Shown here: positions 1 to 50,137 of the stretch, in pieces
How positions within the stretch are numbered: position 1 is the stretch's first letter
Layout of the letters: each line of letters begins with the position of its first letter
DNA from: Anaerolineae bacterium
Lineage (GTDB): Bacteria > Chloroflexota > Anaerolineae > B4-G1 > DUEL01
Direction: 5' to 3'
DNA length: 50,137 nt
Assembly (NCBI GenBank): GCA_041082215.1
Contig: JBDOIF010000038.1
Span: 1-50,137, forward strand
Translations under genes and position numbers: made by a program
The notes under the pieces: generated by a model
Told to the model about the DNA's origin: nothing
Database searches by the model: none
What the model saw: only the letters and a program-made list of their open reading frames with translations

Positions 1-62
1 ACCCTCAGGTCAGGGTTGAAGTATACCATAAACGGTCGGTTTTCCAAGGTGGTCCACCCGAA

Positions 63-230
63 GTTTGGACGGAGTTCGGACACAGGCGCCCATCGGCCGC
101 TTCTGACCTCACCCCATCCCCCTCACCCTACCCCCTGGCCCCCTCCCCTCTCCCGCGCGGCAGGAGAGGGGAGGGGGTAGGGGGAGGGGTGAGGGTCGCC
201 CTCCCACCCTGTCCGAACTCTTGTCCGAAC
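63..230. repeat. Composite inverted-repeat element enclosing a CCCTCACCC...GGGTGAGGG hairpin
   Basis: GTTTGGACGGAGTTCGGACACAGG (~63-86) is an imperfect inverted repeat of CCCTGTCCGAACTCTTGTCCGAAC (~207-230); the interior has pyrimidine-rich and purine-rich arms that can pair. Confidence 0.55.
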
Positions 231-239
231 CCCATCTTG

Positions 240-268
240 TTGACATGAAAGCAGGGTCGTGTTATGCT
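240..268 (+). promoter_or_regulatory. sigma70-type promoter
   Basis: TTGACA (240-245), 17-nt spacer, TG-n-TATGCT (263-268). Confidence 0.7.
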
Positions 269-286
269 CAGGGGCCGGAGGAAAGT

Positions 287-1369
287 ATGGACCCAGGACA
301 ATCCAAAAGATGGGGAGCCCTTGCCGCTGCGGGGGGTACAGCGGTTGTGGTGCTGCTGTTGCTTGCAGTGGTGCTGAGCCAGGAAGCCACACGGCCTGCG
401 CCTCCCCCTTCCCATCCCTCTCTTACCCCTCCTGCCGACCCGCCCGTCGCCCTTGTAAACGGCGAGCCCATTGGCCAGAACTTCTGGGCCGAGGCGGCGC
501 TGGTGGACCAGGTGATGAGCGGCCTGGCAGGGGTGCCGGCCCCGTCCCCCGAAGAGACGCTGGACCGACTCATCAACGAAGTGCTGGTCCTGCAGGCTGT
601 TCCGTCCTATGAAACGCCGCCGGAGGCGGAGGTGGAGGCCCAGATCGCGGCGCTGGAGGCCGCATGGGGAGTGACAGATGAGCAGGCAGCGAGCGCCCTG
701 GAGGCGGTAGGGCTGGGCCGGGAGGCCCTGGTCCGTACGGTGGCCCGTCTCCTTACCGTGCAGCAGGCACAGGGGGCGCTGGAGGCAGAAGGGCACAGGA
801 TCGAGGATTGGCTGGCCCGCCAGCGGGGGCAGGCGCAGATTGTGATCTATCAGGAGCGGGTTGCAGCCCTTCCCCTCCTATCTTCCCTTCCCTCTCCCTT
901 CCCTCTCCCCTCCCCCACCCCGGAGCCAGCCCTGCCCCTGGCCCCCGATTTTACCCTGGAGCGGGTAGGGGGCGGCAGCTTCACCCTCTCCGAGCAGTTG
1001 ACGGAAGGGCCGGTGGTCCTGGTCTTCTTCAACCGATGCGGCTGAGGGCCGGATCGGGCGCAGCTCGTGGAGCTGCGAGATCACTACCGGGAGTTCCGGG
1101 CGCGAGAGGCGGAAGTTGTGGCCCTGGCAGTGAACACGCTGGAGGGTGTGGAGGGGGTGCAGCTCGCCGTGCAGGCCCCCTACCCTCTGCTGGCCGACCC
1201 CGACCATCAGGTGGCCGAGGCCTACGGGGTCTACAACCTCCTGGGGGATGGGCTGGCCGCGCCGGCCGTCTTCATCATCAACGCCGACGGGCAGCTCCTC
1301 TGGTCGTACGTCGGCCAGGGGATAGGGGATCGCCCCGCCGCGACGGACATCCTGGCCCATCTGCCGTGA
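287..1369 (+). CDS. Membrane-anchored SurA-N-like domain fused to an AhpC/TSA (peroxiredoxin-like) domain; probable selenoprotein with Sec at TGA 1043-1045
   Basis: ORFs 221-1045 and 1067-1369 share a frame; read-through gives APDFTL...VVLVFFNRCG-U-GPDRAQLVEL, a continuous redoxin domain; SD GGAGGA precedes ATG 287; N-terminal hydrophobic helix. Confidence 0.8.
1052..1082 (+). promoter_or_regulatory. Putative bacterial SECIS element
   Basis: CGCAGCTC-GTG-GAGCTGCG perfect 8-bp stem (1059-1077), extended by GATC/GATC; loop begins 21 nt after the TGA and starts with G. Confidence 0.7.
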
Positions 1370-1381
1370 GGGGACCCTCCG

Positions 1382-2119
1382 ATGGTCGGCGATCTGTCTT
1401 CTCCGGATCCCCGTGCCCTGCGGGGCTGTCCATCCCTGGTGTGGCGGGCAGGACAGGAGCGGCGGTTCCAGATGGTGCTCCACCAGGTCGAGGTGGCAGG
1501 CTGCCGGGTGCTGGACGTGGGGTGCGGAGTGGGCATGTACACTGCCGCTTTTCGGCGGGAGACTCCCCATGTTTTCGGCGTGGAGGTGGAAAGGGAGCGG
1601 GCACGGGAGGCGCAGACGCGGGCCTCCGGCGTGGTCCAGGCCGTCGGCGAACGGCTCCCCTTCGCCGACGGGAGCTTCGACCTGGTCTTCTCCCACGAGG
1701 TGCTGGAACATGTGGCAGACGACCGGGCCTGTGCGGTGGAGATGGCGCGTGTCCTGAGGCCCGGCGGCCGGATCGCCCTCTTCGCCCCCAACCGGCTCTA
1801 CCCCTTCGAGACCCACGGCATCTTCTGGCGAGGGCGGTATCGCTTCGGCAATATCCCTCTGGTCAACTACCTGCCGGACCCTCTGCGAAACCGGCTGGCT
1901 CCCCACGTGCGGGCCTACACCGCCTGCTCTCTGCGTCGGCTGTTCGCCGGCCTGCCCGTTCACGTCGTGCACCAGGCCTGCATCTACCCCGGCTACGACA
2001 AGATCGCCGCGCGCTTTCCCTTCTTAGCTCGCCTCCTGCGCAGCCTGACCTATGCGTTGGAACACACCCCTATGCGCGCCTTCGGCCTCTCCCACTTCCT
2101 GGTGCTGGAACGGCTTTGA
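1382..2119 (+). CDS. Class I SAM-dependent methyltransferase
   Basis: VLDVGCGVG motif I, LPFADGSFDLV, VLEHV, LRPGG. Confidence 0.9.
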   Translation: MVGDLSSPDPRALRGCPSLVWRAGQERRFQMVLHQVEVAGCRVLDVGCGVGMYTAAFRRETPHVFGVEVERERAREAQTRASGVVQAVGERLPFADGSFDLVFSHEVLEHVADDRACAVEMARVLRPGGRIALFAPNRLYPFETHGIFWRGRYRFGNIPLVNYLPDPLRNRLAPHVRAYTACSLRRLFAGLPVHVVHQACIYPGYDKIAARFPFLARLLRSLTYALEHTPMRAFGLSHFLVLERL

Positions 2120-2143
2120 CGTCTGACGTTCGGCTTTCCCCAC

Positions 2144-2172
2144 TTGCCAACTTCCCCACTTTCTGTTAGTAT
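2144..2172 (+). promoter_or_regulatory. sigma70-type promoter of the PBP pair
   Basis: TTGCCA, 17-nt spacer, TG-n-TAGTAT. Confidence 0.6.
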
Positions 2173-2208
2173 CTCCTCTAGCCATATGTTCATTGATTGG
2201 AGGTTGCG

Positions 2209-5200
2209 TTGACCCCTGTCCAGATCGTTCGACTGATCGCCCTGCAACGGCGGCAGCGGCGGAGGGCCCAAACCCAGACCGGCCCGACCCGCCTGTTGCA
2301 ACTGGTAGGAGTTGGGCTGCTCCTGCTCTTCGTCGCCGGGCTGCTTTCCGTCTCCGGGGTCGTCGGCGGCGTCGCTGGCGTCTACGCCTACTTTGCCAAA
2401 GACCTGCCGGAGCCAGAGCAGATCGAGGTCGTCGAGCAGGATTTCGAGACCACCCGCATCTACGACCGGACGGGCGAGATACTCCTCTGGGAGATTATTG
2501 ACCCCCACGCCGGAGATCGGGTGTGGGTGCCGCTGGACCAGATCCCCGATCACCTGATCTGCGCCACCGTCGCCATCGAGGATCGGACCTTCTGGGAGAA
2601 CCCCGGCGTCAACCCCCGGGGCATCCTCCGCGCCTTCATCTCCAACCTGCAGGGACAGCAGGTACAGGGCGGCTCCTCCATCACCCAGCAATTGATCAAA
2701 AACGTCCTCATTAACCCCGAGGAGCGGGTTGTAGCCGCCGAAGGACCAGGGATGCGGGATTACGCCCGCAAGGTCAAGGAGGTCATCCTGGCCCTGGAGA
2801 TCACCCGACGCTACAGCAAGGAAAAGATCCTGGAATGGTACCTGAACACCAACTTCTACGGCAACCTGGCCTACGGGATCGAGGCTGCCTCCCAGGTCTA
2901 TTTCGGGAAATCGGTAAGTGAGCTGGACCTGGCCGAGGCGGCGACACTGGCAGCGATCCCCCAGTATCCCCAGCTCAACCCGTTCGACAACCCCGAGGCG
3001 GCGCGGGAGCGACAACACCTGGTCCTGGACCAGATGGTCCGTCAGGGCTGCATCACCCGGGAGGAGGCGGAGGCAGCCGGGCGGGAGCCGTGGCATCTGG
3101 CCTCTGCCACCGAGCAGTTCAACTTCCTGGCCCCCCATTTCTCCGTCTACGTCCGCAACCAGCTTGAGGAAATGTTCGGGCCGGAGCTTGTTTACCGGGG
3201 CGGGCTGCGGGTCTATACGACGCTGGACTACGACCTTCAGCAGCAGGCCCAGTGCGTGGCGCAGGCCCATATCCGCCGCCTTTCCGGGGAGGACGGACAG
3301 GCGGTGCTCGAAGAGGCGCTGGCGGAAGGGTGCGAGGCGGTCCAGTATCTGCCACCCCTCTCGGGCTACGACGTGGGAAAGGACCACCACGTCTCCAACG
3401 CTGCTGTGGTCGTCCTGAGGACAGGCACCGCCGAGATCCTGACGATGGTCGGCAGCCTGGATTACTGGGACGATTCCATAGATGGCCGCTTCAACGCCGC
3501 GCTGGGCCTCCGCCAGCCCGGCTCCGCCTTCAAACCCTTTACCTACATCACCCTGCTCTCCCAGGGATATAACGCTGCCCACCTCTTCTGGGACGTGCGC
3601 ACCGCCTTCCAGCAGCCGGGCCAGCCACCCTACGTCCCCGAAAACTACGACCGGAAGTACCACGGCCCCCAGCGGCTGCGGCTGGCCCTGGCCCGTTCCT
3701 ACAACATCCCGGCGGTGGCTGCCCTCGAACTGGCCGGGGTGGATAACGTCATCCGCACCGCCCACAAGATGGGCATCAACAGCCTGGACCGGGGACTGGA
3801 ATACTACGGCCTCAGCCTCACCCTGGGCGGCGGGGAGGTACGGCTCCTGGATATGGCCTACGCCTACAGCGTCTTCGCCAACTACGGCGTGATGGTCGGA
3901 AAGCCGGTGCCAGCGGAGCAGCTCCGGCCCGGCTACCGGGAGCTGGACCCGGTGGCTATCCTGCGGGTAGAGGACCGCAACGGGAACGTCCTCTATGAAT
4001 ATAAGGAGCCGCAACGGAAGGAAATCCTCAGCCCTCAACTGGCCTATCTGATGATCAGCATCCTCTCCGACCGGCAGGCCCGCTGGGCAGCCTTCGGCCA
4101 TCCCAACTCGCTGGAACTCTCCGGCGACCGTCCGGCGGCGGCCAAGACCGGCACCACCAACGACTTCCGGGACAACTGGTGCATCGGCTTCACGCCCCAG
4201 ATTCTCACCGGCGTCTGGATCGGCAACTCCGACAACACCGAAATGGCCAACCTCCCCGGCTCCGAGGGAGCGGCGCCTATCTGGCACGCGGTGATGGAAT
4301 ACGCCCTGCGCGACGAGGAGGTCCAGCCCTTCGTGCGGCCAGATGGGTTGGTGGAACGACAGGTCTGCGCCCTCTCCGGCAAACTGCCCACCGAGCACTG
4401 CCCTGTGGTCACCGAACTCTTCATCCCTGGCACCGAGCCGACCGAGACCTGCGACATCCACCAGGTCTTCCGGGTCAACCGGGAGACGGGGCGGCTCTGC
4501 ACCGTCTTCACGCCTCCGGAACTCTGTGAGGAGCGGGTGTACGAGGTCTATCCGCCGGAGGCCGCCGACTGGCTGGCCAGCCTGCCGGAAGAGAATCGGC
4601 CACCGGTGCCCCCCACCGAGTACGACACCATCTACGGCCCTGCCCTCACCAACGCCGAGGTGGCCATCACTTACCCCTCCCCCTACGCCTACCTCTCCGG
4701 CGGCGTCATCACCATCACCGGCAATGCCCGGGGCGGCGATTTCGCTTTCTACCGGCTGGCCTTCGGCGAGGGGCTCAACCCTGCCGAGTGGATCCAGATC
4801 GGCCCCGACCACGGCAACCAGGTGGATAACGGGGTGCTGGAATACTGGGACGTGACCGGCCTGGATGGGCTTTACAGCCTCCAGCTCACAGTGGTGGACC
4901 ACAGCCAGGCGCTCCGCCAGGCCACCATCCAGGTGACGGTGGACAACATCACCCCGACGGTCGAGTTGAACTACCCGCCGGAGGGGAAAACCTACATCTA
5001 CCGTAAGGACGAATGGATCAACATCAACGCCGAGGTCTCCGATAACTACGCCATCGGGCGGGTGGAGTTCTACCGGAACGACGAGGAGCAGCCCTTCGCC
5101 GTGCGAACGGTGGTCCCCTACAACGTCAACTGGCCGATCACCGGGCTGGGAGAGCAACGGTTCCGGGTCGTGGTCTACGACGCGGCGGGCAACCGGGCCG

Positions 5201-5241
5201 AGTCGAAGACGGTCACGGTGAGGGTGGTAGGGGGAGAGTAG
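2209..5241 (+). CDS. Class A penicillin-binding protein (PBP1A family) with C-terminal Cys-containing and Ig-like domains
   Basis: Transglycosylase motifs EDRTF, GGSSITQQL, RKVKE; transpeptidase SAFK, SYN, KTGT; TTG start after GGAGG (start uncertain). Confidence 0.92.
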   Translation: MTPVQIVRLIALQRRQRRRAQTQTGPTRLLQLVGVGLLLLFVAGLLSVSGVVGGVAGVYAYFAKDLPEPEQIEVVEQDFETTRIYDRTGEILLWEIIDPHAGDRVWVPLDQIPDHLICATVAIEDRTFWENPGVNPRGILRAFISNLQGQQVQGGSSITQQLIKNVLINPEERVVAAEGPGMRDYARKVKEVILALEITRRYSKEKILEWYLNTNFYGNLAYGIEAASQVYFGKSVSELDLAEAATLAAIPQYPQLNPFDNPEAARERQHLVLDQMVRQGCITREEAEAAGREPWHLASATEQFNFLAPHFSVYVRNQLEEMFGPELVYRGGLRVYTTLDYDLQQQAQCVAQAHIRRLSGEDGQAVLEEALAEGCEAVQYLPPLSGYDVGKDHHVSNAAVVVLRTGTAEILTMVGSLDYWDDSIDGRFNAALGLRQPGSAFKPFTYITLLSQGYNAAHLFWDVRTAFQQPGQPPYVPENYDRKYHGPQRLRLALARSYNIPAVAALELAGVDNVIRTAHKMGINSLDRGLEYYGLSLTLGGGEVRLLDMAYAYSVFANYGVMVGKPVPAEQLRPGYRELDPVAILRVEDRNGNVLYEYKEPQRKEILSPQLAYLMISILSDRQARWAAFGHPNSLELSGDRPAAAKTGTTNDFRDNWCIGFTPQILTGVWIGNSDNTEMANLPGSEGAAPIWHAVMEYALRDEEVQPFVRPDGLVERQVCALSGKLPTEHCPVVTELFIPGTEPTETCDIHQVFRVNRETGRLCTVFTPPELCEERVYEVYPPEAADWLASLPEENRPPVPPTEYDTIYGPALTNAEVAITYPSPYAYLSGGVITITGNARGGDFAFYRLAFGEGLNPAEWIQIGPDHGNQVDNGVLEYWDVTGLDGLYSLQLTVVDHSQALRQATIQVTVDNITPTVELNYPPEGKTYIYRKDEWININAEVSDNYAIGRVEFYRNDEEQPFAVRTVVPYNVNWPITGLGEQRFRVVVYDAAGNRAESKTVTVRVVGGE

Positions 5242-5249
5242 AGCCTGTA

Positions 5250-8105
5250 ATGGCAGGGGAAAAGCGACACCTGACCTGGCCGGACCCGGCCCTTGAGGAT
5301 ACCCAACCTGCATTGCCAATCAACCCGGACGAGGTGGAGACAGGGCCGCTGCCGGGGGAGACAGGAGAACCGACCGACCCATCACCCCGTCTTGCTACCG
5401 GCATGACCCCCACTGCCGGCATCCCCCGTCCGGTGCCACCGCCCTACCGTGCCGGTTACGTCCCCCCTCAGAAGCAACCGTCCGCCCGCCCCCGCCGAAC
5501 ACGGCGCACGGGCGAACGGCTCCTGCGCGCTTTCTTCCTGCTCTCCCTGATCACCGTCGTCCTCTTCTTCGCAGGCTTTGCCGCCATCGTCACCGGCTAT
5601 GCCCTCATCGCCGCCCAGCTCCCGCCCCCGGAAGAGCTGATCACCCATCAATCCACCTTCTCCAGCTCCAAGATCTACGACCAGGAAGGGAACCTGCTCT
5701 ACGAGGTGATGGACCCCCACGGAGGGCGACGCACCTACGTGCCGCTGAACCGCATTTCCCCCTACCTGATCCAGGCCACCATCGCCACCGAGGACGCTGA
5801 CTTCTACCGCCATCCCGGTTTCGACCCCATCGCCATCCTCAAGGCGGTCTACCGCAACCTCCGGGCCGGGGAGACGGTCTCCGGAGCCTCCACCATTACC
5901 CAGCAGGTGGCCCGCAATCTCCTCCTTTCCCCCGAGGAGCGGTTCCAGCGAACCAGTTGGCGGAAGATCAAAGAGATCGTCCTGGCCTATGAGCTCACCC
6001 GCCGCTACCCCCGGGATACGATCCTGGAGATTTACCTCAACGAGAACAACTACGGCAACCTGGCCTACGGCATAGAGGCGGCGGCGGAGACCTATTTCGG
6101 CGTCAGCGCGGCCAATCTGACGCTGGGGCAGGCCGCCTTCCTGGCCGGCCTTCCCCAATCCCCCGTCCTGTACGACGTCTTCAGCGGAGGGCGGGAGCGG
6201 GCGCTGGCCCGACAGCGGGATGTGCTGCGGCTGATGGTCGAGCAGGGGTACATCAGCCAGGCCGAAGCAGCCGCCGCTGCCGAGGAGATCGCCCGGTATG
6301 AATTCAAGCCCCCCATCGCCGCCGACCGCATCCTCGCTCCCCATTTCGTCACCTATGTGCGGCAGGTGGTCGAAGCGGAGTACGGGCCGGAGGCCCTCTA
6401 CCGGGGGAGCGGCCTGCGCATCTACACCACCCTCGACCCCAGGCTGCAAGCGCTGGCGGAGCAGACCGTGGCCGAACACGTGGCCGCCCTGACTGACCGC
6501 CACGCCACCAACGGCGCGCTGGTCGCGCTGGACCCCTCCACCGGCTACATCCTGGCTATGGTCGGCAGCGCCGATTTCTACAACGAAGAGATAGACGGAC
6601 AGGTCAACGTGGCCCTGATGGAGCGACAGCCCGGCTCCTCCATCAAACCCCTCACCTACGCCGCTGCCTTCGAGCGGGGATGGACCCCCGCCACCCTTAT
6701 CTGGGACCTGCAGACCGCCTTTCCGGACGGCATCAACCCGCCCTACGTCCCCCGCAACTACGACGGACGGTTCCACGGCCCGGTGCTGGTGCGGGACGCG
6801 CTGGCCAATTCCTACAACATCCCCGCCGTCAAGACCCTCCAGTTTGTCGGCCTCCCGGCCCTCAAGGAGATGGCCGCCCGGCTGGGGATCACCACCCTCA
6901 CCCGCGACGACTACGGCCTCAGCCTCACCCTCGGCGGGGGAGAGGTCAGGCTTCTGGAACTGACCGGGGCGTATGCGGTCTTTGCCAACAACGGCGTGCG
7001 GGTCGCCCCCACCCCTATCCTCCGCATCGAGGATGCCCAGGGCAACGTCCTGGTGGACAACACCGTCCGCACCGGCGAGCAGGTCCTCCGACCGGAGCAT
7101 GCCTACCTGATCACCTCGATCCTTTCCGACCGGCAGGCCCGTTGCCCCGCCTTCGGCTGTCCCAACTACCTGGAGCTCTCCCGTCCGGCGGCAGCCAAGA
7201 CCGGCACGACCAACGATTACCGGGATTCCTGGACCATCGGCTACACGCCGGACCTGGTGGTGGGGGTCTGGGTGGGGAATTCGGATAACAGCCCGATGGA
7301 CAACCTGCCGGGGTCGCTGGGGGCAGCCTCGATCTGGCACGACTTTATGGAAGCGGCGCTGGCTGGCCGGCCGGTGCGGGATTTCGTCCGCCCACCGGGG
7401 ATCGTGGAGATGGAGATCTGTGCCGACTCCGGCACCCAGCCCAGCCCCTACTGCCCCCGGCGCAAGACGGAGCTCTTCGCCGCCGACCAGCCCCCCTTAC
7501 CGCCGGAGAAGGATTGGCACCAGCTCTGCGGCGGGCAGGTGATGGTGGTGATCGAGGATCCCCAGGGACGGGAGTGGGCCCAGACCCAGGGATGGCCGGT
7601 GGTCTCGCCAGAACAGTGCGCTGGCGGTCCTTCCGGCCCCACCGAAACGATCGTGCAGATCACCTTCCCCGCCCCTGGCTCCACCGTCAACGGGGTTGTG
7701 TCGGTCATCGGCACAGTGGTGATGCCGGACTTCGACCACTACGAGGTGCAGTACGGGGTGGGAGCAGACCCTGTGGGGTGGGGATGGCTCAGCGGGCCGC
7801 ACCTGGCCCAGGTTCAGGGCGGGGAGCTGACGGTGTGGGATACCACCTCCCTGGCCCCCGGCCTCTATACCCTGCGGGTGACTGCCTGGGATCGGCATGG
7901 GCGGCGGGTGGAGGGGCGGACCCAGTGCTATGTGGGGACCCCGCCGGAAATGCCGACGCCCACTCCGGCCCCGCCTCCCGCCCCTACCGACACCCCTCCG
8001 CCTGAGCCGACCGTCCCGCCGCCGCCCCCGCCCGAGCCGACTGCCACGCCGGAACTGGCGGCGACCCCCGCTGCTCCGTGGCCCTCCCCCACACCGACAC
8101 CGTAA
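5250..8105 (+). CDS. Class A penicillin-binding protein (PBP1A family), paralog with Pro/Thr-rich tail
   Basis: EDADF, GASTITQQV, RKIKE; SSIK, SYN, KTGT. Confidence 0.92.
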   Translation: MAGEKRHLTWPDPALEDTQPALPINPDEVETGPLPGETGEPTDPSPRLATGMTPTAGIPRPVPPPYRAGYVPPQKQPSARPRRTRRTGERLLRAFFLLSLITVVLFFAGFAAIVTGYALIAAQLPPPEELITHQSTFSSSKIYDQEGNLLYEVMDPHGGRRTYVPLNRISPYLIQATIATEDADFYRHPGFDPIAILKAVYRNLRAGETVSGASTITQQVARNLLLSPEERFQRTSWRKIKEIVLAYELTRRYPRDTILEIYLNENNYGNLAYGIEAAAETYFGVSAANLTLGQAAFLAGLPQSPVLYDVFSGGRERALARQRDVLRLMVEQGYISQAEAAAAAEEIARYEFKPPIAADRILAPHFVTYVRQVVEAEYGPEALYRGSGLRIYTTLDPRLQALAEQTVAEHVAALTDRHATNGALVALDPSTGYILAMVGSADFYNEEIDGQVNVALMERQPGSSIKPLTYAAAFERGWTPATLIWDLQTAFPDGINPPYVPRNYDGRFHGPVLVRDALANSYNIPAVKTLQFVGLPALKEMAARLGITTLTRDDYGLSLTLGGGEVRLLELTGAYAVFANNGVRVAPTPILRIEDAQGNVLVDNTVRTGEQVLRPEHAYLITSILSDRQARCPAFGCPNYLELSRPAAAKTGTTNDYRDSWTIGYTPDLVVGVWVGNSDNSPMDNLPGSLGAASIWHDFMEAALAGRPVRDFVRPPGIVEMEICADSGTQPSPYCPRRKTELFAADQPPLPPEKDWHQLCGGQVMVVIEDPQGREWAQTQGWPVVSPEQCAGGPSGPTETIVQITFPAPGSTVNGVVSVIGTVVMPDFDHYEVQYGVGADPVGWGWLSGPHLAQVQGGELTVWDTTSLAPGLYTLRVTAWDRHGRRVEGRTQCYVGTPPEMPTPTPAPPPAPTDTPPPEPTVPPPPPPEPTATPELAATPAAPWPSPTPTP

Positions 8106-8137
8106 GCGCGAAAGGGCACTCTGTGCCCCGTGGCGTT

Positions 8138-8848
8138 TTACCCACCGCCTGATCTCCGCGCGGCCCGCCAGATGTTGGCCCGCGCACGGCTCTGATACGG
8201 CCCCAGGCTGCGCAGGAACGCCTCGACCTGCTGACGGCGGGAGTCGCTGCTGTAGGGGCAGGGAGGGGCAGGCGGGAAGCCGGCGGCGCTGGCATAGTAG
8301 ACCAGCTCCCTGGCCGGGATGTAGATGAGGGGACGGATAACCGTGATCCGTCCGCCAAAGAAGGACACCTTCGGCTCCAGCGTCTCCAGCCGGCCAGCAA
8401 AGAGGAGGTTCAGGAGGGCGGTGACCGCGGCGTCGTCGGCGTGGTGGCCGAAGGCCAGCTTGTTGCAGCCCAGCCCGTCCGCCGCCAGAAAAAGGGCCTT
8501 CCGCCGGTTCCAGGAGCAGCGAAAGCAGTTGAGGGGAAGGGGTTCCCCCGGCGGAAGCTCCAGCTCCACGAAGCGGTAGGCTACCCCCAGCTCCTGAAAC
8601 CAGGGCTCCAGCACCCCGGTCAGGTCAGGGAATCCGGCATGGGTCCCCACCACGTGAAGGGCGACGAGTTCGTAGGGGAAAGGGACCTGCGCCTGATACC
8701 GCAGGAGCAGGTCCAGAAGGGAACGGCTGTCCTTGCCTCCTGAGACCGCCACGGCCACCCGGTCCCCCTCTTCGAGCAGGCCGAACTCTTTGCAGGCCCG
8801 GGCGACCGGCTTCAGGAGGAACGAGGCGATACGGCTGGGATCGCTCAT
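8138..8848 (-). CDS. ttcA: tRNA 2-thiocytidine biosynthesis TtcA-family protein
   Basis: PP-loop SGGKDS, CFRC, GHHADD, IRPL. Confidence 0.8.
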   Translation of the reverse strand: MSDPSRIASFLLKPVARACKEFGLLEEGDRVAVAVSGGKDSRSLLDLLLRYQAQVPFPYELVALHVVGTHAGFPDLTGVLEPWFQELGVAYRFVELELPPGEPLPLNCFRCSWNRRKALFLAADGLGCNKLAFGHHADDAAVTALLNLLFAGRLETLEPKVSFFGGRITVIRPLIYIPARELVYYASAAGFPPAPPCPYSSDSRRQQVEAFLRSLGPYQSRARANIWRAARRSGGG

Positions 8849-8864
8849 CGCCAACGATGGCGGG

Positions 8865-9293
8865 CTACCCCTCGCTCAATGCCTTGACGTTGGCAAGGGT
8901 TTGTTCGGCCATCTTCTCGAAGGTCTTTGTCACCAGCCCTTCCGCCAGCTTGGCCGGGCCGCTGAGGGTAGCCTCGATCCTGAAGGTGATGCGGGTTCCC
9001 CCCTCCACCCGCTCATAATTCCACAACTGGTATCCCTTCGCCGCCGGGCCGACGAACTCCCCCTTCCAGCGTTCGCCGGGAATCGCCTCCACGACAGTGA
9101 TCTGGGCGGGGAGAGAGATATTGGCTACGGTCAGGCTCGTCTCCACCACCGTTCCCACCTCGCCGTTGCCCTGGATGGATTTGGGCGGCGCGGCCCCTTC
9201 GAACCAGGTATGCCAGCGGGTGGGATCCTGCGCCAGCTTCCAGACCTTCTCCGGTGGAGCCTCGACGACAACGCTTTTTTCTACGACGGGCAT
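8865..9293 (-). CDS. SRPBCC (polyketide cyclase/dehydrase-like) family protein
   Basis: SVVVEAPPEKVW start, GGTRIT, C-terminal helix LANVKAL. Confidence 0.8.
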   Translation of the reverse strand: MPVVEKSVVVEAPPEKVWKLAQDPTRWHTWFEGAAPPKSIQGNGEVGTVVETSLTVANISLPAQITVVEAIPGERWKGEFVGPAAKGYQLWNYERVEGGTRITFRIEATLSGPAKLAEGLVTKTFEKMAEQTLANVKALSEG

Positions 9294-9362
9294 CTGATCC
9301 TCCTTGATTCAACGGTGGCTTCAAACCTCTCCCCCGGAAGGGGAGCTTTGTCGGCCATGCTG

Positions 9363-10403
9363 CTATTCTCTGCTGGCTGCCGGGATCTCCCTGCCTTCAT
9401 ACTGGCGCCTGTAATACTCCTGGTAATACTCCCCGCTCTTGATGGGCCGCCACCACCACTCGTTCTCGACATACCAGCGGACCGTCTGTTCCAGCGCCTC
9501 CTCAAAGGTGTAGCCTGGCTCCCATCCCAGCGCACGGATCTTGGAGATGTCGAGCGCATACCGACGGTCGTGGCCGGGCCGGTCACGGACAGGCTGGATA
9601 AGGGAATGGGGCTTGCCCAACAGGTCCAGGATCGCCCGCGCCATATCCAGGTTGCGGGTCTCTATGCCGGTCCCCAGATTATAGACCTCCCCCGGCTCTC
9701 CCCGGTGGAGCACGACGTCGATCCCCTCACAGTGGTCCAGCACATACTGATAATCCCGCATCTGGGAGCCGTCGCCGTAGAGGGGCAGCGGCAGGTTGTC
9801 TATGGCGTTGGTGATGAACAGCGGGACCACTTTTTCCGGATACTGGTAGGGGCCGATGTTGTTGGAGCCCCGGGTGATCGTCACCGGGACGCCGAAGCTG
9901 GTATGGTAGGCAATACAGAGGAGGTCGCCGCTGGCCTTGGAGGCGGAGTACGGGCTGCGGGTATGGAGCGGATCGGTCTCCCTGGCCCGCCCTTCCATGA
10001 CCTCGCCGTAGACCTCGTCGGTGCTGATCTGGTGGTACCGTTCCAGGCCGAATTCCCTGGCCGCTTCCAGCAGCACGTAGGTTCCGAAGACGTCGGTGCG
10101 GATGAACTCGTCTGGCTCCATCAGCGAGCGGTCCACGTGAGTGGCGGCGGCGAAGTTGACGATTGTATCAATCCGGTGTACCTGGATCACCTGGCGCACC
10201 TTACCGGCGTCGCAGATGTCCCCCTGAACGAAGAAGTACCGGTCGGCGAATGCCTGGGCCACATCCTTCAGGTTTTCCAGATTGCCGGCATAGGTGAGCT
10301 TGTCGTAGACCACGACCCGGTAGTCGGGGTATTTCCGCAGTATGTAACGGACGAAGTTGGAGCCGATAAAGCCGGCCCCTCCGGTGACCATCAGATTGCG
10401 CAC
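9363..10403 (-). CDS. rfbB: dTDP-glucose 4,6-dehydratase
   Basis: TGGAGFIG, DKLTYAGN, THVDRS, STDEVYG, YSASK, DRPGHDRRY; likely GTG start at 10403. Confidence 0.95.
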   Translation of the reverse strand: MRNLMVTGGAGFIGSNFVRYILRKYPDYRVVVYDKLTYAGNLENLKDVAQAFADRYFFVQGDICDAGKVRQVIQVHRIDTIVNFAAATHVDRSLMEPDEFIRTDVFGTYVLLEAAREFGLERYHQISTDEVYGEVMEGRARETDPLHTRSPYSASKASGDLLCIAYHTSFGVPVTITRGSNNIGPYQYPEKVVPLFITNAIDNLPLPLYGDGSQMRDYQYVLDHCEGIDVVLHRGEPGEVYNLGTGIETRNLDMARAILDLLGKPHSLIQPVRDRPGHDRRYALDISKIRALGWEPGYTFEEALEQTVRWYVENEWWWRPIKSGEYYQEYYRRQYEGREIPAASRE

Positions 10404-10432
10404 AGCCTTTCTCCCGGGAAGATGATGGACGT

Positions 10433-10461
10433 ATTCTACCACAACTCGGTGCAGGTGATAA
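10433..10461 (-). promoter_or_regulatory. sigma70-type promoter of rfbB
   Basis: Minus strand TTATCA (10461-10456), 17-nt spacer, TG-n-TAGAAT (10438-10433). Confidence 0.6.
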
Positions 10462-10476
10462 ATGGGCTTCTACAGG

Positions 10477-10667
10477 AGGTGTATTTCAGTTTGGGGGCGA
10501 GATGTCCCTGGCCCGGGCCGGACCTGGGGAAACACGAATGGCGCGAATGGAAACGAATACCGCGAATGGAGCAGGTATCCCTCCTGTTCGCCGTATTCGG
10601 GCCATTCGTGGGATTCGCGATCCACCGGCGAGCGAGAGGACCACTCGCCCCGAAATTGAAATACGCC
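10477..10667. mobile_element. MITE family A, copy 1
   Basis: Terminal inverted repeats GGTGTATTTCAGTTTGGGGGCGAG / CTCGCCCCGAAATTGAAATACGCC; flanking direct repeat CTTCTACAGG; near-identical to copies at 18379 and 38828. Confidence 0.9.
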
Positions 10668-10670
10668 CTT

Positions 10671-11603
10671 CTACAGGGGGCCCTGGGCCAGTCGGGCGAT
10701 CTTCGGGCCGACTTCCCGCCAGGAGATTTCGGAAAGCCCCAGTTTCTGCCGCAGCCGATTTGGCGGCATCCCCGCCTGGTAATCCCGCACTGCACAGGTC
10801 CAGCGGAGCATCTCGAAGGAGAGATCATCGGGAAGGTTGGCCCTCCTGGCTATATCCTTAAGCACATACTCGAGGTTGCGGGCAGTGCAGGGGAAGAGAC
10901 GTTCCTGGGGTTGATACTGAGCTTTGTACTCGCCCAGCACTTCGGGCCACCAGGCCGGTAGGCGGAGCTGTCTTTCTTTATGTCGGCGGCGGGGGTTGGC
11001 GTATCGGATCCAGAGGACCGGCTGGCCCGGATCGGAGAGGTCAATGTGGTTGAGGACGATGTTCATACACTCCCCCTTCTTGATCCCGGTGTGCAGCAGC
11101 AGCGTGACCAGGAGGTGAGGGCGCGCATCCGGGGGGTCGCCGTTTCGGAGGGCCTGGGTGGTCTCCAGCATCCGCTCGATCTCCTCATCGGAAAGGATGC
11201 GGGGGAGAGGGGTCAGCACTGGCCGATGGACGACCGGAGCGGCGGGGTCCTCCGAAAGCACCCCCGTCTCCGCCAGCCAGCCGAAGAAAACCTTGAGGGT
11301 GGTGATGCGGCGGGCCAGCGACTTGGGGTTGCACGGTACCCCCCGCTCGCTCACCAGCCAGCGGACAAACTGGTTCAGCTCGCGCGTCCCGATCGCCCCG
11401 ACAGCGGTGCCGGCCCCCACGTATTGAATCAGGATCTGAAGATCGGAATTGAAGGCCTGAACGGTGTGGGGGCTGAAATCCCGCTCCCGCATGTAGAGCT
11501 GGAAGCCATCCACAGCGGCGCGGAGGGAAGAGCGGGCAGTGAGACCCGCAGGGGGATCGGAACGGGACTCGTCACCCGGACTGTCATTTATCCGTTCGGC
11601 CAT
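10671..11603 (-). CDS. XerD-like tyrosine recombinase-fold protein with degenerate catalytic residues
   Basis: SAM-like N-domain (SPHTVQAFNSDL, SLARRITTLKVFFGWL), LPRILS, HTGIKKGE, SFEMLRWT, LGL; no C-terminal Tyr; ATG 11603 with AGGAG SD. Confidence 0.85.
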   Translation of the reverse strand: MAERINDSPGDESRSDPPAGLTARSSLRAAVDGFQLYMRERDFSPHTVQAFNSDLQILIQYVGAGTAVGAIGTRELNQFVRWLVSERGVPCNPKSLARRITTLKVFFGWLAETGVLSEDPAAPVVHRPVLTPLPRILSDEEIERMLETTQALRNGDPPDARPHLLVTLLLHTGIKKGECMNIVLNHIDLSDPGQPVLWIRYANPRRRHKERQLRLPAWWPEVLGEYKAQYQPQERLFPCTARNLEYVLKDIARRANLPDDLSFEMLRWTCAVRDYQAGMPPNRLRQKLGLSEISWREVGPKIARLAQGPL

Positions 11604-11643
11604 CGCCTGTCTCCTCTTCTTCGCATAGGTATAACCTGAGGCC

Positions 11644-11671
11644 ATTGTAGCGCACCTCTCCGACCTGTCAA
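11644..11671 (-). promoter_or_regulatory. sigma70-type promoter of the XerD-like gene
   Basis: Minus strand TTGACA (11671-11666), 16-nt spacer, TACAAT (11649-11644). Confidence 0.65.
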
Positions 11672-11748
11672 GCTCTCAGCCAGTGCCCACCAACCCGCCC
11701 GGCTGGGAAATTTGGGATAAAGTTATCGTTTTATTTGGCTTATCGGAC

Positions 11749-11778
11749 TTGACAATGGGGAGATAAATATGGTATGAT
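11749..11778 (+). promoter_or_regulatory. sigma70-type promoter of the FtsK-domain operon
   Basis: TTGACA (11749-11754), 18-nt spacer, TG-n-TATGAT (11773-11778). Confidence 0.75.
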
Positions 11779-11788
11779 AACAGCGCAT

Positions 11789-11802
11789 AGAACGAATGTT
11801 CT
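11789..11802. promoter_or_regulatory. LexA (SOS) box
   Basis: AGAAC-GAAT-GTTCT matches the GAAC-N4-GTTC LexA motif of Firmicutes, Actinobacteria and Chloroflexota; lies just downstream of the -10. Confidence 0.75.
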
Positions 11803-11853
11803 TATTTCTTTCATCGTGGGGGGTTTCCGATGGGAGCGCAGCGGGGAGGAGAC

Positions 11854-12930
11854 ATGCGCAGGATGCTGGAATACCAGGCAGACCGCATCGAGGCGGTGCT
11901 GGCCCAACACCGGGTGCCGGGGCGGGTGACGGGAGGCACAGTAGCGCCCCGCTGGATCCGCTTCCAGGTTCTCCCGGCGATGGGGGCCCGCATCGCCACC
12001 ATCAAAAACCTCTCCGAGGAGCTGGCCGCCGCCCTGGACGCCCCCTCCGTCCGCGTCGCCCGACGGGGCGCCGCCGTCGCCATCGAGGTCCCACGGGACG
12101 ACCCCCAGCCCATCCGCCTTCTCCCCCTTCTCCGCGCCCTCCGCAACGTCCCGCCCGTCACTGCCTGCCTGGGGCTGGACGATGAAGGCGTGCCCCTCCT
12201 CATCCGCCTCCCCTCACCCGATGTCGCCCACGTCCTGGTCGCCGGAACCACCGGCAGCGGCAAGACCGTCCTCCTGCGTTCGATGGCCCTCAGCCTGGCC
12301 CTCCGCCACCCCCACCCCGGCGAGCTGGCCCTGCTCCTCATTGACCCCAAAGGACGGGCCTTCCGGGAGCTGGCCCCCCTCCCCCAACTGGCCCGGCCGG
12401 TGGTGGTGGAGGTGGGGGAGGCGGTGGAGGCGCTGGGAAGCCTGGTCCGCCTGATGGAACGGCGGGACCGGTGGGGGGAGAGCCAGCCCCCGGTGGTGGT
12501 GTTCATTGATGAGCTGACCGACCTGATGATGGTCGGCGGGGCAGAGACGGAGCGCCGATTGACGCGGCTGTTGCAGCGGGGGCGGGAGGCAGGCATCCAC
12601 ATTGTGGCTGCCACCCAGAAGCCGACGGCGGCGGTCATTGGCAGCCTGGTCAAGGCCAACTTCCCGGTCCGGCTGGTGGGGAAGGTGGCCAGCCCGGAGG
12701 ATGCGCGGGTGGCCGCCGGGCAGGGAGGGACCGGTGCGGAACGGCTACTGGGGCGGGGGGATTTCATCGCCGTGGCGGAGGGGCGGCTGTACCGGTTCCA
12801 GGCCGCCTATGTCACCTCCGAAGAGATCGCAGAGGTCGTCTCCGCCCTGCGCTGTGAGGGGGTGCTCCGGCTGGAGTCGGGCCAGGTGTGGGAGGCGATC
12901 CCGGCAGGGGTCGGAGGCGGAGAGGAATAG
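11854..12930 (+). CDS. FtsK/SpoIIIE motor-domain protein (alpha and beta domains only)
   Basis: Alpha-domain-like N-terminus (VAIEVP), Walker A GTTGSGKT, LIDPK, Walker B VVFIDE, ATQKP, GAERLLGRGD; no TM segments and no gamma domain. Confidence 0.88.
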   Translation: MRRMLEYQADRIEAVLAQHRVPGRVTGGTVAPRWIRFQVLPAMGARIATIKNLSEELAAALDAPSVRVARRGAAVAIEVPRDDPQPIRLLPLLRALRNVPPVTACLGLDDEGVPLLIRLPSPDVAHVLVAGTTGSGKTVLLRSMALSLALRHPHPGELALLLIDPKGRAFRELAPLPQLARPVVVEVGEAVEALGSLVRLMERRDRWGESQPPVVVFIDELTDLMMVGGAETERRLTRLLQRGREAGIHIVAATQKPTAAVIGSLVKANFPVRLVGKVASPEDARVAAGQGGTGAERLLGRGDFIAVAEGRLYRFQAAYVTSEEIAEVVSALRCEGVLRLESGQVWEAIPAGVGGGEE

Positions 12931-12933
12931 GAA

Positions 12934-13148
12934 CGCAATGATGAGTTTTAACAGATTAATCCGGCCATAATCCTGCGCGGCTCTTGTGGAAACAACGGGG
13001 CGCAGGCCGCCAGGCCTGCAGGGACAGGCTAACAGCCTGCGCTACGCCCGGCCATTCTTGTGGGCATAGTGCTCCCCGACCACGCAAATTCCCGGAGAAC
13101 CTCCTGCACCATTGTGCACGGATTAATTTTTCAAAGTTCATCATTGCG
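12934..13148. mobile_element. MITE-like element family B carrying an internal REP-like pair
   Basis: 30-bp terminal inverted repeats (25/30 match) CGCAATGATGAGTTTTAACAGATTAATCCG / CGGATTAATTTTTCAAAGTTCATCATTGCG. Confidence 0.7.
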
Positions 13149-13194
13149 CCCGTGCTGCGCCCCGATGATGGGGCAGGGATGAAGGGAGGAGAAG

Positions 13195-13620
13195 ATGGAG
13201 GGATCATATGGCTACAATATGCCCCCCGATCCGGGTCGGAACCGACCCTGGGCGCGGTTGCGGATGTTTGGGGGTCTTCTTGCGGTCGTCTTTGCTGTGA
13301 CGCTGGCCGTCCTGATCGGGCAACGGCTCAGCGACCAGGCGATGGCAGTGCTGGCGGGGGCGGTGTGCGGCGTGGGGGCCAGCATTCCCACCAGCCTCCT
13401 CATCGTGTGGGTCACCCAGCGGCGGCGCGAGCAGCAGCCTGCGCAGATAACCGGGGCCTACCCACCCGTGATCGTCGTCCAGCCGCCCCCTCAGCCTGGC
13501 CTCTCGGGACAGGCGCCGGGCCAGCCGGGATACCTGGCCCCTTTCTCGCCGCCAGCCCAGCGGGAGTTCACCGTCGTCGGCAGCGAGGGAGAGGAGGTGA
13601 GATATGGCCGTTACCAGTGA
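13195..13620 (+). CDS. Hypothetical membrane protein (two hydrophobic helices, Pro-rich tail)
   Basis: SD GGAGGAG; hydrophobic segments at about aa 25-42 and 51-73. Confidence 0.7.
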   Translation: MEGSYGYNMPPDPGRNRPWARLRMFGGLLAVVFAVTLAVLIGQRLSDQAMAVLAGAVCGVGASIPTSLLIVWVTQRRREQQPAQITGAYPPVIVVQPPPQPGLSGQAPGQPGYLAPFSPPAQREFTVVGSEGEEVRYGRYQ

Positions 13621-13906
13621 GGCGCGGCGGCCCCGTTCCGGCCGGGAGATCCGGCAGCGTCCGGGCAAGGGGGCCGAGCCGGTGGAGGTGCGCCAGAAAC
13701 GGCACAATTATTTCCCCCACGTGTTCGTCTGGCGTGGGCGGGAGTATCGGGTAGAGGCAGTGGAGCAGTGCTGGACCCTTTCCCGACGCGGTCAGGGGGG
13801 ACGGGTTGAGGGGCACTGCTTCCGCGTCCGTTGCCAGGAAGGCACCTTCGACCTGTTCCAGGACGCACGGGTGGGCACCTGGCACATGAAGCGAAAGGTA
13901 CGATAG
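13604..13906 (+). CDS. Small beta-rich protein, DUF6504-like
   Basis: P..FVWRGREYRV..V.Q.W...FRV.....FDL.......W pattern; SD GGAGGTGA; overlaps the upstream stop. Confidence 0.65.
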   Translation: MAVTSEARRPRSGREIRQRPGKGAEPVEVRQKRHNYFPHVFVWRGREYRVEAVEQCWTLSRRGQGGRVEGHCFRVRCQEGTFDLFQDARVGTWHMKRKVR

Positions 13907-13915
13907 GAGGCAAAG

Positions 13916-14692
13916 ATGAAAGTGTATCGAGTGGAAAACAGGGACCAGGCACAGGCAGCCTACCCGTGTGCGACGGAAAGCCCCACCCCTTTCTGGGCCG
14001 ATGGCCTGTCCCTTTCCAGAGAGTGGTTCGCCGAGAGCCTGGGGCAGTTCGTGGAGGGCTTCCACCTCGAAGACGACACCGGCCGGGTGATCGGGCACAT
14101 CTACTGGGCACCGTCCGAAAGAGCGCTGGTTCCCTATCGCATCGAGGAGGGTGCCGCTTTCCTGTACTGCGAGTGGTTGCAGCATTCCTACCGGGGACGG
14201 GGTTATATGCGGATGCTTTTCGACGCCTTTGTGGCCTTTCTCCGGCGCGAAGGTTGCAAAGGGATTCTGGTGGACGGCACGGAATTCGAAGGGTATATGC
14301 ACTATCGCCACTTCGCCAGGAGGGGCTTTCGGGTGATCCAGCAGGGAGATGGAGGGGGGTTAATGTATCTGCCGCTGTCGCAGGAAGCGGTCCACGTAGA
14401 AACCCTTCACCCACGGATAACCCGAGGGGGGATAGCGCCGGTCGAAGTGCTGATCATCGGCTCCCGCTTCTGTCCGGTGGGCGCGTCGGCTGTGCTGGCG
14501 GTTCGGAAGGTAGCGGGCGAGCTGGGGGCAGGTGTGGTGGTGCAGGAAGTGCCGGCGGGACCCGATGCCCTCGCCCGCTACGGCGTGGCCGACGGGATCT
14601 TCGTCAACGGAAAGGCGCGCTTCTTCGGCCCGGTCACCGAAGAGCAGGTCCGCGCCACCCTTCAGGAGGAGCTGAGACAGGCCATCGGCTGA
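13916..14692 (+). CDS. GNAT acetyltransferase with C-terminal thioredoxin-like domain (YoaP-like)
   Basis: YRGRGY acetyl-CoA motif, FARRGF; C-terminal FCP...YGVADGIFVNGK. Confidence 0.7.
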   Translation: MKVYRVENRDQAQAAYPCATESPTPFWADGLSLSREWFAESLGQFVEGFHLEDDTGRVIGHIYWAPSERALVPYRIEEGAAFLYCEWLQHSYRGRGYMRMLFDAFVAFLRREGCKGILVDGTEFEGYMHYRHFARRGFRVIQQGDGGGLMYLPLSQEAVHVETLHPRITRGGIAPVEVLIIGSRFCPVGASAVLAVRKVAGELGAGVVVQEVPAGPDALARYGVADGIFVNGKARFFGPVTEEQVRATLQEELRQAIG

Positions 14693-14716
14693 AACACTGG
14701 GGGTCTGGAGGGGGGA

Positions 14717-14986
14717 ATGAAGGTCGGGTTGTTGTGGTTTGATGATGATCCAGCGCGGGACCTGGAGCAGAAGGTGGGGCGGGCGGCCCGCCACTATCAG
14801 CAGAAGTTCGGGCGCTCTCCCAGCGTCTGTTACGTCCATCCCTCCCTGCTGAAGGGAGGAGAGCTGTGCCACGTGAACGGTTTGAAGGTGCTTCCCCTCC
14901 CCTCGGTGCTCCGCCACCACTTCTGGATCGGCGAAGAGGAGGGAAACGGATCATCCCCACGGCGAGAGCGCAGCCGGGCGGGTTAG
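14717..14986 (+). CDS. Hypothetical protein
   Basis: SD GGAGG; GLLWFDDD...AARHYQQKFG..P..CYVHP pattern; typical codon usage. Confidence 0.7.
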   Translation: MKVGLLWFDDDPARDLEQKVGRAARHYQQKFGRSPSVCYVHPSLLKGGELCHVNGLKVLPLPSVLRHHFWIGEEEGNGSSPRRERSRAG

Positions 14987-15017
14987 ACCGTTTCCATCAC
15001 CCCGCCTCTCGACCGGT

Positions 15018-16001
15018 TCATGAAGCCAGAGCTGCCACCAGCAGGTCCAGAGCCGCCTCCACGGCCAGCTCCCCGCCCTTGATCTGCAGGTCCGTCTCCA
15101 ACAGGTGGCGGTAGATCTGTTCCAGCTGGCCGGAGGTGAAGTTAGCCGCCTGGGCGTAGAGCTTGCTGGCAGGGAAGGGGTGAAGGCCCAGGATGCGGGC
15201 AACGCTGGATGGGTTCTCCCCGGCCTGACGGAGTTCCTGCACCTGGATGAGCAATCGGAACTGGCGGACAATCATAGCGAGGATCCCCATCGGGCTTTCT
15301 CCTCCCTCCAGCAGCCGGTGAAGTGTCTGTGCCGCTGTCGCCCCATCCCGTCGCCCGAGGGCATCCACCAGATCGAAGATCACCGCCTGGCGTGCGTAGG
15401 GGACAAGGCGGGCTACGTCCTCGACGGTCACAGCCCGGTCTGGCCCGGCGTAGGTCACCAGCTTTCGGATCTCCTGGTCCAGGAGCCGCAGGTCCTGCCC
15501 GACGACCTCGGCCAGCCGGGCAGCGGCATCCGGTTCGATCCGCCCTCCGTACTTTTCAGCCCGCCCAAGGACCCAGTGCGGTAGCTGGCCGGGCTCCGGC
15601 GGCTCAAACTGACGGGCATAGCCGCGCTCATGCCTCCGGGCCAGTTGAAGGACCGGATGTTCCTCCGGCAGCGCCCTGTCCTCGACGAAGACCAGCCGGG
15701 TCGTCTCCGGCAGATGGGGAAGAAGGTCCAGCAGCTCTTCCAGGAAGGCCCTCTCCTTCCCCTGCCCCAGGCGGTCCAGAAGCCCCGTCACCACCACCAG
15801 CCGCCGGTCTGCCATAAAGGGTATCGTCTCACAGGCGTGACGGAGCTCTCCCAGCGTCACCTTTTGCCCGTCGAGCCAGGTGGTATTCAGCTCCGCCATC
15901 TCCGGCGGGCCTAACCGCTGGCGCAGCTCCGCCACCGTCTCGGCGCGGGTGAACTCATCACTGCCGTGGAGCACATAGAAAGTGGGGCTGGGACGGGCCA
16001 T
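15018..16001 (-). CDS. holA: DNA polymerase III delta subunit
   Basis: YVLHGSDEF, PFMADRRLVVV, EIRKL..Y, IFDLVDA, DLQIK.G. Confidence 0.92.
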   Translation of the reverse strand: MARPSPTFYVLHGSDEFTRAETVAELRQRLGPPEMAELNTTWLDGQKVTLGELRHACETIPFMADRRLVVVTGLLDRLGQGKERAFLEELLDLLPHLPETTRLVFVEDRALPEEHPVLQLARRHERGYARQFEPPEPGQLPHWVLGRAEKYGGRIEPDAAARLAEVVGQDLRLLDQEIRKLVTYAGPDRAVTVEDVARLVPYARQAVIFDLVDALGRRDGATAAQTLHRLLEGGESPMGILAMIVRQFRLLIQVQELRQAGENPSSVARILGLHPFPASKLYAQAANFTSGQLEQIYRHLLETDLQIKGGELAVEAALDLLVAALAS

Positions 16002-16514
16002 CTACCCCTCGGTCTGGATGTGGTGGAGGACCAGCGGCCCCCGCTCCTCACGGACCACGCCGACGATCCGCAGATCGCCCACGTCCCCGTCGGTGGTCAC
16101 CCGGGACTGGAGAACCGCCCCCAGCCTCTGCCCCAGAATAAAGCCGAAAGTCGCCACCAGCAGGACCAGCGGCAATCTCCCCAACCACTCCCCCAGGCTC
16201 CGGCGGCGGGGGGTTAGGACGGCGAAGACCCCCATCCCCGCCAGCGATCCGGCAGCGACGAAGTTGGTCCCGCAGGTGGGATGGACCGCCAGCTCCTTCT
16301 GGCCCGCCTTCAGCCGGGCCAGGGCCTCCTGCACCGCCTCCACCACCGTCTCGGTGGGCAGGTTTCCATAAAGGATGAACCCGCGAAGAGTAGAGCGGCC
16401 CACAACCCGCAGGTCCCGACACCGGCGGCTGAGGACATGGATGGTGGCATGCTCCAGAGCATGGTTGCGACGGATGCGCTCGATCAGTGGGTGGGAAAGC
16501 AGCGTTCTCAACAT
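16002..16514 (-). CDS. DUF6391-like membrane protein
   Basis: RIRRNHALEHATI, LAVHPTCGTN, two hydrophobic segments. Confidence 0.7.
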   Translation of the reverse strand: MLRTLLSHPLIERIRRNHALEHATIHVLSRRCRDLRVVGRSTLRGFILYGNLPTETVVEAVQEALARLKAGQKELAVHPTCGTNFVAAGSLAGMGVFAVLTPRRRSLGEWLGRLPLVLLVATFGFILGQRLGAVLQSRVTTDGDVGDLRIVGVVREERGPLVLHHIQTEG

Positions 16515-16524
16515 CTCCGGCCTC

Positions 16525-17310
16525 CTATTCCCCTGAGAAGTCGGGGGGCAAAGGCTCCGCCGGCCGGGCAATGACGATCAGACGGTAGGCCAGCGATCCG
16601 TAAGGGTGGCAGGTCACCAGAGTAACCCGCTCGTCATCGGTGGGCAGGGCGTAACGGGCATTGGCCAGGCGGACTTCCAGCGGTTGTCCCTCCTCCTCCA
16701 GCAAGAGCACCTCCGCCACCCGATACGCGAACGGCCTTTCGTCGGAATACAGGATGATCCACTCACCTGGTTCGACCCGATAGAGATCGCGGAAAACGCC
16801 GTTTTCGGGCCAGTTGTGGCCGCTGATGACGGTGTTGCCCGGCAGGCCCAGCGGGGCCGATCCCCTGTGCCAGCCAGCGATCGGCGGATCAGGAACTGAC
16901 CAGACGGGCTGAAGCGTCCCCCCGATTTCGTCCATCTGCCAGTCCGTCGGCACCACCCGGGCGTCCACTCCGATGGAGGGGATCACGATGCGGGTGGGGG
17001 AGAAGACAGCAGGGGTGGAAACAGGCAAGGTACGGGTCGCTGTCGGCTGCGGGACCGGTTCCTGCGGGGGCCACGTTGTCGGTTCCTCCGTCGGTTCCGC
17101 AGCCGGCCTCCGGGCGGTGGCAAGAGCCGGGGATGGCCCGGCCTGTGTGGGTGGCGGCGAGAACAGCCGGCTGCCGACGAGGGGGAGCGGAGAAGGGCCG
17201 ACGATGAACCAGCCGACGACCAGCAGAGCAATGCCACCCAGGATCAGGGCGCTGGAGATGTATCTTCCAGCATCGGACGTCCCCGGAGGCTGGGGCTTTC
17301 CGCATGCCAT
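16525..17310 (-). CDS. Sortase
   Basis: N-terminal TM, Pro/Thr linker, GNTVISGH, TLVTC, downstream Arg (YRLIV). Confidence 0.85.
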   Translation of the reverse strand: MACGKPQPPGTSDAGRYISSALILGGIALLVVGWFIVGPSPLPLVGSRLFSPPPTQAGPSPALATARRPAAEPTEEPTTWPPQEPVPQPTATRTLPVSTPAVFSPTRIVIPSIGVDARVVPTDWQMDEIGGTLQPVWSVPDPPIAGWHRGSAPLGLPGNTVISGHNWPENGVFRDLYRVEPGEWIILYSDERPFAYRVAEVLLLEEEGQPLEVRLANARYALPTDDERVTLVTCHPYGSLAYRLIVIARPAEPLPPDFSGE

Positions 17311-17394
17311 CTGCCTACAGACTCCCGCTACACAGAGAAGGCGGCGCGTCTGGCCATAGGGCCGACCCGCCGCCGTCGTGACGTATCGCTATCC

Positions 17395-18261
17395 TCACCA
17401 CGCTCCAGGTGCGTTCCGACCCTCCGACGGCAGCAAGGCTTCAGGGGAACCGGTGCGAGCAGCAGGCGGCTCAGGTTTGGGTCGAGATTCCGGCATGGAG
17501 ACGATACGGCCATCCACCATCAGCCACAGGCCAACCCGACTGTCCAGGTCCTTCCCATCGGCAGGCCAGAAGACCACTGCGGTAGGAGGGCCAGCGGTGG
17601 TGGCGTCGGGGATGTAGGCTGCGATCGGCCGGTTGCTGTAGCGGGCGAAGGGCCGCTGGGGGCCAAAGACCGTCAGTGCGCTTCGGGCCCCCTCGTCCAT
17701 CGCCGCCACGGTCGCTACCCAGTGACCCTCGGGAGGCAGGCCGCACCGCACCGCCACGGCACGGGCATAGGAGTCCAGAATATCCTGGGCATACCGGCGC
17801 GGGCCTCGCAGATGGACCTGCTCCCACCCGCCGTTGTAGGCCGCCAGCGCCTGGTAGAGGTCTCCGTGGGATTGGCGGATCACAATGGAGAGGGCCCGCG
17901 CTCCCCAGAATACATTGTTTGAGGGGTCTTCCAGGGCGGCAGCGGTGGGCCGCCAGGGGAACCCGGCCTCCCTGGGCATGACCATCATCAGGCCAACTGC
18001 TCCGGCCGGACTATGGGCTTTGGGTTGCCCGAGCGACTCATTCCATATGACGGCAGCGATCAGGTCGGGGTCCAGCCCTCGCTGATGGGCATACTCAAGG
18101 ATGATCGGTTCCCATTGCTGGATAGCCGGCCCCCAATAGGGAGAGAGATTGGGATTCGGAGCGGGCGGCTGCACAGAAGGGTGGGCGAAGACAGGAGAGA
18201 CCAGGGACAGGGTCCCTATCGCCACCAGAGTGGCGATCATGCCCCATTTTGTCTGAAGCAT
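17395..18261 (-). CDS. Secreted lytic transglycosylase (SLT domain)
   Basis: Signal peptide; LIAAVIWNES catalytic Glu, GAVGLM, ALAAYNGG. Confidence 0.85.
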   Translation of the reverse strand: MLQTKWGMIATLVAIGTLSLVSPVFAHPSVQPPAPNPNLSPYWGPAIQQWEPIILEYAHQRGLDPDLIAAVIWNESLGQPKAHSPAGAVGLMMVMPREAGFPWRPTAAALEDPSNNVFWGARALSIVIRQSHGDLYQALAAYNGGWEQVHLRGPRRYAQDILDSYARAVAVRCGLPPEGHWVATVAAMDEGARSALTVFGPQRPFARYSNRPIAAYIPDATTAGPPTAVVFWPADGKDLDSRVGLWLMVDGRIVSMPESRPKPEPPAARTGSPEALLPSEGRNAPGAW

Positions 18262-18333
18262 ATATGTACTTCTTCTCCTCTGGCGCCTGGCTTCTCTACA
18301 ACCCGTCCGCTACAGGGCACCGGTGCAGGTCCC

Positions 18334-18362
18334 AATATAGCCGAAATCTCCGTTTGTGTCAA
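18334..18362 (-). promoter_or_regulatory. sigma70-type promoter of the lytic transglycosylase
   Basis: Minus strand TTGACA (18362-18357), 17-nt spacer, TATATT (18339-18334). Confidence 0.75.
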
Positions 18363-18378
18363 GCACACCTTACAGGAC

Positions 18379-18567
18379 AGGTGTATTTCAGTTTAGGGGC
18401 GAGATGTCCCTGGCCCGGGCCGGACCTGGGGAAACACGAATGACGCGAATGGAAACGAATACCGCGAATGGAGCAGGTATCCCCCCTATTCCGTATTCGG
18501 GCCATTCGTGGGATTCGCGATCCACCGGTGAGCGAGAGGACCACTCGCCCCGAAATTGAAATACACC
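18379..18567. mobile_element. MITE family A, copy 2
   Basis: Same terminal repeats and interior as copy 1; flanking direct repeat CTTACAGGAC. Confidence 0.9.
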
Positions 18568-18568
18568 C

Positions 18569-20242
<1,674 letters not shown>

Positions 20243-20260
20243 TTCACTCCCTCACGACGC

Positions 20261-20330
20261 TTGACGCTTGACGTTTGACGTTTGACGTTTGACGTTTGAC
20301 GTTTGACGCCTGACGTTTGACGTTTGACGC
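20261..20330. repeat. Heptamer tandem repeat (TTGACGY) x10 with degenerate flanks
   Basis: Ten consecutive units read directly between rnc and the mutase gene. Confidence 0.95.
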
Positions 20331-20351
20331 CCGACACCCAACGCCCACGAC

Positions 20352-21074
20352 TCACGCCTCACGTTTAACGCCCCTCAACGCCTCTTCGGCTGCGGCCCGC
20401 TCGGCGGCCTGCTTGGAGTGACCCTCGCCGCGGCCGATCACCTCCTGGTCCAGCAGGACCTCAGCGATGAAGGTTTTGGCATGGTCAGGGCCGATCTCAG
20501 CCACGATGCGGTAGCGGGGCGTGATCCCTCGCTCTCCCTGGGCCCATTCCTGGAGCCGGCTCTTGGCATCCTTATCCGCCTCGGCGGCCAGGATAGCCTG
20601 AGCGACCGGTTCGATCAGAGGGTACAAAAGCCGGCGGACCGGTTCCAGATCTCCGTCCAGGTAGAGGGCACCCATCAGCGCCTCGAAGCCGTCCCCCAGG
20701 TTGGCGGGCCGTTCCCGACCGCCTCCTTCTTCCTCTCCGCGGCCCAACCGGAGCACATCCCCCAATCCCAGTTGGGCTGCGAACTGGGCGAGGGTCTCTT
20801 CCCGCACCAGCACGGCGCGCAGCCGGGTCATCTCCCCTTCCTGGAAATCGGGATAACGCTGGAAGACCCAGGCGGCCACCGCCATACCGAGCACCGCATC
20901 CCCCAGGAACTCCAGCCGCTGGTTATCCGGCCCCTCCTCCGGATGTTCATTGACATAAGAGGGATGGGTGAGGGCACGGAGCAGCAGCCCCATATTCCGG
21001 AAGCGGTAGCCAATCCGGTCCTGGAATATCTCCAGGCTTATCTTTTGATTGACGTTTGACGCTTGACGTTCCAC
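20352..21074 (-). CDS. rnc: Ribonuclease III
   Basis: ALTHPS, NQRLEFLGDAVL, FEALMGALYLD, dsRBD (KSRLQE, GPDHAKTF, SKQAAE). Confidence 0.95.
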   Translation of the reverse strand: MERQASNVNQKISLEIFQDRIGYRFRNMGLLLRALTHPSYVNEHPEEGPDNQRLEFLGDAVLGMAVAAWVFQRYPDFQEGEMTRLRAVLVREETLAQFAAQLGLGDVLRLGRGEEEGGGRERPANLGDGFEALMGALYLDGDLEPVRRLLYPLIEPVAQAILAAEADKDAKSRLQEWAQGERGITPRYRIVAEIGPDHAKTFIAEVLLDQEVIGRGEGHSKQAAERAAAEEALRGVKREA

Positions 21075-21076
21075 GT
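21049..21076. repeat. Heptamer repeat (TTGACGY) x3 plus one degenerate unit at the rnc 5' end
   Basis: TTGACGT TTGACGC TTGACGT TCCACGT. Confidence 0.85.
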
Positions 21077-21077
21077 T

Positions 21078-21392
21078 TCAGGTTTGAGGTAGGGATCCCG
21101 CTCCCCCGCGCCGTGCCAATCTCTTTCTATATTTTTCCAGCGCCGCTTCGAGCGCCTGACCAGCGTCCACGCCACAGGCTTCGGCCAGCGCCAGGAGGGA
21201 ATAGAGAACATCTCCCAGCTCGGCAGTCAGCTCCGGGCCGGCACAGAAGGGACGGCGGCCGTAGTCGGTAGCCAGCAGGACCTCTTTGGCCACCTCCCCC
21301 ACCTCAGAGGCCAGGTCGAGGGCGTGGGTGGCAGGGTCGTGAAGGATCCCCTGGGCCTGGGCGAAGGTGGCGACCCGACGTTGCCAGTTCAT
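21078..21392 (-). CDS. MazG-like nucleotide pyrophosphohydrolase
   Basis: SEVGEVAKE and ELGDVLY motifs. Confidence 0.85.
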   Translation of the reverse strand: MNWQRRVATFAQAQGILHDPATHALDLASEVGEVAKEVLLATDYGRRPFCAGPELTAELGDVLYSLLALAEACGVDAGQALEAALEKYRKRLARRGGAGSLPQT

Positions 21393-21553
21393 GGGTTCAT
21401 CTCTTCGCACCGCTTTTCCGCCCGACTGCAGGGTATGGCGACGGTCTGCCCACTTGCCCCTTCTTATGGTAGCACAGAATGGAGAGAAGGGCAATCCAGG
21501 CAAATGAGCGGGTTTTCTACCCATCCGCGTCATTCGCCCTCAGGGGTTAAGTG

Positions 21554-21583
21554 CTGTAGGACAAGCTTCAGCTTGTCCTGCAG
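21554..21583. repeat. GTAG-type REP-like palindrome
   Basis: CTGTAGGACAAGCT-TC-AGCTTGTCCTGCAG; same family as 43959-43990. Confidence 0.75.
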
Positions 21584-21652
21584 TGGCAGGAGAGGAAGAT
21601 TTGGGGTACAATGACAAATGGTTTCTGCAGCGAGTGGCCAGCAGAGGAAAGG

Positions 21653-22777
21653 ATGGGAGCGATGGGGGAAGAAGGCCGCCGGACCGACACGTGCGATGTG
21701 GTAGTGGTGGGCGCGGGGATCGTGGGAGCGGCGGTGGCCGCCCGACTGGCCCGTTTCGGGGTGGAGGTGGCGGTGCTGGAAGCTCAGCAGGTCGCCGGAG
21801 GGGCCACGGGGCGAAGCGCAGGGCTGGTCGTCGCCGGGATGCCCGGCCACTACCTGTGGGCGGTGAAGGCCTTCGGGCGGGAACAGGCCCGTACCCTGTG
21901 GGCACTCACCGTCGAGGGACGGGAACGGCTTGTCGAGGCTGCCCGTCGGTTCGGAGTGCAGATGGAACAGACGGGCAGTCTGGCCGTGGCGGTAACGGAG
22001 CAAGAGGTGGAGGCACTGCATGCATCGGCGGAACTTCTGCGGGAGGACGGCTTCGATGCCTGGTTTGGCTCCACCGATCCCCTCCAGCGGGGTTTTCTGG
22101 CCGCCCTCCGGCAGCCAGACGACGGGGTGGTGGACGCCGCTGGACTTACCCGTGCCCTGCTCTCCTCCGCCCCCATCGCCGTCCACACCGATACCGAGGT
22201 CTACGACCTGGAGCCGGAAGGAGAGACAGTAAGGGTATGGGCTCAGCGGCGGACGGTTCGCTGCAAGACGGTAGTGCTGGCAGCCGATGGATATGCGCCC
22301 CTGCTGGACCCCTTTCTATCTCATTGGGTAGCCCCCGGCCGTGCTCTTATGGTCACCACCGGGCCGCTGACAGGGAAGGGTTTTCCCATCCCCTGCTATG
22401 CCGACTATGGCTACGAGTACGCCTGCCCTCTGCCGGACGGGCGATGGGTGCTGGCAGCCTGGCGGCGGCCCCGTCCTGGGGAGCATCCCGAACCCGACCT
22501 GTCGCTCCGGGAAGGGCTGCGCCGCTTTATCGAGCGGTACTTCCCCGAAGTTCAGGGGCATATCGCCCACCGCCGCTCCGGCATCATGGGCTTTACGCCG
22601 GACGGCCTCCCCATCGTGGGTGCCCTTCCCCACATGCCCCAGGTCGTCTTCGCCCTGGGGTTCGGTGGATGGGGGCTGAGCTGGGCCTTTATCGCCGCCG
22701 AGCGGCTGGTGGAATGGGTCCTCCAGGGCACCGACCCCGGCATCCTCTCAACCGAGCGGCTGGCCGGCCACCAGTAA
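21653..22777 (+). CDS. FAD-dependent oxidoreductase (DAO/glycine oxidase family)
   Basis: VVGAGIVG, GATGRSAG, GFTPDGLPIVG, GFGGWG. Confidence 0.88.
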   Translation: MGAMGEEGRRTDTCDVVVVGAGIVGAAVAARLARFGVEVAVLEAQQVAGGATGRSAGLVVAGMPGHYLWAVKAFGREQARTLWALTVEGRERLVEAARRFGVQMEQTGSLAVAVTEQEVEALHASAELLREDGFDAWFGSTDPLQRGFLAALRQPDDGVVDAAGLTRALLSSAPIAVHTDTEVYDLEPEGETVRVWAQRRTVRCKTVVLAADGYAPLLDPFLSHWVAPGRALMVTTGPLTGKGFPIPCYADYGYEYACPLPDGRWVLAAWRRPRPGEHPEPDLSLREGLRRFIERYFPEVQGHIAHRRSGIMGFTPDGLPIVGALPHMPQVVFALGFGGWGLSWAFIAAERLVEWVLQGTDPGILSTERLAGHQ

Positions 22778-22792
22778 CCGGCAACCAGCCTC

Positions 22793-23662
22793 CTACCTCA
22801 CCGCCCGTGCGATGGCCTCGATATGGACGGGGGTGGAGCCGCAGCAGCCGCCGACGATGCGGGCCCCCATCTCCACGAACCGGCGGGCATACCCGGCCAT
22901 CATCTCCGGCGTGGCATCGTAGACGATCCGTCCCCCCTCCATCTTCGGGATGCCAGCGTTGGGCTTCACGATCAGGGGGAGATGGGGGGCCGTCTCCTGC
23001 ATCTTGCGCGCCGCCTCTTCCGTCATCTCCAGGGTGGCCCCGCAGTTGGCCCCAAGGGCGGTGACGCCCAGCTCCGAAAGCGTCCTGGCTGCCTGCTCCG
23101 GCCGGACCCCCATATGGGTTCGGCCTTTGGTATCGAAGGAAAGCGTCACGGTAAGGGGCAGATCAGGCGCGGCCCGACGGGCTCCCTCCACTGCCGCCCG
23201 CACCTCCTCCAGACTGGACATCGTCTCGATATAGAGGACATCCACTCCGGCCTCGGCCAGGGCGGCCGCCTGCTCGGCGAAGAGCTCCACCGCCTCCTCG
23301 TAGGTCCGCTTCCCCAGCGGCGCCAGCAGTTCCCCCAGAGGGCCGATGTCGCCTGCCACGAAGGCCCGGCCGGCGGCGGCCTGACGGGCGACCTCCACCG
23401 CCCGCCGGTTGACCTCAGCCACCCGCTCAGCCAGGCCGACATGCCCAAGCCGCGCCCGGGTCCCGCCAAAGGAGCAGGAGAGGATCAGCTCCGCTCCCGC
23501 CTCAATATAGGCCTGATGGACGCGGGCGACCGCCTCCGGCTGTTCCATCACCCAGACCTCGCCCGGCGTGCCCGGCGGAAGGCCCGCCGCCTGGAGCATC
23601 GTCCCCATCGCCCCGTCGGCCACCAGGACGGGGCCATTCGTCAGACGGGTAAGGAAATCCAT
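22793..23662 (-). CDS. Homocysteine S-methyltransferase domain protein (stand-alone MetH Hcy-binding domain)
   Basis: DGAMGT, IETM, GANC, PNAG, GGCCG Zn ligands. Confidence 0.9.
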   Translation of the reverse strand: MDFLTRLTNGPVLVADGAMGTMLQAAGLPPGTPGEVWVMEQPEAVARVHQAYIEAGAELILSCSFGGTRARLGHVGLAERVAEVNRRAVEVARQAAAGRAFVAGDIGPLGELLAPLGKRTYEEAVELFAEQAAALAEAGVDVLYIETMSSLEEVRAAVEGARRAAPDLPLTVTLSFDTKGRTHMGVRPEQAARTLSELGVTALGANCGATLEMTEEAARKMQETAPHLPLIVKPNAGIPKMEGGRIVYDATPEMMAGYARRFVEMGARIVGGCCGSTPVHIEAIARAVR

Positions 23663-23745
23663 CGTCCCGCTCCTGTCGCAGAAAAGCTTTTGGGGTTAAG
23701 TATAGCAGGGATAGGGGGATTCCGTCAATTCACAGGGCAATCGTT

Positions 23746-24414
23746 TCATTTGGACTCAGGCAGGAACGGTATCAACTGGTCAATGAAAGCGTGCGGGGAG
23801 CGGGTCTGGATCAGGATGCGCCCCGGCCCGATCAATTGCGCGACAAATCCTTCGCCACTTAAGAGGGTGGCCTTCAACCCGCCAACCGACCGGAATTCTA
23901 CGGGCATATGAGCGTCAAAGGCCACCAGGTATGTGGAATCCACAGTGTACTTTTCACCGGGGCCCAACACTTTCTCGTAGATGGCGCCGCAGGAAGCGAG
24001 CAACAGTTTGCCTTTACCGGAAACTTCCAGCATAGAAAAACCCTCGGCGGCGACAAAGGTTCTGGCGCTGATCCCGGCGCCCAGTTCAACCCCCATTTCA
24101 GAGGCCAGGTAGGAAGTGGACTGCACCATCATTTTTCCGCCTTGCAACGTTAACACAAAGACATCGCCAGGCAGAGCAGGGGCAAAGGTCACCTCCCCGC
24201 CACTGGCCGGAGCCTTGAAGAAGTTCTGAAAGAGACTCTCCTCACCCAGTGCAGCACGCCCCAACGCTCCGAGTAACCCGCCAGCCCTGCTCTCCATCGT
24301 CACACCTTCGGACATGCTGACCATCGCCCTGGCATTGGCGCGGATATGCTCTCCAGGCCCTAATTTGACCACTCCCAGAGAATAAGACGGACGATACAGG
24401 ATTTCTACTTCCAT
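23746..24414 (-). CDS. TIGR00266/AIM24 family protein
   Basis: AMVSMS, GEVTFAPALPGD, SGEGFV...GPG.I..QTR. Confidence 0.85.
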   Translation of the reverse strand: MEVEILYRPSYSLGVVKLGPGEHIRANARAMVSMSEGVTMESRAGGLLGALGRAALGEESLFQNFFKAPASGGEVTFAPALPGDVFVLTLQGGKMMVQSTSYLASEMGVELGAGISARTFVAAEGFSMLEVSGKGKLLLASCGAIYEKVLGPGEKYTVDSTYLVAFDAHMPVEFRSVGGLKATLLSGEGFVAQLIGPGRILIQTRSPHAFIDQLIPFLPESK

Positions 24415-24425
24415 ACGTTAGACCC

Positions 24426-25568
24426 TCATTCGCTTCTGGCGCAGTCAGCACTTTGCGCACCCGGCAGAATGAAACTGAAAGTGCTCCCTTCACCCAGGGT
24501 ACTTTCCACCGCGACCTCGCCGTGCAAACGCTCTACAATGTGGCGCACAATCGCCAGTCCCAGGCCATGCCCTTCCCGAGTCCGATCCAGCCGTGTGAAG
24601 GGAGTAAACAGTTTATCCAGTTTTTCAGGGGGAATCCCCTGGCCGTTGTCGCGCACCCAGAAGCGCGCCCGCCTGTCCGGGAGGGTCTCGCCCCCCAGAA
24701 TGATGCGCGGGGGTTGTCCCCCGTATTTGATCGCATTGGTAATGTAATTGTGCCAGACCTCCGAAATCCAGGGCGCGTAGCCAATGGCATAGGGCCAGGT
24801 AGAGGGGCAACTGACTTCGGCGTGAGCATTCGCGAGTTGGAATTCCAGCAGGGCGAGCACCTCGGCCACGATCTTTCCCATATCCAGTTCTTCAAAGGGG
24901 ACTTCTTCCTGGCGCACCGAGGCCAGAAAAAGAAGGGCCTCGATAATATCGGCCATACGGCGCGCTTTTCTCAACGCCATCGTTAACAACAGCCTGGCTT
25001 CCTCTGGCACGGTTATCTCCTGGCTTGCCAGGACCTCTAAAGCACCAACCACCACCGAGAGGGGATTGCGCAGGTCATGGGCCACCGTTTGGGCAAAAAG
25101 GTCCAGTTCGCGGTTACGGCTCTCCAGTTCGGCGGCATAATGGCGCAGCGCTTCATCGGCCCGACGCTTTTCTTCCGCCAAGCGGTGCTGCTCCAGGACC
25201 TGTTCAATCACGGCCGGCAGCAATTCCAGATAGCCGCCCTCCACATCCTTGACGATGTAATCGCGCGCGCCTATCTTCATCGCTTCCACAGCGATGGTTT
25301 CGCTGCCTGTGCCGGTGACCATAATGATCGGGGGAAGCGGCCCGCGTGCCTGCAGGCGTCGGAGCACCTCCAGACCATCGCAGATCGGCATATTTTGATC
25401 CACAGTGATCAAGTCAAAGGAGGCCGGGTCGTAAAGGGCCAGGCCTTCTTCGCCGTTGGCAGCGATGGTCACGCGATATCCCAGGCGTTCCAGCCGTCTC
25501 TGGAGCAGGCGCGCCTGACCGACGTCATCTTCCATGCACAGAATTCGTACGGGTGCTCGCTCGCTCAT
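24426..25568 (-). CDS. Hybrid receiver-histidine kinase
   Basis: N-terminal REC domain, AHDLRNPL, NAIKY, DNGQG, GHGLGL. Confidence 0.92.
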   Translation of the reverse strand: MSERAPVRILCMEDDVGQARLLQRRLERLGYRVTIAANGEEGLALYDPASFDLITVDQNMPICDGLEVLRRLQARGPLPPIIMVTGTGSETIAVEAMKIGARDYIVKDVEGGYLELLPAVIEQVLEQHRLAEEKRRADEALRHYAAELESRNRELDLFAQTVAHDLRNPLSVVVGALEVLASQEITVPEEARLLLTMALRKARRMADIIEALLFLASVRQEEVPFEELDMGKIVAEVLALLEFQLANAHAEVSCPSTWPYAIGYAPWISEVWHNYITNAIKYGGQPPRIILGGETLPDRRARFWVRDNGQGIPPEKLDKLFTPFTRLDRTREGHGLGLAIVRHIVERLHGEVAVESTLGEGSTFSFILPGAQSADCARSE

Positions 25569-25570
25569 CC

Positions 25571-26014
25571 CTATTCTCCATCCGGAATAGTGACGATGGT
25601 CAAAAAGAGGCCTAATTTGCTGATGGCATCCGCAAATTGCTCATAATCCAGCGGTTTCGTGACGTAGACGTTGCACCCCAGTTGGTAGCAGCGCTCCACT
25701 TCCCGGTAATCGTCCGTCGTGGTCAGAATGATGACCGGGATGGAGCGCGTCTCCGGGGTGCTCTTCATGCGCTCCAGCACCTGATACCCGTCAATGACGG
25801 GCAAATTGAGGTCCAGCAGCACCAGCAAGGGTGAGGGTCGCGGCTGCCCGGCATACGCTCCCTGTGAAAACAGGAAATCCAGAGCAGCCTGCCCGTCATT
25901 TACAATGACCAGGCGATTGTTGATATTGGAACGCCGCAGGTTTTTCTCAATCAGTCGGGCGTGCCCTGGGTCGTCTTCCACCAGCAAAATGGTGACTTCA
26001 CTTTTAGAGGACAT
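25571..26014 (-). CDS. Single-domain response regulator (Rcp1-like)
   Basis: LLVEDD, LLDLNLP, IILTT, YVTKP. Confidence 0.92.
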   Translation of the reverse strand: MSSKSEVTILLVEDDPGHARLIEKNLRRSNINNRLVIVNDGQAALDFLFSQGAYAGQPRPSPLLVLLDLNLPVIDGYQVLERMKSTPETRSIPVIILTTTDDYREVERCYQLGCNVYVTKPLDYEQFADAISKLGLFLTIVTIPDGE

Positions 26015-26020
26015 CGGGTC

Positions 26021-28648
26021 TCACTCCTTATGAAGTTTGGCGATTGAGAAACTGAATACACTGCCTTCCCCCAGCACCGACTGGCAGGTAATCTCGCCGC
26101 CGTGGCGGCGGACCAGCGCCTGGACATAGGGCAGGCCCATGCCTTCGCCCGGGACGTTCTGAGAGCCGACGCGGCGGAACGGCATGAATACCTTATCCAT
26201 ATCCTCCGCGGCAATGCCCCGGCCATTATCTCGCACGTGAAAGAGAAAACGGTCCGCTCCCTCCTCAGCGGTGATGGTGATATGCCCCGGCCGACCCGGC
26301 ACGAGGTATTTCACCGCATTATCCAGCAAATTCCCGATCACCTGTTCCATTGCGGTGCGATCGGCCACAATGACTGGCAGAGGTGCCAGGTCCACCGTGA
26401 CCTGTTTCTCCTTCAGTTGGTGGGAGAGCGCGTTCAGCACGTTCTGGACCACCCCGTTCATATCCACCGATTCCAGACGCAACTCCCGCCGTCCCAGGCG
26501 CGAAAGGGTGAGCAGCGCGCTGATGAAACGGTCCATACGGCTGACGGAACTGATGATGAAATTCAATGCCTCCGGAATATCTTCTTCCAGGACCTGGCGC
26601 AGACGCACCTGTTCATCCGCTGGCAATTGCGGCAACAGTCTTTCCAGGAAGGGGGTCAGTTCGCTCAAGCTGGCGCGCAGTTCATCGGAGAACCCCATCA
26701 AATTGACGAGAGGGGCGCGCAGGTCGTGCGAGACGATGTATGCAAAGCGCTTCACTTCTTCTTTCTGCGCTTCCACCTCGGCGGTGCGTTCTCTGACCCG
26801 TTGCTCCAGCTGCGCGACCAGTTCTATGTACTCCACGGCCACGCGCACCTGCTCTATCAGGTTCGCGGTGAAATTCAGAGCCTCTTCGCTGATGGCGTTG
26901 GGAGCGGTGTGGAACGCATGGACAGCCCCCCGCAACCGTCCCTCAATCCAGAGGGGCCAGGTATACCAGGCACGCACCTCGGGCGGAAGATGGTCGCGCA
27001 GGGGATGGTCTTCGGTCTGCAGGTCATAGTACAGATGCGGCGCGCCCTGTTCCATGCTCCAGGTTGTGCAGGCCTGGAGTGTTTCCTCCGGGATGGCCAG
27101 CGGACCGGCGCCGAACCGATGCATTTGTCCATCGCATTCCAGGAGAATCTCAAAACGCGCAACTTCCAGCAGTGCTACTGCCTGTTCCGCGACCAGTGAC
27201 ATCACCTGGTCCAGGTCCCGGCTGCTGGTAATTGCATAGTCAATTGCGCGCAGGGCTTCCAGGCGCGAAATTTGCCGGAGAATCTGCGCATACGCCGCGC
27301 GCAGGTTCACCAGCATCCGTTGCAGCGCCAGACCCAGCACATCCTGATCCGAACAGACGGGCACCTCAATATCCAGTTTCGGCTGCGACACCGCAGTGGC
27401 CGCCGCTGCCATCTTTTGCAAATATTCTGCCATCGCCCCGAAGGCCTCCTCGGCCTCGTGGAAACTGGCGATGATGGAGTTGAAGGCCTGGGCCAGTTTT
27501 CCCAGTTCGTCGCGGCGCTGGATGTGCAGGGGTTCCGTGGTCACTTCCAGGCTTAACTGCACATTCCCACACGATAGGGAACGTAATTGCTCCGTGAGGG
27601 CCTGCAAATCCACTTCGGCAATCTGCCGGGCATGGCGCACGACCTGGCCTAACGGCCGGGTAATCTGGCGAATCAACGCTGTGTTCATCACCAGGGCCAG
27701 AAGAGAGGCAACGCCAATCGCAACGGCAATCAGGAGGCGCGTCCGGCGCACCAGGGATTCCGCGCTCTGGCTCCGCTCGTCCACCCTTCGCGCCACGCTT
27801 GCGTTCATCTCGCTCACCGCCGCGAGAATCTCCGGCTCCAGAGCGTCCAGATTGGCGCGCGCCTGCAGCAAGGCACCGTAGTCGCTCCGAATGTCCTGAA
27901 CGCCCTGATAATAAAGGCGCAAGGCATCCGTGACCGCGAGCATATAGGATTTCTGCCCCTCATCCGGCCAGCGGCGGATCAGTTCAGCGAGAGCGGCCTG
28001 CGCCTGTTCATAAGCCCGGTCGGCCAACACCAGGTAGCCTTCTTCCCCCGTCAGCAGATACTGCCCCACGTTGAGGCGCAGGTTCTGGAAGTTGTTTTGC
28101 GCGTTGTTAAAGTACAGAAACAGGGTGAAATCATCTGCCGTGGTCAAAGCGACCCGTAAAGCGCTCAAATGCCATTCAATGGTTAAAGCCTGGACGTCCA
28201 GCACTTCGGATTGAATCCGTTGTTGATGCTGGATCAGGGTGGCGATGATGCCAAATGTTTCCTCATAACGTCGTGTGGTGGCAATAAGGCGTCCCAGCAT
28301 CTCCCGCAGTGATGGATCCGTAGCCCCCTGCCAGGCCTGCAGGATCAAGCCCTGCAAACGAGTATAGGTGGCCTCCAGACTGTCCCGGTCCTGTTGCTGG
28401 TGCGTGTTAATGTAACGATGTACGTAATAGCGTACTTCCAGCGTATCTCGCAAAATCTCCTGCACCAGTTGCTGGTCCTGAGTCAGAGACTGTCTCAGGG
28501 CATCAAACGTTGCGTTGATGGAATAGAGGCGGTATAGCGCGAAGGCGCTGACCCCGCCCAGGAGGATAAACACCAGCAGATAGCCCGCCAGAATCCGGGC
28601 TCCCACACGCGTCTGGAACCACTTGAGCAAAGGCAAACGATTGAGCAT
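26021..28648 (-). CDS. Membrane sensor histidine kinase (helical extracytoplasmic sensor, HAMP, GAF, HisKA, HATPase)
   Basis: Two TM segments, RRDELGKLAQAFN, SHDLRAPL, NAVKY, DNGRG, GEGMGL. Confidence 0.92.
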   Translation of the reverse strand: MLNRLPLLKWFQTRVGARILAGYLLVFILLGGVSAFALYRLYSINATFDALRQSLTQDQQLVQEILRDTLEVRYYVHRYINTHQQQDRDSLEATYTRLQGLILQAWQGATDPSLREMLGRLIATTRRYEETFGIIATLIQHQQRIQSEVLDVQALTIEWHLSALRVALTTADDFTLFLYFNNAQNNFQNLRLNVGQYLLTGEEGYLVLADRAYEQAQAALAELIRRWPDEGQKSYMLAVTDALRLYYQGVQDIRSDYGALLQARANLDALEPEILAAVSEMNASVARRVDERSQSAESLVRRTRLLIAVAIGVASLLALVMNTALIRQITRPLGQVVRHARQIAEVDLQALTEQLRSLSCGNVQLSLEVTTEPLHIQRRDELGKLAQAFNSIIASFHEAEEAFGAMAEYLQKMAAAATAVSQPKLDIEVPVCSDQDVLGLALQRMLVNLRAAYAQILRQISRLEALRAIDYAITSSRDLDQVMSLVAEQAVALLEVARFEILLECDGQMHRFGAGPLAIPEETLQACTTWSMEQGAPHLYYDLQTEDHPLRDHLPPEVRAWYTWPLWIEGRLRGAVHAFHTAPNAISEEALNFTANLIEQVRVAVEYIELVAQLEQRVRERTAEVEAQKEEVKRFAYIVSHDLRAPLVNLMGFSDELRASLSELTPFLERLLPQLPADEQVRLRQVLEEDIPEALNFIISSVSRMDRFISALLTLSRLGRRELRLESVDMNGVVQNVLNALSHQLKEKQVTVDLAPLPVIVADRTAMEQVIGNLLDNAVKYLVPGRPGHITITAEEGADRFLFHVRDNGRGIAAEDMDKVFMPFRRVGSQNVPGEGMGLPYVQALVRRHGGEITCQSVLGEGSVFSFSIAKLHKE

Positions 28649-28775
28649 TGGGGATCAACCTTTCCAGTTCAGTACCCCGAAGATTCTCTCCCTTATCCCT
28701 CGCTACGCCCGAGGGAGCGAGGAAAGAGGAGTGAGGTTTTGCGACGGCCGCAGGCCAATGACACTAACTTTTCCC

Positions 28776-28865
28776 GTGGCGTAGGCTGTTAGCCTGCGTT
28801 GGACGGCGAAAAAGGCTTGTGCGCAGGAAATGGTCCGGAATTACAGGCATGGCGGCCTACGCTAC
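28776..28865. repeat. Inverted pair of GTAG-type REP-like units
   Basis: GTGGCGTAGGCTGTTAGCCTGC ... ACAGGCATGGCGGCCTACGCTAC; inverted counterpart of 12997-13045. Confidence 0.7.
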
Positions 28866-28899
28866 AATCTTCAAAATCCTGGGCGTGTTCGGAGAGTCC

Positions 28900-30222
28900 T
28901 TAAGGCCGACAGGTCTGAGCCGGCCCGAACCACTGTTCCAGCCCTTCCTGGAGCCGGTCGGCGGCCTGGCGCGGCGTCAGGGTGCCGTTGACCACTCCCA
29001 CCGTGCCCGCTTCCACCAGATCATACGCGCTGGGTGTGCCATCGCGCAGTTTCTCCCACACAAAACGCACGTCCGTGCCCCGCCCCTGATTCAGCGCCAG
29101 AAAGGCATTGGCATGCAGATTCTCCAATCGGATGGGGGTATTGTGCATCGGGAAGAAGCCGGGCAGTTCATTCCCCATCAAAGACCCGAACTCCGGTGTC
29201 GCCATCCACTCCAGGAATAGCCGCGCCTCTTCCTTGTAAAGGGAAGCGGAATTCAGCCCCATACCAGCGTCCAGATGGAAGGTCACGTAACCCTGTTGCC
29301 CGGCAGGCGGCGGCACTGCCATCACGCTCCAGGCGAAGGGGGGATTTTGCTGCTCAAAGTAAGGAATATCCCAGGAGCCTCCCAGCCACATTGCCGCCCG
29401 TCCCTGCAGAAAGAGTTGAAGGCTATCGTAATACGTCAGGGCGCCCTGCCCCGGCGGCAGATAGGGGGCCAGATCCCGAATCGCCTCAAACAGGGCAACG
29501 ATATGCGGGTCGTTAAAACAGCGCTCCCCTCTCAGATAGGCCTGGCGTCCCTCGTAGCCGCCAACGAAATTCGGCGCCAGGTTCATGAAAACCAGTTCAG
29601 CCATGGTCCAGCTATCCCCAGAGGCATTGGCAAAGGGAATGTAGCCATTGTCCTGCAGGACCTGTGCGGTTGTCAGCAACTCTTCCCAGGTCTGCGGCAA
29701 AGTCAGTCCCAGGGCGTTGAAAATATCTGCGTTGTAATAAATCCCATGGGAAGTCGCGATGAACGGCACGCCGTAGGCCACGCCATCGTCGGTGCTCCAG
29801 GGAGCCAGCATCTCCGGGGCAAAATTCTCCCGCAGGCCGGGCAGGTCCGAGAGGTCTGCCAGATAGCCCGCTTCGTACAATGCGCGTGAAACACTGTAGG
29901 AGCGCAGATAGAACAAATCAGGGGCCGTACCCGATTCCAACTGAGCGCGCAACACGCGGTCGTAGTCCTGCGGCTGAGTGGACAGGTAACGCACTGTGAT
30001 GTTGGGGTGTAACTCGTGGAAACGGGCCAGGATACGGTTCATCTGCTCCACATCATCCACGCGCCACGACCCCATTGTGAGCACAACGGTCTTCGATGGG
30101 ACGGGCGAAGGTGTCGGCGTGGGCGATGGTTGAGGTAGGGGCGCGGGCGTTGGCGACGGCCTGCAACCGACCAATAGCACCAGCAGGAGAAAAGAGGCTG
30201 AAAACTCACGCTGTAGTTTCAT
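28900..30222 (-). CDS. ABC transporter sugar-type substrate-binding lipoprotein
   Basis: GGAGG SD, lipobox LVGC, APDLF, YGVPF, IYYNADIF, PQTWEEL, F.QGRAAM..GGSW. Confidence 0.88.
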   Translation of the reverse strand: MKLQREFSASFLLLVLLVGCRPSPTPAPLPQPSPTPTPSPVPSKTVVLTMGSWRVDDVEQMNRILARFHELHPNITVRYLSTQPQDYDRVLRAQLESGTAPDLFYLRSYSVSRALYEAGYLADLSDLPGLRENFAPEMLAPWSTDDGVAYGVPFIATSHGIYYNADIFNALGLTLPQTWEELLTTAQVLQDNGYIPFANASGDSWTMAELVFMNLAPNFVGGYEGRQAYLRGERCFNDPHIVALFEAIRDLAPYLPPGQGALTYYDSLQLFLQGRAAMWLGGSWDIPYFEQQNPPFAWSVMAVPPPAGQQGYVTFHLDAGMGLNSASLYKEEARLFLEWMATPEFGSLMGNELPGFFPMHNTPIRLENLHANAFLALNQGRGTDVRFVWEKLRDGTPSAYDLVEAGTVGVVNGTLTPRQAADRLQEGLEQWFGPAQTCRP

Positions 30223-30500
30223 TTTTTTCCTCCATTGACGAGAAAGTCCCAGACAGACCCCAAAAACAATCCGGCCTCCACTACTCTCATAATACAGCAG
30301 AGGCCGGGCAAAATCATCCGGTTCGTGCTTATTTTGGGATAAGAATAAGGTTGAGATAAGAGTAAGGGATTTCTTATGTGGACAGATAGCGCTGCACTTG
30401 AGTTCTTTGTAATCTGCGGTTGAATCATGCAACCGTGAGAGAAACCATGTTATTGCGGTGTTATCCATCTGGAGATCACTTGCCAAACCTCCATTTTTTC

Positions 30501-30543
30501 TTTACACCTGTTTCATAAAGACTTCACAAACAGGCGGTATGAT
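30501..30543 (+). promoter_or_regulatory. Putative OmpR/PhoB-type direct-repeat operator plus -10
   Basis: TTTACA (30501), TTCATA (30512), TTCACA (30523) at 11-bp period; TATGAT at 30538. Confidence 0.5.
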
Positions 30544-30574
30544 AGCCACACCATAATTAGGAGGTAAAGAGACC

Positions 30575-30892
30575 TTGTCGAATAAGGCTCGTATCAACTA
30601 TATCCTGGACGCCGTTATCGCTCTGGCGTTCATCATGTCGGCAGTTAGCGGCCTGGTGCTGTGGCTTGGCGGATCGGGCGGCTACCAGGGCGGGCGCAAT
30701 CCCGCTTACCAGGCAACGACTATGAGCATCAGCCGCGCCGCCTGGCACGACCTGCATCTGTGGACCAGCCTGGTTATGATGGCCGGGATTGGCCTGCACC
30801 TGCTGTTGCATTGGCGGTGGATTGTCTGTATGACACGGGATATACTCTTGCCGCGCCGCCATCGGACGCGGGAAGTATGCCCCACAGCATAA
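30575..30892 (+). CDS. DUF4405-like small membrane protein
   Basis: SG.VLW, WHDLHLW, LHLLLHWRWI; AGGAGGT SD with TTG start. Confidence 0.8.
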   Translation: MSNKARINYILDAVIALAFIMSAVSGLVLWLGGSGGYQGGRNPAYQATTMSISRAAWHDLHLWTSLVMMAGIGLHLLLHWRWIVCMTRDILLPRRHRTREVCPTA

Positions 30893-30910
30893 GCGTTGAG
30901 GAGGCTTGAG

Positions 30911-31495
30911 ATGTTTTCCAGAGCTGTCACAGTTGCAGCGGTTGTTATGCTGGCCCTGGCGCTAGTTGGCGGCTCGGCCTACATTCTGCTGAACGAGGCG
31001 GGCGAAGGGCTATCCCGCCAGGCCCATGCAGACGCAGGTAGCGCGGGCCACCGCGGCGGGCAGGCAGAATTACATGGCACGGGGAACCACGCTGGCACCG
31101 GTCAGTCCAACGGCGGTTCTGGTCGATCTGCTGCCAGCTCTGCCGGCCAATACGGCCAGGGGCGGGGACAGAGTACCACCAGCGAGGACGCAGATCACCC
31201 TTTGGAGACCTGGATGACGGTCACCGGCAAAGTGGTGGCGTCAGGTGGAGGCAATCTGACCGCGCAGACGGCTGAGGGCCTGTTGACGATCAACCTGGGG
31301 CCTGAGTGGTATGTGGAGGGGACCGGCTTTGCCCTCCAGGCCGGGGATGAGGTAGAAATCAGCGGCTTTGACGAGGACGGCACCTTTCAGGTCACGCGCA
31401 TCGCCAATCAAACCAGCGGCGAGACACTGCTGTTGCGAGATGAGACAGGCCGTCCGCTGTGGGCCGGCCGGGGGCGCGGGGACAAGCAGAGTTAG
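30911..31495 (+). CDS. Membrane-anchored protein with Gly-rich linker and OB-fold-like C-domain
   Basis: N-terminal TM; TVTGKV, LGPEWY, LQAGDEVEISG, LRDETGRPLW. Confidence 0.7.
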   Translation: MFSRAVTVAAVVMLALALVGGSAYILLNEAGEGLSRQAHADAGSAGHRGGQAELHGTGNHAGTGQSNGGSGRSAASSAGQYGQGRGQSTTSEDADHPLETWMTVTGKVVASGGGNLTAQTAEGLLTINLGPEWYVEGTGFALQAGDEVEISGFDEDGTFQVTRIANQTSGETLLLRDETGRPLWAGRGRGDKQS

Positions 31496-31539
31496 ACTGT
31501 GTGGCAGGTCCTGGACGGGCAGAGACCGCACCAAACAGA

Positions 31540-31567
31540 GTAGGGCGGGCTTCAAAGCCCGCCCTAC
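31540..31567. repeat. GTAG-type REP-like palindrome between convergent genes
   Basis: GTAGGGCGGGCTT-CA-AAGCCCGCCCTAC. Confidence 0.75.
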
Positions 31568-31725
31568 GCACAACCGCCGGTCGTGCCCTGGCGTGCCAAA
31601 CAACCACCTTGACGCCACTATGTTCTTGGTCGGCATGGAAGCCCCCACGACGAAGGGGACAGTCCTCCAACGCCACCAAGAGACCTTTTGCCCAACGGGG
31701 TTCCTGACCACGATGAGATGTGGAG

Positions 31726-32349
31726 CTACCTGTGGACATACAACGCCAGTTGAACGCGGTTTTCCAGGCCCAGTTTGCCCAGAATGTGACTGATATGGAC
31801 GCTGACCGTGCTCGGACTGATGACCAGCCGCTGGGCAATCTCGTTGTTGCTCAGGCCCTCAGCGACCAGGGCCAGGATTTCCTTTTCGCGCGGGGTCAGG
31901 GGTTCGGTCGGCTCCGCCGCCAGAGGGGCGGGAGCCGCCAACAACGCGCGGGCAATCGCCGCGGGCAGCGCCACGCCGCCCCGGTGCACGGTGCGGATGG
32001 CCGCCAGCAATTCGGCAGGCGGGGCGTTCTTGGAGACGTAGCCCAATGCGCCCAGACGGACAACGCGCCGCAGCGCTTCCAGGTCGTCCACGGTGGTCAG
32101 GACGACGATGGCCTGCGCCGGATTCTCGGCCAAGATGGCGGCGATGGCATCCTCTCCGCCTATGACGGGCATCAGCAGGTCCATCACGACCACATCGGGG
32201 CGCAGATGCGCCGCCTCGCGGATGGCCGCGCGGCCGTCGGCGGCCTCGCCGACGACTTCCATATCCGCTTCCGCCGTGATGACGGCGCGCAATCCTTCGC
32301 GCACAAAGGGATGGTCATCCACAACGAGGATGCGAATTTTGCCGGTCAT
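31726..32349 (-). CDS. NarL/LuxR-family response regulator
   Basis: VVDDH, VMDLLMP, LTPREKEIL, SNNEIA, TVSVHISHI..KL. Confidence 0.95.
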   Translation of the reverse strand: MTGKIRILVVDDHPFVREGLRAVITAEADMEVVGEAADGRAAIREAAHLRPDVVVMDLLMPVIGGEDAIAAILAENPAQAIVVLTTVDDLEALRRVVRLGALGYVSKNAPPAELLAAIRTVHRGGVALPAAIARALLAAPAPLAAEPTEPLTPREKEILALVAEGLSNNEIAQRLVISPSTVSVHISHILGKLGLENRVQLALYVHR

Positions 32350-32393
32350 ACTCTAATCTCCTGCAGGACAGCTCTTCAGGAGTTGTCCTACGT

Positions 32394-35141
32394 TTATTTT
32401 AAAGGCAAAATCACGGTCAGGCGGGTGCCGCCGCCCGGGCGGGAACGGATCCGGAAACGTCCGCCCCATTGGGCCACGCGCTCGCAGATGCCCTGGAGGC
32501 CCATCCCGCCGGAAACCTGCGCCGGGTCAAAGCCACACCCATCGTCTCGCACCTGTACGACGAGGTAGCCGCTGCGTTGCCCGATGTCCACCCACACCCG
32601 GTCGGCATTGGCATGTTTGAGCGCATTGTTGAGGGCCTCCTCCAGAATGTAGTAGACGGACTGCTCCAGTTCGTGCGGCAGTCTGGCCGGCAAATCGTAG
32701 TGTAAGTAGGTCTGGATGACAGCGCGCTGTTCTACGGTGTCCAGCCGTTGTCGCAACGTGGCCGCCAGCCCCATTTCGGTCAGGTCGGGCGGACGCAGGC
32801 GATAGAGCATCAGGCGCATCTCGCGCAGGGCCCGGAAGGCGCTTTCGCCCAGGCGGGCCAGGTAGGTTTGTGCGGCCTCGGTCTCTCCGGCGCGGATGGC
32901 TTTGGCGCTGGCATCGGCGAACAACACCTGCGAGTAGAGGAGCTGGGTGACCGAATCGTGCAGGTCGCGGGCCAGGCGATGCCGTTCTTCGGTGACGGCG
33001 GCGATAGCCAGACGTTCGCGCCAGCGGATGTTCTCCTGTGCCGCGCCCAACTGTCGCGCCACGGCCTCCATCAGTTCCAGTTGTTCCATCCCGAACATGT
33101 AGGCGCGCTGTCCCAGGTAGACCATCAGGCCCACGTCGCCGTTCCCGGCGGGCAACGGGATGCTCGCCAGGGTCTGGTAGGGAAAATCCACGAACTCGTC
33201 GGCGGGCAGCATCTCGGCCAGCCGGGGGCTTTCGGCCAGATTATGCAGCAGCAACGTCCCCCCTTCGGCGCGCAACCGATTCCACAGCGGCGAGGCGGCC
33301 AGTTTTTCCGCCAGTGTCGGTGCCATTCCCCAGGAAGCAGCCAGAACCAGTGTATCTTTCTCATCGGGCAGCAGGATCATCCTGGCCTCGCCGCCGATGT
33401 TGGGCAGGACACGGCGCAGAGCCAGCGAAAACAACTCGTCCACAGAGCAGGCCTGATTGATCAACAGGCTGATCTCGTATAGCGTCGCCAGTTCATGGTT
33501 GCGTTCTACGATGCGCTGTTCCAGCGCGCGGTTCAGCGTGCGCAGGTCGTCTTTGGCCGCCCGCAGCGAGCCGATCATAAGATTGAAAGCGCGGGCCAAC
33601 GCGCCGATTTCATCCTGAGCATGAACCGGCACTGTCACGCTCAAATCGCCCTGGTCCACCCGGGTGATGCCTTTGAGCAGGTCAGTGAGGGAATTCACCA
33701 GCGACATCTTGAAGAAAAGCGAGAGCGCCGCTGTTGCCACGACGGTCACGCCGACCATCATCCCGGACAGCGACAGGGCGGCACGATGGAGAAATCGGCG
33801 ATACTCCAGATAGTCAAAGCCCACTTCGTATTGCGCTCCGTCGTGGTAAAAGACGTAGCGCAGAAAATGTTCCCCCGGCGGCGCTGTGGCCCCCCGATAC
33901 ATCGGCGTATGCTCCGGCAGGGAGAGGCGGTCCATCACCTTCGGGTTGCCCAGCAGGGGCAGGAGGCCGTCAAAGCCCAGCCAGGGATGTTCACACGCCA
34001 GGACGTCCAGGCTCCAGTGGTCGCCCCGCGCCAGGCGTTCCCGCCAGAAGGCATCCCAGCGCGCCAACGTTTCGCCGGTCAGACGCGGGTCGCGAGATAA
34101 GAGCACGTCGTAGCGGTCGGCAAAGAGACCGTCCGGGGCGCGCACGGCCAGGTACCGCACTGCCGCTGGCAGCGCGTCCAGTTGCCCCAGCGCCACGCCC
34201 ATCTGCACCAGTTCCACCTCGGCCAGCCGGACCTGGAAGAACAGGGCCTGCTGGGCCATCATGGTCTGGTGGGAGACAGCCCCTGCAAACAACAGGATGC
34301 CCAGCAACGCCGCCCCTACCAGACGCACCAGGAAGGTCAGCGCTTCGGGGGCGCGCCCGGTGTAGGCGACGAAGAAAATGAACATCACGATGGAGCAGGT
34401 GATGGGGAAGATGTTGGGGATGCGGCTGGTCGGCTCCAGCGTGGAGGCCAGCGTCGGCAACGGCGTCAGGAGGTGCAGCAGCAGCCAGGTGCGGGAAACG
34501 CGGGCCTCTTCCTCCTGCGGCGACCCGAGCGCGCGCAGTACCCTCTGCCAGCCCCGGTCCGAATTCCCGGCGAATTGCACCGTCCTGCGCGTCCAGACGA
34601 CCAGCAGCCACAGGTCCACGGCGATCTGCCAGAGGTCAAAAATCCGGTCCGGCGCCAGGCCGCGTGGGTTGGGATCTACCGAGTAGGAGAGAAAGTCGCC
34701 GAAATTGTAGACGGCGATGTTGTGGGCAGTGTCCAGGGCCTGGGTGGAGAAGTAATCGGTCTCGCGCGTCGGGGAACGGACGGCAACCCAGGCCATCCAT
34801 CCAAACAGGAAGAGCGTGAAGGCCAGCGACAGGAACAACACCGCCCGCGCTTCCAGCTCGTAGCGCGGGCGGGGGAAGTGATAAGCGAATTGCAACAGTG
34901 CCAGGCAGGCCAGCGCCGCGCCGCCGGTCGCTCCCAACCAGTCCACAACCATACCGGCGACGCCGTACAGTGAATAGGCCAGGCCGCGCGCCAGCGTCAT
35001 CAGGCTCATCCCACCCACAAAGCCCAAAAAGAGCCACGTCGGGCGGGATTTACCCCGGCGGGTTGCCAGGTAGCCGATGCCTATGGCCTGAAAGAGAATA
35101 ACCGGCAGGTAGCCGAGAGATTGAGGAGAAAGGAACAGCAT
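32394..35141 (-). CDS. Multi-TM sensor histidine kinase (HisKA_3 type with HAMP and GAF)
   Basis: ERHRLARDLHDSVTQ, EALNNALKHA, DDGCGF, GMGL; start uncertain (35141 or 35201). Confidence 0.9.
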   Translation of the reverse strand: MLFLSPQSLGYLPVILFQAIGIGYLATRRGKSRPTWLFLGFVGGMSLMTLARGLAYSLYGVAGMVVDWLGATGGAALACLALLQFAYHFPRPRYELEARAVLFLSLAFTLFLFGWMAWVAVRSPTRETDYFSTQALDTAHNIAVYNFGDFLSYSVDPNPRGLAPDRIFDLWQIAVDLWLLVVWTRRTVQFAGNSDRGWQRVLRALGSPQEEEARVSRTWLLLHLLTPLPTLASTLEPTSRIPNIFPITCSIVMFIFFVAYTGRAPEALTFLVRLVGAALLGILLFAGAVSHQTMMAQQALFFQVRLAEVELVQMGVALGQLDALPAAVRYLAVRAPDGLFADRYDVLLSRDPRLTGETLARWDAFWRERLARGDHWSLDVLACEHPWLGFDGLLPLLGNPKVMDRLSLPEHTPMYRGATAPPGEHFLRYVFYHDGAQYEVGFDYLEYRRFLHRAALSLSGMMVGVTVVATAALSLFFKMSLVNSLTDLLKGITRVDQGDLSVTVPVHAQDEIGALARAFNLMIGSLRAAKDDLRTLNRALEQRIVERNHELATLYEISLLINQACSVDELFSLALRRVLPNIGGEARMILLPDEKDTLVLAASWGMAPTLAEKLAASPLWNRLRAEGGTLLLHNLAESPRLAEMLPADEFVDFPYQTLASIPLPAGNGDVGLMVYLGQRAYMFGMEQLELMEAVARQLGAAQENIRWRERLAIAAVTEERHRLARDLHDSVTQLLYSQVLFADASAKAIRAGETEAAQTYLARLGESAFRALREMRLMLYRLRPPDLTEMGLAATLRQRLDTVEQRAVIQTYLHYDLPARLPHELEQSVYYILEEALNNALKHANADRVWVDIGQRSGYLVVQVRDDGCGFDPAQVSGGMGLQGICERVAQWGGRFRIRSRPGGGTRLTVILPLK

Positions 35142-35330
35142 TGTATTGAATGTGCCCGGCACTTCCGGCAGTGCGGAACGACTGTCCCCGCATGTTCCCA
35201 CAACAGAGTCATTGCATCAGGACTTAACAGGTGTAGCACGGCTCCGCCCGGCTCACCGATCAGCCCCCAAGTTTATCACAGCTTGCCATTAATGCACAAC
35301 AACTCTAATCCCTTTATTTCATTTGTTCTA

Positions 35331-35359
35331 TTGACATCCACGCCGAGATGGAGTATATT
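35331..35359 (+). promoter_or_regulatory. Near-consensus sigma70 promoter
   Basis: TTGACA (35331-35336), 17-nt spacer, TATATT (35354-35359). Confidence 0.8.
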
Positions 35360-35365
35360 AAAAAC

Positions 35366-35530
35366 AAACAGACATCCGCCTCTCACCTCCGGCGCAAGGG
35401 ATGAGCGCCCAGGCACTTTACCGGCCAACGGTAAGCAAAAGCAGGGTCTGCAAAGAAGAGCGTTTACTGCGCCGGAGGGGAGACGGACCAGGAGGGCGGC
35501 AGGGTCATACAGACGGCCGCCCTCTCTCAT
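35366..35530 (+). ncRNA. Candidate structured small RNA of unassigned class
   Basis: Between a strong promoter and a terminator-like hairpin; 35375-35396 pairs with 35468-35487 to close a rod; no credible ORF. Confidence 0.6.
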
Positions 35531-35532
35531 TT
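35492..35532 (+). terminator. Terminator-like hairpin
   Basis: GAGGGCGGC ... GCCGCCCTC followed by TCTCATTT; abuts the convergent PHP gene stop. Confidence 0.55.
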
Positions 35533-36288
35533 GTACGGGTGAGGCCTGCCCCGCCTGTCAGCCCACCCCAACCGGCGGACGAGCTTGGCATACAGGGTGA
35601 TGAGATGAACCCAGAAGGGACTCATCCGCCCCTGGACCTGGGCCTCCCGCAGGCTTTGAAGGAAGGAAGATGGGGAATCGAAAGGGGGAAGGACCGTTAC
35701 CGCACGGCCCAGCTCCCAGAGGCTGTGAGCGTCGCTACCGGCCACCACGGGAAGCCCCCGCTCCCAAGCCAGCACCTGAGCAGCCCGGTTGTCGGCCATC
35801 CGGAGGCAGCGGGCGTTCAACACCTCCAGGAAGTCCACCTGGTCCAGCAGTGGAAGCAGCGCCCTCCGCCGTATGGCCTCGCGGCGGAATGAATCGAGGG
35901 GATGGGAGATGCCGACGACCCCGCCCTGAGCGCGAACGGCTGCGATGGCCTCCTGGGGGGAAAGCCCTGAGGGGACCGGAGCGGTGAGGAAATAGGCGAT
36001 CAACTCTCCGTGGGTGGTGCGGATCTCCTCCCCCACCACGATCCGCTCGGGGTCCATCTCCTTCAGCCGGAGGGCTCCTGCGATCGTGTTGTGATCGGTG
36101 ACAGCCACCCGATCCAGCCCTTTGCGCTGGCAGGCCTGGAGAAAGTCCTCCAGCTCTACCAGACAGTCGCGGGAGAAGAGGGTGTGGGTATGGAGATCAC
36201 ACCGCCACCTTTCCCGACCGCCCTGCCCGTCGTCGGCTTTTCCACCGACCGGTGAAACTCCGGAACTTTCGAAACAGGAGTTACACAC
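35527..36288 (-). CDS. PHP-domain metallophosphoesterase
   Basis: DLHTHT, AVTDHN, GEEI, SHP, GSDAH; start uncertain. Confidence 0.85.
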   Translation of the reverse strand: MCNSCFESSGVSPVGGKADDGQGGRERWRCDLHTHTLFSRDCLVELEDFLQACQRKGLDRVAVTDHNTIAGALRLKEMDPERIVVGEEIRTTHGELIAYFLTAPVPSGLSPQEAIAAVRAQGGVVGISHPLDSFRREAIRRRALLPLLDQVDFLEVLNARCLRMADNRAAQVLAWERGLPVVAGSDAHSLWELGRAVTVLPPFDSPSSFLQSLREAQVQGRMSPFWVHLITLYAKLVRRLGWADRRGRPHPYK

Positions 36289-36304
36289 TTGCCACAGGAG
36301 AAAA

Positions 36305-36380
36305 ACCACAGAGACACGGAGGACACAGAGAAACACCGGGAACCTTCTGCAGAACTCTGTGCCCTCTGTGCCTCTGTGGT
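36305..36380. repeat. Hairpin of ~9-nt CACAGAG/CTCTGTG repeat arms
   Basis: ACCACAGAGACACGGAGGACACAGAG ... CTCTGTGCCCTCTGTGCCTCTGTGGT. Confidence 0.75.
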
Positions 36381-36448
36381 GAGAAAAGGCTTAATTGCGC
36401 AAGCCCTGATGAAACAGGCCAGGCACGCGCCTGGCCCTTGTTTCTGCC

Positions 36449-37630
36449 TTACGGCTCTGCTGGGACCTTTCCCTGCCAGTCCTCACTGTACTCGACCGAG
36501 GACTGCTGCAGCTTGAACCATTCCTGAACAGCGCGGCTCTCTTCAAATGACCGCATCAACGGGTCCAGCTCCCGCTCCTCGTGGCCCAGCACCTGGAAGA
36601 CGTAGTAGCGGCCACTGCTTCCCAGCACAGGCCCGCCATACCCCTCCACCGGGGTATCAAAGACAGCCTGCGCCACCTCCTCGCCGAACTGATCGGTGAG
36701 ATACCCCTTCGTTCGCCAGTCCAGCTCGTTGGCGTAGGCAGTGCTTTCCTCATCCGCCTCGATCTCGGCGACCAGGTCCTCCCACTTTGCCCCTCCATCC
36801 AGCCGTTCCACCATCTGGTCTGCGTCCTCCTGAGCCGGGAAGGCGACGTAGCGGACCTTCACCTGGTCCATACTGGAGGGAACGGAGCTGGTGAGGGCCT
36901 GGCGGACTTTATCGTAGAGGAGGCTCACCTCCACCATTGCCCGGAACCCTGCCTCGCCCAGGCCGCTGGGGTCCAGCACGTTTGTCACAAAATCCTGATA
37001 GAGTTGCTCAAATTCCTCCCGGGTCAGCGACGTGGTGGGGGTCAACGGCTCGGTTTCCGTCACAGGGCCGGTGGAGAGCGGGGCCGATTCCTCAGCGGAA
37101 GCTTCTTGCTCGTAGCCGAACTCCTGCTCGATGGCGCGGTCTATCTCCTCCTGAGAGACCGTGATCCCTCTTCGGGCCGCCTCCTGACGGATGATCTCCT
37201 CCTGCACCATCTGGTCCAGCACCTGCTGCCCCACGAAGACGGCATATTCAGGAGAAAGCTGAGCTTCCAGCTCTCGTATGGCCTCGTCCAACTGGTCGAA
37301 GAGCGGCGCCATCTCCGGATCGGTGGGGTCCAGGCTCATCCTCTGGACCCTATACCGATCCAGTTGTTGCTGGAGCATGAGCCGCTGATACCGCACCCGC
37401 TTCTCGAACTCGGCCGTTGTGATCGGCGTTCCGGCCACCGTCGCCACCGGCTCCCGCGCCCGAAACACGAACTCGGCCAGGTACCCGTAGAGCAGGATGC
37501 CCACGACCGCCACACTGACGGCGACGGTGCCGAAGATGAGCCACCGGTTCATCCGGGCCTCCCGTTCGGCGCGGGTGCGCTGTTTTTTCGTCAGGGGGCG
37601 AGGGGGGGCTGCTTTTTTCTTCTTCGCCAT
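36449..37630 (-). CDS. SurA/PrsA-like foldase (SurA N-domain with degenerate PPIase domain)
   Basis: Basic N-tail and TM, PVATVAGTPI, VLDQMVQEEIIRQEA, QVKVRYV, ELDW. Confidence 0.8.
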   Translation of the reverse strand: MAKKKKAAPPRPLTKKQRTRAEREARMNRWLIFGTVAVSVAVVGILLYGYLAEFVFRAREPVATVAGTPITTAEFEKRVRYQRLMLQQQLDRYRVQRMSLDPTDPEMAPLFDQLDEAIRELEAQLSPEYAVFVGQQVLDQMVQEEIIRQEAARRGITVSQEEIDRAIEQEFGYEQEASAEESAPLSTGPVTETEPLTPTTSLTREEFEQLYQDFVTNVLDPSGLGEAGFRAMVEVSLLYDKVRQALTSSVPSSMDQVKVRYVAFPAQEDADQMVERLDGGAKWEDLVAEIEADEESTAYANELDWRTKGYLTDQFGEEVAQAVFDTPVEGYGGPVLGSSGRYYVFQVLGHEERELDPLMRSFEESRAVQEWFKLQQSSVEYSEDWQGKVPAEP

Positions 37631-37671
37631 TTCGCTACCGATCCCTACCCGTGGAGATGCCGGCTGGGGAG

Positions 37672-37986
37672 TCAGCCGCCGCGGATGTGCTCGGACGTAA
37701 AGGGCAGCAGTGCCAGATGACGGGCCCGCTTGATCGCCCGAGCCAGTTGTCGTTGATGGCGGGCGCAGGTTCCCGTCTGCCTTCGCGGCTTGATCTTTCC
37801 CCGGTCGCTCAGGAATCGGATCAGCGTTTCCGCATCCTTATAGTCAACCTGCGCAATCTCCTCGGAGCAGAAATAACAACGGCGGACCCCCCGTCGCCAC
37901 TGGTGTCGAGAGCTGTCCACGGGACGGCCGCCCGAGGACCTCCTCGTCGTCTCTCCCTCTCCCCGCATCTCTGTACGCTCTGCCAA
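37672..37986 (-). CDS. rpsR: 30S ribosomal protein S18 (Zn-binding form)
   Basis: [42 protein letters not shown] start with GGAGGTGA SD. Confidence 0.95.
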
Positions 37987-38014
37987 GACTCACCTCCCGA
38001 TACAGGCCCCCTCC

Positions 38015-38404
38015 TTAGAAGGGAAACTCCTCATCTGTTTCCATCAGGCTGTCTTCTTCTTCCTCCTGGCGTGGGCCGCCGAGCAGGATCATCTCCTGCG
38101 CCACCAGCTCGGTCCGAAAGTGCTTTCCGCCGTTCTCGTCCTCCCATCCCCGGGTCTGAAGGCGGCCTTCGATGTACACCTGGTGCCCCTTGCGCAGCCG
38201 CTGTTTGCAGATCTCGGCCAGGTTTCCCCAGGCGACCACGTTGAACCATTCTGTCTCCTCCCGTCGCTCCCCCTCGGCGGTCGTCCACGAGCGCGGGGTC
38301 GCTACGGTGAAGGAGGTCACCGGTCGCCCGTTGGGAGTGTACCGCATCTCCGGGTCTCGCCCCAGGCGGCCGATGATCATCACCTTGTTCAACCCTCTGG
38401 CCAT
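38015..38404 (-). CDS. ssb: Single-stranded DNA-binding protein
   Basis: LNKVMIIGRLGRDPEMRYT, TEWFNVVAW, VYIEGRLQTR, acidic EEFPF tail. Confidence 0.96.
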   Translation of the reverse strand: MARGLNKVMIIGRLGRDPEMRYTPNGRPVTSFTVATPRSWTTAEGERREETEWFNVVAWGNLAEICKQRLRKGHQVYIEGRLQTRGWEDENGGKHFRTELVAQEMILLGGPRQEEEEDSLMETDEEFPF

Positions 38405-38406
38405 CT

Positions 38407-38700
38407 CTATTCCTCTTCTCCCAGGCGCACGATGAGGTGGCGGATGATCTGCTCTTTGAGCCTGAGCCCCCGCTCCAGTTCGGCCACGCCATCCGCCTTG
38501 AGACTGACCTGCATAAACACATACTGGCCTTCCCGCACCTTCTGAATGGGATAGGCCAGCCGTCGCAGCCCCCACAGATCGACCTTGTGGACGACGCCGC
38601 CGGTGGATTCGACGAGGCCTTTCACCTCTTCGACCGTCGCCGCCAGCCCCTCCCGATCGAGCTGGGGGTGCACAATATAGGTTAGTTCATAGTCGCGCAT
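38407..38700 (-). CDS. rpsF: 30S ribosomal protein S6
   Basis: MRDYEL, WGLRRLAYPI, EGQY, IIRHLIVR. Confidence 0.96.
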   Translation of the reverse strand: MRDYELTYIVHPQLDREGLAATVEEVKGLVESTGGVVHKVDLWGLRRLAYPIQKVREGQYVFMQVSLKADGVAELERGLRLKEQIIRHLIVRLGEEE

Positions 38701-38704
38701 CGGA

Positions 38705-38775
38705 CGGTTTACCTCCTTTCCACGGGATTGCCCCCGGACCCGGCCGGGAGCGGAAAGCCCGTCAGGGCGCGTAAC
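38705..38775 (-). promoter_or_regulatory. Probable rpsF leader (S6:S18 autoregulatory RNA)
   Basis: Structured 5' UTR (ACGGG/CCCGT stem, inner GCTCCCGG/CCGGGGGC stem, CCC, CTTTCC complementary to GGAAAG overlapping the SD). Confidence 0.5.
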
Positions 38776-38782
38776 AGGGCAT

Positions 38783-38811
38783 ATGATAACACAAAGGGCA
38801 GCTTTTGGCAA
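38783..38811 (-). promoter_or_regulatory. sigma70-type promoter of rpsF-ssb-rpsR
   Basis: Minus strand TTGCCA (38811-38806), 17-nt spacer, TG-n-TATCAT (38788-38783). Confidence 0.75.
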
Positions 38812-38827
38812 ACAGCCCGCAGCCCAT

Positions 38828-39018
38828 AGGTGTATTTCAGTTTGGGGGCGAGATGTCCCTGGCCCGGGCCGGACCTGGGGAAACGCGAATGGCGCGAATG
38901 GAAACCAATACCGCGAATAGGGCTGGGATCCCTCCTGTTCGCAGTATTCGGGCCATTCGTGGGATTCGCGATCCACCGGCGGGCGAGAGGACCACTCGCC
39001 CCGAAATTGAAATACGCC
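38828..39018. mobile_element. MITE family A, copy 3
   Basis: Same terminal repeats and interior as copies 1 and 2; flanking direct repeat CGCAGCCCAT. Confidence 0.9.
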
Positions 39019-39096
39019 CGCAGCCCATTTTCTCCGCGGGTGGGGGACCGGACCCTCCACCGATCCAGGACGTCCGGGCAGGCCGGAAAGCCTGCC

Positions 39097-40791
39097 CTAC
39101 GGCCCGGCGGCGAACACCGCCTGCAGCAACTCCAGCCGCTCCTGGGGCGTCATCGGGCGGGGGCGGGCATATTCCTCCAGCATTGTCGTCAAAAGCTCCA
39201 CACTCAGATGCCGCCCGTCGTAGAAAACGTGCCGGTCAATGAACGCCTGCCGCGTCTCCAGCCACTGCATCTGGTCGAAGAAGAGGTTGCCCAGCCCGTA
39301 GTGGATGAAAGCCCCGGCGTGGAATTCGAACCCCTGGGGCTGGTGGGCCTGGCTCCCCTGGACGACCACCGCCCCCGCCTCGGCCAGCGCCCGGAAAGCC
39401 TCTACCTGGCCAGGGGTCGGGAAGTACTCATAGGTCTCGTAGGCCTGCACAGTGACGATGGGCAGCCACCCCTCCGCCCGCAGACCGGCTACTGTCGCCC
39501 TGATCCATTCCCAATCGTCGCACGGGGCGGCCCCCGGCGAGCTTTCCGTCGCCCAGGCATAAGAGGGGCCGACGCTGTTACATCCCACGAAGGCCAGCCG
39601 GTTCGGCCCCAGCGTCACCGTCAGCGGGCGGGTGGCCTCAGCCAGATCGGTTCCCCCGCCAAACCACCGCCACCCGCGCTCCCGGAACAGCTCCAGCGTG
39701 TGCAGGTCCGGCTCGATCCCATAGTCGTTGTTGTGGTTGCCCGTCAGCTCCACCACGTCGGTCCCCACCGCACCCAGCAACTCGATGTACCGGTCGTGGG
39801 AACAGAAGCTCATCGTCCCCTGAGGGGGAGGGACGGGACAATCCGGCGTGAAAGAGACCTCGTTACTGATGTGGGTCAGGTCCGCCGCCCGCAGCCACTC
39901 CCCTATATCCTGGGCCGGGTAAGTCACCCCCTTCTCCTCCATCGTCCGCGCCGTCCCCCGTGTGAGGGCGGTCACCCCTGTCATCACAACGATGGAGAGC
40001 TTCGACTCATCCCGGTTGGTGATGCCGGTGGGGAGGAGAGAAAGAACGTCCGGCCTGCGCTCGCTTCCCAGGTAGAGAGGAAGGGCAAGGGGATAGGCAT
40101 CGGGGTCCAGCCCCTTTTCCAGCACCGAGAAGCCGTCCACCCGCAATGTCTTCCAGCGAGGCTCCAGCTCGTCGAAGGGAAGGACGGCCCATCCACCCAG
40201 CCGGACCGCCTCGCTGAGCAGGTCGGAGGGGGCCACCGTCTGCACAACCTCCCCGGTGGGCGGCCCCCACAGGCCGACCAGCCCCCGCAGGGTGTCGGTC
40301 GTGACCAGCAGGGGATGGAGGGCAAACGGCCCGGAGGGAGCGCCCGTCCAGCTTGCTGCCAGGTCCGCCGAGGCGACCTCGTCCTCCAGCGTGAAGAAGG
40401 GGGCAGCGACAGCATACACCCACGTTCCGACACGGACGCCGTTGGGGAGCGCCCCGCTTCCCATCTGAACGTCGGCGAGCGCGGGGTCCTCAACCCAGAC
40501 AAAGCGGGCGGGGTCCTGCCCCACTGCCTCCTGCAGGAGGGCGCAGGCCCTCTCCGGAACCGTCCCGCCGCAGCCCACACTCACCGGCCAGGCCGGGGTG
40601 GGGGTCGGGCTGGGGGGCGGTGTGGCAGTGGGGCGGGGGGTGCGGGTAGGCGTCGGGGTGACAGAATGGTGGTACGGGCTTCCGCACGCTGCCAGGGCGA
40701 TCAGGGCCAGCCCTACGGCGGTCAGTGCAAACAGGGCGAGAAGGCGGCGGAGGGATGGGTGACTGGGAGATTGGACGACTGGAGGGTTCAT
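39097..40791 (-). CDS. CapA/PgsA-family lipoprotein
   Basis: Lipobox LAAC; SNEVSF, LTGNHNNDYG, GSQAHQPQ, YGLGNLFFDQ. Confidence 0.85.
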   Translation of the reverse strand: MNPPVVQSPSHPSLRRLLALFALTAVGLALIALAACGSPYHHSVTPTPTRTPRPTATPPPSPTPTPAWPVSVGCGGTVPERACALLQEAVGQDPARFVWVEDPALADVQMGSGALPNGVRVGTWVYAVAAPFFTLEDEVASADLAASWTGAPSGPFALHPLLVTTDTLRGLVGLWGPPTGEVVQTVAPSDLLSEAVRLGGWAVLPFDELEPRWKTLRVDGFSVLEKGLDPDAYPLALPLYLGSERRPDVLSLLPTGITNRDESKLSIVVMTGVTALTRGTARTMEEKGVTYPAQDIGEWLRAADLTHISNEVSFTPDCPVPPPQGTMSFCSHDRYIELLGAVGTDVVELTGNHNNDYGIEPDLHTLELFRERGWRWFGGGTDLAEATRPLTVTLGPNRLAFVGCNSVGPSYAWATESSPGAAPCDDWEWIRATVAGLRAEGWLPIVTVQAYETYEYFPTPGQVEAFRALAEAGAVVVQGSQAHQPQGFEFHAGAFIHYGLGNLFFDQMQWLETRQAFIDRHVFYDGRHLSVELLTTMLEEYARPRPMTPQERLELLQAVFAAGP

Positions 40792-42140
40792 TGTTCAAAT
40801 GGAGAGGTATTGTGCACCCACACCCAGGTCCCGGTGGCGTGGACCCCATCGGCGCCCGGCGGAACGTAGGGGGCGGTCCAGTTGAAGAGCCACTCGGCAT
40901 CCCGGGGAGCCAGGTTGACGCAACCGTGGCTGCGGGTGAAGCCAAAGGCGTCGTGCCAGTAGGCGGCGTGGAGGGCGGTCGGCCCGTTGAAATACATTGT
41001 CCACGGCACATCCTCCAGGTAATACCAGTCCGGGTTGCCGTCGGCGGAGTCGGGGTTGCTCATCTTGGTGGCGGGGAGCTTGGCCCAGATGCGGAAAAGG
41101 CCCGACTCGGTCCATGTGGGACCAGGCCGACCGCTGGAGATAAGGGTGGCATAGACCATCCGCTCCCCCTCGTAGGCAGCCAGCGTCTGTTCGAAGAGGT
41201 CCACCTCGATCCACCGCTCTCCTGGCCCGACACCCGGCGGCGGGGGGTCCACCGTCACTTTGGAAAGATAGCTCTGTTCCACCCACTGGTCGGGGCCGAT
41301 CAGATACCACAGCTCCTCCGCTCCTATGAACTCCTGAGCGTAAATGGTGACGATCTCGTACCGATGGTAGAGGGGAGCGTTGGGATCGGGCGGCCCCTGA
41401 GGGGTGCGGGAAGGCTGGACAGGGCGGTTGACCCAGGCGAAGGGGTACTGAGGCTGGTCGTTCAGGTAGACGCCCTGGAAACGGGAGGGGCTGGCGAGGA
41501 TGAGGGCGTCGGCAGGGACGAACTCCTCCCTGTTGATCTGGTACCATCGCTGCCCCTCATATTCCACCCCTGCGACCACGCTGACCCACTGGTCGCCGGA
41601 ATAGAGGACACGGACCGGTGGGAGGCCCAGAGCGGCCTCCATCGGGTGGCGGTAGATGGGGAGGGGAAGGGTACGGACATAGGCGTAGGTGTAGGGGACC
41701 ACGTCCTCGTCGGGGTCGGGCTTCAGCTCCACCAGCGGCAACTCCGGCAGGGGGTCGGGCAGGCGGATGTGGGCGATCCGGTAGGCGGTGGTGGCCGGCC
41801 CCCGCTCGGGGCAACTTTCCCGCCACCGCCAGACCCGCCCCGGCGTGCAGACGACACCGCTGGCAGAGGTCTCAGGGCTGGCAGGGGGAACGGCGGGGGG
41901 GTCAATCACCGGCCGCGGGGGAGTGCCGGGCAAGCAGTAGGGGTTCCGCCAGGCCGATGGGCCCGGCGCACAGAGGGCTCTGGAAAAAGAGGAAGGCGAG
42001 GCGGCCCCTGTGCGGCCAGGGAAACCCAGAACGAGGACCGCCCCTGCCCCGAGGGTCAGAATCAGTTGAAGGATCAGCCTTCGGCCTGGAAGGGAAAAAC
42101 CGGATCTCGTCGGGGACCTCATGGGACAGCAGCTCGCCAT
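40788..42140 (-). CDS. L,D-transpeptidase (YkuD domain)
   Basis: WIEVDLFEQTLAAYEG, ISSG, ALHAAYWH, SHGCVN. Confidence 0.9.
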   Translation of the reverse strand: MASCCPMRSPTRSGFSLPGRRLILQLILTLGAGAVLVLGFPGRTGAASPSSFSRALCAPGPSAWRNPYCLPGTPPRPVIDPPAVPPASPETSASGVVCTPGRVWRWRESCPERGPATTAYRIAHIRLPDPLPELPLVELKPDPDEDVVPYTYAYVRTLPLPIYRHPMEAALGLPPVRVLYSGDQWVSVVAGVEYEGQRWYQINREEFVPADALILASPSRFQGVYLNDQPQYPFAWVNRPVQPSRTPQGPPDPNAPLYHRYEIVTIYAQEFIGAEELWYLIGPDQWVEQSYLSKVTVDPPPPGVGPGERWIEVDLFEQTLAAYEGERMVYATLISSGRPGPTWTESGLFRIWAKLPATKMSNPDSADGNPDWYYLEDVPWTMYFNGPTALHAAYWHDAFGFTRSHGCVNLAPRDAEWLFNWTAPYVPPGADGVHATGTWVWVHNTSPFEQ

Positions 42141-42164
42141 GAAGGATCGGCCAGGCCTTTCAGG

Positions 42165-42734
42165 CTAGAAAGGCCATGCAGGAACAGGAATGCCCAGACG
42201 GAGCAGCATTTCCCAGAAAGAGGGCGGGGCAAACCAGAGAAACAGGCCGAGCGCCACACAGGCCAGGAAAAGCAGCCCCAGACAACCCAGCCCGATCCAC
42301 AGCCCCGTGCGTCGCTTCTTGACGGGGGCAGGGGGAGCCTTCGGGGGCACGAAGGCGGGACGGGGGACAGAGGGCGGGACGGGGGACGGCACAACGTCTG
42401 AATAGGCGACAACCGTCTCTCCAACGCCCGGTGCCTCCCCGTAGAATGTAAGGGTCACGGCATTGCCCAGACCGATGACATCTCCGTTGGAAAGGGTGTG
42501 AGGAGCAGTGAGCCGCATTCCGTTGACAAACGTGCCGTTGGTGCTTCCCAGGTCTTCAAGAACCATCAGGCCGCCCCGACGGACCAGGCGGGCATGCTGA
42601 CGGGAGACCTGAGGATGGCTGATCACGATCTCATTGCCCGGGTCCCTGCCGATGCCGATCGTTTCCCCTTCCAGGTGAAAGGTCTGCCCCGGTTGCGGCC
42701 CCTGGGTGACCACAAGACGGAAGCCATCGGCCAT
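42165..42734 (-). CDS. FHA-domain membrane protein
   Basis: IGRDP, VSRQHA, DLGSTNGTFVNG; C-terminal TM. Confidence 0.9.
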   Translation of the reverse strand: MADGFRLVVTQGPQPGQTFHLEGETIGIGRDPGNEIVISHPQVSRQHARLVRRGGLMVLEDLGSTNGTFVNGMRLTAPHTLSNGDVIGLGNAVTLTFYGEAPGVGETVVAYSDVVPSPVPPSVPRPAFVPPKAPPAPVKKRRTGLWIGLGCLGLLFLACVALGLFLWFAPPSFWEMLLRLGIPVPAWPF

Positions 42735-42882
42735 AGTGCCTCCTTTACAGATGCTCTCTCCAACGCTCAGAAGTACGTAACTTTTGCTAGTATAAAACGG
42801 CTCCCTCAGCTTGTCAAACTTGTCAAACAGCCGGGTTGTAGTAAACTGGAGCCGTGGTTCTTGCGAGAAGAAGGGGCTGAGG

Positions 42883-43950
42883 ATGATCGTCGTAGATGCC
42901 CATGAGGACATCGCCTGGAACGCGCTGACCTTCGGGCGGGACGTGTTGCGCAGCGCCCGGGAGACGCAGCGGCTGGAAGAGATGGGTGAGGCTCCCCACC
43001 ACAACGGCCGGTGCATGTTGGGGCTGCCGGAGTGGCTGGAGGGAGGGGTAGCCGTGGTCTTCGGCTCCATCTTCCTCGCCCCGGCCCATCGGGCGCTGGG
43101 CCTGTGGGACCGGGAGGTCTACCTGGATAAAGAAGAGGCCCACCGGCGGGCCTCCGCCCAGTTAGATTACTATCACCGCCTTGCGGAGCGTTCGGACCGG
43201 ATCGTCCTGATAGGGGGGGTGGAGGACCTGGAAGGGGTGCTGGCCTCCTGGAAGGGAGAGACCCCCCGGGTTGGAATTGTGCCGCTGATGGAAGGGGCGG
43301 ACCCGATCCGGCAGCCAGCGGAGGTGGAGGAGTGGCACCGCCGGGGGGTGCGGCTGGTGGGCCTGGCCTGGGCGGCCGGCTCCCGTTACGCCGGGGGGAA
43401 TCAGGGGCCCGGCCCGCTGACCGATGCGGGTCGGCAGCTCCTGGAGGCAATGGCCGAAGTAGGGATGGTCCTGGACCTCAGCCATCTGGCAGAGGAATCG
43501 TTCTGGGAGGCAGTGGACCGGTATGAAGGACCGGTGGTCGCCACCCACGCCAACCCCCGGGCCTTTGTCCCCACGCCGCGCATGCTTTCCGACGAGATGA
43601 TCCAGGCTATAGCGGAGCGGGACGGGGTGATCGGCATCATCCCCTGCAACCGCTTCCTGAAAAAAGGCTGGGCGCCGAGCGACGGGAAGGGGGCGGTCAC
43701 GTTGCAGGATGTGGCCGCAGCAATAGATCACGTCTGTCAGGTGGTGGGGGACGCAGCCCACGTGGGGCTGGGCTCCGACTTCGACGGCGGGTTCGGAGCG
43801 GAGTCAACGCCGGAGGGGATCGAAACGGTGGCGGACCTGAAGAAGGTCGCCTGGGCGCTGGAGGAGCGGGGGTATGCCGAAGGCGACATCGCCGCCGTGA
43901 TGGGCGGGAACTGGCTGCGACTGCTCCGGGCGACCCTGCCCACCGGATAA
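42883..43950 (+). CDS. Membrane dipeptidase (peptidase M19)
   Basis: DAHED, MEGAD, DLSH, THAN, GSDFDG, MGGNW. Confidence 0.9.
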   Translation: MIVVDAHEDIAWNALTFGRDVLRSARETQRLEEMGEAPHHNGRCMLGLPEWLEGGVAVVFGSIFLAPAHRALGLWDREVYLDKEEAHRRASAQLDYYHRLAERSDRIVLIGGVEDLEGVLASWKGETPRVGIVPLMEGADPIRQPAEVEEWHRRGVRLVGLAWAAGSRYAGGNQGPGPLTDAGRQLLEAMAEVGMVLDLSHLAEESFWEAVDRYEGPVVATHANPRAFVPTPRMLSDEMIQAIAERDGVIGIIPCNRFLKKGWAPSDGKGAVTLQDVAAAIDHVCQVVGDAAHVGLGSDFDGGFGAESTPEGIETVADLKKVAWALEERGYAEGDIAAVMGGNWLRLLRATLPTG

Positions 43951-43958
43951 GCGAGCCA

Positions 43959-43990
43959 TTTGTAGGACAAGCTTAAGCTTGTCCTACAAA
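43959..43990. repeat. Perfect 32-bp palindrome (REP-like)
   Basis: TTTGTAGGACAAGCTT-AAGCTTGTCCTACAAA. Confidence 0.85.
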
Positions 43991-44034
43991 CGGTGCTTGC
44001 CCTCCGGGGAAATCATGTTAGAATAGATTTTTGC

Positions 44035-44778
44035 ATGACGCGTTTCGACGTGCTGACCCTCTTCCCGGAGATGTTCTCCGGTCCGCTTGAGGCCAGCATT
44101 CTCAAGCGGGCACAGGAGCGCGGGATCATTTCCGTCCACCTTTACAACATCCGCGATTACGCTACCGACCGCCATCGCACGACCGACGACACTCCTTACG
44201 GTGGGGGGGGCGGGATGGTGATGAAGCCGGAACCGATCTTCGCCGCTGTAGAGGAAGTCCTGAAAGGCGAAGAAGGAGTCCCCATCATCCTGCTCAGCCC
44301 CCAGGGACGCCTCTTCACCCAGGAGGTCGCGAAGGAACTGGCTGCCTGCCCCCGCCTGCTGTTGATCTGTGGGCGGTATGAAGGGGTGGATGAGCGGGTG
44401 CGGGAGCACCTGATCACCGACGAGATCTCCATCGGGGATTACGTCCTCAGCGGCGGGGAACTGGCAGCGATGGTGCTCATCGAGACGGTCACCCGGTTGC
44501 TCCCCGGCGCGCTGGGAGACCCGGGGGCAGTGTTCGAGGATTCCCATGCCTGGGGGCTTCTGGAATACCCCCACTACACCCGGCCCGCTGTCTTCCGGGG
44601 GTGGGCGGTACCGGAGGTCCTCCGATCCGGAGATCATGCCGCCATCGTCCGCTGGCGGCGGGAGCAGGCCCTGCGAAGGACCTGGGAGCGGCGGCCCGAC
44701 CTGCTGGAACGGGCCCCGCTGACGGAGCAGGACCGGCAGTTCCTGGCCCAGCTCCAGGCCAGCGCAGGGGAGAAGTGA
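44035..44778 (+). CDS. trmD: tRNA (guanine37-N1)-methyltransferase
   Basis: [51 protein letters not shown]. Confidence 0.97.
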
Positions 44779-44821
44779 ACCTTTTGAGCACTCAAAGAGT
44801 ATTTATTAAGGAGCAAGCTCC

Positions 44822-45403
44822 ATGACGGTCTCCTGCCCCGATGGCCACCTGATCGCCCGCCTGCGCAGGGGCGACGTGGAGGCATTGGGTGAGCTGTACG
44901 AGAAGTACAAGGAGCGGGTTTTCCGGACAGCCCTGGCGATCACCAGGGACCAGGGGGCAGCAGAGGATATTCTACAGGAGTGTTTCCTGCGGCTGTTCAC
45001 CCATGCCGATCGGGTCCGGGCAGACATGCCGCTGGAGCCCTGGCTCTACCGGGTGACGGTCAACCTGAGCTACACCTGGGCCCGGAGGCGACAGCAGGGC
45101 GGAGGCATGGTGGGGAACCTGCTGGACCGGTTGGTGGCGCCGCTTTATTTGCTGCCAGAACGGGTGGTCGAGCAACTGGAAGAGCAGGAAACGGTACGAC
45201 GGGTGCTGGAAGAGTTGCCCCTGGCCCATCGAGTGGTGGTGGTGTTGTTCTATCTGGAGGGACTGGACCTGAAGGAAATTGCCGATATTCTGGAGATTCC
45301 AGAGGGTACTGTGAAATCCCGTCTCCATTACGCAAGGGAGACGCTGCGGGAACTGCTGACCGAACGGAAGCCGGTTCAGGGTATGGCGTATGAGTTCACA
45401 TGA
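44822..45403 (+). CDS. ECF RNA polymerase sigma factor
   Basis: AEDILQECF, WLYRVTVN, EIADILEIPEGTVKSRL. Confidence 0.93.
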   Translation: MTVSCPDGHLIARLRRGDVEALGELYEKYKERVFRTALAITRDQGAAEDILQECFLRLFTHADRVRADMPLEPWLYRVTVNLSYTWARRRQQGGGMVGNLLDRLVAPLYLLPERVVEQLEEQETVRRVLEELPLAHRVVVVLFYLEGLDLKEIADILEIPEGTVKSRLHYARETLRELLTERKPVQGMAYEFT

Positions 45404-45704
45404 GTTCTTCAGGTCACACCCGGTGGATCGGCTGATCGCCGAAGCACTCCGGGCCGAGGTGGAAGGGGCCAGGCCCTCCCCCCGCGTCTGGGAGCGGATC
45501 CGCCGGCGGGCGCTGGCCTGGGCGGCCCGTCACCGCCCCTCTCCGCGCTGGAACTGGGGCGCGGAGCTGGCCCGCACCCCGGAGACCGAAATCTTCCTCC
45601 TTCCCCCTACCTCCCTCCTTGTAGAACTGGGGGCCTGGCGGTATACTCTCCCCCCCCTGCGCCTGCTCGATTACGCCGGGCTGATGTTTCGCTTTGGCTG
45701 GTAA
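45390..45704 (+). CDS. Small protein, possible anti-sigma factor
   Basis: Overlaps the ECF stop; PSPRVWERI resembles anti-sigma N-terminal helices. Confidence 0.55.
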   Translation: MSSHEFFRSHPVDRLIAEALRAEVEGARPSPRVWERIRRRALAWAARHRPSPRWNWGAELARTPETEIFLLPPTSLLVELGAWRYTLPPLRLLDYAGLMFRFGW

Positions 45705-45798
45705 CCACCGTAGGGAAGGCTGCGGATTGCTTGCCCCGTCCTGCCCACGGTTCAGGAACAGGAACAACAGAAACTGATCACCGACCGAGGAGTACTGT

Positions 45799-46791
45799 AT
45801 GGGAACTTTGATGGAGATCAAGAACCTGACGACCCGCTTCTACACCGAGGACGGGGTTGTGCATGCCGTAAACGGGATCTCCTATTCGATGGAGGAAGGG
45901 GATATCCTCGGGGTCGTCGGAGAGAGCGGCTGCGGCAAGAGCGTCCACGCCCTCTCCATTATGCGCCTGATCCCCAGCCCCCCCGGCCGAATCGAAGAAG
46001 GGGAGGTCTGGTTCAACGGGCGCGACCTGCTGAAGGTGAGCGAAAGCGAGATGCACCGGGTGCGGGGGGCGGAGATCGCGATGGTCTTTCAGGACCCGAT
46101 GACCTCGCTGAACCCGGTCTATACGGTCGGCTTCCAGATTATGGAGGCATTGAAGCTGCACCAGGGGATGGACGATCAGCAGGCGCGGGAGCGAGCCGGG
46201 GAATTGCTGACGATGGTCGGCATCCCGGAAGCCCGCCAGCGGCTCGACGACTACCCCCACCAGTTCTCCGGCGGGATGCGCCAGCGAGCGATGATCGCTA
46301 TGGCCCTCTCCTGCAACCCCAAGCTCCTCATCGCCGACGAGCCTACCACCGCACTGGACGTCACCATCCAGGCCCAGATCATGGACCTGGTGAAGCGGCT
46401 TCAGGAGCAGTTGGGGATGGCGGTGATGTGGATCACCCACGACCTGGGGGTGGTGGCTGGCCTGGCCAGAAAGGTCAACGTGATGTATGCCGGCTATATC
46501 ATCGAGCAGGGAAGCGTGAAGGACATCTACAAGCGCCCTCGCCACCCCTACACGGTGGGCCTCCTGGGTTCCCTGCCGCGCCTGGACGAGCCGCCAGGGA
46601 CCAAACTGATCTCGATCCCGGGCCTGCCGCCGGACCTGATTGACCTGCCCCCAGGCTGCCCCTTCGCCGCCCGATGCACCTACGCGGTTGACCAGTGCCT
46701 GGAAGCGATGCCCCCTCTGGAGGAGACGGAAGGAGACCACCACACCGTGGCCTGCTGGCGATGGGAACAAATCGCAGGGAGGGAGAAATAA
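45799..46791 (+). CDS. oppD: Oligopeptide/dipeptide ABC transporter ATP-binding protein
   Basis: [36 protein letters not shown]. Confidence 0.93.
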
Positions 46792-47777
46792 TGGCCGCCG
46801 AGCACGAACCCCTGGTTCAGGTCCGCCATCTCAAGAAGTACTTCCCCATCACCCGGGGGGTGGTCATCCAGCGCCACATCGGCGACATCAAGGCGGTGGA
46901 CGATGTGACGTTCGATATTTACAAGGGGGAAACGCTGGGGCTGGTCGGAGAGACCGGCAGCGGGAAGACCACTGTGGGGCGAACTATCCTGCGGCTCTAT
47001 GAACCCACCGACGGGAACGTCATCTTCGACGGCGTGGACCTGATGCGCCTGGGAGGCGCGGAGCTCCGCCGGATGCGCCGCCGAATGCAGATGATCTTCC
47101 AGGACCCCTACGCCTCGCTCAATCCAAGGATGACAGTGGGCTCCATCATCGCCGAACCGCTGGAGGTCCACGGGGTCGCCCACGGAAAAGAGAAGCGGGA
47201 GCGGGTGCAGGAGCTTCTGCGGCTGGTGGGCCTGAACCCCTATTTCGTCAACCGCTACCCCCACGAGTTCTCCGGCGGGCAGCGGCAGCGGATCGGCATC
47301 GCCCGCGCCCTGGCCCTCAACCCGGACCTCATCGTCTGTGACGAGCCAATCTCCTCCCTCGACGTCTCCATCCAGGCCCAGGTCGTGAACCTGCTCGAAG
47401 ACCTGCAGGACCGGTTGGGCCTCACCTATCTCTTTATCGCCCACGACCTGAGCATGGTCCGCCATATCAGCGACCGGATGGCGGTGATGTATCTGGGCAA
47501 GATTGTAGAATTGGCGGACCGGGATGAGATTTACCTCCATCCGCTCCACCCGTACACCCAGGCGCTGATGAGCGCGGTGCCGGTGCCCGATCCCGAGGTC
47601 GAAGAAAAGCGACAGCGGATCATCCTGGAAGGGGATATCCCCAGCCCGGCCAACCCGCCCAAGGGATGCAACTTCAACACCCGCTGCCCCGTAGCGATGG
47701 ATGTCTGCTTCGAAGAGGAACCGGAGTTCAAAGAGGTGGCTCCGGGCCACTGGGTGGCCTGCTATCGAGTGGAATAA
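46791..47777 (+). CDS. oppF: Oligopeptide/dipeptide ABC transporter ATP-binding protein
   Basis: [32 protein letters not shown]. Confidence 0.93.
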
Positions 47778-47939
47778 TGGCATGGTGACCCTGTAGCCGA
47801 TGCGGATGCTCCTGATCGGATCAGCCGCAGGGGTTACGTTTCAACCAGGAAAGGAGGTGATGCGTACTGGTGGATGAGGAGCAGGCTGCAATGAGTGTGA
47901 GAGTAAACCTACATTTTCAGAAATCAGGAGGAGGAGAAA

Positions 47940-49634
47940 ATGTCTGCTAAGAAGTGGTACCTGGTGGCTGCCGTGGTGGTGCTGGGCGGATTGCTGGTCA
48001 CCGCCTGTCAGCCGCAGGTGCAGACCGTCGTCGTCACGGCCCCGCCCGAGGAGGTCATCGTCGAGGTGACCGTGCCGGTGACCCCGGAGGAGACCGAGGG
48101 CCTGGGGGCGCAGTGCACCTACAACGCCTACCGCATGGGCTGGGTGATGGACTACGCTGACGCCAACAACATCGTCAACGAGGTCTTCCACCCCGATTCC
48201 CCGTTCCAGTACACCTTCTGGGACGACCAGACCTTCCGCGATCTGGTGGATCAGGCGCTGACGGAGACCGATCCCGACGCCCGCGCAGCGCTGTGGGGGC
48301 AGGCGGAGAAGATTCTGGTGACGGACTACGCCGCGGTCCTGCCTCTCTTCCACTACGACCGGACTGGCCTGGTGCGGCATGAGATCCAGTATGAGTATCC
48401 GCCCTTCGGCGCACCTCACTTTATGAAATGGCGGTTGCCGGAGGGGCAGACCACCCTGCGGGTGCAGTTGGGGACTGAGCCGCCCACGCTGGACGTCAAC
48501 CTGGCCACCGACACCACCTCCCACGCCGTGCTGAACCAGTTGATGGAGTCCCTCTACCGCTACAAGGGTGACGGCACCATCGAGCCGGCTGGCGCGGAGT
48601 CCTACGAGGTCTCCGAGGACGGGACGGTCTACACCGTTCACCTGCGCCAGGACGCCCTCTGGTCCGACGGCCAGCCGGTGGTGGCCCAGCACTACGTGGA
48701 CGGGATCATCCGGCTTCTGAAGCCCGAGACGGCGGCGGAGTACGCCTACGTCATGTACTACATCTCCGGCGCTGAGGCCTTCAACACCGGCGAGACCGAC
48801 GATCCCTCCACCGTGGGCGTGCGCGCCGTGGACGACTACACGCTGGAGATCACCCTGGATAAACCGCAGGCCTTCTTCGACAGCATCCTGGCCTTCTTCA
48901 CCACCTACCCCGTCCGCCTGGATGTCATCGAGCAGTACGGCGACGCCTGGACCGAGCCGGGCAACTTCGTGGGGAACGGCCCCTACGTGCTGACCGAGTG
49001 GGTGCACGAGGATCACCTGGTCATCGAGAAGAACCCCAACTACCATGACGCCGATTCGGTCACCATCGAGCGGGTGGAGTTCCCCATCATCGTCGAGAAC
49101 GCCACGGCCCTGGCCGCTTTCGAGCGGGGCGAGCTGGATGTCTCTGGCTACCCCAGCGAGGAGCTGCCGCGCATCCTGGAGGAGATGCATGAGGACTTCG
49201 TGCGGATGCCGCGACCGGGCACCTACTATCTCGGCCTGAACACCGCCCTCGGTCCGACCCAGAACCTGAACTTCCGCAAGGCGCTGGCCTCCGCCGTTGA
49301 CCGGCGGACCATCCTGGATGCAGTGCTGGAGACGCCCTGGCGCACCGAGGCCTGCGGCGTGATCCCGCCGGAGATCCCCGGCTACCAGGGCTGCGGCCAG
49401 GTCGGCTACCCATTCGACCTGGAGGCGGCGCAGCAGTACCTGCAGGCGGCCATGGAGGAACTGGGCGTTACCGACCCGGGTGAGATCACCATTCAGCTCT
49501 GGTTCAACCGCGGCAACGAGGACATCATCGAGGCGGTCGAGGAGCAGTGGGAGACCAACCTGGGGATCAACGTCAACGTCATCAACATGGAGTGGGGCGC
49601 CTACCTGGAGACCCTCGACTCCTGCAACGACTAA
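47940..49634 (+). CDS. oppA: Peptide ABC transporter substrate-binding lipoprotein, apparently circularly permuted
   Basis: Lipobox VTAC; family 5 SBP motifs EPPTLD, WSDGQPV, GNGPY, KNPNY, RKAL..AVDR; the RMGW..DY segment precedes them. Confidence 0.9.
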   Translation: MSAKKWYLVAAVVVLGGLLVTACQPQVQTVVVTAPPEEVIVEVTVPVTPEETEGLGAQCTYNAYRMGWVMDYADANNIVNEVFHPDSPFQYTFWDDQTFRDLVDQALTETDPDARAALWGQAEKILVTDYAAVLPLFHYDRTGLVRHEIQYEYPPFGAPHFMKWRLPEGQTTLRVQLGTEPPTLDVNLATDTTSHAVLNQLMESLYRYKGDGTIEPAGAESYEVSEDGTVYTVHLRQDALWSDGQPVVAQHYVDGIIRLLKPETAAEYAYVMYYISGAEAFNTGETDDPSTVGVRAVDDYTLEITLDKPQAFFDSILAFFTTYPVRLDVIEQYGDAWTEPGNFVGNGPYVLTEWVHEDHLVIEKNPNYHDADSVTIERVEFPIIVENATALAAFERGELDVSGYPSEELPRILEEMHEDFVRMPRPGTYYLGLNTALGPTQNLNFRKALASAVDRRTILDAVLETPWRTEACGVIPPEIPGYQGCGQVGYPFDLEAAQQYLQAAMEELGVTDPGEITIQLWFNRGNEDIIEAVEEQWETNLGINVNVINMEWGAYLETLDSCND

Positions 49635-49650
49635 CCCTTCCAGGCTATCC

Positions 49651-49681
49651 GGCCCTGGGGGCCCTCGTGGCCCCCAGGGCC
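49651..49681 (+). terminator. Strong hairpin after oppA (stabiliser or partial terminator)
   Basis: GGCCCTGGGGGCC-CTCGT-GGCCCCCAGGGCC perfect 13-bp stem, no U tract. Confidence 0.6.
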
Positions 49682-49784
49682 CTGCCCAAAGGCTTGTGCC
49701 CCTCCACAGGGTCGTGAGCTCCGCTCGTGGGCCTGTGAACGGACACAAGGGAAAGTGGTAAGATCGGCCTGAGGAGATTGTGAC

Positions 49785-50137
49785 ATGCAACGGTTTATCT
49801 TGCGAAGAATCCTGTGGAACATCCCGGTGCTCATCCTGATCACCATCGTCACCTTCGGGATGATGCAGATTGTGCCGGGAGGCCCCTTCACGGCAGGCGC
49901 GTCGGGCCGTCCCGTCCCGCCGGAGATCCGGGCCAATATGATGGCCAAGTACGGGCTGGATAAGCCGGTCTGGCAGCAGTACCTGAACTACATGGGCCGG
50001 CTGATCCTCCATCTGGACTTCGGGCCGTCGCTGCGGCGCCCGGGCCGGACGGTCAACCAGATGCTCTTCGGCGGCAACCCCCTGGTGGATGTGCTGCGGG
50101 AACGGCTGACGCTCACCTTTGGCACAGAGGCCAGCTC
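49785..50137 (+). CDS. oppB: Peptide ABC transporter permease (partial, runs off the window)
   Basis: MQRFILRRIL, VPGGPF, YGLDKPVWQQY, LDFGPS. Confidence 0.9.
   Translation, partial: MQRFILRRILWNIPVLILITIVTFGMMQIVPGGPFTAGASGRPVPPEIRANMMAKYGLDKPVWQQYLNYMGRLILHLDFGPSLRRPGRTVNQMLFGGNPLVDVLRERLTLTFGTEAS

Follow-up and report, generated by a model that had tools for sequence, protein, structure and literature searches.

The non-coding repeat family A, found in an uncultured hot-spring bacterium of the class Anaerolineae (Chloroflexota), sits 15-16 bases upstream of the -35 box of predicted sigma70-type promoters, and it is likely (with a probability of roughly 0.7) that it does so by means of an ISKra4-family transposase, which acts in trans and docks on promoter-bound RNA polymerase. 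The family is a MITE: it is short, multi-copy and without a transposase gene, and has inverted ends in common with autonomous insertion sequences (IS) as well as target duplications. Three copies were seen in the window, i.e. the whole analysed stretch of 50,137 nucleotides (contig JBDOIF010000038.1), together with the following features.

9363..10391, minus strand: rfbB, dTDP-glucose 4,6-dehydratase (TIGR01181, above cut-off; start position from our own gene calling), downstream of promoter 1
10433..10461, minus strand: predicted sigma70-type promoter 1 (motif match), TTATCA-17-TAGAAT (TG-extended), distance to the element end 15 nt
10468..10476, plus strand: promoter-side 9-bp target duplication of copy 1, 0 mismatches
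10477..10668, plus strand: family A copy 1, 192 bp, with the A-end at 10477 as the putative right end of the parent IS
10669..10677, plus strand: far 9-bp target duplication of copy 1
10671-11645, minus strand: tyrosine-recombinase ORF upstream of copy 1, with its stop codon inside the far duplication of copy 1
17395..18261, minus strand: SLT-domain lytic transglycosylase (PF01464), downstream of promoter 2
18334..18362, minus strand: predicted sigma70-type promoter 2 (motif match), TTGACA-17-TATATT, distance to the element end 16 nt
18370..18378, plus strand: promoter-side 9-bp target duplication of copy 2
18379..18568, plus strand: family A copy 2, 190 bp
18569..18577, plus strand: far 9-bp target duplication of copy 2
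18569-20242, minus strand: methylmalonyl-CoA mutase ORF, with its stop codon inside the far duplication of copy 2
38407..38700, minus strand: rpsF (ribosomal protein S6), then ssb (TIGR00166, TIGR00621), downstream of promoter 3
38783..38811, minus strand: predicted sigma70-type promoter 3 (motif match), TTGCCA-17-TATCAT, distance to the element end 16 nt
38819..38827, plus strand: promoter-side 9-bp target duplication of copy 3
38828..39019, plus strand: family A copy 3, 192 bp
39020..39028, plus strand: far 9-bp target duplication of copy 3

The initial annotation had described these three copies, their terminal inverted repeats, the lack of an internal transposase, the distances of 15, 16 and 16 nt between the A-end and the -35 hexamer and the downstream genes rfbB, lytic transglycosylase and rpsF, and all of this was borne out. 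Mutual identity of the three copies was 96%, and the terminal inverted repeats of the family match at 21/25 and 25/31 positions.

Genome-wide search of the source genome (G000) revealed 94 A-ends and 83 G-ends, the copy number being about 90, and the promoter motif was found to recur at the fixed distance beyond the three copies of the window. The promoter spacing at family A ends is far above chance. A predicted sigma70-type promoter was located 13-18 bp outside one end in 62/94 cases (controls 0.1% and 0.95%). At 14-17 nt the motif was present at 49/94 A-ends and 17/83 G-ends, to be compared with 12/20,000 random positions and 2,120/222,513 upstream intergenic positions, and among strict promoter matches within 40 nt of an end, 64/104 were at 15-16 nt. 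The proposal that the copies mark active promoters was upheld as far as the motif is concerned, which is present in about two thirds of copies; the contigs of one RNA run gave little cover. A strict promoter was lacking at either end in 29/80 paired copies, and any promoter under a relaxed rule in 23/80; near-miss motifs or an adjoining stacked element account for some of these, while several stay unexplained.

Distance to the promoter depends on the length of the target duplication. Over the 80 paired copies the duplication was 9 bp in 41, 8 bp in 20 and 10 bp in 2, with none recognisable in 17. The length of 10 bp given in the initial annotation is thus the best fit in 2/80 copies, and the duplications in the window are of 9 bp, the final C being part of the element. 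Among the 41 copies with 9-bp duplications, 26 have the TTG start at 16 nt and none has it at 15 nt; for the 20 copies with 8 bp the figures are 12 at 15 nt and 5 at 16 nt (p=4e-7 for the dependence, obtained with no promoter caller); the -10 peak shifts likewise. The gap between duplication and -35 box was 7 bp in 29/34 single-sided copies and also in 9/9 copies with a 16-bp spacer. This gap is a strong tendency and not a rule, since 5/17 TTG matches in copies with 8-bp duplications were at 16 nt. The position of family A is anchored to the -35 box rather than to the -10 box. Related ends in loci from 38 other genomes had a promoter at 52/108 ends, with a peak at 15-16 nt, and followed the same length rule (9/11 and 12/15, p=0.004).

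The promoter was on the side of the A-end only in 31 of the 80 paired copies, of the G-end only in 13, of both in 7 and of neither in 29. Both orientations are present, with a bias of about 2.4:1, and the fixed orientation claimed from the window alone did not hold, as in those 13 copies just the G-end faces the promoter, at the same distance. The A-end begins with A, where G is usual, in 67/70 copies; the terminal C is present at the G-end in 65/70 copies, and the A-end carries A/T in 67/70. A-terminal ends also flank the autonomous relatives C169 and L032. An ‘SPPN-stop’ reading of the A-end, considered as proof of a right end, was weakened by left ends of some full IS that read likewise; with the last 10 residues, 0/120 homologues agreed at more than 5 positions.

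ISKra4-family transposase genes lie between ends of the family A type. Full IS with such ends were found at loci L051, L058, L068, L074 and L077, the left end of L029 differs from the family A end by 2/25 mismatches, and an IS remnant in the source genome (C150) matches the A-end at 24/25 bases. With the ISKra4-family model NF033572 (cut-off 205), C82 IS1 (211), L032 (229) and P0002, P0013 and P0044 (244-272) scored above the cut-off, and the partial frames of L029 (199), C169 (162) and C82 IS2 (162) below it, though with this model as the best match. The ISLre2 transposase model gave 54-104 bits on proteins tied to these ends vs a cut-off of 200. ISLre2 was rejected as mobiliser because the ends of the source genome's own ISLre2-like element (C132) differ from those of family A (13/25 mismatches). 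The ISLre2/TnGBS assignment in the initial annotation has therefore to be replaced: the ends go with ISKra4-family transposases, and transposase-bearing IS with ends of this type, such as it proposed to look for, belong to that family. Its broader view is supported: the element is non-autonomous, falls in the prokaryotic Mutator-like group and keeps a constant spacing upstream of promoters of the sigma70 type. The IS256-type Pfam model PF00872 had no match in the source genome. A complete parent IS with both family A ends was found neither in the assembly, nor in one metagenome scan (1 match, a relative), nor among 18 loci of genome contigs. Of the C169 IS only a part is present, with 6/25 mismatches to the A-end; IS of its type occur in two sequencing runs with several different flanks, along with contigs without the frameshifting base.

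Alignment of 93 homologues showed D209, D289, D310-x-x-H313 and E402 of the transposase to be invariant, and P114-L115-D116, which follows a zinc-finger-like segment in the region between domains N1 and N2, to be near-invariant. The structural model (pLDDT 88.6) contains the helical insert, and its best fold match was ISCth4 (E 1.3e-8, TM 0.48-0.52, 11% identity); PDB sequence search returned no relative. One homologue is annotated as ISKra4 family transposase of an Anaerolineae bacterium.

The ISKra4 group corresponds to p-MULT 4, with ISKra2, ISKra4, ISKra5, ISKra6, ISDesp4 and ISTvi1 (Guerillot et al. 2014, PMC3942029). It was delimited there by junctions of which >20% have a promoter 13-17 bp away, with both sides represented, by duplications of 8-9 bp and inverted repeats of 18-39 bp with a terminal C, by a DDE triad with C/D(2)H motif and alpha-helical insert, and by a signature in which an Asp is conserved between N1 and N2; a circular transposition intermediate is a further trait of the group. 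Promoter targeting in both orientations was described for the group, including Chloroflexi members with promoter junctions, and accordingly the targeting behaviour of family A and its occurrence in Chloroflexi are already published and not new (PMC3942029). Family A agrees with p-MULT 4 in promoter junctions, duplications and repeat length, and the cognate transposase in the DDE triad, the D(2)H motif and the helical insert. Both the group and family A lie about 16 bp upstream of a sigma-A type -35 box, with promoters on either side, and make 8-9 bp duplications; end complementarity is 83-100% in the group and 84% in family A, and the group shares with the transposases tied to family A ends a DDE triad with D(2)H and, in some, a -1 frameshift (PMC3942029). 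Family A departs from the group in lacking a transposase gene, in having A rather than G at the start of its A-end and in a measurable orientation bias. Frameshifts are known in both the ISKra4 and the ISMich2 groups (PMC3942029); the idea that the frameshift denotes the ISMich2 group and contradicts the 2014 paper was discarded, as its Table S1 has frameshifted ISKra4-group members with promoter junctions. What is new here is that duplication length predicts the distance and that the landing window is nearly always 7 bases from the -35 box. The examined text of PMC3942029 does not state a link between duplication length and distance.

ISLre2/TnGBS elements (p-MULT 3) resemble family A in the distance of 15-17 bp, in duplication lengths and in a right end favoured beside the promoter, if the A-end is indeed a right end, but their orientation is strict in almost every member, and most are from Firmicutes (PMC3942029, PMC4701971). 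ISCth4 of the IS256 family (PDB 6XG8, 6XGX, 6XGW), the closest fold to the predicted transposase, moves by copy-out/paste-in with 8-bp duplications (PMC7780238). According to PMC3942029, IS256-family elements have no promoter-distance preference, unlike family A, and the predicted transposase differs from ISCth4 in the modelled zinc-finger-like segment (two CxxC pairs) and P-L-D before the putative end-binding helices. Prokaryotic MITEs such as Correia, MITEAba12 and QMITE1 are likewise short, non-coding, intergenic and hairpin-forming, with inverted ends and target duplications; the review (PMC10969869) describes MITEs that bring promoters with them, whereas family A inserts next to promoters of the host. 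The examined text of that review does not mention ISKra4, IS256, Mutator or Chloroflex.

We propose that family A would be moved by an ISKra4-family transposase supplied in trans, the best candidate donor being the multi-copy IS represented by contig C169, with chemistry that may be copy-out/paste-in by analogy with the IS256-family ISCth4 transposase. The transposase would dock on the promoter-bound holoenzyme, most likely sigma region 4 positioning the transposition complex, and the insertion window would be 8-16 bases upstream of the -35 hexamer. The A-end would be the right end of the parent IS. By the standard DDE stagger, the steadier of the two strand transfers, which lies at 7 bp from the -35 box, would fall on the template strand and be made by the element end that finishes far from the promoter. 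An 8-bp duplication would arise when one transfer, mostly the promoter-distal one, slips inward by one base. The outcome is a safe-haven insertion leaving promoter core and genes intact. Guidance by RNA polymerase is the hypothesis of the 2014 paper (PMC3942029), and the present geometry fits it without proving it.

It is unlikely, though worth serious consideration, that targeting is real but relies on direct recognition of promoter DNA by the transposase (of the -35 hexamer or of upstream bendability), or on some other factor bound at promoters, for instance the alpha C-terminal domain, with no sigma contact. At 8-16 bp upstream of the -35 box, the insertion window overlaps the DNA bound by the alpha C-terminal domain. 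A direct reader would give -35 anchoring too, and ISCth4 favours A/T-rich targets (PMC7780238). However, the duplication of family A shows neither a base consensus nor A/T richness. The -35 boxes beside the copies are degenerate (TTGCCC, TTGTCC, TTATCA, TTCCCA), yet accompanied by a correctly spaced -10 box, and at some sites there is just a -10 box, at the matching offset. The -10 peak also moves with duplication length. A DNA-only reader would need to cover about 45 bp.

Untargeted or merely intergenic insertion, followed by purifying selection that spared copies upstream of promoter cores, is very improbable. The copies are old, with a median divergence of 5.2% from the majority sequence and no identical pair among 70, so that there has been time for selection to act on sites. 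Between a quarter and a third of them, approximately, have no motif at the expected place, and just 3/80 paired copies sit between convergent genes. Nevertheless, selection would leave a broad shoulder rather than concentrate 64/104 matches at two positions, and the same peak is seen for unrelated MITE interiors and full IS in the 38 other genomes, and also for the source genome's ISLre2-type ends (4/10 with a promoter at 16-17 nt). Selection is refuted as the main cause because it cannot link duplication length to distance at one-base precision. We give hardly any credence to the repeat being a regulatory platform or structured RNA (insulator, terminator, activator site) kept for function. 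The whole element folds as a single long hairpin (z -7.4 and -8.8), its conservation is uniform along the length and its CGAAT-rich interior has just 2 weak matches elsewhere. Self-complementarity is, however, usual for MITEs, unrelated palindromes replace this interior in family B and in elements of other genomes, each site has a distinct duplication, and the inverted ends are common to transposase-bearing IS. Rfam gave no match across the whole window, and there is no terminator-like site at copy 1.

The way in which TnGBS, ISLre2 and ISKra4 elements find promoters is a proposal that dates from 2009-2014 and still awaits a test (PMC3942029). With about 90 copies in one genome, the landing geometry (the -35 anchor, the insertion window 8-16 bp upstream and one steadier edge) is better resolved than from the small number of junctions that the paper gives for each element, and it narrows down the part of the holoenzyme on which an ISKra4-family transposase would dock. 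Family A-type ends were found in 47/400 genomes of the class. It is possible, albeit doubtful, that they reflect a class-wide ISKra4-driven MITE radiation which shows to the single base how a Mutator-like transposase is seated on RNA polymerase: one transfer would be held fixed at 7 bp upstream of the -35 box via direct contact with sigma region 4, through a zinc-finger and P-L-D segment assembled by programmed frameshift, and the second transfer would slip by a base. If so, the polymerase-docking idea of 2009-2014 would become a precise structural prediction, and ISKra4-driven MITEs a promoter atlas for uncultured Chloroflexota. The copies already flag some 60 promoter motifs in this bacterium. 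Since genes stay unbroken when the element inserts upstream of promoters, its transposase could be a useful integration tool.

Among 40 relatives, with no genome of the same genus among them, family A sequence gave weak partial matches in 1. No joint skipping copy 3, as expected of an empty site, was detected in contigs of 4 sequencing runs; runs with small word shares were set aside as evidence. Contigs from one other study stop 30 and 26 nt inside copy 3, short of the 31-nt threshold applied, and do no more than hint that this copy is common to them.

Family A is a 192-bp MITE whose two termini, here termed the A-end and the G-end, match at 21 of 25 positions. Three copies, 96% alike, are present in the window, each with a minus-strand promoter motif outside its A-end. 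The distance from that end to the -35 hexamer and the gene downstream of the motif are given in brackets:

10477-10668, MITE family A copy 1 (15 nt; rfbB)
18379-18568, MITE family A copy 2 (16 nt; SLT transglycosylase)
38828-39019, MITE family A copy 3 (16 nt; rpsF)

Taking the final C as part of the element, the target duplication around each copy is 9 bp long and without mismatch. In the case of copies 1 and 2, the far duplication still supplies the upstream ORF with its stop codon, so that neither neighbour was damaged by the insertion. An Rfam search of the window gave no matches.

The promoter targeting proposed by the initial annotation was borne out genome-wide. The source assembly, in which the window is contig C24 (3.5 Mb, 65% GC and 96% complete in all), was scanned for ends with up to 7 mismatches in 32, which returned 94 A-ends and 83 G-ends; the former include two outside family A, an IS remnant (C150:110173) and a lone end (C157:11295), both retained in the counts. 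Under a strict promoter rule (-35 box starting with TT and matching at least 3/6, -10 box at least 4/6, total at least 8/12, spacer 16-18), a promoter was located 14-17 nt from 49/94 A-ends and 17/83 G-ends, against 0.95% of positions (2,120/222,513) across 1,327 intergenic regions upstream of genes predicted with our own caller, and 12/20,000 random positions. Among strict matches within 40 nt of an end, 64/104 were at 15-16 nt. When either side was considered at 13-18 nt, 62 of the 94 elements had a strict promoter and 69 a relaxed one, and only 3/80 copies were positioned between convergent genes. Of the 23 copies that lack even a relaxed motif, two carry TTGAC at 16 nt together with CATAAT, a box that the rule excludes, two adjoin another stacked element and several appear untargeted. 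In a few copies (C150:70534, C78:75948, C133:2532) a good -35 box stands 6-7 nt off an end, about one duplication length nearer than usual; some of these close boxes belong to divergent promoters, the rest being unexplained. Three RpoD-like sigma factors are present in the host (L158, L160 and L161; 49-56% identical).

Orientation of family A towards promoters is biased, and not fixed as had been claimed from the window: in 80 copies with both ends paired, the promoter was at the A-end only in 31 and at the G-end only in 13 (binomial p=0.0096), at both in 7 and at neither in 29. The A-end is likely the right end of the parent IS, since A-terminal ends of this genome come after transposase stops, yet some left ends read likewise.

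Duplications in these 80 copies, called with up to 2 mismatches, were of 9 bp in 41, 8 bp in 20 and 10 bp in 2; in the other 17 none could be recognised. Their length predicts the distance to the promoter: in single-sided copies, 9-bp duplications went with at least 16 nt in 21/22 and 8-bp duplications with at most 15 nt in 10/12 (p=5e-6). The same was seen without the promoter caller, by the position of a TTG start, which was at 16 nt in 26 and at 15 nt in none of the 41 9-bp copies, versus 16 nt in 5 and 15 nt in 12 of the 20 8-bp copies (p=4e-7). The gap from duplication to -35 hexamer was 7 bp in 29/34 copies, including 9/9 with a 16-bp spacer, and the gap to the -10 box was more scattered (30 in 21/34). 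No base consensus was found within the target duplication. This prevailing 7-bp gap, along with the length link, defines the target window as the stretch from 8 to 16 bp ahead of the -35 hexamer; when only 8 bp are duplicated, the base that is lost is mostly one at the far side. On the standard DDE stagger, the steadier of the two transfers would be to the template strand, by the end finishing far from the promoter.

Contig C169 of the source genome starts with an A-terminal end of family-A type, behind which comes the 3' portion of a transposase gene, and C82 (265-3113, locus L026) has a stack of two complete IS with 9 bp between them, bordered by divergent promoter motifs 15 and 16 nt away. 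These transposases score best with the ISKra4 family. Full-length homologues pass the ISKra4 cut-off and fall below that of ISLre2; the ISLre2/TnGBS assignment suggested previously was wrong. Across the 93 aligned of 120 homologues both the DDE triad and D(2)H are retained, and the predicted fold (pLDDT 88.6) is closest to ISCth4, the chemistry of which is given in PMC7780238. Related transposases are from Chloroflexota at 16 of 18 labelled loci. Single frames of at least 430 residues occur in 6/120 homologues; among 13 long frames inspected at 16 loci, 11 have the start of the catalytic frame just before a P-L-D motif, behind a T-run and a C-run, which suggests a programmed -1 frameshift.

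As assembled, the C169 copy is interrupted by one frameshift. Its extra base is absent from contigs of two sequencing runs (depth 47/102 and 380/525), in which C169-type contigs have a number of distinct flanking sequences at the end and extend into the slippery site; the window may itself come from one of these runs, and these contigs may derive from other organisms. Given the contigs lacking the extra base and the varied flanks, a C169-type IS is the best candidate donor of family A transposition, albeit not proven. Furthermore, the remnant at C150:110173 is 1/25 bases off the A-end and reads as a transposase C-terminus, and a metagenome search with the end pattern gave one match, an IS of 1.4 kb with a left end that departs from the A-end at 2/25 bases. 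An ISLre2-like element of the same genome was rejected as the mobiliser, its ends being unrelated, though 4/10 of them also lie 16-17 nt off promoter motifs.

According to Guerillot 2014 (PMC3942029), ISLre2/TnGBS elements and 13 IS of the ISKra4 group, Ktedonobacter elements among them, land some 16 bp upstream of sigma-A promoters with 8-9 bp duplications, and in the ISKra4 group promoters occur on both sides; contact with the initiation complex is proposed there. Streptococcal elements have a 15-16 bp distance and 8-bp duplications in PMC4701971. Family A is a well-supported, real MITE family of the ISKra4 group landing upstream of promoters, a kind of behaviour already known, to which it adds a member. 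Neither ISKra4 MITEs nor the length rule figure in the accessible parts of PMC10969869, PMC9208149 and bioRxiv 10.1101/2025.07.22.666184, nor did the listings from our literature searches contain a report of either; Brochet 2009 and Guerillot 2013 may contain the length rule. The present analysis adds base-level landing geometry, repeated across the class, and makes the polymerase-docking proposal sharper to test.

The end pattern was present in 47/400 other genomes of the class, where a reversed control pattern gave 0 matches. We examined 109 loci from 38 of these genomes (29 search-returned and 80 fetched; one without flank), 186 further matches being outside this set. A strict promoter was found at 13-18 nt from 52/108 ends, peaking at 15-16; in 57 loci with a second end it was at the first end in 19, the second in 16, both in 2 and neither in 20. 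The length rule was followed in 9/11 and 12/15 cases (p=0.004, kin not being independent). Paired elements were mostly short (100-470 bp), those inspected in sequence having unrelated interiors, and five of the examined loci held full IS. Family A itself was detected in 1/40 relatives, as weak partial matches only. Its copies diverge from the majority sequence by 0.5-8.3% (median 5.2%), with no identical pair among 70, which marks the family as the product of an old burst. Sequencing runs containing at least half of the window are hot-spring metagenomes from two studies.

A second ISKra4-ended MITE family, B (up to 204 bp; C123:27911-28114 and 12 more places), has promoter matches 14-17 nt from 8/13 and 3/10 ends; its ends surround a purine/pyrimidine-rich palindrome, also free-standing at window positions 132-184. 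A third family (window 12941-13143, about 200 bp, ATGAG-type ends, 7 left ends in the genome) has at least four copies in mid-palindrome of TGTAGGACAAGCT, and thus seems to target this short repeat rather than promoters. The apparent target, a REP-like palindrome (window 21555-21582 and 43961-43988), has many genomic copies (58 blastn rows).

An ISLre2-type MITE lies 8 bp from a family-A copy at C78:59579-59992, and a family-A copy 9 bp from the IS remnant at C150:110173-110374; in these stacks, as in C82, one promoter spot was reused. In C132 (L001), at C84:56463 and 64556, and at C87:220, ends of ISLre2 type lie 16-17 nt away from promoter motifs; in C132 it is the end preceding the transposase gene that faces the promoter, opposite to the published rule. 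Lone ISKra4-type ends with no partner found within 25 kb (C164:21824, C157:11295, C97:19928, C75:14880, C7:101350), most with a promoter-like motif and a gene inward, are probably decayed insertions. Intergenic tandem 7-mer repeats of TTGACGT type occupy window positions 20247-20359 and 21049-21112 (42 double units in the genome), and 2197-5241 and 5250-8105 are long tandem paralogous ORFs with several stretches 73-86% alike.

Follow-up and report, generated by a model that had tools for sequence, protein, structure and literature searches.

Canonical FtsK and SpoIIIE join an alpha domain and a RecA-type beta domain with Walker A and B motifs to an N-terminal septal membrane domain and a C-terminal gamma winged helix, which reads KOPS and activates or contacts XerD. 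Double-stranded DNA is also moved by FtsK/HerA-type ATPases that work with small membrane proteins, as in the Streptomyces plasmid TraB system (with Spd proteins) and the archaeal Ced DNA importer, which is UV-induced. In E. coli, ftsK is reported to be SOS-induced from the LexA-controlled dinH promoter (PMC4080785); the FtsK of that species is a single, essential and full-length protein with N-terminal membrane and gamma domains. In Streptomyces, the small membrane protein SmeA is reported to target the FtsK-like protein SffA to septa and smeA to be a LexA target (PMC9380542, PMC4255298); smeA is also reported to be down-regulated after mitomycin C and to be developmentally controlled.

We analyzed a 50,137-nucleotide stretch of DNA from an Anaerolineae bacterium (GCA_041082215.1 JBDOIF010000038.1:1-50137), hereafter the window, in which an earlier note had proposed an undescribed SOS-inducible module built around an FtsK motor. 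The locus holds a conserved operon of filamentous Chloroflexota that is apparently switched on by DNA damage, with the conserved gene order motor, 2-TM partner, often DUF6504, and then p89 (Table 1). The proposal that it is undescribed stands so far: the operon is conserved in relatives and carries a candidate LexA-type operator, and no paper among the literature searched describes it. The motor shares the alpha and beta domains of canonical FtsK and SpoIIIE but has neither their septal membrane domain nor their gamma winged helix. TraB and Ced, with their ATPase and small membrane proteins, resemble the motor-partner pair, whose homologues sit on plasmid/ICE-like elements; however, the matches of the motor to TraB (E 1.9e-5) and CedB (E 0.0018) score far below the family cut-offs, and the form described here is chromosomal, with a fixed locus, LexA-type operators and extra partners. 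The E. coli ftsK/dinH arrangement is, as reported, an FtsK-type double-stranded DNA motor under SOS control like the one predicted here (PMC4080785), whereas in our genome the motor is a third, short, gamma-less and anchor-less paralogue with its own operon and partners. SmeA-SffA, in which the gene for a small membrane protein lies beside a weakly FtsK-like gene, is likened to the motor and 2-TM pair by description and not by sequence; its gene order is reversed, and it has no DUF6504 or p89 partner.

Table 1. Features of the locus, in positions of the window.
Feature	Position	Strand	Basis or remark
Catalytically dead Xer-like gene	10671..11645	-	Alignment; neighbour only in this genome
Promoter TTGACA-18-TATGAT, sigma-70-type	11749..11778	+	11/12 positions match; TG before -10
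Candidate LexA-type operator CATAGAACGAATGTTCTTAT	11786..11805	.	Core AGAAC-N4-GTTCT at 11789-11802
FtsK-like motor, alpha and beta domains	ORF open from 11830, likely start 11854, to 12930	+	Pfam
203-bp interspersed repeat (MITE-like)	12941..13143	.	Genome matches, DNA depth
2-TM partner protein	13195..13620	+	Hydropathy; alignment of 24 orthologues
DUF6504 protein	13604..13906	+	PF20114, 29.5 bits vs cut-off 24.2
GNAT acetyltransferase, weak thioredoxin-like C-terminus	13916..14692	+	Pfam Acetyltransf_1 above cut-off
p89, 89-aa small conserved protein	14717..14986	+	Alignment of 18 members
holA (DNA polymerase III delta), convergent neighbour	15018..16001	-	Pfam

Genes of the locus

The motor had been described from the DNA as an FtsK alpha/beta protein with neither anchor nor gamma domain, and the domain searches bear this out. 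Pfam recognizes FtsK_alpha (PF17854, E 3e-12, 47 bits against a cut-off of 22.9) and FtsK_SpoIIIE (PF01580, E 3e-35, 122 bits against a cut-off of 24) and returns no FtsK_gamma match. The protein opens directly with the alpha domain, and no TM segment is predicted because its highest 19-residue hydropathy is just 1.34. Translation probably begins at the Met at 11854, since the orthologues start MR.MLEYQADRIE and the database protein is 358 aa long. The nearest solved structure is the Pseudomonas aeruginosa FtsK motor 2IUU (E 3e-48); against this structure, 2IUT of the same species and 2IUS of E. coli, the alignment covers the alpha and beta domains (residues 13-337), with the Walker A, Walker B, TQ(R/K)P and arginine motifs retained, whereas the N-terminal membrane domain, linker and gamma domain are missing and about 45 beta-domain residues are absent in the alignment. 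Across 31 motor orthologues, little or no variation is seen in Walker A (GTTGSGKT), Walker B (DE), TQKP or the Arg of PVRLVG. In the longer orthologues the C-terminus is extended by a further domain of roughly 100 residues, with a possible role in DNA binding; this domain is absent from the source genome's copy and bears no likeness to gamma (hhalign probability 0.4%). A search for separate canonical genes, suggested in the earlier note, found two gamma-bearing FtsK genes and a canonical Xer elsewhere in the genome, and the gamma family PF09397 is matched there only by these two FtsK frames, of 754 and 758 residues.

The next conserved gene encodes a Pro-rich 2-TM protein, as first read, with hydrophobic stretches at about residues 24-42 and 52-72 and a tail (residues 74-141) that is 17.6% Pro. 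Both ends are probably cytoplasmic, and the tail motifs PPVVVV and R-x-F-T-V-V-G-E-E are conserved across the aligned orthologues. This partner is found in 35/37 module loci. The 264-nt gap that separates it from the motor gene holds the interspersed repeat, which is present only in this genome's copy of the locus, has seven more long matches elsewhere in the genome (103-203 nt, 87-98% identical) and shows a DNA depth of 100-220 against about 17 in its flanks.

The DUF6504 gene begins within the end of the 2-TM gene and is present in 23 of the 37 loci; its assignment is upheld by a PF20114 score above the cut-off, and all 13 aligned members match this family. A paralogue ends a second LexA-box operon, behind genes for an rSAM protein and a metallo-beta-lactamase. 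The suggested link to mutagenesis cassettes could not be shown here: a search for the Y-family polymerase domain (PF00817) gave no match in the source genome, which is 96% complete. The imuA-imuB-dnaE2 cassette includes the Y-family polymerase-like ImuB; the DUF6504 genes here lie in the FtsK-like operon and in the rSAM operon.

The GNAT gene that follows had been called GNAT-thioredoxin-like; the acetyltransferase half of that name is sound, but the thioredoxin part is weak because Thioredoxin_3 reaches just 19.1 bits where 24.8 would be required. No match to the gene was found in the loci of 29 relatives or in 80 further contig loci, and by this comparison it is an insertion in the source genome, not the conserved operon member that it had been taken for. 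Together, the repeat and the extra GNAT gene interrupt the operon in this genome, and co-transcription of all its genes is therefore not assured.

The last gene, p89, encodes the 89-aa protein called an unknown in the first reading, and searches of Pfam, NCBIfam, PADLOC and PHROGs place it in no family. Its 18 aligned members share the motifs GLLWFDDDP, CYVHP and LRHHFW-G, and a profile search collects 2663 cluster representatives at E <=1e-3. In the dcw cluster of the source genome a p89 paralogue sits between mraY and murD, as is also seen in 20/80 named loci, and a tree places these dcw copies in a supported clade of their own (97/91), distinct from the module copies. Additionally, the stand-alone paralogues L147, L153 and L156 have a LexA-type box within 120 bp upstream, as does L145, a copy that groups with the dcw clade. 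On this comparative evidence, p89 is an SOS-linked paralogue of a dcw-cluster protein.

The divergent Xer-like gene encodes a protein with recognizable N-terminal SAM-like and C-terminal integrase folds that scores 75-80 bits with TIGR02224/TIGR02225, against cut-offs of about 330. XerC and XerD recombinases carry the catalytic set R-K-H-R-H/W-Y; compared with the genome's own canonical Xer, this protein has Arg-I replaced by Lys, His-II by Glu and the nucleophile Tyr by Gly, and these three residues are replaced in 20/20 aligned orthologues, in agreement with the earlier view of it as catalytically dead. Because a minus-strand promoter (11671..11644) overlaps the first ATG of the ORF, the gene probably starts at Met 11603. 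It is not a member of the module: orthologues occur in 36/40 relatives as a single-copy gene of this order, often after ftsZ (9/20 loci), and none of the 19 other loci inspected holds an FtsK-like gene or has a LexA-type box at the Xer promoter.

A candidate LexA-type operator and its conservation

The near-consensus promoter and the box after its -10, both seen in the earlier reading, are confirmed. Between positions 10400 and 15300 there are three promoter-like sites against 0.7 expected, and the layout TTGACA, 16-18 nt, TATgAT (>=10/12) is kept in 26/27 orthologous upstream regions. The box AGAACGAATGTTCT (11789-11802) begins 10 nt past the -10 and is the sole match in the window, where shuffled sequences give an expectation of 0.01 (1/100 shuffles contained a match). 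When the 3.53-Mb genome is scanned with a matrix derived from 30 boxes, all from relatives' genomes, only 12 sites exceed 14 bits, including those of lexA, the rSAM operon and mraZ, and the operon box has the top score (26.0 bits). The genome's own lexA carries the similar box TTAGAACGTATGTTCCTAT between its -35 and -10, and the LexA protein retains what we take to be the Ala-Gly, GDSM and LKR motifs. A search of the whole genome found no exact box at recA.

The box is also conserved in relatives, a check proposed with the original claim that it is a LexA-type site. Upstream of the motor orthologue, 27/37 loci have an exact box at a distance of no more than 400 bp, where chance would give 0.0044 for a stretch of that length (39 boxes in 3.53 Mb). 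In a second, named sample of 29 assessable loci, 23 have it within 300 bp and 28 within 1600 bp. By comparison, the 19 pseudo-Xer orthologue loci used as a control hold one box, at no promoter. The comparison strongly supports the SOS reading, with a candidate LexA-type operator that overlaps the promoter; LexA would bind it, and DNA damage would induce the operon. Metatranscriptome contigs that cover parts of the locus come from one library only, at a depth of 2-6, and coverage of this kind is too thin to reveal a transcript or its induction.

Gene order tells of a settled chromosomal position. The core of motor, 2-TM protein, DUF6504 and p89 recurs beside holA or lexA, and the co-occurrence called for in the earlier note is observed for these genes: holA adjoins the module in 21/37 loci and marks its position, and in 15/37, all in other species, lexA lies directly upstream in the same orientation. 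One locus reads box, recA, motor, 2-TM, DUF6504, and another reads box, lexA, a Cys-rich protein, motor. With the source-genome protein as query, a motor orthologue was not detected in 9/40 relatives, and a sample of 400 other genomes across the phylum, with just five candidates scored in each, yielded one in only 7; given this patchy presence, the module is lineage-limited and dispensable.

The pair is also found on plasmid/ICE-like elements. Homologues 38-70% identical occur on contigs of a viral collection, and in 10 of 18 such loci inspected a 2-TM homologue lies downstream of the FtsK-like gene, each with the same layout of TM segments, PPVVVV-type motif and R-x-F-T-x-x-G-type motif. By contrast, p89 is present in 1/18 and DUF6504 in 0/18. 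The neighbours include a DNA methylase, ParA, a ParM-like actin, Cro/CI regulators, an AAA_25 ATPase and an HTH_17 protein, and none of the 18 copies has a LexA box within 300 bp. Some genomes hold two motor copies, and one locus has an HTH gene upstream of two tandem motors. Close homologues of the pair thus sit among plasmid/ICE-like genes, a setting that fits DNA transfer and septum clearing alike.

Possible roles of the operon

We put roughly even chances on a chromosomal LexA-repressed operon that would encode a DNA pump induced by damage, tethered to the membrane and tied to division. In this scheme, DNA damage would lead to RecA-stimulated self-cleavage of LexA and so free the promoter. 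The soluble motor, with its ATPase motifs intact, would assemble an FtsK-type ring on double-stranded DNA, and the ring may be held at the membrane or septum by the Pro-rich, cytoplasmic tail of the 2-TM partner, with its conserved R-x-F-T-V-V-G-E-E end; the partner would thereby substitute for the missing N-terminal anchor of FtsK. Such an anchoring role fits the tight co-occurrence of the two genes, both in the module and on mobile elements, and we infer that the two proteins may be in physical contact. SOS control of ftsK in E. coli and the septal targeting of SffA by SmeA are precedents for such a scheme. Because the motor has no gamma domain, it would pump without reading KOPS, blind to sequence, and without activating Xer. 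The p89 protein may couple the pump to the division or cell-wall machinery, or adjust that machinery, and DUF6504, found in more than one SOS operon, would have an accessory part. The net effect would be to clear unsegregated or broken DNA from septa as they close, with division held back or modified meanwhile.

It is rather unlikely, by our estimate, that the operon is instead a division checkpoint in which the 2-TM protein, p89 or both block or re-time septation and the motor is an accessory. SulA, YneA, SidA and DidA are SOS division inhibitors of other bacteria, and outside E. coli such inhibitors are usually small membrane proteins. The kinship of p89 with a dcw-cluster protein points the same way, as do the boxes before other p89 paralogues and a LexA-type box that overlaps the mraZ start codon in 19/22 genomes of this bacterial family. 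However, the pair travels on mobile elements almost without p89, a pattern that links the 2-TM protein to the motor, it seems, rather than to the divisome; the invariant ATPase motifs argue that pumping matters, and no similarity to any known inhibitor was found. Those same mobile pairs, with their plasmid/ICE-like neighbours, duplicated motors and the possibly DNA-binding extension of longer orthologues, recommend a domesticated DNA-transfer unit, a conjugation-type pump that would move double-stranded DNA between neighbouring cells of a filament. This we consider unlikely, since the chromosomal form is fixed beside holA or lexA across genera, the source genome's motor lacks the extension, the mobile copies lack LexA boxes and the CedB match is confined to the P-loop. 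Furthermore, no active integrase, relaxase or replication gene lies around the module, no att-like direct repeats flank the genes and the window has no tRNA gene, whereas the related pairs on mobile elements do have neighbours of the mobile kind. The earlier note had likewise seen no att sites, relaxase or replication gene.

Two further readings are much harder to sustain. A module for anti-phage defence or abortive infection, with DNA damage as its trigger, would suit the patchy phylum-wide distribution and the motor's matches to the FtsK-type domains of SspH (E 1e-35) and mad8 (E 1.5e-28) in PADLOC, but we judge it very improbable: only the shared ATPase domain is matched (SspH, mad8, HerA), none of six other proteins scanned (five window neighbours and the Cys-rich protein of a relative) hits a PADLOC model, synteny is stable and vertical beside housekeeping genes, and the association with lexA and recA suggests repair instead. 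The idea of a motor that acts together with the divergent pseudo-Xer, or of a locus left over from an integrative element, draws on the adjacency of the two genes in the source genome and on FtsK and XerD being a textbook pair, and it is barely plausible. That adjacency is confined to this genome, the Xer-like gene has its own conserved place and no LexA box at its promoter in the 19 other genomes, the motor lacks gamma, the XerD-contacting domain, and the lack of att repeats speaks against a remnant. Synteny thus largely refutes both versions, which the earlier note had entertained.

A more far-reaching reading, which we regard as distinctly doubtful, is a bacterial form of damage-induced DNA exchange, in which the sequence-blind, membrane-tethered pump would, once SOS-induced, move double-stranded DNA across septa between neighbouring cells of a filament. 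If true, an intact chromosome copy could serve as the repair template, and the machine would have its origin in, or be common to, the transfer machinery of those plasmid/ICE-like elements on which the same pair is found.

Gene layout and the LexA-type promoter

The open reading frames that an earlier note had read from the sequence between 10671 and 14986 are borne out by ORF calls and domain searches. The short FtsK-like ATPase gene, which we call the motor, probably starts at the methionine at 11854, because its orthologues and a database entry show this start. Two details are new relative to the first reading. A promoter on the minus strand overlaps the Xer-like ORF at its first ATG, and the gene therefore probably starts at its second methionine. 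Furthermore, the 264-nt gap 3' of the motor gene is occupied by a 203-bp interspersed repeat.

Features of the locus and interspersed repeat copies in the window
Feature	Position	Strand	Remarks
~192-bp repeat	10477-10668
Xer-like gene (pseudo-Xer)	10671-11645	-	divergent from motor
Promoter TTGACA-18-TATGAT	11749-11778	+	intergenic region before motor
FtsK-like motor	11830-12930	+	FtsK alpha and FtsK/SpoIIIE domains only
203-bp repeat	12941-13143		MITE-like, inverted ends; between motor and 2-TM genes
2-TM protein	13195-13620	+	141 residues; two hydrophobic segments, Pro-rich tail
DUF6504 protein	13604-13906	+	overlaps 3' end of 2-TM gene
GNAT protein	13916-14692	+	thioredoxin-like end weak
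p89	14717-14986	+	89 residues, no family
holA	15018-16001	-	convergent on cluster
~192-bp repeat	18371-18575
~192-bp repeat	38828-39019

The 203-bp repeat has seven more long matches across the genome (103–203 nt, 87–98% identical). The other interspersed repeat, of ~192 bp with partly self-complementary ends, accounts for 111 blastn rows in the genome, mostly at 90–98% identity; one copy lies directly upstream of recA, and the DNA depth over this repeat is ~100–200 times that of its flanks. An Rfam search of the window returned no match. In one metatranscriptome, contigs of low depth (2–6) span 12067–12903 and 14501–15216.

The LexA-type box AGAACGAATGTTCT begins 10 bases past the promoter of the operon, and the window has no second site of this kind. 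Across the assembly (3.53 Mb, 174 contigs, 65% G+C) there are 39 exact GAAC-N4-GTTC sites, and those in an A+T-rich context are the window's box and the boxes at lexA, where the site sits between the -35 and -10 elements, at mraZ, and preceding a radical-SAM/HhH gene (TIGR03916). The LexA of this genome retains its cleavage-site and catalytic motifs. When the genome was scored with a weight matrix trained on 30 boxes, all from other genomes, the window's box was the top-scoring site (26.0 bits); the boxes of the radical-SAM operon (24.5 bits), mraZ (22.0 bits) and lexA (21.8 bits) all fall within the next four sites, and just 12 sites score above 14 bits. The analysis shows the box in the operon promoter to be a predicted operator of the species' LexA type.

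Several further features were seen around such sites. One LexA-type site (C106:87), scoring 25.7 bits, is found at the end of a 2-kb contig that carries an IS110-family transposase; another (C148:7948), scoring 19.9 bits, precedes an integrase-like match by ~540 bp. The recA gene (C95:8122-8404, locus L179) has no exact LexA box upstream. A TTTGGGATA-like motif at ~11710–11745 recurs at the same position in loci L011–L023 and L035 and lies ~8–12 nt upstream of the operon -35 in many relatives; TTTGGG repeats also precede the lexA -35 in the window's genome. This motif could be an UP-like element or the site of a second regulator.

Conservation of the operon and its box

The earlier note had proposed synteny and box conservation among relatives as a check, and both are observed. 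In a first sample of 40 relatives, which span three families within the window's order, motor rows of at least 50% identity were counted in 31, the other nine having canonical FtsK only, at ~40% identity. Across the phylum, with five candidates scored per genome, 7 of 400 other genomes have a motor match at E up to 1e-55. The recurrent order in the fetched loci is motor, 2-TM gene, DUF6504 gene in some, p89 and a convergent holA, and 27 of 37 rows have an exact box in the 400 bp upstream of the motor. The chance of a box is ~0.0044 per 400 bp, a figure that gives scale only, as the relatives are not independent. A control set of 20 loci around pseudo-Xer orthologues contains one box besides the window genome's own, and that one is not at a promoter.

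Among the ten rows lacking a box in these 400 bp, two are unassessable and three are boxed further upstream (L045, L051, L052), leaving five with none in that interval (L019, L024, L025, L034, L047). L034 has a tandem pair of motors with an excisionase-like HTH gene upstream, and the box-like sequences upstream in L047 are all degenerate. In L045, lexA and a gene for a Cys-rich protein sit between the boxes and the motor; in L026, which is outside the 37 rows, recA heads a boxed operon and lies between box and motor. The promoter is similarly maintained, with TTGACA, a 16–18-nt spacer and TATgAT matched at 10 or more of 12 positions in 26 of 27 upstream regions; in 25 of these the box starts 2–13 nt past the -10. 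An additional box, exact in three cases and with one mismatch in two, sits between -35 and -10 in five regions.

A second, independent sample was drawn by searching named genomes with p89, which gave 141 confirmed loci, 80 of them kept, nearly all from Anaerolineae, Anaerolineales, Thermoflexales or Ardenticatenales assemblies. The motor adjoins p89 in 37 of these 80 named loci. Within the 37 module loci the 2-TM gene is present in 35, DUF6504 in 23 and holA in 21, and lexA lies directly upstream and co-oriented in 15; a box is found within 300 bp in 23 of the 29 assessable loci and within 1600 bp in 28. Together, the comparisons show by sequence that the operon is conserved and linked to lexA and recA. 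In four loci (L120, L135, L136, L154) two lexA paralogues, both with boxes of their own, stand in tandem. A Cys-rich protein of ~150 residues and no family is encoded between the tandem lexA genes and the motor in L135, L136 and L154; L120 has the tandem pair without it, and the L045 arrangement has a single lexA followed by the Cys-rich protein.

The motor, its partner and the neighboring proteins

The motor aligns to the P. aeruginosa FtsK motor across both domains (E 3e-48), and GTTGSGKT, DE, TQKP and the Arg of PVRLVG vary little or not at all across 31 orthologues. A domain search finds no gamma domain in the protein. Elsewhere in the genome, as the earlier note had wished to see confirmed, there are a canonical Xer and two FtsK genes (frames of 754 and 758 residues) that carry gamma domains. 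The motor is shown by sequence to be an intact FtsK-type ATPase that has neither anchor nor gamma domain. An EccC-type secretion ATPase was considered and rejected, as the protein has an FtsK alpha domain and a single ATPase domain and scores far under the T7SS cut-offs. Orthologues of 444–501 residues (P0022, P0027, P0037, P0061, P0067, P0081, P0100) bear a conserved C-terminal extension of ~100 residues, which the window's motor lacks. Profile comparison finds no likeness of the extension to FtsK gamma, so a gamma-like nature was rejected; the extension may serve to bind DNA or a partner.

The 2-TM protein conserves QRLSD between its helices, basic residues after helix 2, PPVVVV and a C-terminal R-x-F-T-V-V-G-E-E. 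Because basic residues flank the helices on both sides, both ends are suggested to be cytoplasmic. An ESM Atlas search returned only unnamed Chloroflexota clusters. The shared occurrence of the two genes shows the 2-TM protein to be a predicted obligate companion of the motor.

A viral-contig collection holds 359 motor relatives, of which we inspected 18 loci with motors 38–70% identical to ours. A 2-TM homologue of the same architecture lies downstream of the motor in 10 of the 18, p89 is found in only one, and all 18 lack a box within 300 bp. Five such loci have a DNA methylase, ParA, a ParM-like actin, Cro/CI-type regulators, an AAA_25 ATPase and an HTH_17 protein as neighbors, a setting that by its gene content is plasmid- or ICE-like. 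As these mobile pairs are almost without p89, motor and partner are taken to be a self-sufficient two-gene unit, and the chromosomal form is this pair plus predicted LexA control, DUF6504 and p89.

The 13 aligned DUF6504 members all match PF20114. The genome's best DUF6504 (E 2e-25) is the last gene of a second LexA-box operon (C18:21739-24140; L005, L043), which encodes the TIGR03916 radical-SAM/HhH protein, a metallo-beta-lactamase-fold protein and DUF6504. The radical-SAM gene adjoins the canonical DUF6504 paralogue in 3 of 20 other loci, two of which also have a box, and in another genus the canonical paralogue sits among unrelated genes; its SOS link is thus seen in only some relatives. 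The earlier note had likened the DUF6504-like protein to small proteins of mutagenesis cassettes. We rejected a link of DUF6504 to ImuB in the window's genome, a search of which found no Y-family polymerase domain. Against solved structures, the best match of the DUF6504 profile is at chance level (E 0.018).

The p89 family is large and unnamed, with 2663 cluster representatives at E up to 1e-3; at the stricter limit of 1e-10 there are 1276. A paralogue 50% identical to p89 is encoded in the division/cell-wall (dcw) cluster of the window's genome, flanked by mraY and murD, and this context recurs in 20 of the 80 named copies. In a tree of 82 copies, a supported clade (97/91) unites all 21 dcw-context copies with six of undetermined context; all 40 module-linked copies fall outside it and do not themselves form one clade. 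These data show p89 to be a small predicted protein whose paralogue resides in the division cluster. Some stand-alone copies form a small clade, and three of its four members are immediately preceded by a LexA box. The p89 profile matches solved structures at chance level only (best E 0.58), the ESM Atlas returned only unnamed Chloroflexota clusters, and eight family members, including the longest, match no Pfam family save for one weak zinc-ribbon match.

At the head of the dcw cluster, a LexA-type box (TAGAAC-AGAT-GTTC; C46:91795-91814, loci L178 and L180) overlaps the mraZ start codon. The left half of this box, which is non-coding, is conserved. Among the mraZ loci of 30 relatives, 19 have the exact box; all 19 are in the first 22 rows, taken as the window's family, and none is in the eight rows of another family.

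Two genes that the earlier note had placed in the module do not belong to it on present evidence. The GNAT-thioredoxin gene is in no other locus inspected, and its membership was rejected on this absence from the relatives compared. Synteny likewise argues against the pseudo-Xer as a partner of the motor, as none of 19 other pseudo-Xer loci has an FtsK-like gene. It is a conserved single-copy gene of the order, with an orthologue in 36 of 40 relatives at 55–77% identity, and by its distribution is a chance neighbor of the operon in the window's genome. The description of it as catalytically dead was right, because in all 20 orthologues aligned to the genome's canonical Xer the catalytic residues are replaced (Arg-I by Lys, His-II by Glu and the catalytic Tyr by Gly). 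ftsZ directly precedes it in 9 of 20 loci (the window's own locus and L059–L077) and is located away from it in the window's genome; the protein may be DNA-binding, non-catalytic and linked to division.

A possible damage-induced DNA pump

We hypothesize that the operon encodes a LexA-controlled, membrane-tethered FtsK-type DNA pump. DNA damage would induce the operon, the tail of the 2-TM protein would tether the motor, the motor, unguided by sequence, would pump DNA at the membrane or septum, and p89 would couple the pump to division. One of the two main rivals concerns the small proteins, which would be the effectors of a division checkpoint; the dcw paralogue of p89 favors this reading, which is compatible with the LexA-controlled pump. 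The other is a domesticated DNA-transfer pump, which is favored by the plasmid- or ICE-like setting of the mobile pairs; the lack of a box within 300 bp in the mobile loci speaks against it.

To our knowledge, the SOS response in Chloroflexota is almost unstudied. A literature search, with subscription journals mostly outside its scope, found no title or abstract on this operon and no paper on DUF6504. There are precedents for parts of the proposed mechanism. E. coli ftsK is described as SOS-induced from dinH (PMC4080785). In Streptomyces, sporulation septa receive the FtsK-like SffA through a small membrane protein, SmeA; smeA is reported as a LexA target that is decreased after mitomycin C (PMC9380542, PMC4255298).

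The predicted LexA regulon of the window's genome is tiny and the operon holds its best operator; the operon is therefore likely a main damage-response output in many filamentous bacteria of the environment, which form a large group. This module would provide a natural split FtsK, in which motor and anchor are separate proteins, helpful for learning how FtsK-type pumps are positioned and regulated. It would also give first functional handles on three uncharacterized families, DUF6504, the 2-TM protein and p89. Finally, the dcw paralogue of p89 and the box at the mraZ start codon together point to a connection, open to testing, of DNA damage with cell division in this lineage.
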